Origin: Styela clava
Taxonomy: Eukaryota
Assembly (NCBI RefSeq): GCF_964204865.1
Contig: NC_135255.1
Location: 23,126,001 to 23,190,000, forward strand
Length of the DNA: 64,000 nucleotides
Direction of reading: 5' to 3'
In this document: positions 1-64,000 of the stretch, piece after piece
Numbering within the stretch: position 1 is the first letter of the stretch
Layout of the letters: the number at the start of each line of letters is the position of its first letter
The notes under the pieces: model-generated
What the model saw: the letters and a program-made list of their open reading frames with translations, nothing else
The model's database searches: none
What the model was told of the DNA's origin: nothing
Made by a program: the position numbers and the translations under genes

Positions 1-189
1 TCCCACCGCAGTTAGGTCGGTACTCCCGTAGTATGTTTACCAATTTTGGAGGGAAGGCCATAATTTTATTCCAATTTTTCTTACTTCAGTTTCAGTACGA
101 GGTCGGGACTGTCTGTGTTTGCCAAATGAATATACCCCCTGCCCATAGGTTTCAGTCCCTTTACTAAACTTGCTATGAAGTAGGCGTAT

Positions 190-3100
190 TATCCAGTTAT
201 AGTGTGTATTAATACATTACATATGGATGGCTTTGTTATTATGTTGTTATTGTTCTTATTTTTTTCACACTGTTATGAAAAAATCGCTTTTCTCTTTGTT
301 TTGACCAATTGCTCTGTAATTTTCACTGGTTGATGGTTGTATTTTCGATAAAAGACCAATATTTTTTATTTATTCCAAAATTTTTTGTAAATTCTATGGG
401 ATTCTTTTTTCCAGTATTCATTGGACCTGAATTTAGGCTAATCTGCTTTTATCACTGAAGAATAAGATTGTTTAGCAGATATTTATCCAAATGTATGTTC
501 GTCCCTGAATCACTCTCGGCGATAAAGAAGTAGCGCAACCACGAGCTAGCTAATTTATGTGGTTATCGACTAAATTTATGTGGTTATGATGACCAATTTA
601 GTCTCAATTTCGATCCATTTTTCCAGGATTACAGTTTGGGAAACCCCGACTTAGTTTATGGCATTTTTTGAAGTAAGAATTTTTACGTGAATGGAGGTCA
701 CGTGGGTACGAATCATTGATGCGTTATTTTATTCCGAAACAAATGAGCAAAATCAGTCACTAATTGAGAAATTTATGAATCTAGGTTTGTTATATTAAAT
801 TGAAGTCGATTCAAGGTCCAGTCCTCTATTCTAGAATAGTTAAATTTACAGTATAAAATCTCGTTTGCGATTTACTGTAGTTTGAAATTTTTACTCTCTT
901 TACTCTTAGTTTCCAAAACGACAGTTTTCTTTGTCGAGTATGGCCCTCTTATATTGATTCTTATAATATTTCCTTGATCAATTATTAGAAGTAATGCAAG
1001 TTGAGATTTTTGGCCCGTGTTTACAATAGCTTTTAGACAATTTAAGGTTTCAGTAGTGATTCCAGTGCTCGGATGACATCTTTTATACTCATTTGATTGG
1101 CGTCTTGTGTGTGCTGTGATAAAATATAATAATTTTCGAAACGACAGTTATCCTTAGTCAAGCATCTTTCTCTTCGTACAAATGGTTCATATAATATTTA
1201 AAACATCACGAGTTGTTAGTTTGAGTTATTGCAACCGCAGACGATCTCAAGGGGCGTATGGAAACAAATATTTTTCGGAATGCCGAATACGTTATATGAC
1301 GTATACAATGGGGTAAAAGATAAACTCTTGTAAAATCGAGATGTAGATAGAGATGGTTATGTTATATTTCAGCTGAGATACAATTGCATGTTACATATCT
1401 AGGGTTTGAAGCTTGTTATAAAATTAGAATCATTTGTACAAAGCCCCCGCCACTAATGCAAAAATGTGAGATTTAGGAAAAACACATCCAGTTTGGGTTA
1501 AGAATGCAGATTGCGCTGAAAATTAAAATTTTTAAATTATTCTAAATCCTAACTGGATAATTACTAATTTTAGGCGTTGGCGGCGGCTTTATTCAAAAGA
1601 TCTTGAAATTGCAGTTGAAAATGTCATCTCTGGCTCTTGGAATTCAGAAATTCTAACTGTGATGCGAGTCCGGCTTGAACTATTATACCAGAAAGCCCTA
1701 GTCAGACCCCGGTTTGATTCGAAATTGATAATTTTTAAAACGACATGAACCATCAAGCATGGCGTCATTGGAGTTGAATCCGTAAAATACTTTATTATGC
1801 GTGGCAATGATGTATATATTATCGACAGCTGCACTGAAATTATTTTCGTCGAAGCAGATTCAATACAGCCGCGCCTTGATTGCCAGAGCCATTGCCACGG
1901 CAGACAATCTCAGGGGACATGTGTAACCAAACAACCGATTAATATTATATGACTGTCGAATACATTTTATTTTTAATAATAAACTTATGATAGGAAGGTT
2001 GTGTACCTGATCTCCAGGTATCTATTTTAGGACTGTAGTATCTGATAATGTTTCAATTCAGCTCCGGGCTTTTCAAAAATTCGACTTGACTTTGTTAAAT
2101 TTTTTCAGTTCGATTCTAAATTGAACAAGACTCAAAAAAGACTCTAGACTTTGACTTGAGAATATAAAGTCTTTGCAAGTGTTTATTTAGTTTGAATTTT
2201 GGAATGCAACAAGGAATTTATAATACTTTTTAAAACGACAGTTTCTTCGTCAAACATGGTGCCCCAAAATTTGAATACTGCAAAATACTTTTATCTCCGT
2301 ACAAATGGTTAATAATATAATATTTGATACGTTCGCACGTTTATCGTTCAAGCAAACAATCTCGTGACACTTAGGCAACCAAGCTATTGACACAACCACG
2401 TCTATAACTGTGTTTTATTCACGTAGGCGCCATATTCATTCCAGGCACTGGAGGTTATATTGAGCAACCTCCTTTCCATCTGGTTTGTCAGACTGCCGGC
2501 AGTGTGGAATTCTTTTGTCTATTAGGTCATTATTATGATGTTTGCTGCTGCATTTCTCAAACATTTTTTGCCTCGGAACAACTTCGCTTTTTATCTCGTC
2601 TCGTGGAAGACGGAACGCCAGAAAATTACAAGGTAAAATTAATAAGAAAATTGTGTAATAGATTCACATTGTTCGTCTTTTTGCGCAACAGGCTCATCAC
2701 ATCTTTTGAGGATTCCTTTTTTTTCGATCCTTGTTGCGGTGAAAGTGTTAAAATAGGCATATTAGGATATAATGATGTATGCCTTTACATATCAATGCGT
2801 AGTCTTCAAAGTAAGAAATTTTACGTGAATGGATGTCACATAAGCACAAGTCATCCATGTGTTATTTTATTCCGAAACAAATGAGCGGGATTAGTCACTA
2901 ATTGAGAAATGTATAAATTAGGTCTGCTATCAAAGACATTGGTTTGGCTGGCAGAAGTTATTTCTGTGTCTGGAGTTAAAATATAGTTTTGTACGTGATT
3001 GATTAGTCAGTGTTATATCTGTAATGTGAATGCCAATAGGAATCAGGCAATGTTTCAATTTCTTTATAAGTCGACTTCATGTTGTCAAATAATTCGACCC

Positions 3101-6100
3101 TGGCCCCAAATAAACAAACGTCAATTCACGGTCTAACTCTCAATCTTGATGTAATCAAAATTAAAACGCAAAAAATTAAACAGTTGCTAATAATTGTGAT
3201 CGCAAATTTTAATATCGGTTTTCATGAATTGAAGATTCCAGAACGACTCTGTGATCAGTTTGCGTTGATCAGTAATGTGAATTATGTTTGAAAGGGTTAT
3301 TTTGTGCTTGTGTGTGACAATCGCTGATTGGCAATAAGGCTACCGTAGTGCGCCCGTATCTCCGGATATCCACTTCGATTACTATTTGATTGTTGTGTTG
3401 TATGTGCTACAGTGGATTAAGAGTTTTCAAAGAACAACACTCATCAGGCATGGCGGAATTAAATTAGAAATATTCAAAACAACTCACTAGACTAAAACAC
3501 TCACAATTTGAGTAATTTCAGCCGCAGACAGTCTCAGGGGACGTATGTAAACAAACTAGTATACAATATTATTCTGAATGTTTGACATGTTGAGTGACGA
3601 TAATTTCGTAAAATCAAAATTTTTGTCGAGTTGTCGTCAAGAAAAAATTCTCTTTCTTCTTCAATTACTGAACCAATTGCCTTAAAATTTCCAGTGGTTA
3701 ATTAATTTTTGCTAGAAGGGTATTACTTTTGTTTATTGCAAAAATTTCTGTGAGCTATATGGGATTCTTTTGTATGCAATGACATCATCAAAAATTACGC
3801 ACTTTGTCGTGGTTCCAAGTTTGCGTTAGTCTACTATAACAGATTGCATATTTGATCGATGTGTTGTATGTTCTACAGTGCAATAAATGTTTTGAGAGGA
3901 CAACATTTATCAGGCATGGCGAAATTAAATTGGAAATCCGCAAAACAACTCATTATGCGTAGTGATGTTTTATATAATATTCATAACGTTCTCACTTTGT
4001 TAGTTTGAGTTTCTTGAGACAGTCTCAAGGGACGTATGTGAACAAACTAGTAAATAATATTTGCCTGAATGTTGAATACGTTGTATGACGGTAATTCCGT
4101 ACAAATAAAACTCTAGTCGAGTTGTTACGTATGTTGCAATGGTTAGATTAAATTACAGCTGAGATATTTAGACGTCTTGTATGTGCTACTGTGTAACTTT
4201 ATGAATAGTTTCCAAAACGACGGTTTCCCTCGTCAAGTATGGCGCCCTTAAGTTTGGATACTGCAAAATACCTTTGTATTTGTAAAAATAGTTTTGATGG
4301 AATTACCAGCTGTACTACAAGTAGTGTTGTAGAAACGGATTTAACACGGGTGTGGATCGGTCGAGTCACAAATAATCTCAATTGATTTATGCAAGCGAAC
4401 TAATAATTAATATTCGACTGAATGTCAAATACATTTTAAGACTAACATTTCGTAAAATTAAAACTCTAGTTGAAGTTTTCTGTAAGTAGCGATGTTTGAA
4501 ACATATTTGCGATGAGATGTAATTTTTCAGCGAATATATAAATATGCAACGATATATTTGTGTGCGGTTTGAATTGCAAGGCTGAGAAATTGAAAAAAGA
4601 ATTGAGTGCCGACGACAGTAGTGGAATGGGAGATGATATTTATTAAAATGAGAAATATAGAAAACCACGGTGATTGGATATTATGCAGTATATATATCGA
4701 TCGTTATGGTGTTGTTGTTGTTGTTGTTGTTCATATTCTTGTTGGTATTTTTTTTCGCACGTTTATCGTTGGAGTTATCGTCATAGCAAACAATCTCATG
4801 ATACTTAGGCAACCAAGCTATTGAGACGACCACGTCTAGAACTGTGTTTTATTCACGTAGGCGACATATTCATTCATAGCACTTTAGGTGATATTGAGCG
4901 ACCTCCTTTCCAGCTGGTTTGCCAGACCGCCAGCAGTGTGGAATTCTCTTGTGTATTCGGTCACTATTATGATGTTTCGTTGCCCAAAACCTGGGTAATT
5001 TTGGTTAAAAAATGATATTTGTACTACAAGTTCAAAGTTTTGCCAGAGCTGCGGATAATCTTCGAATCTTATTCGATCGGCGTATTGCATGTGTTCTGGT
5101 GGAATATAGTATTTTTCAAAACGGCAGTTTCCCTCGTAAAGCATGGCGCCCTCAAGATACATTTGTCTTTGTATAAATGGTTTATATAATATTTAAAACG
5201 TCATGAGTTGTTAGTTCAAATTATTGGAACCACAGACAATCTCAAGGGACGTATGAAAACAAATTATTAGTAAATATATATAAATAAATAAATAAAAATA
5301 TAAAATACGTTGTATGACGTTTATAATGGGGAAAATATAAACTCTAGTAAAATCGAGATGTAGATAGAGATGATTATATTTCAGCTGAGATACAATTGCA
5401 TATCTGTAGTTCGAGTTTCAATCGCAAGAATGTGGAATCATTTTCAATCCTAACTGGATAATTACTAATTTTCTTATTTTGAGGGTTGGCGGGGGCTTTG
5501 TACAAAAATTCTCAAAAGTGTGTTTAAAAATGTCATCTCAGGGTTTTGGAACTCGAAAATTTCAATTGTGACGCGATTCCAGCTCGGACTTATACCAGGT
5601 AGCCCTCCCTAGTCAGGTTTTATTTTTACAGTCGAATTTGATAATTTTCGAAACTACATGAATCTTCACGAACAGTGCCATTGTACTTGAATTTATGCTA
5701 ATCTATTTTTATTACTGTAAGAATAAGACTGTTCAGTAGATAATTATCCAAATGTATGTCCCTAAATCACTCTCGGCGATGAATAAGTAGCGCAACCACG
5801 AGCTAGCTGATTGCCTCGACTAAATTTATGTGATTATGATGACCAATTTCGATCCCTGTTCTGCGGAACACAGTTTGGGAAACCCTGGCCTAGTCTATGC
5901 CCCCTTTTTTGCAGTAAGAAATGTTGAATGGAGATAACGTGGGTACGAATCATTTAAGCGTTATTTTGTTCCGATACAAATGACCGGGAATAGTCACTGA
6001 TTGAGTTATGTATAAATCTAGGTGGGCTATCAAAGACATTAGTTTGAATAGGTAGAATTATATCTGCAGAGGTAAAATATGTTTTTGTACTTGATTAATT

Positions 6101-9100
6101 TGGAGATTAGTCTGTTCATACTAGTCAGTGTTATATCTATAATGTGGGTGTTAATGGTAGGGCATTGGTATCGGGAAGAATTTCAATATTTCTCTATAAG
6201 TTGACTTAACCTTGACAAATATTTTGACCGCGGTTCCAATATAACGAACGTCGATTCACGTTCCAACTCTCCAATCTATTGTAATAAAATTTAAATGCAA
6301 AAACTCAAGCATTTGCTAGTGATTGTTGTCGCAAATTTTACACCAAGTTTTCCTGAATCGGAAGATTAGTGAAAGACTCTGTTACTAGATTGCGTTGATT
6401 AGTAATATGAATTATGCTTGAAAGAGTTATTTTGTGCCTGGGTGTGGCTACCGCTGTAAGGCAATAATGCTTCCGTAGTACTTCCATAGCTGCGGATATC
6501 CACTTCGATTACTATTTGATTGATGTGTTGTATGTGCTACAGTAGACTAAAAGTTTTCAAAGAACAACACTCATCAGGCATGGCGGAATTAAATTAGAAA
6601 TATTCAAAACCACCCGCTAGACTAGAAAACACTCACAATTTGAGTAATTGCAGCCGCAGACAGTCTTAGGGGACGTATGTAAACAAACTGGTAAAAAATA
6701 TTATTCTGAATGTGAAAGGACAACATTTATCAGGCATGGCGAAATTAAATTTCAAAATCCGCAAAACAACTCATTAGGCCTAGTGATGTTTCATATAATA
6801 TTCATAACGTTCTCACGTTGTTAGTTTGAGTTATTACAGCCGCAGACAGTCTCAGGTGACTATGTGAACAAACTATTGAAAAATATTCTTCTTAATATCT
6901 AATTTCTGATACGTTGGATGACGGAAAGTTTGTACAAATAAAACTTTATTCGAGTTGTTGTGTAAGTTGCAATGGTTAGATTAAATTACTGCTGATATGT
7001 TTATTCTAAATATACCCATTATGCAGCAAAATCATGTAATATCCCAAACTTTACTTATTCAATATTATAATTTCTTTCCAACAATGTTGAAATTTACCAA
7101 AAAAAACATTTCATTTTTCAATATGGTAAGTTTTTTCCTTCCCTTATACAAATTTTTTTCTACACGATATTGGACCGCAATTAACCAATGTAGCAGATCT
7201 GCTGCAATTTGGGTGAGAGGTATAAATTATGGGGAAACATTTTTTTTATTTTTTTTTAAATGGTGGCACAAAACAAATATTTTCACCGAAGGAAATAATT
7301 TTCCTGTCTTTAGAAAAGGGTTTGTTAATAGAGGGTTAAATATTTTTTTTTCCTTCAACTTTGTTCTTTCATTAGTATAATATTATTATTCAATCACAAT
7401 TTATCCTGTGGTTGTTCCAAATTTGTAGGAAGTTAAATAAAATATGATTTTATGTTAAATAGAATCAGATTTGGAAATATTCGAATCGGAACATTCTGAT
7501 TCAGAATTCGATTCGGAAATGAGTTATTCAAAACTAAAATTTTTGAATTCTACAATATTAATATAGGGCTTTTAGATTTGATTGATCTGGAAAATATTAA
7601 CTACTAGTCTGGTCGTGTCGTTGTCGAGTGTTATTGATAAGGCATTAGTATCGAAATAGGTATGAATTTTGGCTCGAACCAATCTGAAAACACGTCTTCC
7701 TGTTTACAAATAATTCGACCTCGACTCAAAATGTAAAATAAATCTAGATTATAAACTTGTACTTGCGAGTACTCGTGGTTGGCAACTTTTACAAGTCAGA
7801 ATTCCCGACTGCGATACGAGGTTCCGACTTCAATGACATATAGCACTGTTCAATTTATTCCTTCAAAAGCATTTTATTGTTCTAGTGTTGACAATAACAA
7901 CCGCGGTTAAAAAACTATGAAGTCTCAATAGTGTTTCCGGATATCATCTTTGATTCTTATTTGATTGGTGTCTTGGGTGTGTTACAGTGTGGTAAGAATT
8001 TTTAGAGAAAATATTCCGCGCTGCAGAAGTATGTAATAATAATATTTAATGCGTCGCGCGTTATTGGTTGGAGTTAATGCCAGAGCAAAAAATCCCAGAT
8101 ACTAAATCAACCAAACTATTGAGACGCCCATGTGTTTTATTCCCGTAGGCGCCATATTCATTCATATCACTGGAGGTGATATTGATATTAATTAACCTCT
8201 TTCCAGCAGGTTAGTCAGACTGCCGGCAGTATAGAATTCTCTAGTGTAATAAGTCCTTATTTTGGTGTTTTGTTGCTCTAAGCCTGGGTACTTTTGGTTG
8301 TAAATTGATTATTTGTTAAATGTCTTACCAGTTTGACCTAGCTCAATTCCCCAGTTATCTTGTTATTGAGGTCTCTGTAACTGCTCTACTTTGTAAGAGA
8401 ATATTCTATTCGTTGATTTTCTATGCGTATTCATGGTCATTGACATGTATATTAGATGTTTGTTGACAAGATAGGATTTGTGTTGTATAGTTAGTGTCAC
8501 ACAAGTTATTCTTATCTATTTTGAAGTATATTTTTCCAGGTTTTCCATATATCCCATCATGAGTCGGTATTTTATGACTATGGCGTCATAGACAAATTTC
8601 TTACCTCGTGTTCTACGGCAGGCTTTTGGTGCTATATAAACTATGTAAGAGGTTGACTTGTAACAATAATTTATATTGAATTAACAACTGTACTACAAGT
8701 AATGTTGAACAAACGGATTTAACACGGGCGTAGATCGGTCGATTTACTGCCGCAGCAAATCTCATGAGAATTATACAAACAAACTGATAATTATTTAATA
8801 TTCGACTGAATGTCAAATAAATTTTATGACGCACATTTCGCAAAATTCAAACTCTAGTTAAGGTTTCCTGTAGGCAGCGATGGTTGGAATATATTTCAGC
8901 TGAGATGAACTTTTACAGCGATTTATATAAAAATACAGCGATATATCTGGAATGCGGTTTGCATTGCAAGACTGAGAAATCGAAAAATGAAATGAGTCGA
9001 GAGAAATGGAAAATTTCGAAATTGTTAAAGATAAGCATAATAGAGTATTATGGTTCAAATTTTTAAAAAGCAATTTGCATTTTTCAAATTAAGAAATTTT

Positions 9101-10047
9101 ACGTGAATGGAGGTCACGTGGGCACGAGTCATCCATGCTTTATTGAATACGAACATATGGATCGTTTTGTTTTTCTGTTGTTGTCGTTGTTCTTATTCTT
9201 TTAGTATTTTTTTCTTATCGTTCAAAAAAAATCGCTTTTCACTTTAATTAATGCACCAATTATTCCTCAGTGGATGAAGATTGGGTTTTCGATAAATGGC
9301 TATTACTTTTAAATATTTTAAAAATTTCTGTGAGCTCTATGGGATACTTGGTCGTGTGCCATAACGTCATAAAAAATTGCCTAGTCACTAATTGGGAAAT
9401 TTATAAATCTAGATGTTTGGCTATGAGAAGTTATACCTACAGAGTTGATATATGGTTTTTGTACTTGATTAATTTGGACAGTCAGTTCATACTGGCCAGG
9501 GTTTTATCTGTAGTTGATACTCAATGGCAGGGGTACAGTATCGGGAAGAATTTCAATTTCTTTATAAGTCGACTTCACGTTGACAAATATTTTGACCCCG
9601 ACTCCAATAAAACGAACGTCGATTCAAGGTCCAATTCTCCACTCTGGTGTAATTAAGTCTAAAATGCAAAAACTCAAGCAATTGCTGGTACTTGTGATCT
9701 CAAATTTTAACATCGGTTTTCATGAATCGGAAGATTAGGGAACGACTCTGTTACTAAATTGCTTTGTTCAATGTCCTGTATGTGCTACAGTGAAATAAGA
9801 GTTTTGAAGGAACAACATTCATCAAGCATGACAAAACTGAATGCCCGAAAAAAACTCATTATACGTAACAAATGGTTTATATAATATTAAAAACGTTCGC
9901 ACATTGATCGTTCGAGTTATTGCAACCGTAGACAGTCTCAAGGGACGTATGAAAACAAACTAGTAAATAATATTATTCTGAATGTCGAATGCCTTGTATG
10001 ACGATATGCTCGTATTGTTAAAACTCTAGTCGAGTTGTTGTGTAAGT
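190..10047. repeat. Degenerate modular (patchwork) repeat array
   Basis: Core gcagacagtctcaagggacgtatg..aaacaaactagta recurs at ~1237, 1900, 3524, 4017, 5232, 6656, 6842, 9928. Longer blocks recur: 445-780~5700-6020; 2340-2540~4755-4980; 2880-3560~5980-6700; 4290-4600~8660-9000. Confidence 0.8.
4711..4731. repeat. (GTT)7 microsatellite
   Basis: Read directly. Confidence 0.9.
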
Positions 10048-10165
10048 AGCATAGGTGAAAATAGGTCAATCTAAACTGGTGGTTCTCAACTTTTAAATTC
10101 ATCAATTTAAATTCATCCTTTTGCTTATTTTAAAACTTCCTATTACTCACTATTTAATGATAAAG

Positions 10166-10404
10166 CGGTACTCAAGAAGTATGTGAACCAAGATGGCGGA
10201 CACCGGAACGTAGTATGTGTACCAGGTTAGGGTTAGGCCATAATTTCAGGTACAAATACTACGGGAGTCACTTGGCTAGTCTCCGAACTCGTCATTTAAC
10301 TAAAATAAGAATAATTAGAATAATATTATGGCATATCCCTAACCTGGTACACATATCCTGGTTCCGATGTCCGCCATGTAGGTTCACATACTTCGGGAGT
10401 GTCT
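10166..10404. mobile_element. MITE with ~75 bp imperfect terminal inverted repeats containing GGTTAGGGTTAGG; also at ~26561, ~42956, ~62928
   Basis: Left arm actcaagaagtatgtgaaccaagatggcggacaccggaac..gtaccaggttaggg pairs with the reverse complement of ccctaacctggtacacat..gttccgatgtccgccatgtaggttcacatacttcgggagt. Confidence 0.8.
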
Positions 10405-10510
10405 ATGAAACTACCTATTTGTTCAATCTTTAATGGACCCAGCTACTGTTATGGGCAAGCCACACTGCCGCTGTTGTAAATTTCAAGTAGTCGTGAAAGT
10501 GTGCATAAAT

Positions 10511-11009
10511 TAATGTTGCCATACGCCAGATTTTCCCTGACATGTCCGGTATTTGAGTGGTCAATTTTGCGTCAGGGAGAAATGCTAAAAAGTGCCTAAA
10601 TGTCAGATTTTGGAATACACAGAATTCCTGCTAGAAATTCTCGAGTTTCCAGATATTGCGCATCCACGAAAACCTATTTTTCAGAGATATGTCACATGCA
10701 AGCTTTTTTGTGCCACACGGATAGAGTCGCATTCAGATAATTGTGATGTCACATATGAACTGTATTACCAGCATTTTGTAATCGGTATTTTGGTTGCACA
10801 ACCTTTAGCTTACTCCGTGCTAGGGTTTGGTCACTAGTGCTAAAGATTAGGCAACAATTTTGCTTCTTTCGTTTTTTCTGTATTTATTCTATTCTCACAA
10901 GAAAGCGACGACAGCTTGTGCCCTTGCATACATAGTGAATTTATACCATAATAGAAATCATTAATTTTGTGTTTTGTGAGATTTTGTGTTTCCACATATG
11001 GTAACCCTA
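10511..11009. mobile_element. hAT-type MITE (~500 bp) with 8-bp TSD; also at 26906-27404 and in unit 3; mostly deleted in unit 4
   Basis: TIRs taatgttgccata / tatggtaacccta; flanks gcataaat (10503-10510) and gcatgaat (11010-11017). Confidence 0.7.
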
Positions 11010-11355
11010 GCATGAATAATTAATTATATTATACTAAATAATAGTAATACTGCGCGTGTACAAGGCAAATCGCTTCCCTTCCCTTGGAAAGAATTCCTTC
11101 CCTGTTGGGAAACGTTTTTCTCGAGCAGTTAGAGGTGGACCACAATGCTAGGCGCGAAATTAATTTTAATTTTGATGGAAAACTCCTCGTTTTCCTAGTT
11201 TCATTTCTTTATACGGTGTTTTCACTTTGTTGAGCAGAAATTGTTCACACAAAATGAGATATGGTATCTACCAATCAAAATAACACTATAAATGCCACTG
11301 GAATAATAAACAGAGGGCCATGAGTGCTAAAAGCCTCCAGACGGGGCCCACAAGC

Positions 11356-11362
11356 TATATAA
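11356..11362 (+). promoter_or_regulatory. Candidate TATA box (TATATAA); also at 27751, 44136, 63539
   Basis: Conserved in all four copies, ~240 bp upstream of the ATG. A putative 5'UTR intron gtatgt(11501)..ctcag(11565) lies between. Confidence 0.45.
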
Positions 11363-11593
11363 GGTTGGGAACCACTTTTCTACGCAATGCATTAAAAAGG
11401 CTAGACTCAGACTAGAAGCCAACAGTCATTCTTGATCCAAATCTAAAAGGCAGAACAAAGATGCAGCAGACTGTAATTAACCGGATTCCATTTGCGTGTT
11501 GTATGTGTTATCTACTGTGATTGTGTTGAGTAAGTTGTAACTTTAAAGTGTTTTATTCATCTCAGATTAATACGAGTATTATCGGAACTAACC

Positions 11594-14251
11594 ATGATCA
11601 AATATATAACCCTGTTTATGCTTATTGGAATAATTTCCACGGAGAACGCATCGTCTTTGGATAATTATGGGACAGTACTGACCGAGCAAATGAATCGATA
11701 TTGCCAAACGTATATGTGTCAACATACCGACCATACATCGGTAAGACAACAGAGAGAGCCGCGGGTTGGAAAAGCTGGGCCAGAGGGCCCACCTGGACTA
11801 CCCGGAATAGTCGGTCCCCGTGGACCTGCTGGAAGCGTCGGTCCACAAGGGGTCAAAGGTCAGCCCGGGGTTTCTGGACCATCGGGTGAAGTGAACTACA
11901 CCAGGATCGTGGAGATAGTTGGGGAGAAAATAGGTAAGATTTTATTTGGTTTAAAGCACGTTCTCTGTGGCAAATAATCAATACGGTCACCCATATTACT
12001 AAGCCGTTGTGTTGTATTTTACTTAGAATAGTAGTAGCGTGTATGAATTATGTATTTATTATATCATTGAATAAAAAAAAAACATTCAACTTTAACTGGA
12101 TGAACTGGAATGTCTTAACTGGACTTAATCAGGATTCCAGGTCTATGACACCAAAACTAAGAACTTTCGCTGGTCGCGGAAAATATCCTATTTTTTATAT
12201 AACATGACGGTTGAGCCTGGGCGTTAAAAAATTTCACAAAAACCTATCAAGCCATTTCATTTCACATACCATTGTTGAATTGAAGCAAGAAAATTACAAA
12301 ACGTGAAAATTAATTTATTCTGTTAATTAATTAAATCCAGTGTTTTATTAAAAAAATTATTGAATTTCTTTGTAACATTTCAGGAAAGTATCTTCTTCCT
12401 AACAAAGATTGTAGCAACTTCGACACAAATGAAATGGCTTTGCTTCAGAACGAGACTGGCGGTGTGTTCGAAATCAATACGATCAAGCTGGAACATCGAC
12501 TCAGGGTTTATTGCGACGTAGAAACAGATGGAGGGAAATGGATGGTAAGAAGTGGTATTTTCCAGAATGTTTCGCAATTTTATTTCCATATTCTTTTTTC
12601 TAAATTGTTAAAACGAAGCTCGTGATCTATGTGGTAACTTCAGAGGGAAATTAGCATCCTGTTTGCAAGGGGTTTTATAACGCACGATTTTTTCATGCCG
12701 TCTAGCTTCGTATGTCTGAAGTCTCAGTTTGTATATTGGCAACATAATTTTCAATCAGAACGTTATATCATATGAATTTTTCACATTAATATGGCACCTC
12801 CGAACAATGTACCAAATAAGCTAATGAATTTATTTGTAGAGAACCTTAAATATTGCAATTGCATTCCATGACTGATATTACATGGGTGGGTTATATTTTT
12901 TTATATTTTCGGCCAACAGGTTTTCCAACGAAGGTCTAACGGAATGCTCGATTTCGCCTCGTATAACTGGAAAGATTATGTGGAGGGATTTGGAAACCCA
13001 AAATCTGAATATTGGATGGGTAAGAAAAATGATTGTTGGAAAGGATAGGCTTGTAAAAAGAAAACTTTCCGAGGAACTTCTAGTTCTTATCATTTATAAC
13101 GTAACCTGGTTAACATATCACCAAAAAACTGTTAAATCTGGCAACTAGATTCTATGATATATTCAAAATCTTACTAAATTAAAACGATTAGAATTGAATG
13201 TAACTTTACTCCATGTGTGATAGCATGAATTTAAACTATGCTGAAGTGCAAATATTCTTCCAAATATAGTCGCTTGCGAGTCTTGTCCAGAGTGAATTCG
13301 TGAAACACATAATAAAATACAAATAATTTACAATATTCTCAAATTTGTTAGGATTGGAGAAACTTCATCGATTAACATCAGACGGTGAATTTGAACTCAG
13401 AATTGATTTGGAAGATTGGGAGGGAAATAAACGCTACGCCAAGTATTCGTAAGTATTTCATCAATTATATTTTACCCGTTTTTTACAGCTGTGGGTATTG
13501 CGGACGGAGACTCCGGTTTCTGAATCGGAAACGACAATTTTTGATTGAAAAAGCTGAATCATTCGGAATACTTTTCATATTTAATTGGAAGAATTTGACT
13601 CCGACAAATTTGTTTATTATTTCAAATCCGACTTCTCATCTTCATTAATGAAAAGTTTTCTGGTCGATTAATAGCTTTGTTTATGAGATTGACCAAGTTG
13701 ACTGAATAAGACAAAACTAGGAAATTATCGATAGTCTCAAAACAGCCGCCTTCCTATTAGTAACACTTTGTTTAGATTCTTACAAATCCGGTCGAGCATT
13801 TCTCGCGGCCTGTATCATCATATAGGTGATGCAAAACTGATTTTTCGGGTTTCAGGACTGAATATGAAATTCTATATTAAAACGCATTATATCTATGTTG
13901 TTGAAATAATATTTTTATTTCAGGTCGTTTTCCATCGGATCCGCTTCTACAAAATATCAACTCAATGTTGGAGGATATTCAGGAAATGCTAGGGATTCAC
14001 TTACAGAGGGACATAACGGAATGAAGTTTTCGACAAAGGATCAGGACAATGATATGGATGGTGGCAACTGTGCAAGTCATTTTAACAGTGGTGGATGGTG
14101 GTTTAATAAATGCTTTGACTCAAGCCTCAACGGTAAATATATCAGTGGAGGTCAGACTAGTAGAGATGGTGAAGGAGTCATCTGGGTACATTGGAAGGGA
14201 AGCAGATACTCACTGAAGTTCACGGAAATGAAATTCCGTCCGAGAGTGTAA
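11594..14251 (+). CDS. Ficolin-like secreted lectin (collagen + fibrinogen-related domain), copy 1, ~341 aa, 5 coding exons
   Basis: Exons 11594-11933, 12384-12544, 12920-13019, 13352-13448 and 13924-14251, all with GT..AG introns in compatible phases (1,0,1,2). The 1026 nt join into one ORF. Signal peptide [15 protein letters not shown]; YCQTYMC; 14 GXY triplets (GKA..GEV); fibrinogen-domain motifs [70 protein letters not shown]. Confidence 0.93.
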
Positions 14252-15085
14252 AGATGTTAAAACATCAATCAATCAAAACCAAGACTCTGGAGTTAGAGTC
14301 GCATTTTCAAAATTTTTCTAAATCGATGTTGCAATTTTGAACGAAAATTTAATTAAATACAAGATAAAACTAATCCTATAAAATTTTTGTTTTCCTGAAA
14401 ACTAAATCAAAAGTGTTTTTTCTAATTTTAAGAATTAAAATTTTGAATTCTTTCAGGTTCTTATTTGAAATTATAGGACCAAATTTTTTCACCTAATCAA
14501 CCTAGATCGAGTTTTCATTTGTAATACATTAATATAACAAATACCTGAACCAGCCATTTGGTCAATATTCTAAATATCCGTTTAATCTCGTATGAACACA
14601 TGTAGAATTATTTTCTGTTTCGGACCTTTAAATAGTAGAATGTAAATAAACAAATTGTTTCATGCAAATGTCTTAAAACTTTCATTAAATCTAGTAAATT
14701 CGTTGTTTTGAATTCATTCAAGTTTCTTCAAATGTACATAGTAATTTTTAATCATTTAATTCTTGATATCATGCTCAGATGTCAATAAATCATGTATTAG
14801 ACAACAGGCTTGATATCGTATTTGGGTTGGAGAACGGAAAGACAGCTGATTGCGAGCGCGATTGATGTTTGTAAATTTTACAAATGTACTTTTGTGGGAA
14901 TGGTCGTTTGCGAGAATGTTACTTTGTTGAAAGTCATTTTGCGAGAATAAAGTCTGTAGGAAACGACTATTTTCAAATAATGCAGTTTTGCGAGAACGAG
15001 ATTTTACAAGGGTGAGGTGTTTTGACAGAAATAAATTTATGAGATTAAGCGTTACCGCAAATGTAGTTCCAAATTTAAATGGGCT

Positions 15086-15376
15086 GGATAGGATAGGATT
15101 TACATATTTATCCCGGGGGAGAGGAAATCCGATACGACGGCTCGACCACATGGCAAACCACGCCTCTCGCCCGGTTATCATTCCATGTCAGGTATGGGAT
15201 GAGTTAGTTATTTGTTTGCGGAAGCATTGACTTGATGGTGGAGAAAGCCGTAACCGACCAGCGGTTACGTAAACCACCCTACGCCGGCGAGGAGTCTATC
15301 AATCCTCTCGCACATAACTATCCACGCGTGGGATTTGTGCCTGTGAACCACCGTGCCTTGTCACACCGCCGCGGCT
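15086..15376 (-). mobile_element. Putative tRNA-derived SINE with (ATCCT)n tail; also at 31481-31771
   Basis: Dispersed ~290 bp repeat with tail ggataggataggat. The homologous copy at 48484-48494 has an intact Pol III B-box GGTTCAAATCC on the minus strand. Confidence 0.7.
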
Positions 15377-17286
15377 AACTGTGACGTCAATCTTCAAATT
15401 TTATTGCTAACATACTTCAATTTTGATTACCTTACACTGGTTGTGGTGCGGAGCAATTATGTGCGATAGAATTGCTTGACTTCTACCCTTTCAGAGTGGG
15501 TTAAGTAACCCGTTGGTCTGTTACGACTTTCACCACCAAGCACATATACAGCGAATGACTGGTTGACTACTTTCATACTTTGCCAGATAACCAGACGATG
15601 AGACGAGTGTCTGTGGTTCGCGATATAATTAAAATCGTCTTATCACTTTTCTTCTATCATGGAATAATTGATTAGAAATTATCTCATTCTAACGTTCAAA
15701 TAAAAATTGCTTCTCCAGAATACTCCTATGTTGATGAGTATGGACATCTTACTTTCTCACATCTGCATTCGCGCAGAGACACATTTTTGCTGAAATCAAT
15801 CCTTGCAACATATTCTCTTGCTATTCTGTTTATGAGTAACACTGCTATAATATTGAGCGCTATTAACCAGTGGTTATATAACTTCTCGTGTTGGTTAGAA
15901 ATCCCTAAAAACTTCGAGCGAAGTCGAGTCTTTGATAAATTGGACTCTGATCATGTTCTGGACCCCCAAACATTGGCCATCCTGATAAATATACATTCTT
16001 GTAAACGCCCTATCAGGCAAATTTCTTCCAATTAAGACCGATTTTACGCGTTGGCTACCATCAACCAGTGACAGCATAAATCGTGAGAATGTGAGAAGCC
16101 ATCATTGCCATCACATCTCTGATTACTCCTTTAAGTACCGACCGCCGTCGCGTGCGGACGTGGCTATCTCGAGCCGAAGATATACATTCGAGAAGTGAAT
16201 CTCAGACTTAGTGACATCAATAAACAAATAACAGAAATAGCAGATTTTTGAATGATGGAATGGAAATGTGCAACATGGAAGATTTTTAAAGATATTGTGA
16301 AGATAAGTTCGGACGAAATTATGCTCTGCTCAAATATGTGACCGGATATACAAAAGTTAAACTGAACGAACTGATATTTGAAAATTCACAATCGATTTTT
16401 ACATTGGCGTGTTAACGTTTTAGTAGATTTTACTAGATATATGTTCGAGCATGGAACGGAAACATGCATTCGCACCTCATTCTGGGATTTTTCGGATTGT
16501 TTGTTTACATGCCGCATCACACGCACAGCGGATATTAAATTCACTGTTTTGTTTTTGAAAAAATTGCACGCAACTTGACCAAGTTAAACGCCTGAGTAAT
16601 GACCGCCGTCAATATTCATGTTCATTTGTTTGTGTTTGTGACTTGTTTTCTTTCTTTTTCGGTATGTGAACGCGTTTAATATGTTTTTAACTTATTTTTT
16701 GGGGTTTTGTTCACTTTCCAGGTGCTTCGCCTTAATCTTTTGTGTATATATGTTTATTTTGTTTTTGCGAATGAATCGAAATAAAATATTATCTTACTCT
16801 ATGCCAGTTCGCAAGTTTGAATCCTGTGGAAGATAATTACCGGTAAGTGCGAGAGAGAGTAGCTGGACTCCACAAACATGCCAGGGTGGTTCACGAAACC
16901 ACTTACCGAAATGGTCGGATCCTATTCTCGTACCCGACATGAACTGGTACTTGGTATATTTAATCCGGCTAGGAATGGAGATGATATAGTCCAAGCACAT
17001 ATTTAGAAACCCCCAATCGAGAGAAAAACATTAGTCTTTCAACATCTCTGTCAACAGGAGTTTTAGTATAAAAGTATATTTAAAATTCATATTTCCTTCA
17101 CACTTGATATAAAAAGATAGAATAACTAATAAAGCCAGGATTTGCATTTCCACAAGCAACGTTTAGCACATTCAAACAGCAAAATTTGGTTTTAGTTTGG
17201 TTGTGACGGCATCAGGTCGGCCAGAATAAATTACCCAACTAGTAGGATTTGGCCCGCGGCCCGTAGTTTGCCCATGTAATCAGTAA

Positions 17287-19609
17287 TTTTTTTTTTCACC
17301 ATTCCAAAGCACACAATGTGAATACACAATACAAGAAATAGGAAATATGGTACTTTAGGGTGAAGGGAGGCGCGAGACACCAAGACTGGTGATCGAGCAG
17401 CGACACCCATGACAAGTCTAACAGTAATAGATAAATAACAGTAATATATAAATCAAACAAACAATAAATATTAGAACAGGTTTACGTTAAAGTAAGTCGA
17501 GGCGACCTACATAAATAAATACAAAATAAATAAATGTGGAAGTAAATAGTATTGCTAGTTAGACAAAATATGTACATAAAGAAACTAGTATATTAGAAAA
17601 TTTTAGTCCATCATTGAAAACATGAATGCAGTAAACACTGTACGGTATCGGTACCCAAGCAAACAGCATATGGAAAAGACATCGAAATAACAAGTTCAAT
17701 ATTTTCAGAGTCTCCATCTATTTCAGTTACTGTGGACTGTGGGTGAAGTCAAGTGTTGAGCTGACAATGACAAGGGGTGGAGGGTGTCAGCACATCAAAC
17801 AGATGTGGTGACCCGAGACAGGTAAGATGAAAGCATGACCTTCTTATATTTTATTTTAAAAGAGAGATATGTGCTTTCACGTAAACTTTGTGGAATACTA
17901 TTCCATATTATGACACCTTTGTATTTCAGGGAATTTTGAGATTTGCTCAGTGAAAAGCGAGGTACAAAAAAATTGGACTTGGTTGAAGAGCGAGTGTTGT
18001 GTTCATGCACAGAGGTAAGCGAAACAAAATAATTGTCGAAAGCTGTGGGCAAGTGGTTGTTTTGAAATTGGTGCATAACTTTGGAGATCTCTAGAGTGTG
18101 AATGTCAGATAGTTTTAACACCCTTGTTTTATGGTATAGGGTGTTTAGGTTTGTACGAATAGATGCTCTAGAGAATGTTCTAACAGCTTTATTCTGTGAG
18201 ATCTCCAATTTAAGAATGTTACTGAGCCCCAAGCGGTTATGGCATATTGTATGTGGGATTGAAAGAGAGCAAAGTAGACAGTTCGCAGGGTGGCATCCTG
18301 GACATAATGTCTGAGTTTTCCCAATATCCCAACCGATCTCGACCATTTTTTATGTAATTCGATAGTATGGGTGTTCCATTTTAAATTATTATCTATATGG
18401 AGCCCGAGATATTTATAGGATTGGACGACTTCCAAGTCAACCCCCCTGATTTTGATTAGAATGTCGGCATGTGTTGTTAGCGATTTTCGGCTGAAAACCA
18501 TGACTTTCGATTTTTCGACATTTACAGTAAGTTTGTTGCATAACATCCACTCATATATTTTATTTATTTCTGAGTTTACAGTGTGTTGGAGTGTGGTCAA
18601 GTCTTTTCCACTAGCAAGCAGGCAGGCATCATCGGCGAAGAGCTTGGTTAGAAAATTAGAGCAGTTCGACAGGTCATTTACAGAGAGTAAAAAAGCCAAA
18701 GGCCCGATAATTGAACCCTGGACAATTCCGCACTGAATGGGCAACATTGGGGACTTATGAGAACCTAATTCAACAAATTGAAACGACCACTCAGGTAATT
18801 AGCTAGTAGTTTGCTTACATTACCTCTGAAACCATAGTGTTGCAACTTTTGAATAAGAATTTTGTGGTCCACCGTGTCAAAGGCTTTCTTTAGATCAAGG
18901 AAAGCACAACTCACATTTATCTATTTTGTCATAAATATATGATGTTAAGTCTAGGATGGCATGGCTAGTAGAGTGGTCGGGTTGGAATCCGAATTGGCAT
19001 TTATTGATCAAGTTGAATTTGGTACAAAAAATTAGCATTCTCTTGTATATTAACTTTTCCAGAATAAGACCAATTGAAGATAGAATAGAAATTGGCCGAT
19101 AATTAGAGGGATTATTTTTGTTGCCGCTTTTGAAGATTGGTATTACACCCGGCAATCTTTAATGAGGAGGGGAAAATACCATAATTGAATGATAAATTAA
19201 AAAAGTGACTCAATTCTGGAGAAATAATATCTGCGAATATTTTCAAAAAAAACGGGGAAATACCATCATGTCCAACTGCTTTGCCCTTTTTCAGGTTCAA
19301 TATTATTTGGCGAACCTCGGTAGATGTCGCTTGCCCCAGAAAGAAAGAATGCTGTGAGGGAGCACTCAAGAAAGCTTTGAAAGATTTCTTGATTACCATA
19401 TTATTCTTGAAAACAACAGAGGGGATGTGAAGCACACTTGGAAAACTATCAATGACATTATTAGAGTTAGGTCCAAAGATGAATCCATCGTCTCTGAATT
19501 GGAGCTTGAAAATGGTGCCACAGTATCCGACCCCGCCAGAATATCCGCCGAGTTCAATAAATTCTTTTCATCTGTAGGAAAGAAACTTGCTGACAATATT
19601 CCACATAGC
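17287..19609 (-). mobile_element. 5'-truncated, frameshifted non-LTR retrotransposon (CR1/L2 group), with inverted 5' segment 19391-19609
   Basis: Minus-strand RT motifs in several frames: PIFKSG..NYRPISIL, QFGF, DLKKAFDTVDH, QGSIIGP..NDL, LFADD, YKYLG, and C-terminal HEHNTR. 3' UTR ~17297-17794 and A10 tail (T10 at 17287-17296). The plus-strand piece encodes the upstream linker KHTWKTINDII..EFNKFFSSVG..IPHS. Confidence 0.9.
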
Positions 19610-20327
19610 ATGTGTTAGAGTAGGGACGGGCAAACACGACCCGGGGGCCGGATCCGTCCCCCGCCATATGTTTAACTCGTCTTATTGACTTGTCTCTCCT
19701 CTGAGTAAATCTGACAATCTTCACCCCCTTTCCCGGCTTCACAGCACTCAACCAGTAAACATTGCAGAAATATCAACTTGCCACTTGCGTGGACGATTTT
19801 TAATCTTAACCCATCGGTTCCCAAACCTTTTCTGTCACATTCCTCTCTTGGCCTATTTTTAAGCTCCTAATTCCTTTAACAATACAGATACAAACTCTAT
19901 TAAAATTTGTTACACAATATTCGACGCAACGTTTGTACATTTTGAATAGTTCATAATGTATGCATATATTATTTTCTTTAGAGGCTCTTAGGATATTGAT
20001 TTAACAACGATTATTTTATTCGACGTTTTGTTCAGTTTCAGGAGCCAGTGCTCTGTAATGAGCTTATATAATTTGGAATTTTCTACGGGCTGTTTGAGAT
20101 TGTTTTTTTGCGTGCGATGACGTCATCCAAATTAAAAATTGCCCATCTTGTTGCGGTTCCGTGTTCGCTGTTATCAGTTGCTCAGGCAAAGTTGTGAAGA
20201 TTGAAAGATTTTTTATGATGACATATTCGTTCTATTTCGTTTTGGTCGTGTCTGTATATTTTACCATTGCTCACTTGTTTCTATCATTATTGGTTTCTGG
20301 TGTAGGGATTTGTTCGGCGTCAAACGC

Positions 20328-20542
20328 GGGCACTCCCGTAGTATGTGTACCAGTTTAGTGTTAGGCCATAATTTTATTCCGATTTTTCCTATTTTAGTTC
20401 TATTACGAGTTCGAGGACTGTCTGTGTTAGTCAAGTGAATATACCCCTGTCCATAGGTTTCATTTTCTTTACACAACTTGTTGTAAAATGAACGAACAAA
20501 GTAAGTTACTTCCATATTGGTACACATACTTCTGGAGCACCC
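20328..20542. mobile_element. 215-bp MITE with 25-bp TIRs and 6-bp TSD; relatives at 19-185 (partial), 22598-22807, 23721-23983, 36723-36937, 56533-56746, 58765-58973, 60104-60350
   Basis: gggcactcccgtagtatgtgtacca ... tggtacacatacttctggagcaccc flanked by aaacgc/aaacgc; the 23721-23983 copy is flanked by agaata/agaata. Confidence 0.8.
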
Positions 20543-22202
20543 AAACGCGTGTAAAAACGTGCTATAAAGCAAACACCAGTTGTTCTATTTACTTACATAT
20601 AACAGTCAACTTTCTGAAAATTGCAACTCGCACTATGAGATCAAAAGCAAATGATCAAGTTTTGGCAACAACTTGGCACGCGTTTATGAAATTAGGACTT
20701 TCCCAATGTAGCAAAAATTGTTCCAGACAGAATTAGTCAATAGCTGTGTAAATTTAAGGTCAATACTAGAAAAAATATTTAATATCAGATAATTAAAGCG
20801 AACAACGTAGCAGACGACTGTTACATTTTGTTTCATAAATCGATTATTACATAACAATTTGGAGTTTTAGATGATAATGAAAACACAATTAAAATATTTT
20901 TTTGCTGTCATCGAAACTAGTTTAATGCTCGCAGACGTATAACAAAGTGTTTTCTGGTTTTCATTTGTCAGCTCGAGTTGATTGAACAGTTTAATCTTTT
21001 ATAGGGTTAGTATGGGCTTGCAGATAAACCATCAAAGTTATGTTTTGTAGTTTGAGTTATTAGAACATATTGAAAGTTCATGGGCTTAGCAAAAAATAGG
21101 TAAATTTTTTAACTTAGAGCTTTGTATACGTTGCTTTCATTAAACATTTTTCTCGGACACCGAAAAGTGCAAGCAGACGCTAATTTGAATATAGAAAATG
21201 TGGAATGTTCTTGAGCTCCTCTTTCCACAACTTTTACATGGAACAACATCTGTTACCGATGTGCGATATCTTGCGATACTTGTAAGTGAAGGAGCAAAAG
21301 TTATGTATTTTGGTTGTTATTTGTCAACGCCAGTTGATAGAACAGTTTGAACGTTTATATCGGTATTGCAAGAGATGTAATATGTAATAATTTCAGCTTT
21401 GAGATTTTGGTACAAAAATTGTTTTATGTAATTGGCTATCTTGCAGACGCGCCTCCGAAGTAACGTATTTTGTATATAATTTGTCTATTTCAGTTAACAC
21501 GTTTAGTAAATTAATCAAAAAATATGAAACATATAACAGTTTTAGCTTGGAGCTTCTTATACATCCATTTTTCACACATTTCCCTTCGAACAAGTAGCGT
21601 ATTCTGGGTATTGTTTGTTTGCAATAAAAAATGACAATTGTAATATATGACAATTTTAGCTTTTGGTGGGACGTTTTTTAATGTCTTCCACCCAGAAGAA
21701 AGTGATTCCCTCGATTTGCGAAGAGCTACTCTACTCACAAAATTTGTTCTGGTTTTTATTTGTACTGTACAAGAACTCTACTGGTTATGTAATAAGCTAC
21801 CTTATAGAAGCGCTATTATCGAAATGCTTAATAGTTTTTTTTTCTATTCGTCTTCTAGTTAACAGTGGAAGCGTAAGATATGCAATATACAATAATATTT
21901 ATAGCTGTTAGTTTTTATCTTTTTTTCTATATGACAATTTTCCAGGATTTTCACTCAAAACAAGGCCCTATACGGGCTTTCACTAATATGCAAACGAATA
22001 CCATGTAGACGCGCCATAAATGAAATACCTTTTCGGTATATTTAATAATTTCAACTTAGAATTCCAACTTAAAAACTTTCACTAGTTCTCGTTGCTAGAA
22101 TTTTGTGATAACTTTGTGTGATTTTCTATGTATGGAACTTTATTCAAATGGTTTAGACTCTAAACTTTAGAGTGAGCATATGAAGTGGGATTCATGGTGA
22201 GT

Positions 22203-22341
22203 TAGGATTCACATATTTCTCCCGGGGAGAGGAAAGCCGATAAGACGGCTTAACCATATGGAGAACCACGGCCTCTCGTCCTGTTACCAGTCCATGTTGG
22301 GTATGGGATTAGTTTTAGGTATTTGTTTTTCGGAAGCATGG
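22203..22341 (-). mobile_element. 3' fragment of the same SINE; also at 38598-38736 and 58366-58505
   Basis: Shares cccggggagaggaaagccgataagacggcttaaccatatgg..cggaagcatgg with the full copies. Confidence 0.65.
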
Positions 22342-24670
22342 CGTTGCGGCTCAATGTTGTTGTCGCTAGAATGCTATTGATTTTATTAATTTCAGAAACT
22401 TTCTGAGGGTTCTATGTTTCCACATTTTCTGTTATCTGGTGTTCAGGCAAAGTCATGAAGATTGAAAGTTTGTCCATACATCTACTGTGACAGATTACAT
22501 ATCCGTTCTATTTCTTTTTGGATTTTGTTGCTCACCTGTTTTCATAGTTTATATCATTATTGGTCTCTGGTGTAGAGCTTTGTTCGGCGTCGAACGCGGG
22601 TACTCCCGTAGTATGTGTACCAGGTTGGGATTAGGCCATAATTTTATTCTGATTTTTGTATTTTATTTCTATCAAGAGTTCGGGGACTGTCTGTGTTAGC
22701 CAAGTGAATACACCCCCTACCCATAGGCTTCCTTTAAACAACTTGATGTAAAGTAGGCGAACAAAATTAGTTACCTCCATTTTGGTACACGTACTTCTGA
22801 AGCGCCCAAACACGTGTGAAAATCGTTCTATAGAGCAAAAAAAAACAGTTGTTCCATTTACTTGCATATAACAGTCAACCTTCTGAAAATTGCAACTCGC
22901 ACAATGAGATCAAAAGCATGTGACAACTTGGCACGAGTTTATGAAATTAGGCCTTCCACCATGAAGCTATTGTTTCAGACACAATTAATCAATAGCTGTG
23001 TAGGACCAGTAAATTTAAGGTCACTACTACAAAAATATATTTTAGTATTAGATGATTAAAGCGAACAACACAGCAGACGACTATCACATTTTGTTTCATA
23101 CATCGATTATTAAATAATAGTTGAAAATTTTAGAAGATGATGACAAGACAATTAAAAAAGTTATTGCTGTCATCGAAACTAGTTTAACGTTAGCAGAAGT
23201 TTAACAAAGTTTATTCTGGTTTTTATTTTTCAGGTCAAATTAGTTTAACAGTTTTATCTTTTATAGGGTTAGCATAGGCTTGCAAATAAACCATCAAATG
23301 TATACAATTAGTTTGGGTTATTAGAACAGATTGTAAGTTCGTGGGCTCAGGTCAAAATATGCAAATTTAATAATTTAACTCAGATCTCTGTATACGTAGT
23401 TTCTTTATATCCTTTGTCTGAGAGAACGCACTGTACAAACCACTGATTTGAAAAGTTGCTTACTATTTACTTACATATAACAGTAAACTTTCTGAAAATT
23501 ACAACACGCACTATGAGATCAAAAGCAAGTGATCACGTTCAGGCAACAACTTGGCATGAGTTTATGAAATTAGGACTTTTCGGATTTAGCAAAAATTGTT
23601 CCAGACATAATTAATCAATTGCTGTTGAGAATTTAAAGTCACAACAAGTCAAAACAAAATAGGATATTGAATGCGTTATAAAAGTGCGCTACGATGCGCC
23701 ACACCGCCGAGTCAAGAATAGGGTACTCCTGTAGTATATGCACCTGGTTAGAGTTAGGCCGTAATTTTATTCTGATTTTCTATAATTTAGTTCTATTACG
23801 AGTTACGGGGACTGTCTGTGTTAGCCAAGAGGATATACCCCCTGCTTATAGGTTTCAGTCCCTTTACACTACTTGATGTAAAGTAGGCGAACAAAATTAG
23901 TTATTGGTACACATACTTCTGGAGCACCAAATAATGTTGGAAAACTATTCAACAGTAACTACCGATACACTTCTGGAGCGCCGAGAATATAATCCATGGT
24001 TCCCCATATGATTAGGTCAAATTCATTGGCTTTTACAAGAATGACTGTGAATAATCTAAACCTATCACAGTATTGATATTACAACTCCAGAACTCCATTA
24101 CACAAAAAAGATAGACAGATAGTTTATTTTGAAAACCCCATAATATAGGCCTACACTGATTCAAATGAAGAATTTTGAAAGGCGAACAAAACCTTTGAAA
24201 AAGTTGTGTCAAAATAAAATTATACTTATTGTCGCGGTATAAGATCTTGCTGCTGTGGTTGCAAATATGTCAGAAGACCAAAAGATTTCAGATTGGTTAT
24301 TTATTGTACGGCAACTTCACAATCTAAAACTTGAAACAGCAAAAACAGAGCACACAACGAAACGCAACCCACCTCCAGACCAACGGCCGGAGAACGAGAA
24401 CAAGAGATATATTTTCTCTCGCACGTGTAATTGGGTGGTCGCAGTCCAGACCCGGTCAAAACTGCCCAAATTAGGTCTGGTATAGTTTAGTATCACAAGT
24501 ACTTCCAGTATTCCGCACGGTGGACATTTTTGAAATTTTAATATGTGTTTCATGAATCTCTATAAAAGATACGGTCTCAATGATTCGGGTGAGAAAAAAT
24601 TATTTCTTACATAAATTACGCTTTAACTCAGTTAAATTGAGAATGCCTTAAATTTTTCCTTAAATCTGGT

Positions 24671-24680
24671 GGAATTTCCC
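24671..24680 (-). promoter_or_regulatory. Consensus NF-kB/Rel site GGGAAATTCC; also at 41066-41075 and 61038-61047
   Basis: Exact match to GGGRNWYYCC on the minus strand, with near matches at 24929-24938 and 25141-25149. About 3 kb upstream of copies 2-4. Motif match only. Confidence 0.3.
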
Positions 24681-25637
24681 TACTTTCCGCACGGTGAAAT
24701 GTTTTAAAATTGTAGTATATATTTTACATATGTCCACCAAAAATACTGTGTTGATGGATTGGATGAGAAAGAATTATTTCTTGCATAAATTAAGCTTCAA
24801 CTAAATTGACGACTTTGTCGATAAATAAGGGCAAATTTATATCTATCTATTCATTTTAACGAAAAAAATGTAGGTTTCAATCATTCTCTGTATTATTATG
24901 TTTCTTCTTACTTTTGATTCCTAAAAAGGGGAATTGCCTCATTAATTCCACCCATTTTGTCGCAATTAACTATTGCGTATTTAAGAATGGTTGCGTTTAT
25001 GGTTCAATGCATAGTAATTCTATTCATACTTCGTGGACAAATTTATTTGAGCAAACTTGCATAAAATAATTTTAACGTGGAAATATCTCGAACATCATGA
25101 GGTGGAGTTCTTTATTTTCATGGTTCATGGTTCAATGCATGGGAATTCCATTCATAGGTCGTGGGGCTTTGGTTCACACGCAATGAGGAGCTGAGATATC
25201 GAGTTGTTGAATTGTGAACAAATCACTCGTTATTTATTCGTGTCGTATTTTGCCCACGACTCTCTCTCTCTTTTATCTTTTAGAGATTATATCGCATAAA
25301 ATGTGGCGCAACTTCAATCTCATTCATATTTCGCTTTGTCAGTGTCTGATGATAAAATAATTTTAGTTCAGTGTAGTTGTAGTGATAGGTGGGTTAGATT
25401 GGCAGTTTTTGATGTTATTGGAATTGAGGTTGCATTTCTAAATTAACCTAAGTCGGTTAGATTCGATATTTTAAGAAGATCATTTTGAACATTTTGCCAT
25501 ATCAAAATTTAATGATTTATAGTTGCTATATAGATTTTAAAAATTAGATTGTTTGGAGCTGAAACCAATATAATTAGTCACGGCTTCTGGTTTCGACCAA
25601 CGGCCGGCAACCAACTTGCTTAATGGTAAATAAGTTC

Positions 25638-26325
25638 ATGGACGCCATCTTGTGCCATATTTGGGAAACGCGAAACAATGGAGTCTTATGGGAAATTTTC
25701 GTCGTGTTGTTGTACCGAATCGAATAAGTCCGCTGTTATAAGGGCTAGAATGAAACTGAAGGGTGGATTTTGAACTTTAAGATATATGCTATCTAAATAT
25801 ATAACGCAGATTTTATAGTGATACGCCAATTTGAGGCTGTAAAATGTCTCCGCAACAATCAATCCTACAATGTCATTTGTTCTTCTAGCGCATGGCTGAG
25901 CAATAGGGCATTATGGAGCTTGACAGACGAAAAATGTTAACCAGAAAATAGAAACGGCCATTGAAGCAAAGTTGGGTCGGCCGGAAATTTGACGAATAAA
26001 CACAACTTTTCATCTGTGACATCATAAGGAAAGCCTTTGTCATATTGTTAATAATAACGATTAGAATGACTAATTTACTTCGGAAGCAACTCGGAACCGG
26101 TATACTTGTCTTCAAAGACAATTTAATGTACTAAAAATGTAATTTGGCCAACATGAAAGAATATAAGCATGTAAGGCTAAGATTCTACTTCAAAATACGA
26201 CCTTGAAAATTTTTCTACCTAAAATATTAGTGAAAATAATAGGTATGTTTCAATAATTGTGTTGGAACTTTTCATAAGGCGCCGTGTTGAATTGTCGAGA
26301 ACATTAGGCACAAGATGGCGTCCAT
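25638..26325. repeat. 688-bp segment bounded by a perfect 19-bp inverted repeat, probably a non-autonomous DNA element; also at 42033-42720 and 62005-62692
   Basis: atggacgccatcttgtgcc (25638-25656) and ggcacaagatggcgtccat (26307-26325) are exact reverse complements. Confidence 0.7.
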
Positions 26326-27988
26326 TGTCTGAGCGTTGCCCCGCTCATATTATATATACGCTTTGGTTCCGACCTGCTCCGACTCCAGACCTGGTTTAAA
26401 CCATCTATTTTTGGAACCTGATTTTTGAAAAGGCTCTAGACAAGCATAGGTAAAAATAGGTCAATCTAAACTGGTGGTTCTCAGCTTTTAAATTCATCAA
26501 TTTAAATTCATCCTTTTGCTTATTTTAAAACTTCCTATTACTCACTATTTAATGATAAAGCGGTACTCAAGAAGTATGTGAACCAAGATGGCGGACACCG
26601 GAACGTAGTATGTGTACCAGGTTAGGGTTAGGCCATAATTTCAGGTACAAATACTACGGGAGTCACTTGGCTAGTCTCCGAACTCGTCATTTAACTAAAA
26701 TAAGAATAATTAGAATAATATTATGGCATATCCCTAACCTGGTACACATATCCTGGTTCCGATGTCCGCCATGTAGGTTCACATACTTCGGGAGTGTCTA
26801 TGAAACTACCTATTTGTTCAATCTTTAATGGACCCAGCTACTGTTATGGGCAAGCCACACTGCCGCTGTTGTAAATTTCAAGTAGTCGTGAAAGTGTGCA
26901 TAAATTAATGTTGCCATACGCCAGATTTTCCCTGACATGTCCGGTATTTGAGTGGTCAATTTTGCGTCAGGGAGAAATGCTAAAAAGTGCCTAAATGTCA
27001 GATTTTGGAATACACAGAATTCCTGCTAGAAATTCTCGAGTTTCCAGATATTGCGCATCCACGAAAACCTATTTTTCAGAGATATGTCACATGCAAGCTT
27101 TTTTGTGCCACACGGATAGAGTCGCATTCAGATAATTGTGATGTCACATATGAACTGTATTACCAGCATTTTGTAATCGGTATTTTGGTTGCACAACCTT
27201 TAGCTTACTCCGTGCTAGGGTTTGGTCACTAGTGCTAAAGATTAGGCAACAATTTTGCTTCTTTCGTTTTTTCTGTATTTATTCTATTCTCACAAGAAAG
27301 CGACGACAGCTTGTGCCCTTGCATACATAGTGAATTTATACCATAATAGAAATCATTAATTTTGTGTTTTGTGAGATTTTGTGTTTCCACATATGGTAAC
27401 CCTAGCATGAATAATTAATTATATTATACTAAATAATAGTAATACTGCGCGTGTACAAGGCAAATCGCTTCCCTTCCCTTGGAAAGAATTCCTTCCCTGT
27501 TGGGAAACGTTTTTCTCGAGCAGTTAGAGGTGGACCACAATGCTAGGCGCGAAATTAATTTTAATTTTGATGGAAAACTCCTCGTTTTCCTAGTTTCATT
27601 TCTTTATACGGTGTTTTCACTTTGTTGAGCAGAAATTGTTCACACAAAATGAGATATGGTATCTACCAATCAAAATAACACTATAAATGCCACTGGAATA
27701 ATAAACAGAGGGCCATGAGTGCTAAAAGCCTCCAGACGGGGCCCACAAGCTATATAAGGTTGGGAACCACTTTTCTACGCAATGCATTAAAAAGGCTAGA
27801 CTCAGACTAGAAGCCAACAGTCATTCTTGATCCAAATCTAAAAGGCAGAACAAAGATGCAGCAGACTGTAATTAACCGGATTCCATTTGCGTGTTGTATG
27901 TGTTATCTACTGTGATTGTGTTGAGTAAGTTGTAACTTTAAAGTGTTTTATTCATCTCAGATTAATACGAGTATTATCGGAACTAACC

Positions 27989-30646
27989 ATGATCAAATAT
28001 ATAACCCTGTTTATGCTTATTGGAATAATTTCCACGGAGAACGCATCGTCTTTGGATAATTATGGGACAGTACTGACCGAGCAAATGAATCGATATTGCC
28101 AAACGTATATGTGTCAACATACCGACCATACATCGGTAAGACAACAGAGAGAGCCGCGGGTTGGAAAAGCTGGGCCAGAGGGCCCACCTGGACTACCCGG
28201 AATAGTCGGTCCCCGTGGACCTGCTGGAAGCGTCGGTCCACAAGGGGTCAAAGGTCAGCCCGGGGTTTCTGGACCATCGGGTGAAGTGAACTACACCAGG
28301 ATCGTGGAGATAGTTGGGGAGAAAATAGGTAAGATTTTATTTGGTTTAAAGCACGTTCTCTGTGGCAAATAATCAATACGGTCACCCATATTACTAAGCC
28401 GTTGTGTTGTATTTTACTTAGAATAGTAGTAGCGTGTATGAATTATGTATTTATTATATCATTGAATAAAAAAAAAACATTCAACTTTAACTGGATGAAC
28501 TGGAATGTCTTAACTGGACTTAATCAGGATTCCAGGTCTATGACACCAAAACTAAGAACTTTCGCTGGTCGCGGAAAATATCCTATTTTTTATATAACAT
28601 GACGGTTGAGCCTGGGCGTTAAAAAATTTCACAAAAACCTATCAAGCCATTTCATTTCACATACCATTGTTGAATTGAAGCAAGAAAATTACAAAACGTG
28701 AAAATTAATTTATTCTGTTAATTAATTAAATCCAGTGTTTTATTAAAAAAATTATTGAATTTCTTTGTAACATTTCAGGAAAGTATCTTCTTCCTAACAA
28801 AGATTGTAGCAACTTCGACACAAATGAAATGGCTTTGCTTCAGAACGAGACTGGCGGTGTGTTCGAAATCAATACGATCAAGCTGGAACATCGACTCAGG
28901 GTTTATTGCGACGTAGAAACAGATGGAGGGAAATGGATGGTAAGAAGTGGTATTTTCCAGAATGTTTCGCAATTTTATTTCCATATTCTTTTTTCTAAAT
29001 TGTTAAAACGAAGCTCGTGATCTATGTGGTAACTTCAGAGGGAAATTAGCATCCTGTTTGCAAGGGGTTTTATAACGCACGATTTTTTCATGCCGTCTAG
29101 CTTCGTATGTCTGAAGTCTCAGTTTGTATATTGGCAACATAATTTTCAATCAGAACGTTATATCATATGAATTTTTCACATTAATATGGCACCTCCGAAC
29201 AATGTACCAAATAAGCTAATGAATTTATTTGTAGAGAACCTTAAATATTGCAATTGCATTCCATGACTGATATTACATGGGTGGGTTATATTTTTTTATA
29301 TTTTCGGCCAACAGGTTTTCCAACGAAGGTCTAACGGAATGCTCGATTTCGCCTCGTATAACTGGAAAGATTATGTGGAGGGATTTGGAAACCCAAAATC
29401 TGAATATTGGATGGGTAAGAAAAATGATTGTTGGAAAGGATAGGCTTGTAAAAAGAAAACTTTCCGAGGAACTTCTAGTTCTTATCATTTATAACGTAAC
29501 CTGGTTAACATATCACCAAAAAACTGTTAAATCTGGCAACTAGATTCTATGATATATTCAAAATCTTACTAAATTAAAACGATTAGAATTGAATGTAACT
29601 TTACTCCATGTGTGATAGCATGAATTTAAACTATGCTGAAGTGCAAATATTCTTCCAAATATAGTCGCTTGCGAGTCTTGTCCAGAGTGAATTCGTGAAA
29701 CACATAATAAAATACAAATAATTTACAATATTCTCAAATTTGTTAGGATTGGAGAAACTTCATCGATTAACATCAGACGGTGAATTTGAACTCAGAATTG
29801 ATTTGGAAGATTGGGAGGGAAATAAACGCTACGCCAAGTATTCGTAAGTATTTCATCAATTATATTTTACCCGTTTTTTACAGCTGTGGGTATTGCGGAC
29901 GGAGACTCCGGTTTCTGAATCGGAAACGACAATTTTTGATTGAAAAAGCTGAATCATTCGGAATACTTTTCATATTTAATTGGAAGAATTTGACTCCGAC
30001 AAATTTGTTTATTATTTCAAATCCGACTTCTCATCTTCATTAATGAAAAGTTTTCTGGTCGATTAATAGCTTTGTTTATGAGATTGACCAAGTTGACTGA
30101 ATAAGACAAAACTAGGAAATTATCGATAGTCTCAAAACAGCCGCCTTCCTATTAGTAACACTTTGTTTAGATTCTTACAAATCCGGTCGAGCATTTCTCG
30201 CGGCCTGTATCATCATATAGGTGATGCAAAACTGATTTTTCGGGTTTCAGGACTGAATATGAAATTCTATATTAAAACGCATTATATCTATGTTGTTGAA
30301 ATAATATTTTTATTTCAGGTCGTTTTCCATCGGATCCGCTTCTACAAAATATCAACTCAATGTTGGAGGATATTCAGGAAATGCTAGGGATTCACTTACA
30401 GAGGGACATAACGGAATGAAGTTTTCGACAAAGGATCAGGACAATGATATGGATGGTGGCAACTGTGCAAGTCATTTTAACAGTGGTGGATGGTGGTTTA
30501 ATAAATGCTTTGACTCAAGCCTCAACGGTAAATATATCAGTGGAGGTCAGACTAGTAGAGATGGTGAAGGAGTCATCTGGGTACATTGGAAGGGAAGCAG
30601 ATACTCACTGAAGTTCACGGAAATGAAATTCCGTCCGAGAGTGTAA
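27989..30646 (+). CDS. Ficolin-like secreted lectin, copy 2 (appears identical to copy 1)
   Basis: Exons 27989-28328, 28779-28939, 29315-29414, 29747-29843, 30319-30646. Same sequence as copy 1 at +16,395. Confidence 0.9.
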
Positions 30647-33600
30647 AGATGTTAAAACATCAATCAATCAAAACCAAGACTCTGGAGTTAGAGTCGCATT
30701 TTCAAAATTTTTCTAAATCGATGTTGCAATTTTGAACGAAAATTTAATTAAATACAAGATAAAACTAATCCTATAAAATTTTTGTTTTCCTGAAAACTAA
30801 ATCAAAAGTGTTTTTTCTAATTTTAAGAATTAAAATTTTGAATTCTTTCAGGTTCTTATTTGAAATTATAGGACCAAATTTTTTCACCTAATCAACCTAG
30901 ATCGAGTTTTCATTTGTAATACATTAATATAACAAATACCTGAACCAGCCATTTGGTCAATATTCTAAATATCCGTTTAATCTCGTATGAACACATGTAG
31001 AATTATTTTCTGTTTCGGACCTTTAAATAGTAGAATGTAAATAAACAAATTGTTTCATGCAAATGTCTTAAAACTTTCATTAAATCTAGTAAATTCGTTG
31101 TTTTGAATTCATTCAAGTTTCTTCAAATGTACATAGTAATTTTTAATCATTTAATTCTTGATATCATGCTCAGATGTCAATAAATCATGTATTAGACAAC
31201 AGGCTTGATATCGTATTTGGGTTGGAGAACGGAAAGACAGCTGATTGCGAGCGCGATTGATGTTTGTAAATTTTACAAATGTACTTTTGTGGGAATGGTC
31301 GTTTGCGAGAATGTTACTTTGTTGAAAGTCATTTTGCGAGAATAAAGTCTGTAGGAAACGACTATTTTCAAATAATGCAGTTTTGCGAGAACGAGATTTT
31401 ACAAGGGTGAGGTGTTTTGACAGAAATAAATTTATGAGATTAAGCGTTACCGCAAATGTAGTTCCAAATTTAAATGGGCTGGATAGGATAGGATTTACAT
31501 ATTTATCCCGGGGGAGAGGAAATCCGATACGACGGCTCGACCACATGGCAAACCACGCCTCTCGCCCGGTTATCATTCCATGTCAGGTATGGGATGAGTT
31601 AGTTATTTGTTTGCGGAAGCATTGACTTGATGGTGGAGAAAGCCGTAACCGACCAGCGGTTACGTAAACCACCCTACGCCGGCGAGGAGTCTATCAATCC
31701 TCTCGCACATAACTATCCACGCGTGGGATTTGTGCCTGTGAACCACCGTGCCTTGTCACACCGCCGCGGCTAACTGTGACGTCAATCTTCAAATTTTATT
31801 GCTAACATACTTCAATTTTGATTACCTTACACTGGTTGTGGTGCGGAGCAATTATGTGCGATAGAATTGCTTGACTTCTACCCTTTCAGAGTGGGTTAAG
31901 TAACCCGTTGGTCTGTTACGACTTTCACCACCAAGCACATATACAGCGAATGACTGGTTGACTACTTTCATACTTTGCCAGATAACCAGACGATGAGACG
32001 AGTGTCTGTGGTTCGCGATATAATTAAAATCGTCTTATCACTTTTCTTCTATCATGGAATAATTGATTAGAAATTATCTCATTCTAACGTTCAAATAAAA
32101 ATTGCTTCTCCAGAATACTCCTATGTTGATGAGTATGGACATCTTACTTTCTCACATCTGCATTCGCGCAGAGACACATTTTTGCTGAAATCAATCCTTG
32201 CAACATATTCTCTTGCTATTCTGTTTATGAGTAACACTGCTATAATATTGAGCGCTATTAACCAGTGGTTATATAACTTCTCGTGTTGGTTAGAAATCCC
32301 TAAAAACTTCGAGCGAAGTCGAGTCTTTGATAAATTGGACTCTGATCATGTTCTGGACCCCCAAACATTGGCCATCCTGATAAATATACATTCTTGTAAA
32401 CGCCCTATCAGGCAAATTTCTTCCAATTAAGACCGATTTTACGCGTTGGCTACCATCAACCAGTGACAGCATAAATCGTGAGAATGTGAGAAGCCATCAT
32501 TGCCATCACATCTCTGATTACTCCTTTAAGTACCGACCGCCGTCGCGTGCGGACGTGGCTATCTCGAGCCGAAGATATACATTCGAGAAGTGAATCTCAG
32601 ACTTAGTGACATCAATAAACAAATAACAGAAATAGCAGATTTTTGAATGATGGAATGGAAATGTGCAACATGGAAGATTTTTAAAGATATTGTGAAGATA
32701 AGTTCGGACGAAATTATGCTCTGCTCAAATATGTGACCGGATATACAAAAGTTAAACTGAACGAACTGATATTTGAAAATTCACAATCGATTTTTACATT
32801 GGCGTGTTAACGTTTTAGTAGATTTTACTAGATATATGTTCGAGCATGGAACGGAAACATGCATTCGCACCTCATTCTGGGATTTTTCGGATTGTTTGTT
32901 TACATGCCGCATCACACGCACAGCGGATATTAAATTCACTGTTTTGTTTTTGAAAAAATTGCACGCAACTTGACCAAGTTAAACGCCTGAGTAATGACCG
33001 CCGTCAATATTCATGTTCATTTGTTTGTGTTTGTGACTTGTTTTCTTTCTTTTTCGGTATGTGAACGCGTTTAATATGTTTTTAACTTATTTTTTGGGGT
33101 TTTGTTCACTTTCCAGGTGCTTCGCCTTAATCTTTTGTGTATATATGTTTATTTTGTTTTTGCGAATGAATCGAAATAAAATATTATCTTACTCTATGCC
33201 AGTTCGCAAGTTTGAATCCTGTGGAAGATAATTACCGGTAAGTGCGAGAGAGAGTAGCTGGACTCCACAAACATGCCAGGGTGGTTCACGAAACCACTTA
33301 CCGAAATGGTCGGATCCTATTCTCGTACCCGACATGAACTGGTACTTGGTATATTTAATCCGGCTAGGAATGGAGATGATATAGTCCAAGCACATATTTA
33401 GAAACCCCCAATCGAGAGAAAAACATTAGTCTTTCAACATCTCTGTCAACAGGAGTTTTAGTATAAAAGTATATTTAAAATTCATATTTCCTTCACACTT
33501 GATATAAAAAGATAGAATAACTAATAAAGCCAGGATTTGCATTTCCACAAGCAACGTTTAGCACATTCAAACAGCAAAATTTGGTTTTAGTTTGGTTGTG

Positions 33601-33681
33601 ACGGCATCAGGTCGGCCAGAATAAATTACCCAACTAGTAGGATTTGGCCCGCGGCCCGTAGTTTGCCCATGTAATCAGTAA

Positions 33682-36004
33682 TTTTTTTTTTCACCATTCC
33701 AAAGCACACAATGTGAATACACAATACAAGAAATAGGAAATATGGTACTTTAGGGTGAAGGGAGGCGCGAGACACCAAGACTGGTGATCGAGCAGCGACA
33801 CCCATGACAAGTCTAACAGTAATAGATAAATAACAGTAATATATAAATCAAACAAACAATAAATATTAGAACAGGTTTACGTTAAAGTAAGTCGAGGCGA
33901 CCTACATAAATAAATACAAAATAAATAAATGTGGAAGTAAATAGTATTGCTAGTTAGACAAAATATGTACATAAAGAAACTAGTATATTAGAAAATTTTA
34001 GTCCATCATTGAAAACATGAATGCAGTAAACACTGTACGGTATCGGTACCCAAGCAAACAGCATATGGAAAAGACATCGAAATAACAAGTTCAATATTTT
34101 CAGAGTCTCCATCTATTTCAGTTACTGTGGACTGTGGGTGAAGTCAAGTGTTGAGCTGACAATGACAAGGGGTGGAGGGTGTCAGCACATCAAACAGATG
34201 TGGTGACCCGAGACAGGTAAGATGAAAGCATGACCTTCTTATATTTTATTTTAAAAGAGAGATATGTGCTTTCACGTAAACTTTGTGGAATACTATTCCA
34301 TATTATGACACCTTTGTATTTCAGGGAATTTTGAGATTTGCTCAGTGAAAAGCGAGGTACAAAAAAATTGGACTTGGTTGAAGAGCGAGTGTTGTGTTCA
34401 TGCACAGAGGTAAGCGAAACAAAATAATTGTCGAAAGCTGTGGGCAAGTGGTTGTTTTGAAATTGGTGCATAACTTTGGAGATCTCTAGAGTGTGAATGT
34501 CAGATAGTTTTAACACCCTTGTTTTATGGTATAGGGTGTTTAGGTTTGTACGAATAGATGCTCTAGAGAATGTTCTAACAGCTTTATTCTGTGAGATCTC
34601 CAATTTAAGAATGTTACTGAGCCCCAAGCGGTTATGGCATATTGTATGTGGGATTGAAAGAGAGCAAAGTAGACAGTTCGCAGGGTGGCATCCTGGACAT
34701 AATGTCTGAGTTTTCCCAATATCCCAACCGATCTCGACCATTTTTTATGTAATTCGATAGTATGGGTGTTCCATTTTAAATTATTATCTATATGGAGCCC
34801 GAGATATTTATAGGATTGGACGACTTCCAAGTCAACCCCCCTGATTTTGATTAGAATGTCGGCATGTGTTGTTAGCGATTTTCGGCTGAAAACCATGACT
34901 TTCGATTTTTCGACATTTACAGTAAGTTTGTTGCATAACATCCACTCATATATTTTATTTATTTCTGAGTTTACAGTGTGTTGGAGTGTGGTCAAGTCTT
35001 TTCCACTAGCAAGCAGGCAGGCATCATCGGCGAAGAGCTTGGTTAGAAAATTAGAGCAGTTCGACAGGTCATTTACAGAGAGTAAAAAAGCCAAAGGCCC
35101 GATAATTGAACCCTGGACAATTCCGCACTGAATGGGCAACATTGGGGACTTATGAGAACCTAATTCAACAAATTGAAACGACCACTCAGGTAATTAGCTA
35201 GTAGTTTGCTTACATTACCTCTGAAACCATAGTGTTGCAACTTTTGAATAAGAATTTTGTGGTCCACCGTGTCAAAGGCTTTCTTTAGATCAAGGAAAGC
35301 ACAACTCACATTTATCTATTTTGTCATAAATATATGATGTTAAGTCTAGGATGGCATGGCTAGTAGAGTGGTCGGGTTGGAATCCGAATTGGCATTTATT
35401 GATCAAGTTGAATTTGGTACAAAAAATTAGCATTCTCTTGTATATTAACTTTTCCAGAATAAGACCAATTGAAGATAGAATAGAAATTGGCCGATAATTA
35501 GAGGGATTATTTTTGTTGCCGCTTTTGAAGATTGGTATTACACCCGGCAATCTTTAATGAGGAGGGGAAAATACCATAATTGAATGATAAATTAAAAAAG
35601 TGACTCAATTCTGGAGAAATAATATCTGCGAATATTTTCAAAAAAAACGGGGAAATACCATCATGTCCAACTGCTTTGCCCTTTTTCAGGTTCAATATTA
35701 TTTGGCGAACCTCGGTAGATGTCGCTTGCCCCAGAAAGAAAGAATGCTGTGAGGGAGCACTCAAGAAAGCTTTGAAAGATTTCTTGATTACCATATTATT
35801 CTTGAAAACAACAGAGGGGATGTGAAGCACACTTGGAAAACTATCAATGACATTATTAGAGTTAGGTCCAAAGATGAATCCATCGTCTCTGAATTGGAGC
35901 TTGAAAATGGTGCCACAGTATCCGACCCCGCCAGAATATCCGCCGAGTTCAATAAATTCTTTTCATCTGTAGGAAAGAAACTTGCTGACAATATTCCACA
36001 TAGC
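33682..36004 (-). mobile_element. Second copy of the same truncated LINE (unit 2)
   Basis: Identical ORF fragments at +16,395. Confidence 0.9.
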
Positions 36005-39000
36005 ATGTGTTAGAGTAGGGACGGGCAAACACGACCCGGGGGCCGGATCCGTCCCCCGCCATATGTTTAACTCGTCTTATTGACTTGTCTCTCCTCTGAG
36101 TAAATCTGACAATCTTCACCCCCTTTCCCGGCTTCACAGCACTCAACCAGTAAACATTGCAGAAATATCAACTTGCCACTTGCGTGGACGATTTTTAATC
36201 TTAACCCATCGGTTCCCAAACCTTTTCTGTCACATTCCTCTCTTGGCCTATTTTTAAGCTCCTAATTCCTTTAACAATACAGATACAAACTCTATTAAAA
36301 TTTGTTACACAATATTCGACGCAACGTTTGTACATTTTGAATAGTTCATAATGTATGCATATATTATTTTCTTTAGAGGCTCTTAGGATATTGATTTAAC
36401 AACGATTATTTTATTCGACGTTTTGTTCAGTTTCAGGAGCCAGTGCTCTGTAATGAGCTTATATAATTTGGAATTTTCTACGGGCTGTTTGAGATTGTTT
36501 TTTTGCGTGCGATGACGTCATCCAAATTAAAAATTGCCCATCTTGTTGCGGTTCCGTGTTCGCTGTTATCAGTTGCTCAGGCAAAGTTGTGAAGATTGAA
36601 AGATTTTTTATGATGACATATTCGTTCTATTTCGTTTTGGTCGTGTCTGTATATTTTACCATTGCTCACTTGTTTCTATCATTATTGGTTTCTGGTGTAG
36701 GGATTTGTTCGGCGTCAAACGCGGGCACTCCCGTAGTATGTGTACCAGTTTAGTGTTAGGCCATAATTTTATTCCGATTTTTCCTATTTTAGTTCTATTA
36801 CGAGTTCGAGGACTGTCTGTGTTAGTCAAGTGAATATACCCCTGTCCATAGGTTTCATTTTCTTTACACAACTTGTTGTAAAATGAACGAACAAAGTAAG
36901 TTACTTCCATATTGGTACACATACTTCTGGAGCACCCAAACGCGTGTAAAAACGTGCTATAAAGCAAACACCAGTTGTTCTATTTACTTACATATAACAG
37001 TCAACTTTCTGAAAATTGCAACTCGCACTATGAGATCAAAAGCAAATGATCAAGTTTTGGCAACAACTTGGCACGCGTTTATGAAATTAGGACTTTCCCA
37101 ATGTAGCAAAAATTGTTCCAGACAGAATTAGTCAATAGCTGTGTAAATTTAAGGTCAATACTAGAAAAAATATTTAATATCAGATAATTAAAGCGAACAA
37201 CGTAGCAGACGACTGTTACATTTTGTTTCATAAATCGATTATTACATAACAATTTGGAGTTTTAGATGATAATGAAAACACAATTAAAATATTTTTTTGC
37301 TGTCATCGAAACTAGTTTAATGCTCGCAGACGTATAACAAAGTGTTTTCTGGTTTTCATTTGTCAGCTCGAGTTGATTGAACAGTTTAATCTTTTATAGG
37401 GTTAGTATGGGCTTGCAGATAAACCATCAAAGTTATGTTTTGTAGTTTGAGTTATTAGAACATATTGAAAGTTCATGGGCTTAGCAAAAAATAGGTAAAT
37501 TTTTTAACTTAGAGCTTTGTATACGTTGCTTTCATTAAACATTTTTCTCGGACACCGAAAAGTGCAAGCAGACGCTAATTTGAATATAGAAAATGTGGAA
37601 TGTTCTTGAGCTCCTCTTTCCACAACTTTTACATGGAACAACATCTGTTACCGATGTGCGATATCTTGCGATACTTGTAAGTGAAGGAGCAAAAGTTATG
37701 TATTTTGGTTGTTATTTGTCAACGCCAGTTGATAGAACAGTTTGAACGTTTATATCGGTATTGCAAGAGATGTAATATGTAATAATTTCAGCTTTGAGAT
37801 TTTGGTACAAAAATTGTTTTATGTAATTGGCTATCTTGCAGACGCGCCTCCGAAGTAACGTATTTTGTATATAATTTGTCTATTTCAGTTAACACGTTTA
37901 GTAAATTAATCAAAAAATATGAAACATATAACAGTTTTAGCTTGGAGCTTCTTATACATCCATTTTTCACACATTTCCCTTCGAACAAGTAGCGTATTCT
38001 GGGTATTGTTTGTTTGCAATAAAAAATGACAATTGTAATATATGACAATTTTAGCTTTTGGTGGGACGTTTTTTAATGTCTTCCACCCAGAAGAAAGTGA
38101 TTCCCTCGATTTGCGAAGAGCTACTCTACTCACAAAATTTGTTCTGGTTTTTATTTGTACTGTACAAGAACTCTACTGGTTATGTAATAAGCTACCTTAT
38201 AGAAGCGCTATTATCGAAATGCTTAATAGTTTTTTTTTCTATTCGTCTTCTAGTTAACAGTGGAAGCGTAAGATATGCAATATACAATAATATTTATAGC
38301 TGTTAGTTTTTATCTTTTTTTCTATATGACAATTTTCCAGGATTTTCACTCAAAACAAGGCCCTATACGGGCTTTCACTAATATGCAAACGAATACCATG
38401 TAGACGCGCCATAAATGAAATACCTTTTCGGTATATTTAATAATTTCAACTTAGAATTCCAACTTAAAAACTTTCACTAGTTCTCGTTGCTAGAATTTTG
38501 TGATAACTTTGTGTGATTTTCTATGTATGGAACTTTATTCAAATGGTTTAGACTCTAAACTTTAGAGTGAGCATATGAAGTGGGATTCATGGTGAGTTAG
38601 GATTCACATATTTCTCCCGGGGAGAGGAAAGCCGATAAGACGGCTTAACCATATGGAGAACCACGGCCTCTCGTCCTGTTACCAGTCCATGTTGGGTATG
38701 GGATTAGTTTTAGGTATTTGTTTTTCGGAAGCATGGCGTTGCGGCTCAATGTTGTTGTCGCTAGAATGCTATTGATTTTATTAATTTCAGAAACTTTCTG
38801 AGGGTTCTATGTTTCCACATTTTCTGTTATCTGGTGTTCAGGCAAAGTCATGAAGATTGAAAGTTTGTCCATACATCTACTGTGACAGATTACATATCCG
38901 TTCTATTTCTTTTTGGATTTTGTTGCTCACCTGTTTTCATAGTTTATATCATTATTGGTCTCTGGTGTAGAGCTTTGTTCGGCGTCGAACGCGGGTACTC

Positions 39001-42000
39001 CCGTAGTATGTGTACCAGGTTGGGATTAGGCCATAATTTTATTCTGATTTTTGTATTTTATTTCTATCAAGAGTTCGGGGACTGTCTGTGTTAGCCAAGT
39101 GAATACACCCCCTACCCATAGGCTTCCTTTAAACAACTTGATGTAAAGTAGGCGAACAAAATTAGTTACCTCCATTTTGGTACACGTACTTCTGAAGCGC
39201 CCAAACACGTGTGAAAATCGTTCTATAGAGCAAAAAAAAACAGTTGTTCCATTTACTTGCATATAACAGTCAACCTTCTGAAAATTGCAACTCGCACAAT
39301 GAGATCAAAAGCATGTGACAACTTGGCACGAGTTTATGAAATTAGGCCTTCCACCATGAAGCTATTGTTTCAGACACAATTAATCAATAGCTGTGTAGGA
39401 CCAGTAAATTTAAGGTCACTACTACAAAAATATATTTTAGTATTAGATGATTAAAGCGAACAACACAGCAGACGACTATCACATTTTGTTTCATACATCG
39501 ATTATTAAATAATAGTTGAAAATTTTAGAAGATGATGACAAGACAATTAAAAAAGTTATTGCTGTCATCGAAACTAGTTTAACGTTAGCAGAAGTTTAAC
39601 AAAGTTTATTCTGGTTTTTATTTTTCAGGTCAAATTAGTTTAACAGTTTTATCTTTTATAGGGTTAGCATAGGCTTGCAAATAAACCATCAAATGTATAC
39701 AATTAGTTTGGGTTATTAGAACAGATTGTAAGTTCGTGGGCTCAGGTCAAAATATGCAAATTTAATAATTTAACTCAGATCTCTGTATACGTAGTTTCTT
39801 TATATCCTTTGTCTGAGAGAACGCACTGTACAAACCACTGATTTGAAAAGTTGCTTACTATTTACTTACATATAACAGTAAACTTTCTGAAAATTACAAC
39901 ACGCACTATGAGATCAAAAGCAAGTGATCACGTTCAGGCAACAACTTGGCATGAGTTTATGAAATTAGGACTTTTCGGATTTAGCAAAAATTGTTCCAGA
40001 CATAATTAATCAATTGCTGTTGAGAATTTAAAGTCACAACAAGTCAAAACAAAATAGGATATTGAATGCGTTATAAAAGTGCGCTACGATGCGCCACACC
40101 GCCGAGTCAAGAATAGGGTACTCCTGTAGTATATGCACCTGGTTAGAGTTAGGCCGTAATTTTATTCTGATTTTCTATAATTTAGTTCTATTACGAGTTA
40201 CGGGGACTGTCTGTGTTAGCCAAGAGGATATACCCCCTGCTTATAGGTTTCAGTCCCTTTACACTACTTGATGTAAAGTAGGCGAACAAAATTAGTTATT
40301 GGTACACATACTTCTGGAGCACCAAATAATGTTGGAAAACTATTCAACAGTAACTACCGATACACTTCTGGAGCGCCGAGAATATAATCCATGGTTCCCC
40401 ATATGATTAGGTCAAATTCATTGGCTTTTACAAGAATGACTGTGAATAATCTAAACCTATCACAGTATTGATATTACAACTCCAGAACTCCATTACACAA
40501 AAAAGATAGACAGATAGTTTATTTTGAAAACCCCATAATATAGGCCTACACTGATTCAAATGAAGAATTTTGAAAGGCGAACAAAACCTTTGAAAAAGTT
40601 GTGTCAAAATAAAATTATACTTATTGTCGCGGTATAAGATCTTGCTGCTGTGGTTGCAAATATGTCAGAAGACCAAAAGATTTCAGATTGGTTATTTATT
40701 GTACGGCAACTTCACAATCTAAAACTTGAAACAGCAAAAACAGAGCACACAACGAAACGCAACCCACCTCCAGACCAACGGCCGGAGAACGAGAACAAGA
40801 GATATATTTTCTCTCGCACGTGTAATTGGGTGGTCGCAGTCCAGACCCGGTCAAAACTGCCCAAATTAGGTCTGGTATAGTTTAGTATCACAAGTACTTC
40901 CAGTATTCCGCACGGTGGACATTTTTGAAATTTTAATATGTGTTTCATGAATCTCTATAAAAGATACGGTCTCAATGATTCGGGTGAGAAAAAATTATTT
41001 CTTACATAAATTACGCTTTAACTCAGTTAAATTGAGAATGCCTTAAATTTTTCCTTAAATCTGGTGGAATTTCCCTACTTTCCGCACGGTGAAATGTTTT
41101 AAAATTGTAGTATATATTTTACATATGTCCACCAAAAATACTGTGTTGATGGATTGGATGAGAAAGAATTATTTCTTGCATAAATTAAGCTTCAACTAAA
41201 TTGACGACTTTGTCGATAAATAAGGGCAAATTTATATCTATCTATTCATTTTAACGAAAAAAATGTAGGTTTCAATCATTCTCTGTATTATTATGTTTCT
41301 TCTTACTTTTGATTCCTAAAAAGGGGAATTGCCTCATTAATTCCACCCATTTTGTCGCAATTAACTATTGCGTATTTAAGAATGGTTGCGTTTATGGTTC
41401 AATGCATAGTAATTCTATTCATACTTCGTGGACAAATTTATTTGAGCAAACTTGCATAAAATAATTTTAACGTGGAAATATCTCGAACATCATGAGGTGG
41501 AGTTCTTTATTTTCATGGTTCATGGTTCAATGCATGGGAATTCCATTCATAGGTCGTGGGGCTTTGGTTCACACGCAATGAGGAGCTGAGATATCGAGTT
41601 GTTGAATTGTGAACAAATCACTCGTTATTTATTCGTGTCGTATTTTGCCCACGACTCTCTCTCTCTTTTATCTTTTAGAGATTATATCGCATAAAATGTG
41701 GCGCAACTTCAATCTCATTCATATTTCGCTTTGTCAGTGTCTGATGATAAAATAATTTTAGTTCAGTGTAGTTGTAGTGATAGGTGGGTTAGATTGGCAG
41801 TTTTTGATGTTATTGGAATTGAGGTTGCATTTCTAAATTAACCTAAGTCGGTTAGATTCGATATTTTAAGAAGATCATTTTGAACATTTTGCCATATCAA
41901 AATTTAATGATTTATAGTTGCTATATAGATTTTAAAAATTAGATTGTTTGGAGCTGAAACCAATATAATTAGTCACGGCTTCTGGTTTCGACCAACGGCC

Positions 42001-44373
42001 GGCAACCAACTTGCTTAATGGTAAATAAGTTCATGGACGCCATCTTGTGCCATATTTGGGAAACGCGAAACAATGGAGTCTTATGGGAAATTTTCGTCGT
42101 GTTGTTGTACCGAATCGAATAAGTCCGCTGTTATAAGGGCTAGAATGAAACTGAAGGGTGGATTTTGAACTTTAAGATATATGCTATCTAAATATATAAC
42201 GCAGATTTTATAGTGATACGCCAATTTGAGGCTGTAAAATGTCTCCGCAACAATCAATCCTACAATGTCATTTGTTCTTCTAGCGCATGGCTGAGCAATA
42301 GGGCATTATGGAGCTTGACAGACGAAAAATGTTAACCAGAAAATAGAAACGGCCATTGAAGCAAAGTTGGGTCGGCCGGAAATTTGACGAATAAACACAA
42401 CTTTTCATCTGTGACATCATAAGGAAAGCCTTTGTCATATTGTTAATAATAACGATTAGAATGACTAATTTACTTCGGAAGCAACTCGGAACCGGTATAC
42501 TTGTCTTCAAAGACAATTTAATGTACTAAAAATGTAATTTGGCCAACATGAAAGAATATAAGCATGTAAGGCTAAGATTCTACTTCAAAATACGACCTTG
42601 AAAATTTTTCTACCTAAAATATTAGTGAAAATAATAGGTATGTTTCAATAATTGTGTTGGAACTTTTCATAAGGCGCCGTGTTGAATTGTCGAGAACATT
42701 AGGCACAAGATGGCGTCCATTGTCTGAGCGTTGCCCCGCTCATATTATATATACGCTTTGGTTCCGACCTGCTCCGACTCCAGACCTGGTTTAAACCATC
42801 TATTTTTGGAACCTGATTTTTGAAAAGGCTCTAGACAAGCATAGGTAAAAATAGGTCAATCTAAACTGGTGGTTCTCAGCTTTTAAATTCATCAATTTAA
42901 ATTCATCCTTTTGCTTATTTTAAAACTTCCTATTACTCACTATTTAATGATAAAGCGGTACTCAAGAAGTATGTGAACCAAGATGGCGGACACCGGAACG
43001 TAGTATGTGTACCAGGTTAGGGTTAGGCCATAATTTCAGGTACAAATACTACGGGAGTCACTTGGCTAGTCTCCGAACTCGTCATATAACTAAAATAAGA
43101 ATAATTGGAATAATATTATGGCATATCCCTAACCTGGTACACATATCCTGGTTCCGATGTCCGCCATGTAGGTTCACATACTTCGGGAGTGTCTATGAAA
43201 CCACCTATTTGTTCAATCTTTAATGGACCCAGCTACTGTTATGGGCAAGCCACACTACCGCTGTTGTAAATTTCAAGTAGTCGTGAAAGTGTGCATAAAT
43301 TAATGTTGCCATACGCCAGATTTTCCCTGACATGTCCGGTATTTGAGTGGTCAATTTTGCGTCAGGGAGAAATGCTAAAAAGTGCCTAAATGTCAGAATT
43401 TGGAATACACAGAATTCCTGCTACAAATCCTCGAGTTTCCAGATATTGCGCATCCACGAAAACCTATTTTTCAGAGATATGTCACATGCAAGCTTTTTTG
43501 TGCCACACGGATAGAGTCGCATTCAGATAATTGTGATGTCACATATGAACTGTATTACCAGCATTTTGTAATCGGTATTTTGGTTGCACAACCTTTAGCT
43601 TACTCCGTGCTAGGGTTTGGTCACTAGTGCTAAAGATTAGGCAACAATTTTGCTTCTTTCGTTTTTTCTGTATTTATTCTATTCTCACAAGAAAGCGACG
43701 ATAGCTTGTGCCCTTGCATACATAGTGAATTTATACCATAATAGAAATCATTAATTTTGTCAGAGATTTTGTGTTTCCACATATGGTAACCCTAGCATGA
43801 ATAATTAATTATATTATACTAAATAATAGTAATACTGCGCGTGTACAAGGCAAATCGCTTCCCTTCCCTTGGAAAGAATTCCTTCCCTGTTGGGAAACGT
43901 TTTTCTCGAGCAGTTAGAGGTGGACCACAATGCTAGGCGCGAAATTAATTTTAATTTTGATGGAAAACTCCTCGTTTTCCTAGTTTCATTTCTTTATACG
44001 GTGTTTTCACTTTGTTGAGCAGAAATTGTTCACACAAAATGAGATATGGTACCAATCAAAATAACACTATAAATACCACTGGAATGATAAACAGAGGGCC
44101 AGAGTGCTAAAAGCCTCCAGACGGGGCCCACAAGCTATATAAGGTTGGGAACCACTTTTCTACGCAATGCATTAAAAAGGCTAGACTCAGACTAGAAGCC
44201 AACAGTCATTCTTGATCCAAATCTAAAAGGCAGAACAAAGATGCAGCAGACTGTAATTAACCGGATTCCATTTGCGTGTTGTATGTGTTATCTACTGTGA
44301 TTATGTTGAGTAAGTTGTAATTTCAAAGTGTTTTATTCATCTCAGATTAATACGAGTATTATCGGAACTAACC

Positions 44374-47275
44374 ATGATCAAATATATCACCCTGTTTATA
44401 CTTGTTGGAATAAGTTCCACGGAGAACGCATCGTCTTTGGATAATTATGGGACAGTACTGACCGAGCAAATGAATCGATATTGCCAAACGTATATGTGTC
44501 AAGATACCGACCATACATCGGCAAGACAACAGAGAGGGCCGCTGGTTGGAAAAGCTGGGCCAAAGGGCCCAACTGGACCACCCGGAATAGCCGGTCCACG
44601 TGGACCAGCTGGAAGCGTCGGTCCTCGAGGGGTCAAAGGTCAGCCCGGGGTTTCTGGGCCATCGGGCGAAGTGAACTACACCAGAATCGAAGAGATTGTA
44701 GAAGAAAAATTAAACAGTAAGTGAGTGCCACCATTATACTACAAGCTGAATGCAAACAAAATTTTCAACATCATTTGTCATCATTTATGTGTCACTTCTT
44801 ACAATCGTACATTCACTTTGTATGCGAACACTCACTCGCTGACAACAGTTTCATCCTTGGTTTATAATGTACAGTTACAGATGTTTAGACTAGTTATTAT
44901 ATATTAGCAAAAATAATATAGAATAAATTTTTTCAATAACGATGTCTTGATGACACATAATTATTCCAATCACGGAATAGATATTTATTTATTTATTATT
45001 GCTGTTTACAATGAACAAACCACTGGTCCAATTGCTCCCCAATCCCCATTATTAAAAAGATGAGGTTTCTAATAATAGCTTTTAAATATGTTCATATATT
45101 TTTGCCTCTAATTTTCCTGGATGGAAATGAACAACTTTTTTGCCTGTCAAATTCTACTTTGCTTTTGTCCTAATTCATTGCCAACTGATTGATTCATTTA
45201 ATTTCATCAGGTATGTTCTCGCTGGTGCTTAACAAAGACTGCAGCAACTTTGCCACAACAGAGTTAGCTCTGGTAAAGAACGAAACAGGCGGCGTCTTTG
45301 CAATCTATCCAGTAAGATGGAACCAAATAATTCAGGTTTATTGCGACACATCGACAGACGGAGGAAAATGGATAGTGATAAATTTCGTCATTAATATACA
45401 AGATTACAATGATTTATGATGCACTTGTGATCCTGTATTGTCTGGATCATTTTGGGCAAACTGCAGTTATGACTCACTCAGATACAACCAGATATCATTC
45501 GAATAAAATCAATTGATACACAAAAATTTCTGTCTGGCATTCATCTGGCTGAGTGAATAGATTGTACGTAATATAAACCGCAACATATCCTTTGATTTTG
45601 CAATGCTATTTTGTACTTTGAACATTTTAAACGCACTTTAAAATAAGGCTTCACAACAAAGACAAAAAACAGTATTTATAATTTAAGTGCATAATCGCTT
45701 AATAGATATGGAGAACCACAGCCTGCAGAGTGACGTTTTTTACCAGCTGAGGTCAGATATAGAAATAGTAAATTGTAATATGCGCGTGTACTTCTTCACC
45801 AAAACAGGTCGAATATTGGCTGCGTATACCGACTAGATGGTCCAGCACGATGCACCATTATTAAGTGCCGTAGACAAGCGACTTTATATTATTCTTTGCA
45901 GGGCATTAACAGACGAATATATAATTTTTGAACATATATTTTCTGCAAATAGGTTTTCCAACGAAGGTCCAACGGAATGCTTGATTTCGCCTCGTATAAC
46001 TGGATTGAATACGTGGAAGGATTTGGAAATCCAGCGAACGAATATTGGATGGGTAAGATAGATGATTGTTAAAAAGAATAGGCTTGTAAAAAAAAACTTT
46101 CAAGAAGCTTTTAGTTGTTTATCATTTATAAAGTTCCATAATTACCATATCACCAGAAAACTGGTAATTCTGGCAACGGGATTCTATGATATATTTTTCG
46201 AAAGCAAAGCTAACTAAAATGAAAATATTGACTTTAATCTATGCGTAATAGCTTGGGTGTAAACTATGCTGAAGTGCAAATATTCTCCCAAATATAGTCG
46301 CTTGTGAATCTTGAAGTGAAGCAACTAATCAAATAAAATAATTTACAATGTTCTCAAATTTGTTAGGATTGGAGAAACTACATCGATTAACATCAGACGG
46401 TGACTTTGAACTCAGAATTGATTTGGAAGATTGGGAGGGAAATAAACGCTACGCCAAGTATTCGTAAGTATTTCATCAATTATATTTTACCCGTTTTTTA
46501 CAGCTGTGGGTATTGCGGACGGAGATTCCGGCTTCTGATTCGGAAACGACAATTTTTGATTAAAAAACCTGAATCATTCGGAATACTTTTCATATTTAAT
46601 TGGAAGAATTTGACTCTGGCAACTTGTTTATTATTTCAAATCCGACTTCCTATCTTTACTTTGTGCTTAATGAAAAATTTTCTAGTCGATTAATAGCTTT
46701 GATTATGGGATTTACCAAGTTGACTGAATAAGACAAAACTAGGAAATTATCGATCGTCTCAAAACAGCCGCCTTCCTATTAGTAACACTTTGTTTAGATT
46801 CTTACAAATCCGGTCGAGCATTTCTAACGGCCTGTATCATCATATAGGTGATGCAAAACTGATTTTTCGGGTTTCAGGACTGAATATGAGATTCTATAAT
46901 AAAACGCATTATATCTATGTTGTTGAAATAATATTCTCTTATTTCAGGTCGTTTTCCATCGGATCTGCTTCTACAAAATATCAACTCAATGTTGGAGGAT
47001 ATTCAGGAAATGCTGGGGATTCACTTGATTATCATAACGCAATGAAGTTTACGACGAGGGATCAGGACAACGATGAAAAGTCTGGTGGCAACTGTGCAAG
47101 TGAATATAACAGTGGTGGATGGTGGTTTTATAGTTGCCATCACTCAACCCTCAACGGTAAATATATCAGTGGAGGTCAGACTAGTAGAAGCTGGGAAGGA
47201 GTCATCTGGAACCATTGGAGGGGAAGCAGTCACTCACTGAAGTTCACAGAAATGAAATTCCGTCCGAGAATGTAA
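44374..47275 (+). CDS. Ficolin-like secreted lectin, copy 3 (diverged paralog), ~343 aa
   Basis: Exons 44374-44716, 45211-45374, 45953-46052, 46367-46463, 46948-47275; 1032 nt in frame with the same intron phases as copy 1. The exon-2 donor is a weak GTGATA. C-terminus ...GNAGDSLDYHNAMKFTTRDQDND...GGWWFYSCHHSTLNG...EMKFRPRM. Confidence 0.9.
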
Positions 47276-48237
47276 AGATGTTCAACCATCAATCAAAACC
47301 AAAGCCGTGGAGTTAGAGTCGTTGGTTCAAAAATTTCTAAATCGTTGTTGCAATTTTAAACTGAAACCCTAAATACAATATCAAACTTATCCTGCAAAAA
47401 GTTGTTTTCCCAATTTCTTCAAGTCAAAATACAAAATTCCAAATTTTACCAGGTACTTATTTGAAGTCAGTATTTGAAGTCGAAATTTTCCAAGTTCGTA
47501 ATCTCAAATTTTTCTCATTTTGATAATATACTCGGATTCTGAACTCGGTTTCTTCAATATCTCGAACCACGTGATTTCCACAGCCTTTGGTAAAATGTAA
47601 ATATATTTTCATTTCACAAAATCAACATTTAAATGACTTTTCACCTAATCAACCGAGATAGAGTTTTCATTTTTAATACATTAATATAACAAATATCTGA
47701 ACTAACCATTTCGTCAATATTCTAAATATCCGTTTAATCTTGTATAAATACATGTAAAATTATATTCTGTTTGACATCTTTGAATGGTAAAATTTGAACA
47801 AAATAATTGTTTCATGCAAATGTCTTAAAACTTTCATTAAATCTAATAATTTCGTTGTTTTGAATTAATTCAAGATTTTACAAATGTACATAATAATTTT
47901 TAATCATTTAATTCTTGATAGCATGCTTAGATGTCGATAAATCATGCATTAGACAACAGGCTTGTTATTGTATTTGGGTTGGAGAACGGCAGGACAGCTG
48001 ATTGCGAGCGCCATTGATGTTTGTAAATTTTACAAATGTACTTTTGTGGGAATGGTCGTTTGCGAGAATGATACTTTGATGAAAGTCATTTTGCGAGAAT
48101 AAAGTCTGTAGGAAACGACTTTTTTCAAATAATGCAGTTTTGCGAGAACGAGATTTTACAAGGGCGAGGTGTTTTGACAGAAATAAATTTATGAGATTAA
48201 ACGTTACCGCAAATGTAGTTCCAAATTTAAATGGGCT

Positions 48238-48529
48238 GGATAGGATAGGATTTACATTTTTATCCCAGGGGAGAGGAAATCCGATACGACGGCTTAACCA
48301 CATGGTAAACCACGGCCTCTCGCCCGGTTATCATTTCATGTCGGGTATGGAATGAGTTAGTTATTTGTTTTCGGAAGCATTGACTTGATGGTGGAGAAAG
48401 TCGTAACCGACCAGCGGTTACGTAAACCACCTTACGGCGGCGAGGAGTCCAGCAATCCTCTCGCATATAACTATCCCCGCATGGGATTTGAACCTGCGAA
48501 TCACCGTGCCTTGTCACACCGACGCGGCT
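48238..48529 (-). mobile_element. SINE, same family; partly re-duplicated at 48763-48974
   Basis: B-box GGTTCAAATCC and ATCCT tail; local duplication 48318-48655 ~ 48763-49100. Confidence 0.7.
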
Positions 48530-49904
48530 AACTGTGGTGTCAATCTTCAAATTTTATTGGTAACATACTTCACTTCTGATTACCTTACACTGGTTGTGGT
48601 GCGGAGCAATTACTTGCAATAGGATTGCTTGACTTCTACCTTTTCAGAGTGGTTCATTTATCTGCTTATTGTGATAAATGTTATCTGCTACTGTTTCATG
48701 TCCTACATAAGTTAGATAGAAAATTTGGCATTATCTGCATATTATTGATTTTATTCATTGCTTCTCGCCCGGTTATCATTCCATGTCGGGTACGGAATGA
48801 GTTAGTTATTTGTTTTCGGAAGCATTGACTTGATGGCGGAGAAAGCCGTAACCGACCAGCGATTACGTGAACCAACCTACGGCGGCGAGGAGTCCAGCAA
48901 TCCTCTCACACATAATTATCCTCGCATGGGATTTGAACCTGCGAACCACCGTGCCTTGTCACACCGCCGAGGCTAACTGTGACATCAATCTTCAAATTTT
49001 AATGGTAACATACTTCACTTTTGATTACCTTACACTGGTTATGGTGCGGAGCCATTATGTGCGATAGGATTGCTTGACTTCTACCTTTTCAGAGTGGTTC
49101 AAGTAACCCGTTGGTCTGTTACGACTTTCACCACCAAGTATATATACAACGAATAACTGGTTGACTATTTTCATACTTTGTCAGATAACCAGACAATAAG
49201 ACGAGTGTCTGTGGTTCGCGATATAATTAAAATCGTCTTATCACTTTTCTTATCCCATGGAATAATTGATTAGGAGCTATCTCATTTTAAAGTTCAAATA
49301 AAAATTGCTTCTCTAGAATACTCCTATGTTGATGAGTATGAACTGTGGCTTTTCTCACATCTTCATTCGCGCAAAAACGCATTTTTGCTGAAATCAATCC
49401 CCGCAACATATTCTTTTTCTATTTTGTTTATGAGTAAAACTGCTATAATATTGAACGCTATTAAGTGGTTATATAACTCTTCTTGTTGGTAAGAAATCCC
49501 TAAAAACTTCGAGCGAAGTCGAGTCTTTGATGGATTGGATTCTGATCATGTTCTGGACCCCCAAACATTGGCCATCCTGATAAATATACATTCTTGTAAA
49601 CGCCCTCTCAGGCAAATTTCTTCCAATTAAGACCGATTTTGTGCGTTGGCTACCATCAACCAGTGACCGCATAAATCGTGAGAATGTGAGGAGACCAGCA
49701 ATGCCATCACATCTCTGATTACTCCTTCTAGTACCGACCGCCGTGCGGACGTGGCTATCTCGAGCCGAAGATATGCATTGGAGAAGTGAATCTCAGACTT
49801 AGTGACATCAATAAACAAATAACAGAAATAGCAGATTTTTTGAATGATGGAATGGAAATGTGCAACATGGGTGTAAAATGGAAGATTTTTAAAGATATTG
49901 TGAA

Positions 49905-52035
49905 GACAAGTTCGGACGAAATTATGCTTTGCATAAATATGTGACCGGATATACAAAAGTTAAACTGCACGAACTGATATTTAAAAATTCACAATCGATC
50001 GAGAGAAAAACATTAGTCGTCCAACATCTCTGTCAACAAGAGTTTTAGTATAAAAGTATATTTAAAATTCATTTCCTTCACACTTGATATATAAAGATAG
50101 AATAACTAATAAAGCCAGGATTTGCATTTCCACAAGCAACGTTTAGCACATTCAAATTCCCTGAACTATTTTTTGCAAAAACAGCAAAATTTGGTTTTAG
50201 TTTGGTTGTGACGGCATCAGGTGGGCCAGATTAAATTACCCAACTAGCCGGATTTGGCCCGCGGCCCATATTTTGTCCATGTCTGCTTTGACGGTTGATA
50301 AGATATCGATGTCATCGTTCCAATATGATACATTCTTTCAATGTTATGTTATTGTTGTGAAAATAGATTTTTCAACTACTGGACCAATTGCTTTGAAATT
50401 TTAAAGATTGTTGTTGGCGCTAGAAGGCGATTACTTTTATCTATTTCAAAAATATCTGTCAGCTCTATGGGATTCGTTTTTCACTTCGTTTTGCGTGACG
50501 ACGCCATCAAAATTAAAAGTACCGTGCTTCCGTGATCTCAGCCATCTAGCGACCAGACTACCGGTAATGTTAGAGATTTTATACTACTTGGTCTTCGCGT
50601 CCATCTAAATGAGCATTGCTAACTTGTTATTAGATTATTATCAGTGGTAGACTGTAGCCGGAACGCCGTTCCGGTTATTAAATATTTCATTGCATTCGCG
50701 TCTTTGTTATTGAAATAAAATTGTGTCATGGTACGATCAGTTTCTCTGACAAACATAGTTACCAACTGTACGTTTTGATACGTCTTTTTACAGCAGACAA
50801 ATAATTATTAAAGCCGTAACGTGTAACGGATGTATCCTCGAACTTTGACCTCAGTAATATTGAAGCCCGTATTAAATTAATAGAAAACCATTGCGATACT
50901 GAGCCCTATGTATAGACTTGTCTTTGCAGTCATAATTCTGTGTGCGTGGTGTTATTGTTGATGTTCCTTAGGACAAGTTCGGACGAAATTATGCTTTGCA
51001 TAAATATGTGACCGGATATACAAAAGTTAAACTGCACGAACTGATATTTAAAAATTCACAATCGATCGAGAGAAAAACATTAGTCGTCCAACATCTCTGT
51101 CAACAAGAGTTTCAGTATAAAAGTATATTTAAAATTCATTTCCTTCACACTTGATATAAAAAGATAGAATAACTAATAAAGCCAGGATTTGCATTTCCAC
51201 AACCAATGCTTAGCACATTCAAATTCCCTGAGCTATTTTTTGCAAAAACAGCAAAATTTGGTTTTAGTTTGGTTGTGACAGCATCAGGTGGGCCAGATAA
51301 AATTACCCAACTAGCAGGATTTAGCCCGCGGCCCATATTTTGCCCATGTCTGATTTGACGGCTGATGGGATATCGATGTCATCGCTGCAATATGATACAT
51401 TCTTTCAATGTTATTGTTGTGAAAATAGATTTTACTTCAACTACTATCGACCAATTGCTTTGAAATTTTAAAGATTGTTGATGTCGATAGAAGGCGATTA
51501 CTTTTATCCATTCCAAAAATATCTGTGAGCTCTATGGGATTCGTTTTTCACTTCGTTTTGCGTGATGACGCCATCAAAATTAAAAGTACCGTGCTTCCGT
51601 GATCTCATCTCAACCATCTAGTTACCAGACTACGGGTAATGTAAGAGATTTTATACTGCGCGTCCATCTTCGCGAGGATTGCTAACTTGTTATTAGATTA
51701 TTATCAGTGGTGAGCTGTAGCAGGAACGCCGTTCCGGTTATTAAATATTTTATTGCATCCGCGTCTTTGTTATTGAAATAAAATTGTGTCATGGTACGTT
51801 CAGTTTCTCTGACAAACATTGTTACCAACTGTACGTTTTGATACGTCTTTTTACAGCAGACAAATAATTATTAAAGCCGTAACGTGTAACGGATGTATCC
51901 TCGAACTTTGACCTCAGTAATATTGAAGCCCGTATTAAATTAATAGAAAACCATTGCGATACTAAGCCCTATGTATAGACTCGTCTTTGCAGTCATAAAT
52001 CTGTGTGCGTGGTGTAATTGTTGCTGTTCCTTAGG
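49905..52035. repeat. Direct tandem duplication, period ~1067 bp
   Basis: 49905-50971 ~ 50972-52035; both start gacaagttcggacgaaattatg and end tgttccttagg. Confidence 0.9.
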
Positions 52036-52227
52036 ACCCCGCGCGTGCCGAGACTGGGCTTCCTTTCAACTTCAAATCTCTAATAATAACGAAATTGCTT
52101 GATTGTGTAATATATTCTTTAGTTAAAAGCGGCAACGATAAAAACAATATTAAACAGGAAAACTCTTCAAATATGATTGAGTTTGGTTCTTGCAGTTGGG
52201 CTGTGCGCTGTCCGAGAGTCTCAACAC

Positions 52228-52394
52228 GATTGCTGGATTCCTCGCCGGTGGTTCACGTAACCGCTGATCGGTTAAAGCATCTATCACCATCAAGTCCATG
52301 CTTCCGAAAACAAATAACTAACTAATCTCATACCCGACATGGAATGGTAACCAGACCAGAGTCCGTGGTTTGCCATATGGTTAAACCGTCTTAT
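52228..52394 (+). mobile_element. Internal fragment of the same SINE in + orientation
   Basis: Reverse complement of the 15130-15310 segment (gttcacgtaaccgctg..ccatcaagtccatgcttccgaaaacaaataactaac). Confidence 0.65.
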
Positions 52395-52743
52395 ATTAAT
52401 GAAAACATTGCATGTTATTTTTGACTTAATAGTAGCATTCATATTGTACACAGAAAAGATTTAAATAATTCCTTCATATTTATGTAGCTCTTCTGGTTTA
52501 TCTTAAAACAGACGTGAAAAAAATTATGTAAGCGTCCGTGGATGTCCATGAAGTCCTGAAAATATTTTAAATTGTAAATGGAATTTTTGGCTTCACAGAT
52601 GTAATAAACAACAAACAACAAACCTAGTCAAAATATATTGAGAACTTACTTCATAACAAAATTGAAATTATAAAGGGAATTTATGGACACCCTGTTTCTT
52701 TTCACGAATTAATTTGTTACAATGTTTCAGTACAGCATCAACT

Positions 52744-52764
52744 CCCCCCCCCCCCCCCCCCCCC
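52744..52764. repeat. C21 homopolymer
   Basis: Read directly; ~120 bp beyond the Penelope-like ORF stop. Confidence 0.85.
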
Positions 52765-52882
52765 TTCAATTGGGGCTAAGGGGCGTGGAATTTGGACCCG
52801 ATATGTGTAATCTGACATCCCAACCGCTTTGCCATTGGGTCGGCTTATAGAATATTTTGGTTGTGTTCTTTGTGTTCATGCT

Positions 52883-53830
52883 TTAAAATTCTTTAATATT
52901 CATCCCTTGTGGTTCATGTGTCCCGAAGCGATGAATGAGATAATATTCTTTGTTTTTCTGTAATTGTGGTCATGTAGTAGTTTTTCAATGCCAATGACAC
53001 TAAAGTCTTTAAATGAATGTCCCGGTTGGGTGAAATGTGCACCTACAACTAAATCTTTATTTTGCGTTTAATACTTCTGATATGTTCAGTTATTCTATAT
53101 TTTAGATGTTTTCCCGTTTCTCCTATGTATTGCATGCCACACTTTTTGCAGCTTATTAAGTAGATGACATTCTCCGAGTTGCAAGTAGTTTTCTGATTAA
53201 TTTTCATTTCCACGTCCTCGTGTCTGCTTGTTGCAATTTTTCCTTTTCCGGAATGTTGGCAAGTGCTGCATGACTTTCTGCCACATTTGAAAAATCCCGG
53301 ATTCTTTTTGGCTGGTGTTTCTGATTTCAATCTTGCTCTGACTAATCTGTCTCTTAGAGTAGGGCACTTACGATAAGATAGTCTTGGTGGCTTGGGGAAA
53401 ATTTCTTTTAGTCTTTCATTGTTGTCCAGAATATATTGGTAATCTGAAAAGATTTTTCGGATATTTGGTTGTGTTGGGTGATAACTTGTGATGAACGGTA
53501 GCAAGGTTTCTTTTTTGTTTTCAGTTTTTGGTGTGAAAAGAAGTTTTCTGTCAAGTTCTTTTGCATATTGAATCGCGTCGTCAATTAAATGTTCTTTGTA
53601 TTTTCTCGTCGTGAGGTATGTTTTCATGATTTTTGCATATTTATCAAAGAATTCATTGGTTGAACAGGCTATTCTTATTCTAATGAATAAGCTATTCGGA
53701 ATATTTTTCGTGACATGTCTAGGATTACAAGAAGACGGTGAAAGGTACTGATGAGAGTCGGTTTCTTTGTTGAAAATTTCAGTTTCCAATTTGTCGTTAA
53801 TTATATGAACTTTAACATCCAAAAACGTAA
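52883..53830 (-). mobile_element. Penelope-like retroelement fragment (RT thumb + Cys-rich linker + GIY-YIG endonuclease), frameshifted
   Basis: ORF 53049-53822: (FL)DVKV..KETDSHQYLSPSSCNPRH, C-GRKS-C-ST-C, NVIYLISCKKCGMQYIGETG..RITEH. After two frameshifts it continues VGAHF...GTHEPQGMNIKEF* ending at 52883. Confidence 0.88.
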
Positions 53831-54479
53831 TGCGTGCAAAAACGTAAAACGTAATCTGACGTTACCCAAAGAATATTCTCATTCATAAAATGCATGACTA
53901 ATCATACGCGGCCACACATAGTTCATACTTAATTGCGATTCTTGGAAGCGATCATCTCTGGCCCGTGTTAAAGAAAATGCGTGTATGTCGTGTATGATCG
54001 TCTACTACGCAAATAATAAGTTAATTAAGGCGTAGCACTGTTAAATAAACTGTACTGTTAAAAATTACATGCGTTCGATAGTTTTTAGGTTGATTAAACA
54101 ATCTCGACAGCCAAATAATATGGAATGCATACGCTAATGTTTTTATTTACAAAATTATATTCGAAGTTTTCTCCGAGCTTGGAATCATGATAATTAGTCG
54201 TTTTATAAAAAAAAAATTATCTGATGTTATCCAAGGAATATGCACATTCATAAAATGCATGACTAATTATACACGGCCATACAAGATCTATGCCTAATTT
54301 TGATTCTTGTATTGGCCTACTGTGGCCCATGTTGAACAGAATACGTGTATGACTTGTAGGATCGTCTACTACGGAAATAATAAGTTATGGCGTAGTGCTG
54401 TTGGAAATTACGCAAAAACTATATGCATTTGATAGTTTCTAACTTGACTAAGCATTCCCAGTGGACTCGTGTATCTCAA

Positions 54480-54768
54480 ACGATGGGGCGCGCCCCACAA
54501 GAGCGTTGTAGACAAATTTTGAGAAGGCGCGAAGCTGATTAAAACTAAAAGTATTTGTTATATTTTATCTTGACCGCCTTATTTTAGATATTTACATTTC
54601 GTTAATTTGGATATTCACGTTCCATCCACGTATTTTTAACGTGGTTTTTGAATAAAACATACTATCTCATATTTGTAGCATAATATCAGTTAGGTATTTT
54701 TGAGATGGGACGCGAGACTTGACAAATTCTAAAAAAGTGCGCTGTTTAAAACGTTTAGGAACCAATGC
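54480..54768. mobile_element. Degraded hAT-like MITE
   Basis: tctcaaacgatggggcgcgcccc ... gcgctgtttaaaacgtttaggaaccaatg resembles Charlie-type ends; TSD not resolved. Confidence 0.35.
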
Positions 54769-57700
54769 AATGACCATTAAATATAATTGCACCTGTGGTT
54801 TCTGTAACTTTTATGTGAGTTCTATTTTCATTTTTAGTTCTTTATCTTGGATGCAATTAGATCAGATATATTTGGGCGTTTTAGTCTTTACTTTAAGTTA
54901 GATTTCGGATCAGGACCTAGCCAGATATTGTCAATGGGGTCGGTTCTAAAATTTTTATTTGCCAAGTTAGACCGCAACAGAAAGCGAACTTAGCCGGAGA
55001 CCGAAAATTGTGTTTTTTTTCAAAGTCTTGAGGGTCTAAAAATCGTTATTTAAAAGTGTGACTAAAATTTACTATGTATGACGCAGAATAATGCTTCTTT
55101 TTGCATTTCAAAAGAGGGGGTTCCGACGCGTAAAACCTCTACTACTACCAGATAATGGCTCTGCGCCTATAAATTTTCTTATAGAAACTTCACCAAATTT
55201 TTGAAAGCATGTATCGATCTTATGACGCGAAAGAAATTTTGAATATGACGTTCAAGCAACATAACGGAAATGGATCAGCGTCAAAATACGTGGATATAAC
55301 AAATGCTTAACGTGTAAACGTCAACGCAAGTATCAAGTCGATAATATATTCCTACTGGTCGAGTGTCGGAATAGGATGAAGATTGTGAGATTTATTATGA
55401 GGGAGAGGAAAGTCGATACGCGACGTGTCGTCCTGTTACCAGTGTAAAGAAAATGCGTGTATGACAAGTAGGAGCGTATACTGAGGAATTATGTAATATC
55501 AAGTTAAACAGCACAAAGAATTCATATGCGTTCAGCAACAATAAATGGCTCAGCGGTCTTTCTATTTTCAGATATTGGCTCTGCGTCTAAAATTTCCTTT
55601 GATACTTCGCTAGATTGTTCAAAGCGTGTATCAATCTTATGGCGTGAAAGAAAATTTGAATACGACGTTCAAGCGACGTACCGGAAATGAATCAACGTCA
55701 AAATACGTGAATATAACAAATGGCTATAACAACGTTTTGCCAAACGGGGCCCTATTGTTTCCCGGGAAGGATATTTTCACTCATTTAGTGTTATTTGCAA
55801 TGCCTATGTATATGCATACATTATGAACTATTCAAAATGTACAAACGTTGCGTCGAATATTGTGTAACATATTTTAATAGAGTTTGTATCTGTATTGTTA
55901 AAGGAATTAGGAGCTTAAATATAGGCCAAGAGAGGAATGTGACAAAAAAGGTTTGGGAACCGATGGGTTAAGATTAAAAATCGTCCACGCAAGTAGCAAG
56001 TCGATATTTCTGCAATGTTTACTGGTTGAGTGCTGTGAAGCGGGATAGGGTGAAGATTGTCAGATTTACTCAGAGGAGAGGCAAGTCAATAAGACGAGTT
56101 AAACATATGGCGGGGGACGCATCCGGCCCCTGAGTCGTGTTTGCCCGTCCCTACTCTAACACATATTAATTTCTTTATAGGTTCTTAGGAGATTGATTTA
56201 ACAACGATTATTTTATTCGACGTTTTGTTCAGTTTCAGAAGCCAGTGCTCTGTAATGAGCTTGTATAATTTGGAATTTCTACGGGCTGTTTGAGATTGTT
56301 TTTTTGCGTGCGATGACGTCATCCAAATTAAAAATTGCCCATGTTGTTGCGGTTCCGTGTTCGCTGTTATCAGGTGCTCAGGCAAAGTCGTGAAGATTGA
56401 AAGATTTTTTATGATGACATATTGTGTGTATTCGTTCTATTTCGTTTTGGTCGTGTCTGTATATTTTACCATTGCTCACTTGTTTCTATCATTATTGATT
56501 CTTGGTGTAGGGATTTGTTCGGCGTGAAACGCGGTACTCCCGTGGTATGTGTACCAGTTTAGTGTTAGGCCATAATTTTATTCCGATTTTTCCTATTTTA
56601 GTTCTATTACGAGTTCGAGGACTGTCTGTGTTAGTCAAGTGAATGTACCCCTGTCCATAGGTTTCATTTTCTTTACACAACTTGTTGTAAAATGAACGAA
56701 CAAAATAAGTTACTTCCATATTGGTACACATACTTCTGGAGCACCCAAACGCGTGTAAAAACGTGCTATAAAGCAAACACCAGTTGTTCTATTTACTTAC
56801 ATATAACAGTCAACTTTCTGAAAATTGCAACACGCACTATGAGATCAAAAGCAAGTGATCGAGTTTTGGCAATAATTTGGCACGCGTTTATGAAATGGAC
56901 TTTCCCAATGTAGCAAAAATTGTTCCAGACAAAATTAGTCAATAGCTGTGTCAATTTAAGGTCAATACTAGAACAAATATTTTATTACCAGATAATTAAA
57001 GCGAACAACGTAGCAGACGACTGTTACATTTTGTTTCATAAATCGATTATTAAATACCAATTTGGAATTTTAGATGATAATGACACCACAATTGGAAAAA
57101 TTAGTGCTATCATCGAAACTAGTTTAATGTTCGCAGACGTTTAACAAATTGTTTTTTGGTTTTTATTTGTCAGATCGAGTTTATTGAACACTTTTATCTT
57201 TTATAGGGTTAGCGTGGGCTTGCAGATAAACCATCAAAGTTACGTTTTGTAGTTTGAGTTATTAGAACAGATTGAAAGTTCATGGACTTAGCACAAAATA
57301 TGTAAATCTTTTAACTTAGAGCTTTGTATACGTTGCTTTCATTAAACATTTTTCTCGGACACCGAAAAGTGCAAGCAGACGCTAATTTGAATATAGAAAA
57401 TGTGGAATGTTCTTGAGCTCCTCTTTCCACAACTTTTACTTGGAACAACATCTGTTACCGATGTGCGATATCTTGCGATACTTGTAAGTGAAGGAGCAAA
57501 AGTTATGTATTTTGGTTGTTATTTGTCAACGCCAGTTGATAGAACAGTTTGAACGTTTATATGGATATTGCAAGAGATGTAATATGTAATAATTTCAGCT
57601 TTGAGATTTTGGTACAAAAATTGTTTTATGTAATTGACTATCTTGCAGACGCGCCTCCGAAGTAACGTATTTTGTATATAATTTGTCTATTTCAGTTAAC

Positions 57701-60700
57701 ACTTTTAGTAAATTAATCAAAAAATATGCAACATATAACAGTTTTAGCTTGGAGCTTCTTATACATCAATTTAGCGTATTCTGGTTATTGTTTGTTTGCA
57801 ATAAAAAATGACAATTGTAATATATGACAAGTTTAGCTTTTGGTGGGACGTTTTTTAATGTCTTCCACCCAGAAGAAAGTGATTTCCCCGATTTGCGAAG
57901 AGCTACTCTACTCACAAAATTTGTTCTGGTTTTTATTTGTACTGTACAAGAACTCTACTGGTTATGTAATGAGCTACCTTATAGAAGCGCTATTATCGAA
58001 ATGCTTAATAGTTTTTTTTTCTATTCGTCTTCTAGTTAACAGTGGAAGCGTAAGATATGCAATGTACAATAATATTTATAGCTGTTAGTTTTTATCTTTT
58101 TTTCTATATGACAATTTTCCAGGATTTTCACTCAAAACAAGGCCCTATACGGGCTTCCACTAATATGCAAACGAATACCATGTAGACGCGCCATAAATGA
58201 AATACCTTTTTGGTATATTTAATGATTTCAACTTAGAATTCCAACTTAAAAACTTTCACTAGTTCTCGTTGCTAGAATTTTGTGATAACTTTGTGGGATT
58301 TTCTATGTATGGAACTTTATTCAAATGGTTTAGAGTGAGCATATGAAGTGGAATTCATGGTGAGTTAGGATTCACATATTTATCCCGGGGGAGAGGAAAA
58401 CCGATAACACGGCTTAACCATATGGAGAACCACGGCCTCTCGTCCGGTTACCAGTCCATGTCGGGTATGGGATTAGTTTTAGGTATTTGTTTTTCGGAAG
58501 CATGGAGTTGCGGCTCAATGTTGTTGTCGCTAGAATGCTATTGATTTTATTAATTTCAGAAACTTTCTGTGTGTTCTATGTCTCCACATTTTCTGTTATC
58601 TGGTGTCGTTCAGGCAAAGTCGTGAAGATTGAAAGTTTGTCCATACATCTACTGTGACAGATTACATATCCGTTGTATTTCGTTTTGGATTTTGTTGCTC
58701 ACCTGTTTTCATAGTTTATATCATTATTGGTCTCTGGTGTAGAGCTTTGTTCGGCGTCGAACGCGGGTACTCCCGTAGTATGTGTACCAGGTTGGGATTA
58801 GGCCATAATTTTATTCTGATTTTTGTATTTTATTTCTATCAAGAGTTCGGGGACTGTCTGTGTTAGCCAAGTGAATACACCCCCTACCCATAGGCTTCCT
58901 TTAAACAACTTGATGTAAAGTAGGCGAACAAAATTAGTTAACTCCATTTTGGTACACATACTTCTGAAGCGCCCAAACACGTGTGAAAATCGTTCTATAG
59001 AGCAAAAAAAACAGTTGTTCCCTTTACTTGCATATAACAGTCAACTTTCTGAAAATTGCAACTCGCACAATGAGATCAAAAGCATGTGACAACTTGGCAC
59101 GAGTTTATGAAATTAGGCCTTCCACCATGAAGCTATTGTTTCAGACACAATTAATCAATAGCTGTGTAGGACCAGTAAATTTAAGGTCACTACTAGAAAA
59201 ATATATTTTAGTATTAGATGATTAAAGCGAACAACACAGCAGACGACTATCACATTTTGTTTCATACATCGATTATTAAATAATAGTTGAAAATTTTAGA
59301 AGATAATGACAAGACAATTAAAAAAGTTATTGCTGTCATCGAAACTAGTTTAACGTTAGCAGAAGTTTAACAAAGTGTATTCTGGTTTTTATTTTTCAGG
59401 TCAAATTAATTTAACAGTTTTATCTTTTATAGGGTTAGCATAGGCTTGCAAATAAACCATCAAATGTATACAATTAGTTTGAGTTATTAGAACAGATTGT
59501 AAGTTCGTGGGCTCAGGTCAAAATATGCAAATTTAATAATTTAACTTAGATCTCTGTATACGTAGTTTTTTTATATCCTTTGTCTGAGAGAACGCACTGT
59601 ACAAGCCACTGATTTGAAAAGTTGCTCTGCTTTGTGTTTCTCGGTTTAGAGTAAGCAAAGCAATAACTTTAGCTTTGCCTTTGAGCTTATTATATATCAA
59701 TTTATTTCTTCCCTTTAAACAAGACATCGTAGAACAACCACTCAAATAATGTATTGTAGTTTTATTTTTTACTCGGAACAAGGCCTAGTACGAGCAGTTA
59801 CTAATATGTGTAAATGCATGCCAGAGAGCAAGAAGGCATTTGTTCTATTTACTTACATATTAACAGTAAACTTTCTGAAAATTACAACACGCACTATGAG
59901 ATCAAAAGCAAGTGATCACGTTCAAGCAACAACTTAGCATGAGTTTATGAAATTAGGACTTTTCGGATTTAGCAAAAATTGTTCCAGACATAATTAATCA
60001 ATTGCTGTTGAGAATTTAAGGTCACAACAAGTCAAAACAAAATAGGATATTGAATGCGTTATAAAAGAGCGCTACGATGCGCCACACCGCCGAGTCAAGA
60101 ATAGGGTACTCCTGTAGTATATGTTAGGCCGTAATTTCATTCTGATTTTCTATATTTTAGTTCTATTACGAGTTCGGGGACTGTCTGTGTTAGCCAAGAG
60201 GATATGCCCCTGCCCACAGATTTCAGTCCCTTTACACAACTTGATGTAAAGTAGGCGAACAAAATTATTATTGATACACATACTTCTGGAGCACCAAATA
60301 ATGTTGGAAAATTATTCAACAGTAAATACCGATACACTTCTGGAGCGCCGAGAATATAAACCATGGTTCACCATATGATTAAGTCTAAATCATTGGCTTT
60401 TACAAGAATAAACCTATCTAAACCTATCACAGTATGGATATTACAACTCCAGAACTCAGCCATTACACAAAAAAGATAGACAGAGAGTTTATTTTGAAAA
60501 CCCCATAATATAGGCCTACACTGATTCAAATGAAGAATTTTGAAAAGCGAACAAATCCTTTGAAAAAGTTTGTGTCAAAATAAAATTATACTTATTGTCG
60601 CGGTATAAGATCTTGCTGCTGTGGTTGTAAATAAGTCAGAAGACTAAAGGATTCCAGATTGGTTATTTATTGTACGGCAACTTCACAATTTGAAACTTGA

Positions 60701-62809
60701 AACAGCAAAAACAGAGCACACAACGAAACGCAACCCACCTCCAGACCAACGGCCGGAGAACGAGAACAAGAGATATATTTTCTCTCGCACGTGTAATTGG
60801 GTGGTCGGAGTCAAGACCCGGTTAAAACTGCCCAAATTAGGTCTGGTATAGTTTAGTATCACAAGTACTTCCAGTATTCCGCACGGTGGAATTTTTTGAA
60901 ATTTTAATATGTGTTTCATGAATCTCTATAAAAGATACGGTCTCAATGATTCGGGTGAGAAAAAATTATTTCTTACATAAATTACGCTTTAACTCAGTTA
61001 AATTGAGAATGCCTTAAATGTCTTCCTTAAATCTGGGGGAATTTCCCTACTTTCCGCACGGTGAAATGTTTTAAAATTGTAGTATATGTTTTACATATGT
61101 CCACCAAAAATACTGTGTTGATGGATTGGATGAGAAAGAATTATTTCTTGCATAAATTAAGCTTCAACTAAATTGACGACTTTGTCGATAAATAAGGGCA
61201 AATTTATATCTATCTATTCATTTTAACGAAAAAAATGTAGGTTTCAATCATTCTCTGTATTATTATGTTTCTTCTTACTTTTGATTCCTAAAAAGGGGAA
61301 TTGCCTCATTAATTCCACCCATTTTGTCGCAATTAACTATTGCGTATTTAAGAATGGTTGCGTTTATGGTTCAATGCATAGTAATTCTATTCATACTTCG
61401 TGGACAAATTTATTTGAGCAAACTTGCATAAAATAATTTTAACGTGGAAATATCTCGGACATCATGAGGTGAAGTTCTTTATTTTCATGGTTCATGGTTC
61501 AATGCATGGGAATTCCATCCATAGGTCGTGGGGCTTTGGTTCACACGCAATGAGGAGCTGAGATATCGAGTTGTTGAATTGTGAACAAATCTCTCGTTAT
61601 TTATTCGTGTCGTATTTTGCCCACGACTCTCTCTCTCTTTTATCTTTTAGAGATTATATCGCATAAAATGTGGCGCAACTTCAATCTCATTCATATTTCG
61701 CTTTGTCAGTGTCTGATGATAAAATAATTTTAGTTCAGTGTAGTTGTAGTGATAGGTGGTTTAGATTGGCAGTTTTTGATGTTATTGGAATTGAGGTTGC
61801 ATTTCTAAATTAACCTAAGTCGGTTAGATTCGATATTTTAAGAAGATCATTTTGAACATTTTGCCATATCAAAATTTAATGATTTATAGTTGCTATATAG
61901 ATTTTAAAAATTAGATTGTTTGGAGCTGAAACCAATATAATTAGCCACGGCTTCTGGTTTCGACCAACGGCCGGCAACCAACTTGCTTAATGGTAAATAA
62001 GTTCATGGACGCCATCTTGTGCCATATTTGGGAAACGCGAAACAATGGAGTCTTATGGGAAATTTTCGTCGTGTTGTTGTACCGAATCGAATAAGTCCGC
62101 TGTTATAAGGGCTAGAATGAAACTGAAGGGTGGATTTTGAACTTTAAGATATATGCTATCTAAATATATAACGCAGATTTTATAGTGATACGCCAATTTG
62201 AGGCTGTAAAATGTCTCCGCAACAATCAATCCTACAATGTCATTTGTTCTTCTAGCGCATGGCTGAGCAATAGGGCATTATGGAGCTTGACAGACGAAAA
62301 ATGTTAACCAGAAAATTGAAACGGCCATTGAAGCAAAGTTGGGTCGGCCGGAAATTTGACGAATAAACACAACTTTTCATCTGTGACATCATAAGGAAAG
62401 CCTTTGTCATATTGTTAATTATAACGATTAGAATGACTAATTTACTTCGGAAGCAACTCGGAACCGGTATACTTGTCTTCAAAGACAATTTAGTATACTA
62501 AAAATGTAATTTGGCCAACATGAAAGGATATAAGCATGTACGGCTAAGATTCTACTTCAAAATACGACCTTGAAAATTTTTCTACCTAAAATATTAGTGA
62601 AAATAATAGGTATGTTTCAATAATTGTGTTGGAACTTTTCATAAGGCGCCGTGTTGAATTGTCGAGAACATTAGGCACAAGATGGCGTCCATTGTCTGAG
62701 CGTTGCCCCGCTCATATTATATATACGCTTTGGTTCCGACCTGCTCCGACTCCAGACCTGGTTTAAACCATCTATTTTTGAAACCTGATTTTTGAAAAGG
62801 CTCTAGACA

Positions 62810-64000
62810 AGCATAGTTAAAAATAGGTCAATCTAAACTGGTGGTTCTCAGCTTTTAAATTCATCAATTTAAATTCATCCTTTTGCTTATTTTAAAACTT
62901 CCTATTGCTCACTATTTAATGATAAAGCGGTACTCAAGAAGTATGTAAACCAATATGGCGGTCACCGGAACGTAGTATGTGTACCAGGTTAGAGTTAGGC
63001 CATAATTTCAGGTACAAATACTACGGGAGTCACTTGGCTAGTCTCCGAACTCGTCATATAACTAAAATAAGAATAATTGGAATAATATTATGGCATATCC
63101 CTAACCTGGTACACATATCCTGGTTCCGATGTCCGCCATGTAGGTTCACATACTTCGGGAGTGTCTATGAAACTACCTATTTGTTCAATCTTTAATGGAC
63201 CCAGCTACTGTTATGGGCAAGCCACACTACCGCTGTTGTAAATTTCAAATAGTCGTGAAAGTGTGCATAAATTAATGTTGCCATACGCCAGATTTTTCCT
63301 GACATGTCCGGGATTTTAGTGAACCACAATGCTAGGCGCGAAATTGATTTTAATTTTGATGGAAAACTCCTCGTTTTCCTAGTTTCATTTCTTTATACGG
63401 AGTTTTCACTTTGTTGAGCAGAAATTGTTCACACAAAATGAGATATGGTATCTACCAATCAAAATAACACTATAAATGCCACTGGAATGATAAACAGAGG
63501 GCCAGAGTGCTAAAAGCCTCTAGACGGGGCCCGCAAGCTATATAAGGTTGGGAACCACTTTTCTACGCAATGCATTAAAAAGGCTAGACTCAGACTAGAA
63601 GCCAACAGTCATTCTTGATCCAAATCTAAAAGGCAGAACAAAGATGCAGCAGACTGTAATTAACCGGATTCCATTTGCGTGTTGTATGTGTTATCTACTG
63701 TGATTGTGTTAAGTAAGTTGTAATTTTAAAGTGTTTTATTCATCTCAGATTAATACGAGTATTATCGGAACGAACCATGATCAAATATATAACCCTGTTT
63801 ATGCTTATTGGAATAATTTCCACGGAGAACGCATCGTCTTTGGATAATTATGGGACAGTACTGACCGAGCAAATGAATCGATATTGCCAAACGTATATGT
63901 GTCAAGATACCGACCATACATTGGCAAGACAACAGAGAGGGCCGCTGGTTGGAAAAGCTGGGCCAAAGGGCCCAACTGGACCACCCGGAATAGCCGGTCC
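62810..64000. repeat. Tandem unit 4 (partial)
   Basis: Same unit start and promoter, with a ~578 bp deletion at ~63322 relative to unit 1. Confidence 0.9.
63777..64000 (+). CDS. Ficolin-like gene copy 4, 5' part of coding exon 1 (runs off the window)
   Basis: ATG at 63777; reads [74 protein letters not shown], open to the window end. Not in the supplied ORF track. Confidence 0.85.
   Translation, partial: MIKYITLFMLIGIISTENASSLDNYGTVLTEQMNRYCQTYMCQDTDHTLARQQRGPLVGKAGPKGPTGPPGIAG

What the first reader, a model, noticed from the sequence alone, without database searches (positions are those of the whole stretch)
10048..64000. Expanding, recombining tandem array of ficolin-like pattern-recognition genes
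Seen: at least four head-to-tail units, each with a collagen + fibrinogen-domain gene that the ORF track shows only as fragments. There is one apparently perfect duplicate, one mosaic paralog and one chimera. Known: ficolins are lectin-pathway recognition molecules, and fibrinogen-related proteins are diversified immune receptors in invertebrates. Inference: this locus generates a repertoire of binding specificities through duplication, segmental exchange and selection on the binding loops.
Basis: partly seen in the sequence, partly recalled or inferred. Interest (0 to 1): 0.8.

Follow-up and report, generated by a model that had tools for sequence, protein, structure and literature searches.

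The report
Recombining sea-squirt ficolin-like gene array
This is a real, expressed tandem array of nine collagen-stalked fibrinogen-head (ficolin-like) genes in a sea squirt. It grows and reshuffles by unequal crossing-over, and the ligand-pocket residues of the heads are under strong diversifying selection, which is a clear new example of a known way of evolving immune-type lectin families.

Summary
From 10048 the window holds head-to-tail units: A, B, C and the start of D. Each carries a 5-exon gene for signal peptide + Cys segment + short collagen stalk + complete fibrinogen C domain.

- **Extent:** the array continues beyond the window, giving 9 genes in about 180 kb. Seven are intact and two are broken.
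- **Perfect duplicate:** units A and B are identical over 16,601 bp.
- **Mosaic paralogs:** B and F each combine the 5' end of their downstream neighbour with the 3' end of their upstream neighbour, the signature of unequal crossing-over. D and G carry conversion-like patches.
- **Expression:** contigs from three RNA-type runs join all four introns exactly at the predicted GT..AG sites.
- **Selection:** the last exon has omega about 1.5 and M2a vs M1a 2dlnL of 44-53. The other exons give 0-4.5. Positions homologous to the FIBCD1/ficolin acetyl pocket carry the changes (permutation P = 6e-5), and the canonical pocket Tyr is absent.

Untested: immune function, ligand binding and MASP docking. 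I also could not show that the perfect A/B copy is biological rather than an assembly artefact.

Ficolin expansion in Styela clava (54 genes) is already published, and this scan noted a similar array on other DNA of this genome. I file this as a new member of a known kind, of moderate interest.

The parts
10048..26442 (+). Array unit A (16,395 bp); the left edge of the array is at 10048
   Evidence: Self-BLAST, offset identity, boundary alignment
26443..42837 (+). Array unit B. It is identical to A except for 2 sites in its first 42 bp, which match C
   Evidence: Triplet analysis gives 2 C-like sites, then 745 A-like informative sites
42838..62809 (+). Array unit C (19,972 bp), a mosaic paralog with its own transposon insertions
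   Evidence: segment distances
62810..64000 (+). Start of unit D, cut by the window end. It lacks 575 bp found upstream in A, B and C
11594..11933 (+). Gene A exon 1: signal peptide, 2-Cys segment, 13 G-X-Y triplets, neck; intron phase 1
   Evidence: Pfam Collagen 1.4e-7; donor GT; RNA joint 11931>12382
12384..12544 (+). Gene A exon 2: start of the fibrinogen C domain
   Evidence: Pfam Fibrinogen_C positions 4-45; RNA joints on both sides
12920..13019 (+). Gene A exon 3
   Evidence: Pfam Fibrinogen_C positions 42-80; RNA joints 12543>12919 and 13018>13351
13352..13448 (+). Gene A exon 4
   Evidence: Pfam Fibrinogen_C positions 77-109; RNA joint 13448>13924
13924..14251 (+). Gene A exon 5: Ca2+ loop, P-subdomain and ligand pocket, stop codon. 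This is the positively selected exon
   Evidence: Pfam Fibrinogen_C positions 109-221, 2.5e-33; PDB matches; codon models
27989..30646 (+). Gene B, identical to A. Exons 27989-28328, 28779-28939, 29315-29414, 29747-29843, 30319-30646
44374..47275 (+). Gene C, intact. Exons 44374-44716, 45211-45374, 45953-46052, 46367-46463, 46948-47275
   Evidence: Pfam
63777..64000 (+). Gene D exon 1, first 224 nt. The gene runs on to 65997 in continued coordinates, lacks exon 3 and is out of frame
26485..26690 (.). The 206-bp window in which the A/B duplication crossover must lie. It is identical in A (10090-10295), B and C (42880-43085) and overlaps the left arm of the hairpin element
10170..10400 (.). MITE-like hairpin element at the head of the unit, also present at 26565-26795 and 42960-43190. 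It is high-copy across the genome
   Evidence: Inverted arms; dispersed copies at 94-97% identity; depth spike
17795..19611 (-). Degenerate LINE reverse-transcriptase fragment in unit A, and again in B at 34190-36006. It is absent from C
   Evidence: Pfam RVT_1
53049..53822 (-). GIY-YIG (Penelope-like element) ORF, found in unit C only
   Evidence: Pfam GIY-YIG 5.2e-5

Best explanation
The locus is a tandem array of nine paralogous genes, four of them at least partly in the window. Each encodes a small secreted protein of about 340 aa. The protein has a signal peptide, a two-cysteine N-terminal segment, a short collagen stalk (13 G-X-Y triplets, 22-23 in one paralog), a short neck and a complete fibrinogen-type head. 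This is the ficolin architecture.

Shown here:
- The genes are transcribed and correctly spliced.
- The array evolves by birth and death. New copies arise by unequal crossing-over between misaligned units: B is the C start joined to the rest of A, and F is the G 5' part joined to the E 3' part. Patches move between copies by conversion-like exchange (D and G). Two copies have decayed: D has lost exon 3 and F has an 11-nt deletion.
- The exon that builds the Ca2+ loop and ligand pocket is under strong diversifying selection. The rest of the protein is conserved.

Inferred:
- The products assemble through the stalk and cysteines into multivalent lectin-like recognition molecules.
- The heads have diverged in ligand specificity, giving a germline-encoded repertoire most likely used in humoral innate recognition.
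- They may dock a MASP-type protease through the stalk lysine.
For: - Architecture: Pfam finds Collagen plus Fibrinogen_C positions 3-221 over five exons with canonical splice sites, and the exon lengths sum to multiples of 3 in seven genes. The exon 5 peptide matches FIBCD1, ficolin-1/-2, tenascin and ANGPTL heads at 1e-23 to 7e-27.
- Expression: contigs of three runs from three studies cover exons only. They join 11931>12382, 12543>12919, 13018>13351 and 13448>13924 at GT..AG. Their variant letters fit A/B-type, E/F/G-type and I-type genes.
- Array size: nine genes.
- Recombination: segment distances and trees conflict with 83-100% support. B has 2 C-like then 745 A-like informative sites. 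F has 47 G-like then about 360 E-like sites. D has a C-like tract at 63819-65163 in an E-like backbone. G switches from F-like to C-like to I-like.
- Selection: Nei-Gojobori dN/dS for exon 5 is 0.58-2.4, against 0.03-0.22 for exon 2. My own GY94 maximum-likelihood fit gives exon 5 M0 omega 1.5 and M2a vs M1a 2dlnL of 44-53 on three topologies, with 23% of codons at omega about 8. Control exons give 0-4.5.
- Pocket mapping: the a-priori ligand-contact positions from the FIBCD1 structure (PMC3908420) are all variable. Six of the eight have NEB posterior > 0.9 (hypergeometric 3e-4). Their pN is 0.375 against pS 0.089 (P = 6e-5).
- Local expansion: in exon 5 the array genes are 78-90% identical to each other in protein. 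The best outsider is 73% and the rest are <=60%.
- Literature: 54 ficolin genes are reported as an expanded family in S. clava (PMC7540406).
Against: - No functional data were available: ligand binding, oligomer state, MASP docking and response to infection are all untested.
- The canonical acetyl pocket is not kept. The Tyr431 equivalent is Arg/Lys or a variable residue, and Ala432 is kept only in gene H. Ficolin-like ligand chemistry therefore cannot be assumed.
- The G-K-A/T-G-P motif sits in the first collagen triplet and is preceded by Val, not Hyp.
- The exon 5 peptide is no closer to vertebrate ficolins than to FIBCD1, tenascin or ANGPTL2, so orthology is not shown.
- Recombination inside exon 5 can inflate site-model likelihood-ratio tests, and the codon models were my own implementation rather than PAML or HyPhy.
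- The zero-mismatch A/B copy could be an assembly loop. The only raw DNA run gave a depth of 0-6, too thin to count copies.
- The species name comes from earlier notes of this scan and was not re-verified here.
Confidence: 0.7

Rival explanations
1. The perfect A/B duplicate is an assembly artefact, a repeat loop traversed twice through the 206-bp stretch shared by A and C. On this reading the true array has one A-type unit and eight genes.
For: There are no mismatches over 16,601 bp. The junction pattern (C-like first 42 bp, then A-like) is what a graph loop through the A-end/C-start junction would produce, as well as what a real crossover would produce. No independent copy-number evidence could be obtained.
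Against: The same recombinant signature is seen in F, between E and G, with small but non-zero divergence of 0.1-0.4%. This shows that such duplications do occur in this array. Modern long-read assemblers rarely invent a 16-kb unit.
Confidence: 0.25
2. The proteins are not pathogen sensors. They would serve another extracellular recognition task, such as larval settlement or metamorphosis cues, tunic or haemolymph matrix assembly or clotting, or self/non-self recognition between individuals or gametes. The diversifying selection would come from that task.
For: The S. clava genome paper links expanded complement and lectin genes to metamorphosis (PMC7540406). The canonical acetyl pocket used by ficolins for microbial ligands is not conserved.
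Against: The collagen stalk with fibrinogen head and N-terminal cysteines is the build of humoral defence collagens. Multi-copy arrays with pseudogenes and pocket-focused omega >> 1 are typical of host-pathogen interfaces. There is no nesting in a polycystin gene as in the Themis loci.
Confidence: 0.25
3. The high dN/dS in exon 5 reflects relaxed constraint on redundant copies, or an artefact of recombination mixing old and young tracts. It would not reflect adaptive diversification.
For: Whole-exon omega is only about 1-1.5. Exon 5 lies at the edge of homogenised tracts: intron 4 is 0.6-6% divergent while the downstream flank is 13-24% divergent. Recombination is known to inflate M2a tests.
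Against: About 60% of exon 5 codons have omega near 0, and 69 of 109 columns are invariant. Reading frames are intact and the genes are transcribed. Changes pile up, often with 4-5 different residues, at positions predicted independently from the FIBCD1 structure. The result holds on a star tree, and exons 1-4 show nothing under the same code.
Confidence: 0.1

Closest known systems
Ascidian and vertebrate ficolins (Halocynthia roretzi ficolins; human FCN1-3; the 54 'ficolin' genes counted in the Styela clava genome paper, PMC7540406)
   Same: They share the signal peptide, Cys-containing N-terminus, collagen-like stalk and C-terminal fibrinogen domain. They also share the Ca2+ loop (D-x-D-x-D), the P-domain disulfide and a G-K-X-G-P lysine motif in the stalk. 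The family is expanded in this species.
   Different: The stalk is very short (13 triplets) and the lysine motif lies in its first triplet. The S1 acetyl-pocket residues Tyr431/Ala432 (FIBCD1 numbering) are not kept and are hypervariable between paralogs. No specific sequence affinity to vertebrate ficolins over FIBCD1, tenascin or ANGPTL was seen. Lectin-pathway activity is untested.
FIBCD1 and tachylectin-5A acetyl-binding fibrinogen heads (PMC3908420)
   Same: FIBCD1 is the best solved-structure match to exon 5 (7e-27). The Ca2+ site, the Cys401-Cys414-type disulfide and the overall P-domain framework are shared.
   Different: FIBCD1 is a membrane protein with a coiled coil, not a collagen stalk. 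Its pocket residues are conserved, whereas in this array they are the most variable positions.
Invertebrate FREP/FBN multigene families (Biomphalaria FREPs, mosquito FBNs, oyster FREPs) and other clustered, fast-diversifying immune families such as sea urchin SpTransformer/185-333 (PMC7588048, PMC5103432)
   Same: These are tandem clusters of recognition genes that diversify by duplication, unequal crossing-over or gene conversion and positive selection, and they include pseudogenes.
   Different: The array genes have a collagen stalk instead of IgSF domains. There is no evidence here for somatic diversification. This is a chordate (tunicate) lineage.

Membership tests
Ficolin (collagen + fibrinogen-domain defence collagen) | N-terminal signal peptide followed by a short Cys-containing segment for inter-chain disulfides | tested here: met
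   Exon 1 starts with [15 protein letters not shown], a hydrophobic leader judged by inspection (no predictor was run). It also has two Cys in N-R-Y-C-x-T-Y-M-C, conserved in all nine genes.
Ficolin (collagen + fibrinogen-domain defence collagen) | Collagen-like G-X-Y repeat domain | tested here: met
   Pfam Collagen at 1.4e-7 and 1.2e-7, above the cut-off. There are 13 uninterrupted triplets in A-G and I, and 22-23 in H.
Ficolin (collagen + fibrinogen-domain defence collagen) | Complete C-terminal fibrinogen C domain with Ca2+ site and P-domain disulfide | tested here: met
   Pfam Fibrinogen_C positions 3-221 over exons 2-5. D-x-D-x-D and the two Cys align with FIBCD1 Asp393/Asp395 and Cys401/Cys414 (PMC3908420).
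Ficolin (collagen + fibrinogen-domain defence collagen) | Conserved S1 acetyl-binding pocket (FIBCD1 numbering: Tyr405, His415, Tyr431, Ala432, Trp/Tyr443) | tested here: not met
   By the HMMER alignment, Tyr405 corresponds to F/Y/W and His415 to F/H/Y. Tyr431 corresponds to R/K, or to a variable D/S/N/H residue. Ala432 corresponds to G/W/S/A, with Ala only in H. Trp443 corresponds to S/M.
Ficolin (collagen + fibrinogen-domain defence collagen) | [quoted passage not shown] | tested here: inconclusive
   G-K-A-G-P (A-D, I) or G-K-T-G-P (E-H) is present in every gene. It forms the first triplet of the stalk and is preceded by Val, not Pro/Hyp. Gene H also has a mid-stalk P-G-K-V-G-L.
Ficolin (collagen + fibrinogen-domain defence collagen) | Binds acetylated or microbial ligands and activates complement through MASPs | not testable with these tools
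   This needs recombinant protein, glycan arrays and MASP binding or C3/C4 deposition assays.
Ficolin (collagen + fibrinogen-domain defence collagen) | Orthology to vertebrate FCN genes | tested here: inconclusive
   Exon 5 scores 97 bits to FIBCD1, 89.7 to ficolin-2, 89.7 to ANGPTL2 and 89.5 to tenascin-R.
Molluscan-type FREP (IgSF + fibrinogen domain) | One or two N-terminal IgSF domains upstream of the fibrinogen domain | tested here: not met
   Exon 1 gives only a Collagen hit. No exon between the signal peptide and the fibrinogen domain encodes an Ig domain.
Birth-and-death multigene recognition array | Tandem paralogs that include recent duplicates, recombinant copies and pseudogenes, with positive selection at the binding surface | tested here: met
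   There are nine genes. A equals B, and E, F and G differ by 0.1-0.4%. D and F are broken. Recombinant signatures are and selection.

The most novel reading that the evidence does not exclude
A chordate ficolin-type array in which the canonical acetyl pocket of the head has been abandoned and its lining diversified under strong positive selection (omega about 8 on about a fifth of the exon 5 codons). The animal would then carry a germline repertoire of collagen-stalked lectins with distinct, non-acetyl ligand specificities. The array would still be changing copy number by unequal crossing-over at a MITE-bearing unit junction, so that individuals differ in gene number and content, as in snail FREPs or sea urchin SpTransformer genes.
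Probability: 0.35. Interest if true: 0.6.

Novelty: new member of a known kind. Interest (0 to 1): 0.45.

Why it matters
Tunicates are the closest living relatives of vertebrates and have no antibodies. How they widen innate recognition is therefore of comparative interest. This locus gives a compact and unusually readable case.

- The unequal crossing-over products can be read directly from runs of informative sites.
- The selective signal falls on residues whose structural role is known from FIBCD1, ficolin and TL5A crystal structures.
- This yields testable predictions: different ligand profiles for the heads of A, C, E, H and I; possible MASP docking through the first-triplet lysine; and copy-number polymorphism among individuals.

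The general phenomenon is already known, both as ficolin expansion in S. clava and as diversification of FREP-like families. The value here lies in the detail and testability.

Tried and rejected
- **Copy number of A/B from reads.** The only raw-read DNA run (X13, Hi-C) gave a depth of 0-6 per bin and none on the left flank. No copy count is possible from it.
- **Whole-protein steps.** I made no whole-protein homology search, structure prediction or cross-species phylogeny. Everything was done exon by exon, and split codons were dropped.
- **Big protein searches.** I did not run the search for homologous proteins or the search of protein representatives, because Pfam and PDB already place the protein. 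As a result the closest named proteins and the species label were not re-verified. 'Styela clava' comes from earlier notes of this scan and fits PMC7540406.
- **FREP (IgSF) membership.** Rejected, because there is no Ig exon.
- **Themis-type gamete locus.** Rejected, because the genes have a collagen stalk and are not nested in a polycystin gene.
- **Other genes in the units.** ORFs 14756-15181(-), 20261-20572(-), 9270-9656(+), 6997-7380(+) and 2504-2884(+) gave no Pfam hit. Apart from the ficolin-like genes I found only transposon debris.
- **Failed call.** One search failed on a thread setting and was repeated.
Full report
**1. What is there**

The window is G000:C6:23126001-23190000 of a 377-Mb animal genome. 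Earlier follow-up notes of this scan call it Styela clava. I did not re-verify the name.

Self-BLAST shows a head-to-tail repeat that starts at 10048. An offset comparison shows that 10090-26690 equals 26485-43085 base for base, which is 16,601 bp at a period of 16,395 bp.

The units are:
- A, 10048-26442
- B, 26443-42837
- C, 42838-62809
- D, from 62810 to the window end, where it is cut

There are no N runs. Upstream of 10048 there is no fibrinogen exon.

**2. The genes**

Stop-to-stop translation and Pfam give one + strand gene per unit in five exons.
- Exon 1 carries a hydrophobic leader, a two-Cys segment and a Collagen hit.
- Exons 2-5 tile Fibrinogen_C profile positions 3-221 without a gap.
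- Every intron has GT..AG, and the intron phases are 1, 0, 1, 2.
- Gene A is 1,026 nt of coding sequence over 11594-11933, 12384-12544, 12920-13019, 13352-13448 and 13924-14251.

The exon 5 peptide matches the solved heads of FIBCD1 (7e-27), ficolin-2, ANGPTL2 and tenascin-R (about 2e-24), ficolin-1 and tachylectin-5A.

I never joined the exons for a search, a fold or a tree.

**3. The array is larger than the window**

A Pfam scan of the whole genome finds at least 161 fibrinogen exons, including a run on this contig downstream of the window. I fetched 140 kb more and located nine genes, A to I, over about 180 kb.

In continued window coordinates:

| Gene | Coordinates | State |
|---|---|---|
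| A | 11594-14251 | intact |
| B | 27989-30646 | intact, identical to A |
| C | 44374-47275 | intact |
| D | 63777-65997 | exon 3 missing, out of frame |
| E | 81980-84794 | intact |
| F | 96213-99016 | 11-nt deletion in exon 5, out of frame |
| G | 110434-113244 | intact |
| H | 141882-144267 | intact, 9 extra collagen triplets |
| I | 185928-188590 | intact |

In a tree of exon 5 peptides with 40 other fibrinogen exons of this genome, the array genes group together with two dispersed relatives (UFBoot 70). They are 78-90% identical to one another. The nearest outsider is 73% (C6:9.45 Mb) and all the others are <=60%. This is a local expansion.

**4. Expression**

One search found 12 runs of the same organism label that hold the sequence or part of it, plus one raw-read run added by species label. 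I laid three RNA-type runs from three studies, and one Hi-C DNA run, on 8500-14400.

- The RNA-type contigs cover exons and leave introns at zero depth.
- They join 11931>12382, 12543>12919, 13018>13351 and 13448>13924, each at GT..AG. These are exactly the four predicted introns.
- A loose end in X7 at 13924 carries the last 15 letters of exon 4.
- Comparing the variant letters with the paralogs: the X5 exon 2 contig is A/B-type (1 difference in 145), the X7 exon 1 contig is E/F/G-type, and the X9 exon 1-2 contigs are I-type.
- X7 and X9 also cover exon 5 at >=95% identity. Only A/B can supply that, because every other paralog differs by >=10.5% there.

Several paralogs are therefore transcribed and spliced. 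Tissue and condition are unknown, because the run names are coded.

**5. Recombination**

Per-segment distances and trees conflict strongly:

| Segment | Groupings |
|---|---|
| Upstream 1 kb | (A,B,C), (F,G), (D,E,I) |
| Exon 1 to exon 2 | (C,D), (E,F,G), (A,B,I); intron 1 is unalignable between types and exon 2 is 31% divergent |
| Intron 4 | (C,G), (D,E,F) |
| Downstream 1 kb | (D,E,F), (G,H,I) |

Supports for these groupings are 83-100%.

Runs of informative sites give the mechanism.
- B has 2 C-like sites (26452-26484) followed by 745 A-like sites.
- F has 47 G-like sites (94725-97911) followed by about 360 E-like sites.
- In both, the middle gene has the 5' end of its downstream neighbour and the 3' end of its upstream neighbour. 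This is the expected product of unequal crossing-over that adds a unit.
- D is an E-like unit with a C-like tract at 63819-65163 (exon 1 to exon 4) and no exon 3.
- G is F-like to 112620, C-like at 112638-113003 and I-like from 113245.

The A/B crossover must lie in 26485-26690. This window overlaps the left arm of a 230-bp hairpin element. The element is dispersed through the genome and piles up enormous depth in all runs.

**6. Selection**

Nei-Gojobori estimates:

| Exon | dN/dS |
|---|---|
| 2 | 0.03-0.22 |
| 1 | 0.3-1.1 |
| 3 | 0.12-0.77 |
| 5 | 0.58-2.4 |

In exon 5, 31 of 109 columns change the amino acid and only 9 change synonymously. The changes are clustered and often multi-state.

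I wrote a GY94 F3x4 maximum-likelihood implementation of M0, M1a and M2a.
- Exon 5 gives omega 1.5 under M0.
- M2a vs M1a gives 2dlnL = 44.1, 46.1 and 53.4 on the ML, an alternative and a star topology. About 23% of codons (21% on the star tree) are at omega about 8 and about 60% are near 0.
- The same code gives 2.95, 0, 4.5 and 1.65 for exons 1-4.

To define the pocket independently, I took the ligand-contact residues from the FIBCD1 crystal paper (PMC3908420): Tyr405, His415, Tyr431, Ala432 and Trp443, plus Lys381 (equivalent to TL5A Arg186), Glu398 and Asn413. I mapped them through the HMMER alignment to exon 5 columns 54, 65, 81, 83, 94, 28, 46 and 63.
- All eight columns are variable (hypergeometric 2e-5).
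- Six have NEB posterior > 0.9 (3e-4).
- Their mean pairwise pN is 0.375, against an exon-wide pS of 0.089. This is reached by 6 in 100,000 random sets of 8 codons.

Caveats: recombination inside exon 5 can inflate site-model tests, the code is mine, and the mapping rests on one pairwise alignment.

**7. How ficolin-like is it**

The architecture is that of a ficolin.

The stalk carries G-K-A-G-P or G-K-T-G-P. [quoted passage not shown] Here it forms the first triplet and is preceded by Val, so docking is uncertain.

The Ca2+ loop and the disulfide are kept. The acetyl pocket is not:
- The Tyr431 position is Arg/Lys, or a variable residue.
- Ala432 survives only in H, and is Trp in C.
- His415 is Phe in A/B and Tyr in D/E.

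These heads probably do not bind acetyl groups in the canonical way and probably differ from one another.

**8. Known or new**

The S. clava genome paper already reports an expanded ficolin family of 54 genes and links complement genes to metamorphosis (PMC7540406). Ascidian ficolins are established lectin-pathway candidates (PMC5465252). Diversifying tandem FREP-type and other immune arrays are well known. This scan also noted another ficolin-like array on other DNA of this genome.

What this analysis adds is locus-level detail: the nine-gene map, the crossover signatures, and the pocket-focused selection with loss of the canonical pocket.

**9. Open point**

I could not test whether the zero-mismatch A/B copy is biological. 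The Hi-C run was too thin, and a graph loop would leave the same junction pattern as a real crossover. The F case, with the same signature at 0.1-0.4% divergence, makes a real and very recent event the more likely reading. I put it at about 0.7.

Noticed in passing
window 10170-10400 (also 26565-26795 and 42960-43190): A 230-bp hairpin element with arms 10170-10244 and 10325-10400. It is dispersed on many contigs at 94-97% identity and reaches depths of tens of thousands in the RNA-type runs, so it looks like a MITE. One copy heads every array unit, and its left arm lies in the A/B crossover window.
   Followed up: partly
window 19610-19968 versus 56164-55809: A 359-bp segment beside the LINE fragment of units A and B is inverted relative to its counterpart in unit C (96% identity).
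   Followed up: no
window 49905-52037: A local tandem duplication of about 1.07 kb inside unit C (49905-50974 versus 50972-52037, 93% identity). It is absent from A and B.
   Followed up: no
window 53049-53822 (-): A 257-aa ORF ending in a GIY-YIG nuclease motif, probably a fragment of a Penelope-like retroelement. It is found only in unit C.
   Followed up: partly
continued coordinates 141882-142305 (locus L008, C6:23267882-23268305): Exon 1 of gene H has 9 extra collagen triplets and a mid-stalk P-G-K-V-G-L. This resembles the MASP-binding motif more than the first-triplet lysine of the other paralogs does.
   Followed up: no
G000:C6:9450262-9450618 (L015): A dispersed fibrinogen exon 13.7 Mb away on the same contig. 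It is 73-74% identical to the array's exon 5 peptides and is the nearest relative outside the array.
   Followed up: no
window 8500-10047: The left flank of the array had almost no reads from the Hi-C DNA run of the same species label, at >=95% likeness. The array itself had depth 1-6. This could mean a divergent or absent flank in that individual, or a sampling gap.
   Followed up: no
window 20168-21142, 22429-23407 (and 36563-37537, 38824-39802, 56364-57344, 58593-59618): Each unit contains two copies of a repeat of about 1 kb at 79% identity. I found no protein hit for it, so it is an uncharacterised intergenic repeat.
   Followed up: no

What the first reader, a model, noticed from the sequence alone, without database searches (positions are those of the whole stretch)
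47010..47275. Ligand-binding P-subdomain differs almost only by non-synonymous changes between paralogs
Seen: in the last exon, copy 1 vs copy 3 shows about 22 amino-acid-changing codons and two compensating 1-codon indels, but only about 4 purely synonymous codons (hand count). Examples: TEGH/DYH, DMD/DEKS, HF/EY, NKCFDS/YSCHHS, DG/SW, V/N, RY/SH. The adjacent intron 4 is closely alignable, and exon 4 differs by one residue. The Ca2+ motif DQDND, both Cys and GGWWF are kept. Known: the residues around WW-x-x-x-C-H form the acetyl-group (S1) site of ficolins and tachylectin-5. Copy 3 keeps C-H; copies 1/2 have C-F. Inference: positive selection producing different ligand specificity.
Basis: partly seen in the sequence, partly recalled or inferred. 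Interest (0 to 1): 0.8.

Follow-up and report, generated by a model that had tools for sequence, protein, structure and literature searches.

The report
Ficolin-like lectin array, hypervariable pocket
The window holds a tandem array of ficolin-like lectin genes (collagen stalk plus fibrinogen-type head) whose copies share a near-identical scaffold but differ by amino-acid changes at the residues lining the sugar-binding pocket, a familiar pattern for immune lectin families that is unusually clear here.

Summary
In the last exon, copy 1 (13924-14251) and copy 3 (46948-47275) differ at 22 replacement codons, two 1-codon indels and 4 synonymous codons.

That count alone does not show selection. 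About 80% of sites are non-synonymous, pairwise dN/dS is 1.13, and Fisher p is 0.5.

Six further paralogs outside the window support the inference:
- Site models reject neutrality (2dlnL about 55; about 22% of codons at omega about 7).
- The result holds on three sub-segments, each with its own tree.
- It is absent in exon 1 of the same genes.

A tree-free count used pocket residues taken beforehand from the FIBCD1 crystal structure. It gives 0.78 replacement changes per site. Synonymous sites give 0.23, and intron and flank give 0.19-0.33.

The genes are also recombination mosaics. dS between copies 1 and 3 runs 0.16, about 2, 0.58, 0.06 and 0.11 across exons 1-5. That explains the closely alignable intron 4.

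None of the 8 copies compared keeps the full canonical acetyl pocket, because Tyr431/Ala432 became the variable pair.

Verdict: diversifying selection on the pocket of an expressed ficolin-like subfamily, on a background of gene conversion. Ligand differences are untested. This is a known kind of phenomenon. Earlier scan notes list other ficolin-like loci in this genome, but not this result.

The parts
44374..44716 (+). Copy 3 exon 1: signal peptide, Cys-containing N-terminal segment and 13 G-X-Y collagen triplets. It ends in phase 1.
   Evidence: Pfam Collagen E = 1.2e-7, 31.8 bits. The GT..AG joint 44716|45211 appears in a contig of a run guessed to be RNA.
45211..45374 (+). Copy 3 exon 2: start of the fibrinogen-related domain, 'type A' cassette.
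   Evidence: Pfam PF00147 profile positions 3-44. Only 59% amino-acid identity and dS about 2 against copy 1.
45953..46052 (+). Copy 3 exon 3.
   Evidence: PF00147 positions 45-77. AG/GT borders.
46367..46463 (+). Copy 3 exon 4, nearly invariant across all paralogs.
   Evidence: PF00147 positions 80-109. 94-100% nucleotide identity among all copies. The exon 4 to exon 5 junction is seen in contigs of a run guessed to be RNA.
46948..47275 (+). Copy 3 exon 5 (last): rest of the B subdomain, the P subdomain and the stop codon.
   Evidence: PF00147 positions 111-221, E = 3.6e-32. Best solved relative is FIBCD1 4m7f, E = 7e-27.
47027..47032 (+). Hypervariable patch 1 (DY). Residue 28 is equivalent to FIBCD1 Lys381 / TL5A Arg186.
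   Evidence: P(omega>1) = 1.00 at residue 28. Mapping and PMC3908420.
47060..47074 (+). Ca2+-site motif DQDND, conserved.
   Evidence: D38, D40 and D42 are invariant in 25 paralogs.
47075..47089 (+). Hypervariable patch 2 (EKSGG), the loop after the Ca2+ site. It includes the Glu398 equivalent and the 1-codon indel.
   Evidence: Residues 45 and 47 have P > 0.98.
47102..47107 (+). Hypervariable patch 3 (EY). Residue 53 is equivalent to Tyr405, a pocket-wall residue.
   Evidence: Residue 52 has P = 1.00 and residue 53 has P = 0.88. The states seen are Y, F and W.
47129..47149 (+). Hypervariable patch 4 (YSCHHST) around the invariant Cys63 (Cys414 equivalent). It includes the Asn413 and His415 equivalents.
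   Evidence: Residues 62 and 65 have P > 0.95. Position 64 is H, F or Y.
47189..47194 (+). Hypervariable patch 5 (SW). It takes the place of the canonical Tyr431-Ala432 pair.
   Evidence: Both residues have P = 0.999. More distant paralogs of the same genome have (Y/F)-A here.
47210..47212 (+). Hypervariable site 88 (N; V, Y or G in other copies).
   Evidence: P = 1.00.
47225..47233 (+). Hypervariable patch 7 (SSH). Residue 93 is equivalent to Trp443, which is Tyr in TL5A and the ficolins.
   Evidence: Residues 93-95 have P > 0.98.
11594..11933 (+). Copy 1 exon 1.
   Evidence: tblastn hit and splice sites.
12384..12544 (+). Copy 1 exon 2, 'type B' cassette.
12920..13019 (+). Copy 1 exon 3.
13352..13448 (+). 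Copy 1 exon 4.
13924..14251 (+). Copy 1 exon 5. Its pocket patches are [19 protein letters not shown] and SRY.
   Evidence: The CDS sums to 1026 nt, in frame.
27989..30646 (+). Copy 2, identical to copy 1 over the whole gene and offset by +16395.
   Evidence: 0 differences over 3.1 kb. The repeat units 10048-28311 and 26443-44696 are 99.74% identical.
63777..64000 (+). Copy 4 exon 1, cut by the window end. The rest of the gene is in L031.

Best explanation
The window is part of a tandem array of at least nine five-exon genes, in repeat units of about 14-19 kb. Each encodes a secreted ficolin-like lectin with a signal peptide, a short collagen stalk and a fibrinogen-related domain (FReD).

Two processes act together on this array. 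First, unequal crossing-over and gene conversion create new copies and exchange segments. The genes are therefore mosaics, and the scaffold stays nearly uniform: exon 4, intron 4, the start of exon 5 and the framework codons of exon 5, including their synonymous sites. Second, diversifying (positive) selection favours amino-acid replacements at about 13-25 codons of the P subdomain. These fall in seven short patches. The patches coincide with residues that line the S1 ligand pocket and its rim in FIBCD1, tachylectin-5A and the ficolins.

Shown here: the architecture, the mosaic structure, the clustering of changes at pocket-equivalent positions, and a replacement rate at those positions 2.4-4 times every local neutral yardstick.

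Inferred: the paralogs bind different ligands. Those ligands may not be acetyl groups, because the canonical Tyr-Ala of the acetyl pocket is lost in this subfamily. The array would thus broaden innate recognition.
For: Architecture:
- Pfam Collagen matches exon 1, and PF00147 is tiled at profile positions 3-221 by exons 2-5.
- All borders are AG/GT, and the CDS is 1026 or 1032 nt, in frame.
- Contigs of runs guessed to be RNA cover exons only. They bridge exon 1 to exon 2 and exon 4 to exon 5.

Array and mosaic structure:
- More than 150 FReD last-exon matches occur in the genome, and nine close copies sit at C6:23.14-23.31 Mb.
- Segment identities differ sharply within each pair.
- dS between copies 1 and 3 across exons 1-5 is 0.16, about 2, 0.58, 0.06 and 0.11.
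- 76 of 120 pairs of informative sites are incompatible, and the minimum number of recombination events (Rm) in exon 5 is at least 8.
- The three sub-segments of exon 5 give different trees.

Selection:
- M0 omega is 1.01.
- M1a/M2a, M7/M8 and M8a/M8 give 2dlnL of 54.5-55.2, with 22% of codons at omega 6.9.
- With only the six cluster copies, 2dlnL is 42.7.
- Each of three sub-segments on its own tree is significant, with p = 0.0013, 0.00016 and 5e-6.
- The exon 1 control gives omega 0.54 and 2dlnL 2.7, not significant.

A-priori pocket residues from PMC3908420, mapped through the 4m7f alignment:
- 5 of 10 pocket positions are among the 13 sites with P > 0.95, against 8 of 98 other positions, p = 0.002.
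- A tree-free count of minimum changes gives 0.78 per site for replacements in pocket codons and their immediate neighbours.
- The same count gives 0.23 for synonymous sites (p = 1e-9) and 0.10 for replacements elsewhere.
- Intron 4 gives 0.19, intron 3 gives 0.27 and the 3' flank gives 0.33.
- Framework synonymous sites interleaved between the patches give 0.22, p = 5e-6.

Contrast with other paralogs: more distant paralogs in the same genome keep the canonical pocket residues at exactly these positions.
Against: - Whole-exon pairwise omega is only about 1 and is not significant.
- Only eight sequences from one assembly were used, one of them partial.
- Some 'paralogs' could be alleles placed in tandem.
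- Site-model likelihood-ratio tests are known to be inflated by recombination, which is clearly present. Partitioning and the tree-free count reduce that problem but do not remove it.
- The codon-model code is my own (F3x4 codon frequencies, naive empirical Bayes site posteriors), not PAML or HyPhy.
- The +-1 widening of the pocket set was chosen after seeing the data. The core set of 10 gives the same result (omega about 3.6, p = 1e-7).
- In the pair copy 3 versus p7, synonymous divergence in the exon also exceeds the flanks (p = 0.04). This hints at sequence import or a locally raised mutation rate.
- No binding data exist.
- The pocket mapping is by sequence alignment only. The exon-5 fragment folded poorly (pLDDT 44).
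Confidence: 0.66

Rival explanations
1. Retained or imported old divergence. Gene conversion repeatedly homogenises the framework and flanks, which erases dS. The patches would then be older sequence that escaped homogenisation or was copied in from more divergent paralogs. On this reading omega > 1 is an artefact of a lowered dS, not of accelerated replacement.
For: - The mosaic structure is strong.
- The minimum number of recombination events (Rm) is at least 8, and the sub-segments of exon 5 give different trees.
- A 4-nt block (ATG GAT) plus the 3' flank is shared by p4 and p8 only.
- In copy 3 versus p7 the exon is more diverged than both flanks, even at synonymous sites.
Against: - Patches and framework with invariant synonymous sites alternate every 10-30 nt. 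That is far shorter than usual conversion tracts.
- Replacement change in the patches (0.78 per site) also exceeds intron 3, intron 4 and the 3' flank (0.19-0.33).
- Private variants of copies 1 and 3 have essentially no 14-mer donor in the 19 next-closest paralog loci. The one match is at a synonymous framework codon of copy 1.
- Those more distant paralogs carry the conserved canonical residues at these positions, so they could not supply the observed variety.
- Many columns have 4-5 amino-acid states, which shuffling alone cannot create.
Confidence: 0.17
2. Relaxed constraint only. The variable patches are surface loops free to drift at omega about 1, the scaffold is under purifying selection, and there is no adaptive diversification.
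For: Whole-exon omega is 1.0-1.2. The raw 22:4 count fits neutrality. The canonical acetyl-pocket residues are lost, which could reflect decay of the site.
Against: - M1a and M8a, which model exactly this situation, are rejected with 2dlnL of about 55. They are rejected again in each sub-segment.
- Pocket replacement rates are 3.4 times synonymous rates and 2.4-4 times non-coding rates.
- The genes are intact, and transcripts of this gene family are present in runs guessed to be RNA.
- The Ca2+ site, the disulfide cysteines and the cis-peptide context are strictly kept.
Confidence: 0.12
3. A locally raised mutation input at the hot spots, such as targeted deamination or templated micro-conversion, possibly somatic. 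Selection on replacements would not be needed.
For: Many hot-spot codons differ by 2-3 nucleotides. The incompatibilities show no spatial structure. Synonymous divergence is slightly raised in the exon for copy 3 versus p7.
Against: Synonymous change per site inside the pocket codons (0.28-0.33) does not differ clearly from that outside (0.21-0.22). No read-level evidence of somatic variants was obtained. The one variant at 47138 can be explained by cross-mapping of p4/p5 contigs.
Confidence: 0.05

Closest known systems
Ascidian and vertebrate ficolins (Halocynthia roretzi ficolins; human FCN1-3). 54 ficolin genes are reported as expanded in Styela clava (PMC7540406; review PMC5465252).
   Same: Signal peptide, N-terminal Cys segment, collagen-like G-X-Y stalk and C-terminal FReD. 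Ca2+ site, the Cys pair flanking the pocket, and GGWW(F/Y). The stalk starts with a GKAGP motif that has Lys in the X position.
   Different: The canonical acetyl pocket is incomplete, because the Tyr431/Ala432 and Trp/Tyr443 equivalents are hypervariable. There is a one-residue insertion (NSGGWWF against KGAWWY). Lectin activity, MASP binding and complement activation are untested. The species name comes from earlier scan notes and was not verified here.
FIBCD1 (PDB 4m7f), the best solved relative, and tachylectin-5A (1jc9).
   Same: E = 7e-27 over the whole of exon 5, roughly 45% identity by eye. Same Ca2+ loop, same disulfide, and the same positions forming S1.
   Different: FIBCD1 is a transmembrane tetramer without collagen. 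Its S1 residues (Tyr405, His415, Tyr431, Ala432, Trp443) are conserved, whereas here those positions are the variable ones.
Expanded invertebrate FREP/FBN families, including reported positively selected sites in Anopheles FBN8 (PMC2811201) and the Biomphalaria FREPs (PMC7588048).
   Same: Large lineage-specific FReD expansions in tandem clusters, immune-recognition role proposed, and high diversity.
   Different: Snail FREPs carry IgSF domains and mosquito FBNs lack collagen. Here the stalk is collagen, and the selected sites are pinned to pocket-equivalent residues among germline paralogs.
Birth-and-death gene families in which conversion and binding-site diversification act together (MHC peptide-binding region, plant NLR LRRs).
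   Same: A homogenised framework, hypervariable ligand-contact residues with omega > 1, and reticulate sharing of variant patches.
   Different: An unrelated fold. The evidence here comes from paralogs of one genome, not from population samples.

Membership tests
Ficolin (collagen + fibrinogen-related domain lectin) | C-terminal fibrinogen-related domain | tested here: met
   PF00147 is matched exon by exon, covering profile positions 3-44, 45-77, 80-109 and 111-221. Exon 5 gives E = 3.6e-32.
Ficolin (collagen + fibrinogen-related domain lectin) | Collagen-like G-X-Y region N-terminal to the FReD | tested here: met
   Pfam Collagen scores 31.8 bits against a cut-off of 27.2, E = 1.2e-7, in exon 1 of copies 1 and 3. 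There are 13 G-X-Y triplets, and 9 more in p8.
Ficolin (collagen + fibrinogen-related domain lectin) | Secretion signal and N-terminal Cys segment for oligomerisation | tested here: inconclusive
   A hydrophobic N-terminus MIKYITLF(I/M)L(V/I)GI and two Cys (YCQTYMCQ) can be read in exon 1. No signal-peptide predictor was available.
Ficolin (collagen + fibrinogen-related domain lectin) | Ca2+ site (Asp-x-Asp loop) and the disulfide linking it to the pocket (Cys401-Cys414 in FIBCD1) | tested here: met
   D38, D40, D42, C49 and C63 are invariant in 25 paralogs. They align to D391/D393/D395, C401 and C414.
Acetyl-group-binding FReD lectins (S1 site of TL5A, M-ficolin, FIBCD1) | Canonical S1 pocket residues Tyr405, His415, Tyr431, Ala432 and Trp/Tyr443 (FIBCD1 numbering) | tested here: not met
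   Copy 3 has Y, H, S, W, S at these positions and copy 1 has F, F, D, G, S. None of the 8 copies compared (7 cluster sequences plus o1) has Tyr at position 431, and only p8 has Ala at 432. More distant paralogs in the same genome do keep (Y/F)ADG and CH.
Lectin-pathway recognition molecule | MASP-docking Lys in the collagen stalk (Gly-Lys-Xaa-Gly-Pro) and complement activation | not testable with these tools
   A GKAGP motif can be read at the start of the collagen region. The motif's meaning rests on my own knowledge, and binding is untested.
Gene under site-specific positive selection | A site class with omega > 1 that significantly improves fit, robust to recombination, and located at functional residues | tested here: met
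   2dlnL is about 55. Per-segment trees give p from 1e-3 to 5e-6. The exon 1 control is not significant. The tree-free ratio is 3.4. Enrichment at a-priori pocket sites gives p = 0.002. Caveats: 8 sequences, my own code, one assembly.
Biomphalaria-type FREP | N-terminal IgSF domain(s) upstream of the FReD | tested here: not met
   Exon 1 matches Collagen only. No other coding exon lies between exon 1 and the FReD exons.

The most novel reading that the evidence does not exclude
The array may work as a germline 'patch-shuffling' system. Very short exchanges between tandem ficolin-like genes would recombine seven independently variable pocket patches. The result would be a combinatorial repertoire of binding pockets in a tunicate, on a scaffold that has abandoned the ancestral acetyl pocket. 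The extreme four-gamete incompatibility without spatial structure fits this idea. So do the segment-specific trees, and the excess divergence confined to the exon between near-identical flanks.
Probability: 0.2. Interest if true: 0.7.

Novelty: new member of a known kind. Interest (0 to 1): 0.4.

Why it matters
Tunicates are the closest invertebrate relatives of vertebrates and rely on innate recognition. Ficolins are candidate starters of their lectin complement pathway.

This locus gives a concrete, testable set of natural pocket variants on one scaffold: the eight copies compared carry eight different pocket compositions. It also shows which residues to swap in binding studies.

The locus is also a caution about method. 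A striking excess of replacement changes between two paralogs can be exactly neutral. A well-conserved neighbouring intron can mislead as a yardstick when the genes are conversion mosaics.

Tried and rejected
- **Pairwise test.** Whole-exon Nei-Gojobori with a Fisher test on copy 1 versus copy 3 gives omega 1.13 and p = 0.5.
- **Single gene tree.** The exon 5 tree has bootstrap support of only 20-59%. I therefore added per-segment trees and a tree-free count.
- **Spatial test of incompatibilities.** A PHI-like permutation test gave p = 0.7, so no breakpoints could be localised from exon 5 alone.
- **Donor search.** I looked for 12- and 14-mers carrying private variants in the 19 next-closest paralog loci. 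For copies 1 and 3, none was found at any replacement variant. Only 19 of more than 150 family members were screened.
- **Structure prediction.** AlphaFold2 on the exon 5 fragment with a 25-row alignment gave pLDDT 44, which is unusable, so no fold search was run.
- **bioRxiv 2022.09.07.507018.** It has no ficolin or fibrinogen content.
- **PMC2429915.** It has no selection analysis.
- **Pseudogene or assembly artefact for copies 1 and 3.** Rejected, because the frames are intact, the splice sites are canonical and spliced contigs exist.
Full report
**What is at the coordinates.**
The region 47010-47275 is the larger part of the last exon (46948-47275) of a five-exon gene on the + strand. I call this gene copy 3. 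Its exons are 44374-44716, 45211-45374, 45953-46052, 46367-46463 and 46948-47275. All borders are AG/GT and the CDS is 1032 nt, in frame.

Exon 1 encodes a hydrophobic N-terminus, a short Cys-containing segment and 13 G-X-Y triplets. It matches Pfam Collagen at 31.8 bits. Exons 2-5 tile the Pfam Fibrinogen_C profile from position 3 to 221 without overlap. This is the ficolin layout.

I never typed, searched or folded a joined protein.

**The array.**
Copy 1 (exon 5 at 13924-14251) and copy 2 (+16395) lie in two 16.4-kb units that are 99.74% identical. The units are identical across the whole gene. A fourth copy starts at 63777.

A six-frame search of the assembly (377 Mb) found more than 150 FReD last-exon matches. 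Further close copies of this subfamily lie just downstream of the window on the same contig. I call them p4, p5, p6, p7, p8 and p9, and they sit at intervals of 14-44 kb. There is also one copy 14 Mb away (o1) and a fragment on a small contig (u1).

p4 lacks exon 3 and p6 has a frameshift in exon 5. The other copies look intact.

Contigs of public runs guessed to be RNA lie on exons only. They bridge the exon 1 to exon 2 junction (44716|45211, GT..AG) and the exon 4 to exon 5 junction, so genes of this type are transcribed. Which copy is expressed cannot be told from contigs.

Earlier notes of this scan name the genome as the sea squirt Styela clava. I did not verify that. A published S. clava genome paper reports 54 ficolin genes as an expanded family (PMC7540406).

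**The observation.**
All listed examples are present, and DQDND, both Cys and GGWWF are conserved.

The count is not evidence of selection by itself. This AT-rich exon has 257.5 non-synonymous and 63.5 synonymous sites, so 85% replacements is what neutrality predicts (binomial p = 0.39). Nei-Gojobori gives pN 0.118, pS 0.105, omega 1.13 and Fisher p = 0.5.

What is unusual is the contrast with the rest of the gene. Exons 1-4 have omega of 0.38, 0.13, 0.15 and 0.24.

**The genes are mosaics.**
Between copies 1 and 3, identity changes stepwise along the gene:

| Segment | Identity or divergence |
|---|---|
| 5' flank and exon 1 | 92-99% |
| Intron 1, exon 2, intron 2 | barely alignable; exon 2 has 59% amino-acid identity and dS about 2 |
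| Exon 3 and intron 3 | 88-92% (exon 3 dS 0.58) |
| Exon 4 and intron 4 | 96-98% (exon 4 dS 0.06) |
| Exon 5 | 90% (dS 0.11) |
| 3' flank | 85-88% |

Other pairs show other breakpoints:
- p5 and p7 are 99.7-100% identical from exon 1 to exon 4, then 96.9% in intron 4, 94.7% in exon 5 and 88% in the first 150 nt of the 3' flank.
- p4 has the 5' half of copy 3 and the 3' end of p5.
- p4/p5 share the 3' end of exon 5 and the 3' flank with p8.

Within exon 5, 76 of 120 pairs of informative sites fail the four-gamete test. The minimum number of recombination events (Rm) is at least 8. Three sub-segments of the exon give three different trees.

**Is there selection?**
Across eight sequences the variable residues fall at the same seven places in every copy:
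- after DSL
- after DND
- CAS-xx-NSGGWWF
- WWF-xx-C-xx-S
- TSR-xx-EG
- IW-x-HW
- KG-xxx-SL

Many columns have four or five amino-acid states and 2-3 nucleotide differences per codon. The codons between the patches are nearly invariant, even at synonymous sites.

I wrote a Goldman-Yang-type codon likelihood program using F3x4 codon frequencies, with branch lengths optimised for each model. The results are as follows.

| Test | Result |
|---|---|
| M0, exon 5, 8 sequences | omega 1.01 |
| M1a vs M2a | 2dlnL 54.8 |
| M7 vs M8 | 2dlnL 55.2 |
| M8a vs M8 | 2dlnL 54.5 |
| Selected class under M2a | 22% of codons at omega 6.9 |
| Six cluster copies only | 2dlnL 42.7 |
| Exon 1 of the same genes (control) | omega 0.54, 2dlnL 2.7, not significant |

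Recombination inflates such tests, so I made two further checks.

First, I split exon 5 into three parts, each with its own tree. Each part is significant on its own, with p = 0.0013, 0.00016 and 5e-6.

Second, I made a tree-free count that lets every codon column have its own history. It takes the minimum spanning tree over the distinct codons in each column. In the six cluster copies it gives these changes per site:

| Class of site | Changes per site |
|---|---|
| Replacement, pocket codons and their immediate neighbours | 0.78 |
| Replacement, elsewhere in exon 5 | 0.10 |
| Synonymous, whole exon | 0.23 |
| Synonymous, framework between the patches | 0.22 |
| Intron 4 | 0.19 |
| Intron 3 | 0.27 |
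| 3' flank | 0.33 |

**Are the sites at the pocket?**
I took the ligand-contact list from the FIBCD1 crystal-structure paper before looking at site posteriors. The list is Lys381 (equivalent to TL5A Arg186), Glu398, Tyr405, Asn413, Cys414, His415, Tyr431, Ala432 and Trp443 (PMC3908420).

I mapped these through the HMMER alignment of exon 5 to chain 4m7f_A. Its numbering reproduces every residue named in the paper.

Five of the ten mapped positions are among the 13 codons with P(omega>1) > 0.95, against 8 of 98 other codons (Fisher p = 0.002). Most of the remaining selected codons are immediate neighbours of mapped positions.

Outside those codons pN is 0.057.

An alignment with 18 more distant FReD last exons of the same genome adds a clear contrast. 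Most of those genes keep the canonical KGAWWY..CH..(S/T)(Y/F)ADG..YYSL residues. This subfamily instead has NSGGWWF..C(H/F/Y)x..TSR-xx-EG..KG-xxx-SL. Its hypervariable 'xx' sits exactly where Tyr431-Ala432 should be.

None of the eight copies compared therefore has a complete acetyl pocket.

**Mechanism and rivals.**
I think the most likely account (about 0.66) has two parts. Unequal crossing-over and gene conversion make and mix copies and keep the scaffold uniform. Selection favours new amino acids at the pocket lining, so the array encodes lectins with different pockets.

The main rival (about 0.17) is that conversion has erased dS and the patches are retained or imported old sequence. Four points argue against it:
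- Patches alternate with synonymously invariant framework every 10-30 nt.
- Patch replacement rates exceed the non-coding rates.
- Private variants have no donors in the 19 nearest other paralogs.
- Those paralogs are conserved at exactly these positions.

One observation is not fully explained. Between copy 3 and p7 the flanks differ by 0.95%, but the exon between them has pN 5.4% (p = 1.5e-4) and also pS 4.8% (3 of 62 sites, p = 0.04).

Pure relaxation (about 0.12) is what M1a and M8a model, and both are rejected. Hot-spot mutation or somatic change (about 0.05) has no positive support.

**Limits.**
- Only eight sequences from one assembly were used.
- The codon code is my own and uses naive empirical Bayes posteriors.
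- The pocket mapping is by sequence only. The exon 5 fragment alone folded poorly (pLDDT 44), and the full spliced domain was not folded, by rule.
- The widening of the pocket set to immediate neighbours was chosen after seeing the data. The core set of ten gives the same answer (omega about 3.6, p = 1e-7).
- No binding data exist.

**Comparison with what is known, and novelty.**
Ficolin and FReD expansions, and high diversity in invertebrate FReD lectins, are established. Examples include:
- positively selected sites in Anopheles FBN8 (PMC2811201)
- the ficolin expansion in S. clava (PMC7540406)
- ascidian ficolins placed in the lectin pathway (PMC5465252)

This locus is a new, clean member of that kind. 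It is a derived collagen-stalked subfamily in which the ancestral acetyl-pocket residues have become the variable positions. A specialist would find it useful rather than surprising, so I score interest at 0.4.

The most novel reading not excluded is combinatorial shuffling of pocket patches by very short exchanges. I put its probability at about 0.2.

Noticed in passing
window 63777-64000 and L031:1778-3995: Copy 4 (p4) has no exon 3, with only 321 nt between exon 2 and exon 4. Splicing exon 2 to exon 4 would shift the frame. It is also a chimera. Exon 1, intron 1 and exon 2 are 98.5-99.4% identical to copy 3. Intron 4 is 99.6% identical to p5, and exon 5 and the 3' flank are identical to p5.
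   Followed up: partly
L033:3702-4014: Paralog p6 has a frameshift inside exon 5 but is otherwise 99.7-100% identical to p5. It is probably a very young pseudogene.
   Followed up: no
window 46369-46461 vs L037:3009-3101: The 93 in-frame nucleotides of exon 4 are 100% identical between copy 3 and the copy 14 Mb away (o1). The flanking introns are only 71-78% identical, and exon 5 dS between the two is about 0.35. This points to a very short conversion tract or to constraint at the nucleotide level.
   Followed up: partly
window 46464-47425 vs L034: Copy 3 and p7 differ at 3 of 484 sites in intron 4 and at 3 of 150 sites in the 3' flank. The exon between them differs at 14 replacement and 3 synonymous positions plus one codon indel. 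The exon is thus more diverged than both flanks, even at synonymous sites (p = 0.04).
   Followed up: partly
window 44545-44570 (copy 3) and 11765-11790 (copy 1): The collagen stalk opens with V-G-K-A-G-P, with Lys in the X position followed by Gly-Pro. This resembles the MASP-docking motif of ficolins and MBL. That comparison rests on my own knowledge and on a lead from earlier scan notes, and it is untested.
   Followed up: no
L035:1683-2105: Paralog p8 has a collagen region 27 residues (nine G-X-Y triplets) longer than the other copies.
   Followed up: no
L010, L011, L014-L018, L022, L023, L026, L027, L029 (last exons): More distant FReD genes of the same genome keep the canonical acetyl-pocket residues (KGAWWY, CH, (S/T)(Y/F)ADG, YYSL). 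The genome therefore holds both conserved-pocket and variable-pocket ficolin-like subfamilies.
   Followed up: partly
window 47138: In the DNA run X1 a contig carries C>T here (His64 to Tyr, the His415-equivalent position) at about half the summed depth. p4/p5 carry TAT at this codon, so cross-mapping of short paralog contigs is the simplest reading. An allele is the less likely alternative.
   Followed up: no
window 10048-44696: Two 16,395-bp units are 99.74% identical overall and identical across the whole gene. Whether they are a true very recent duplication or two haplotypes placed in tandem was not tested.
   Followed up: no
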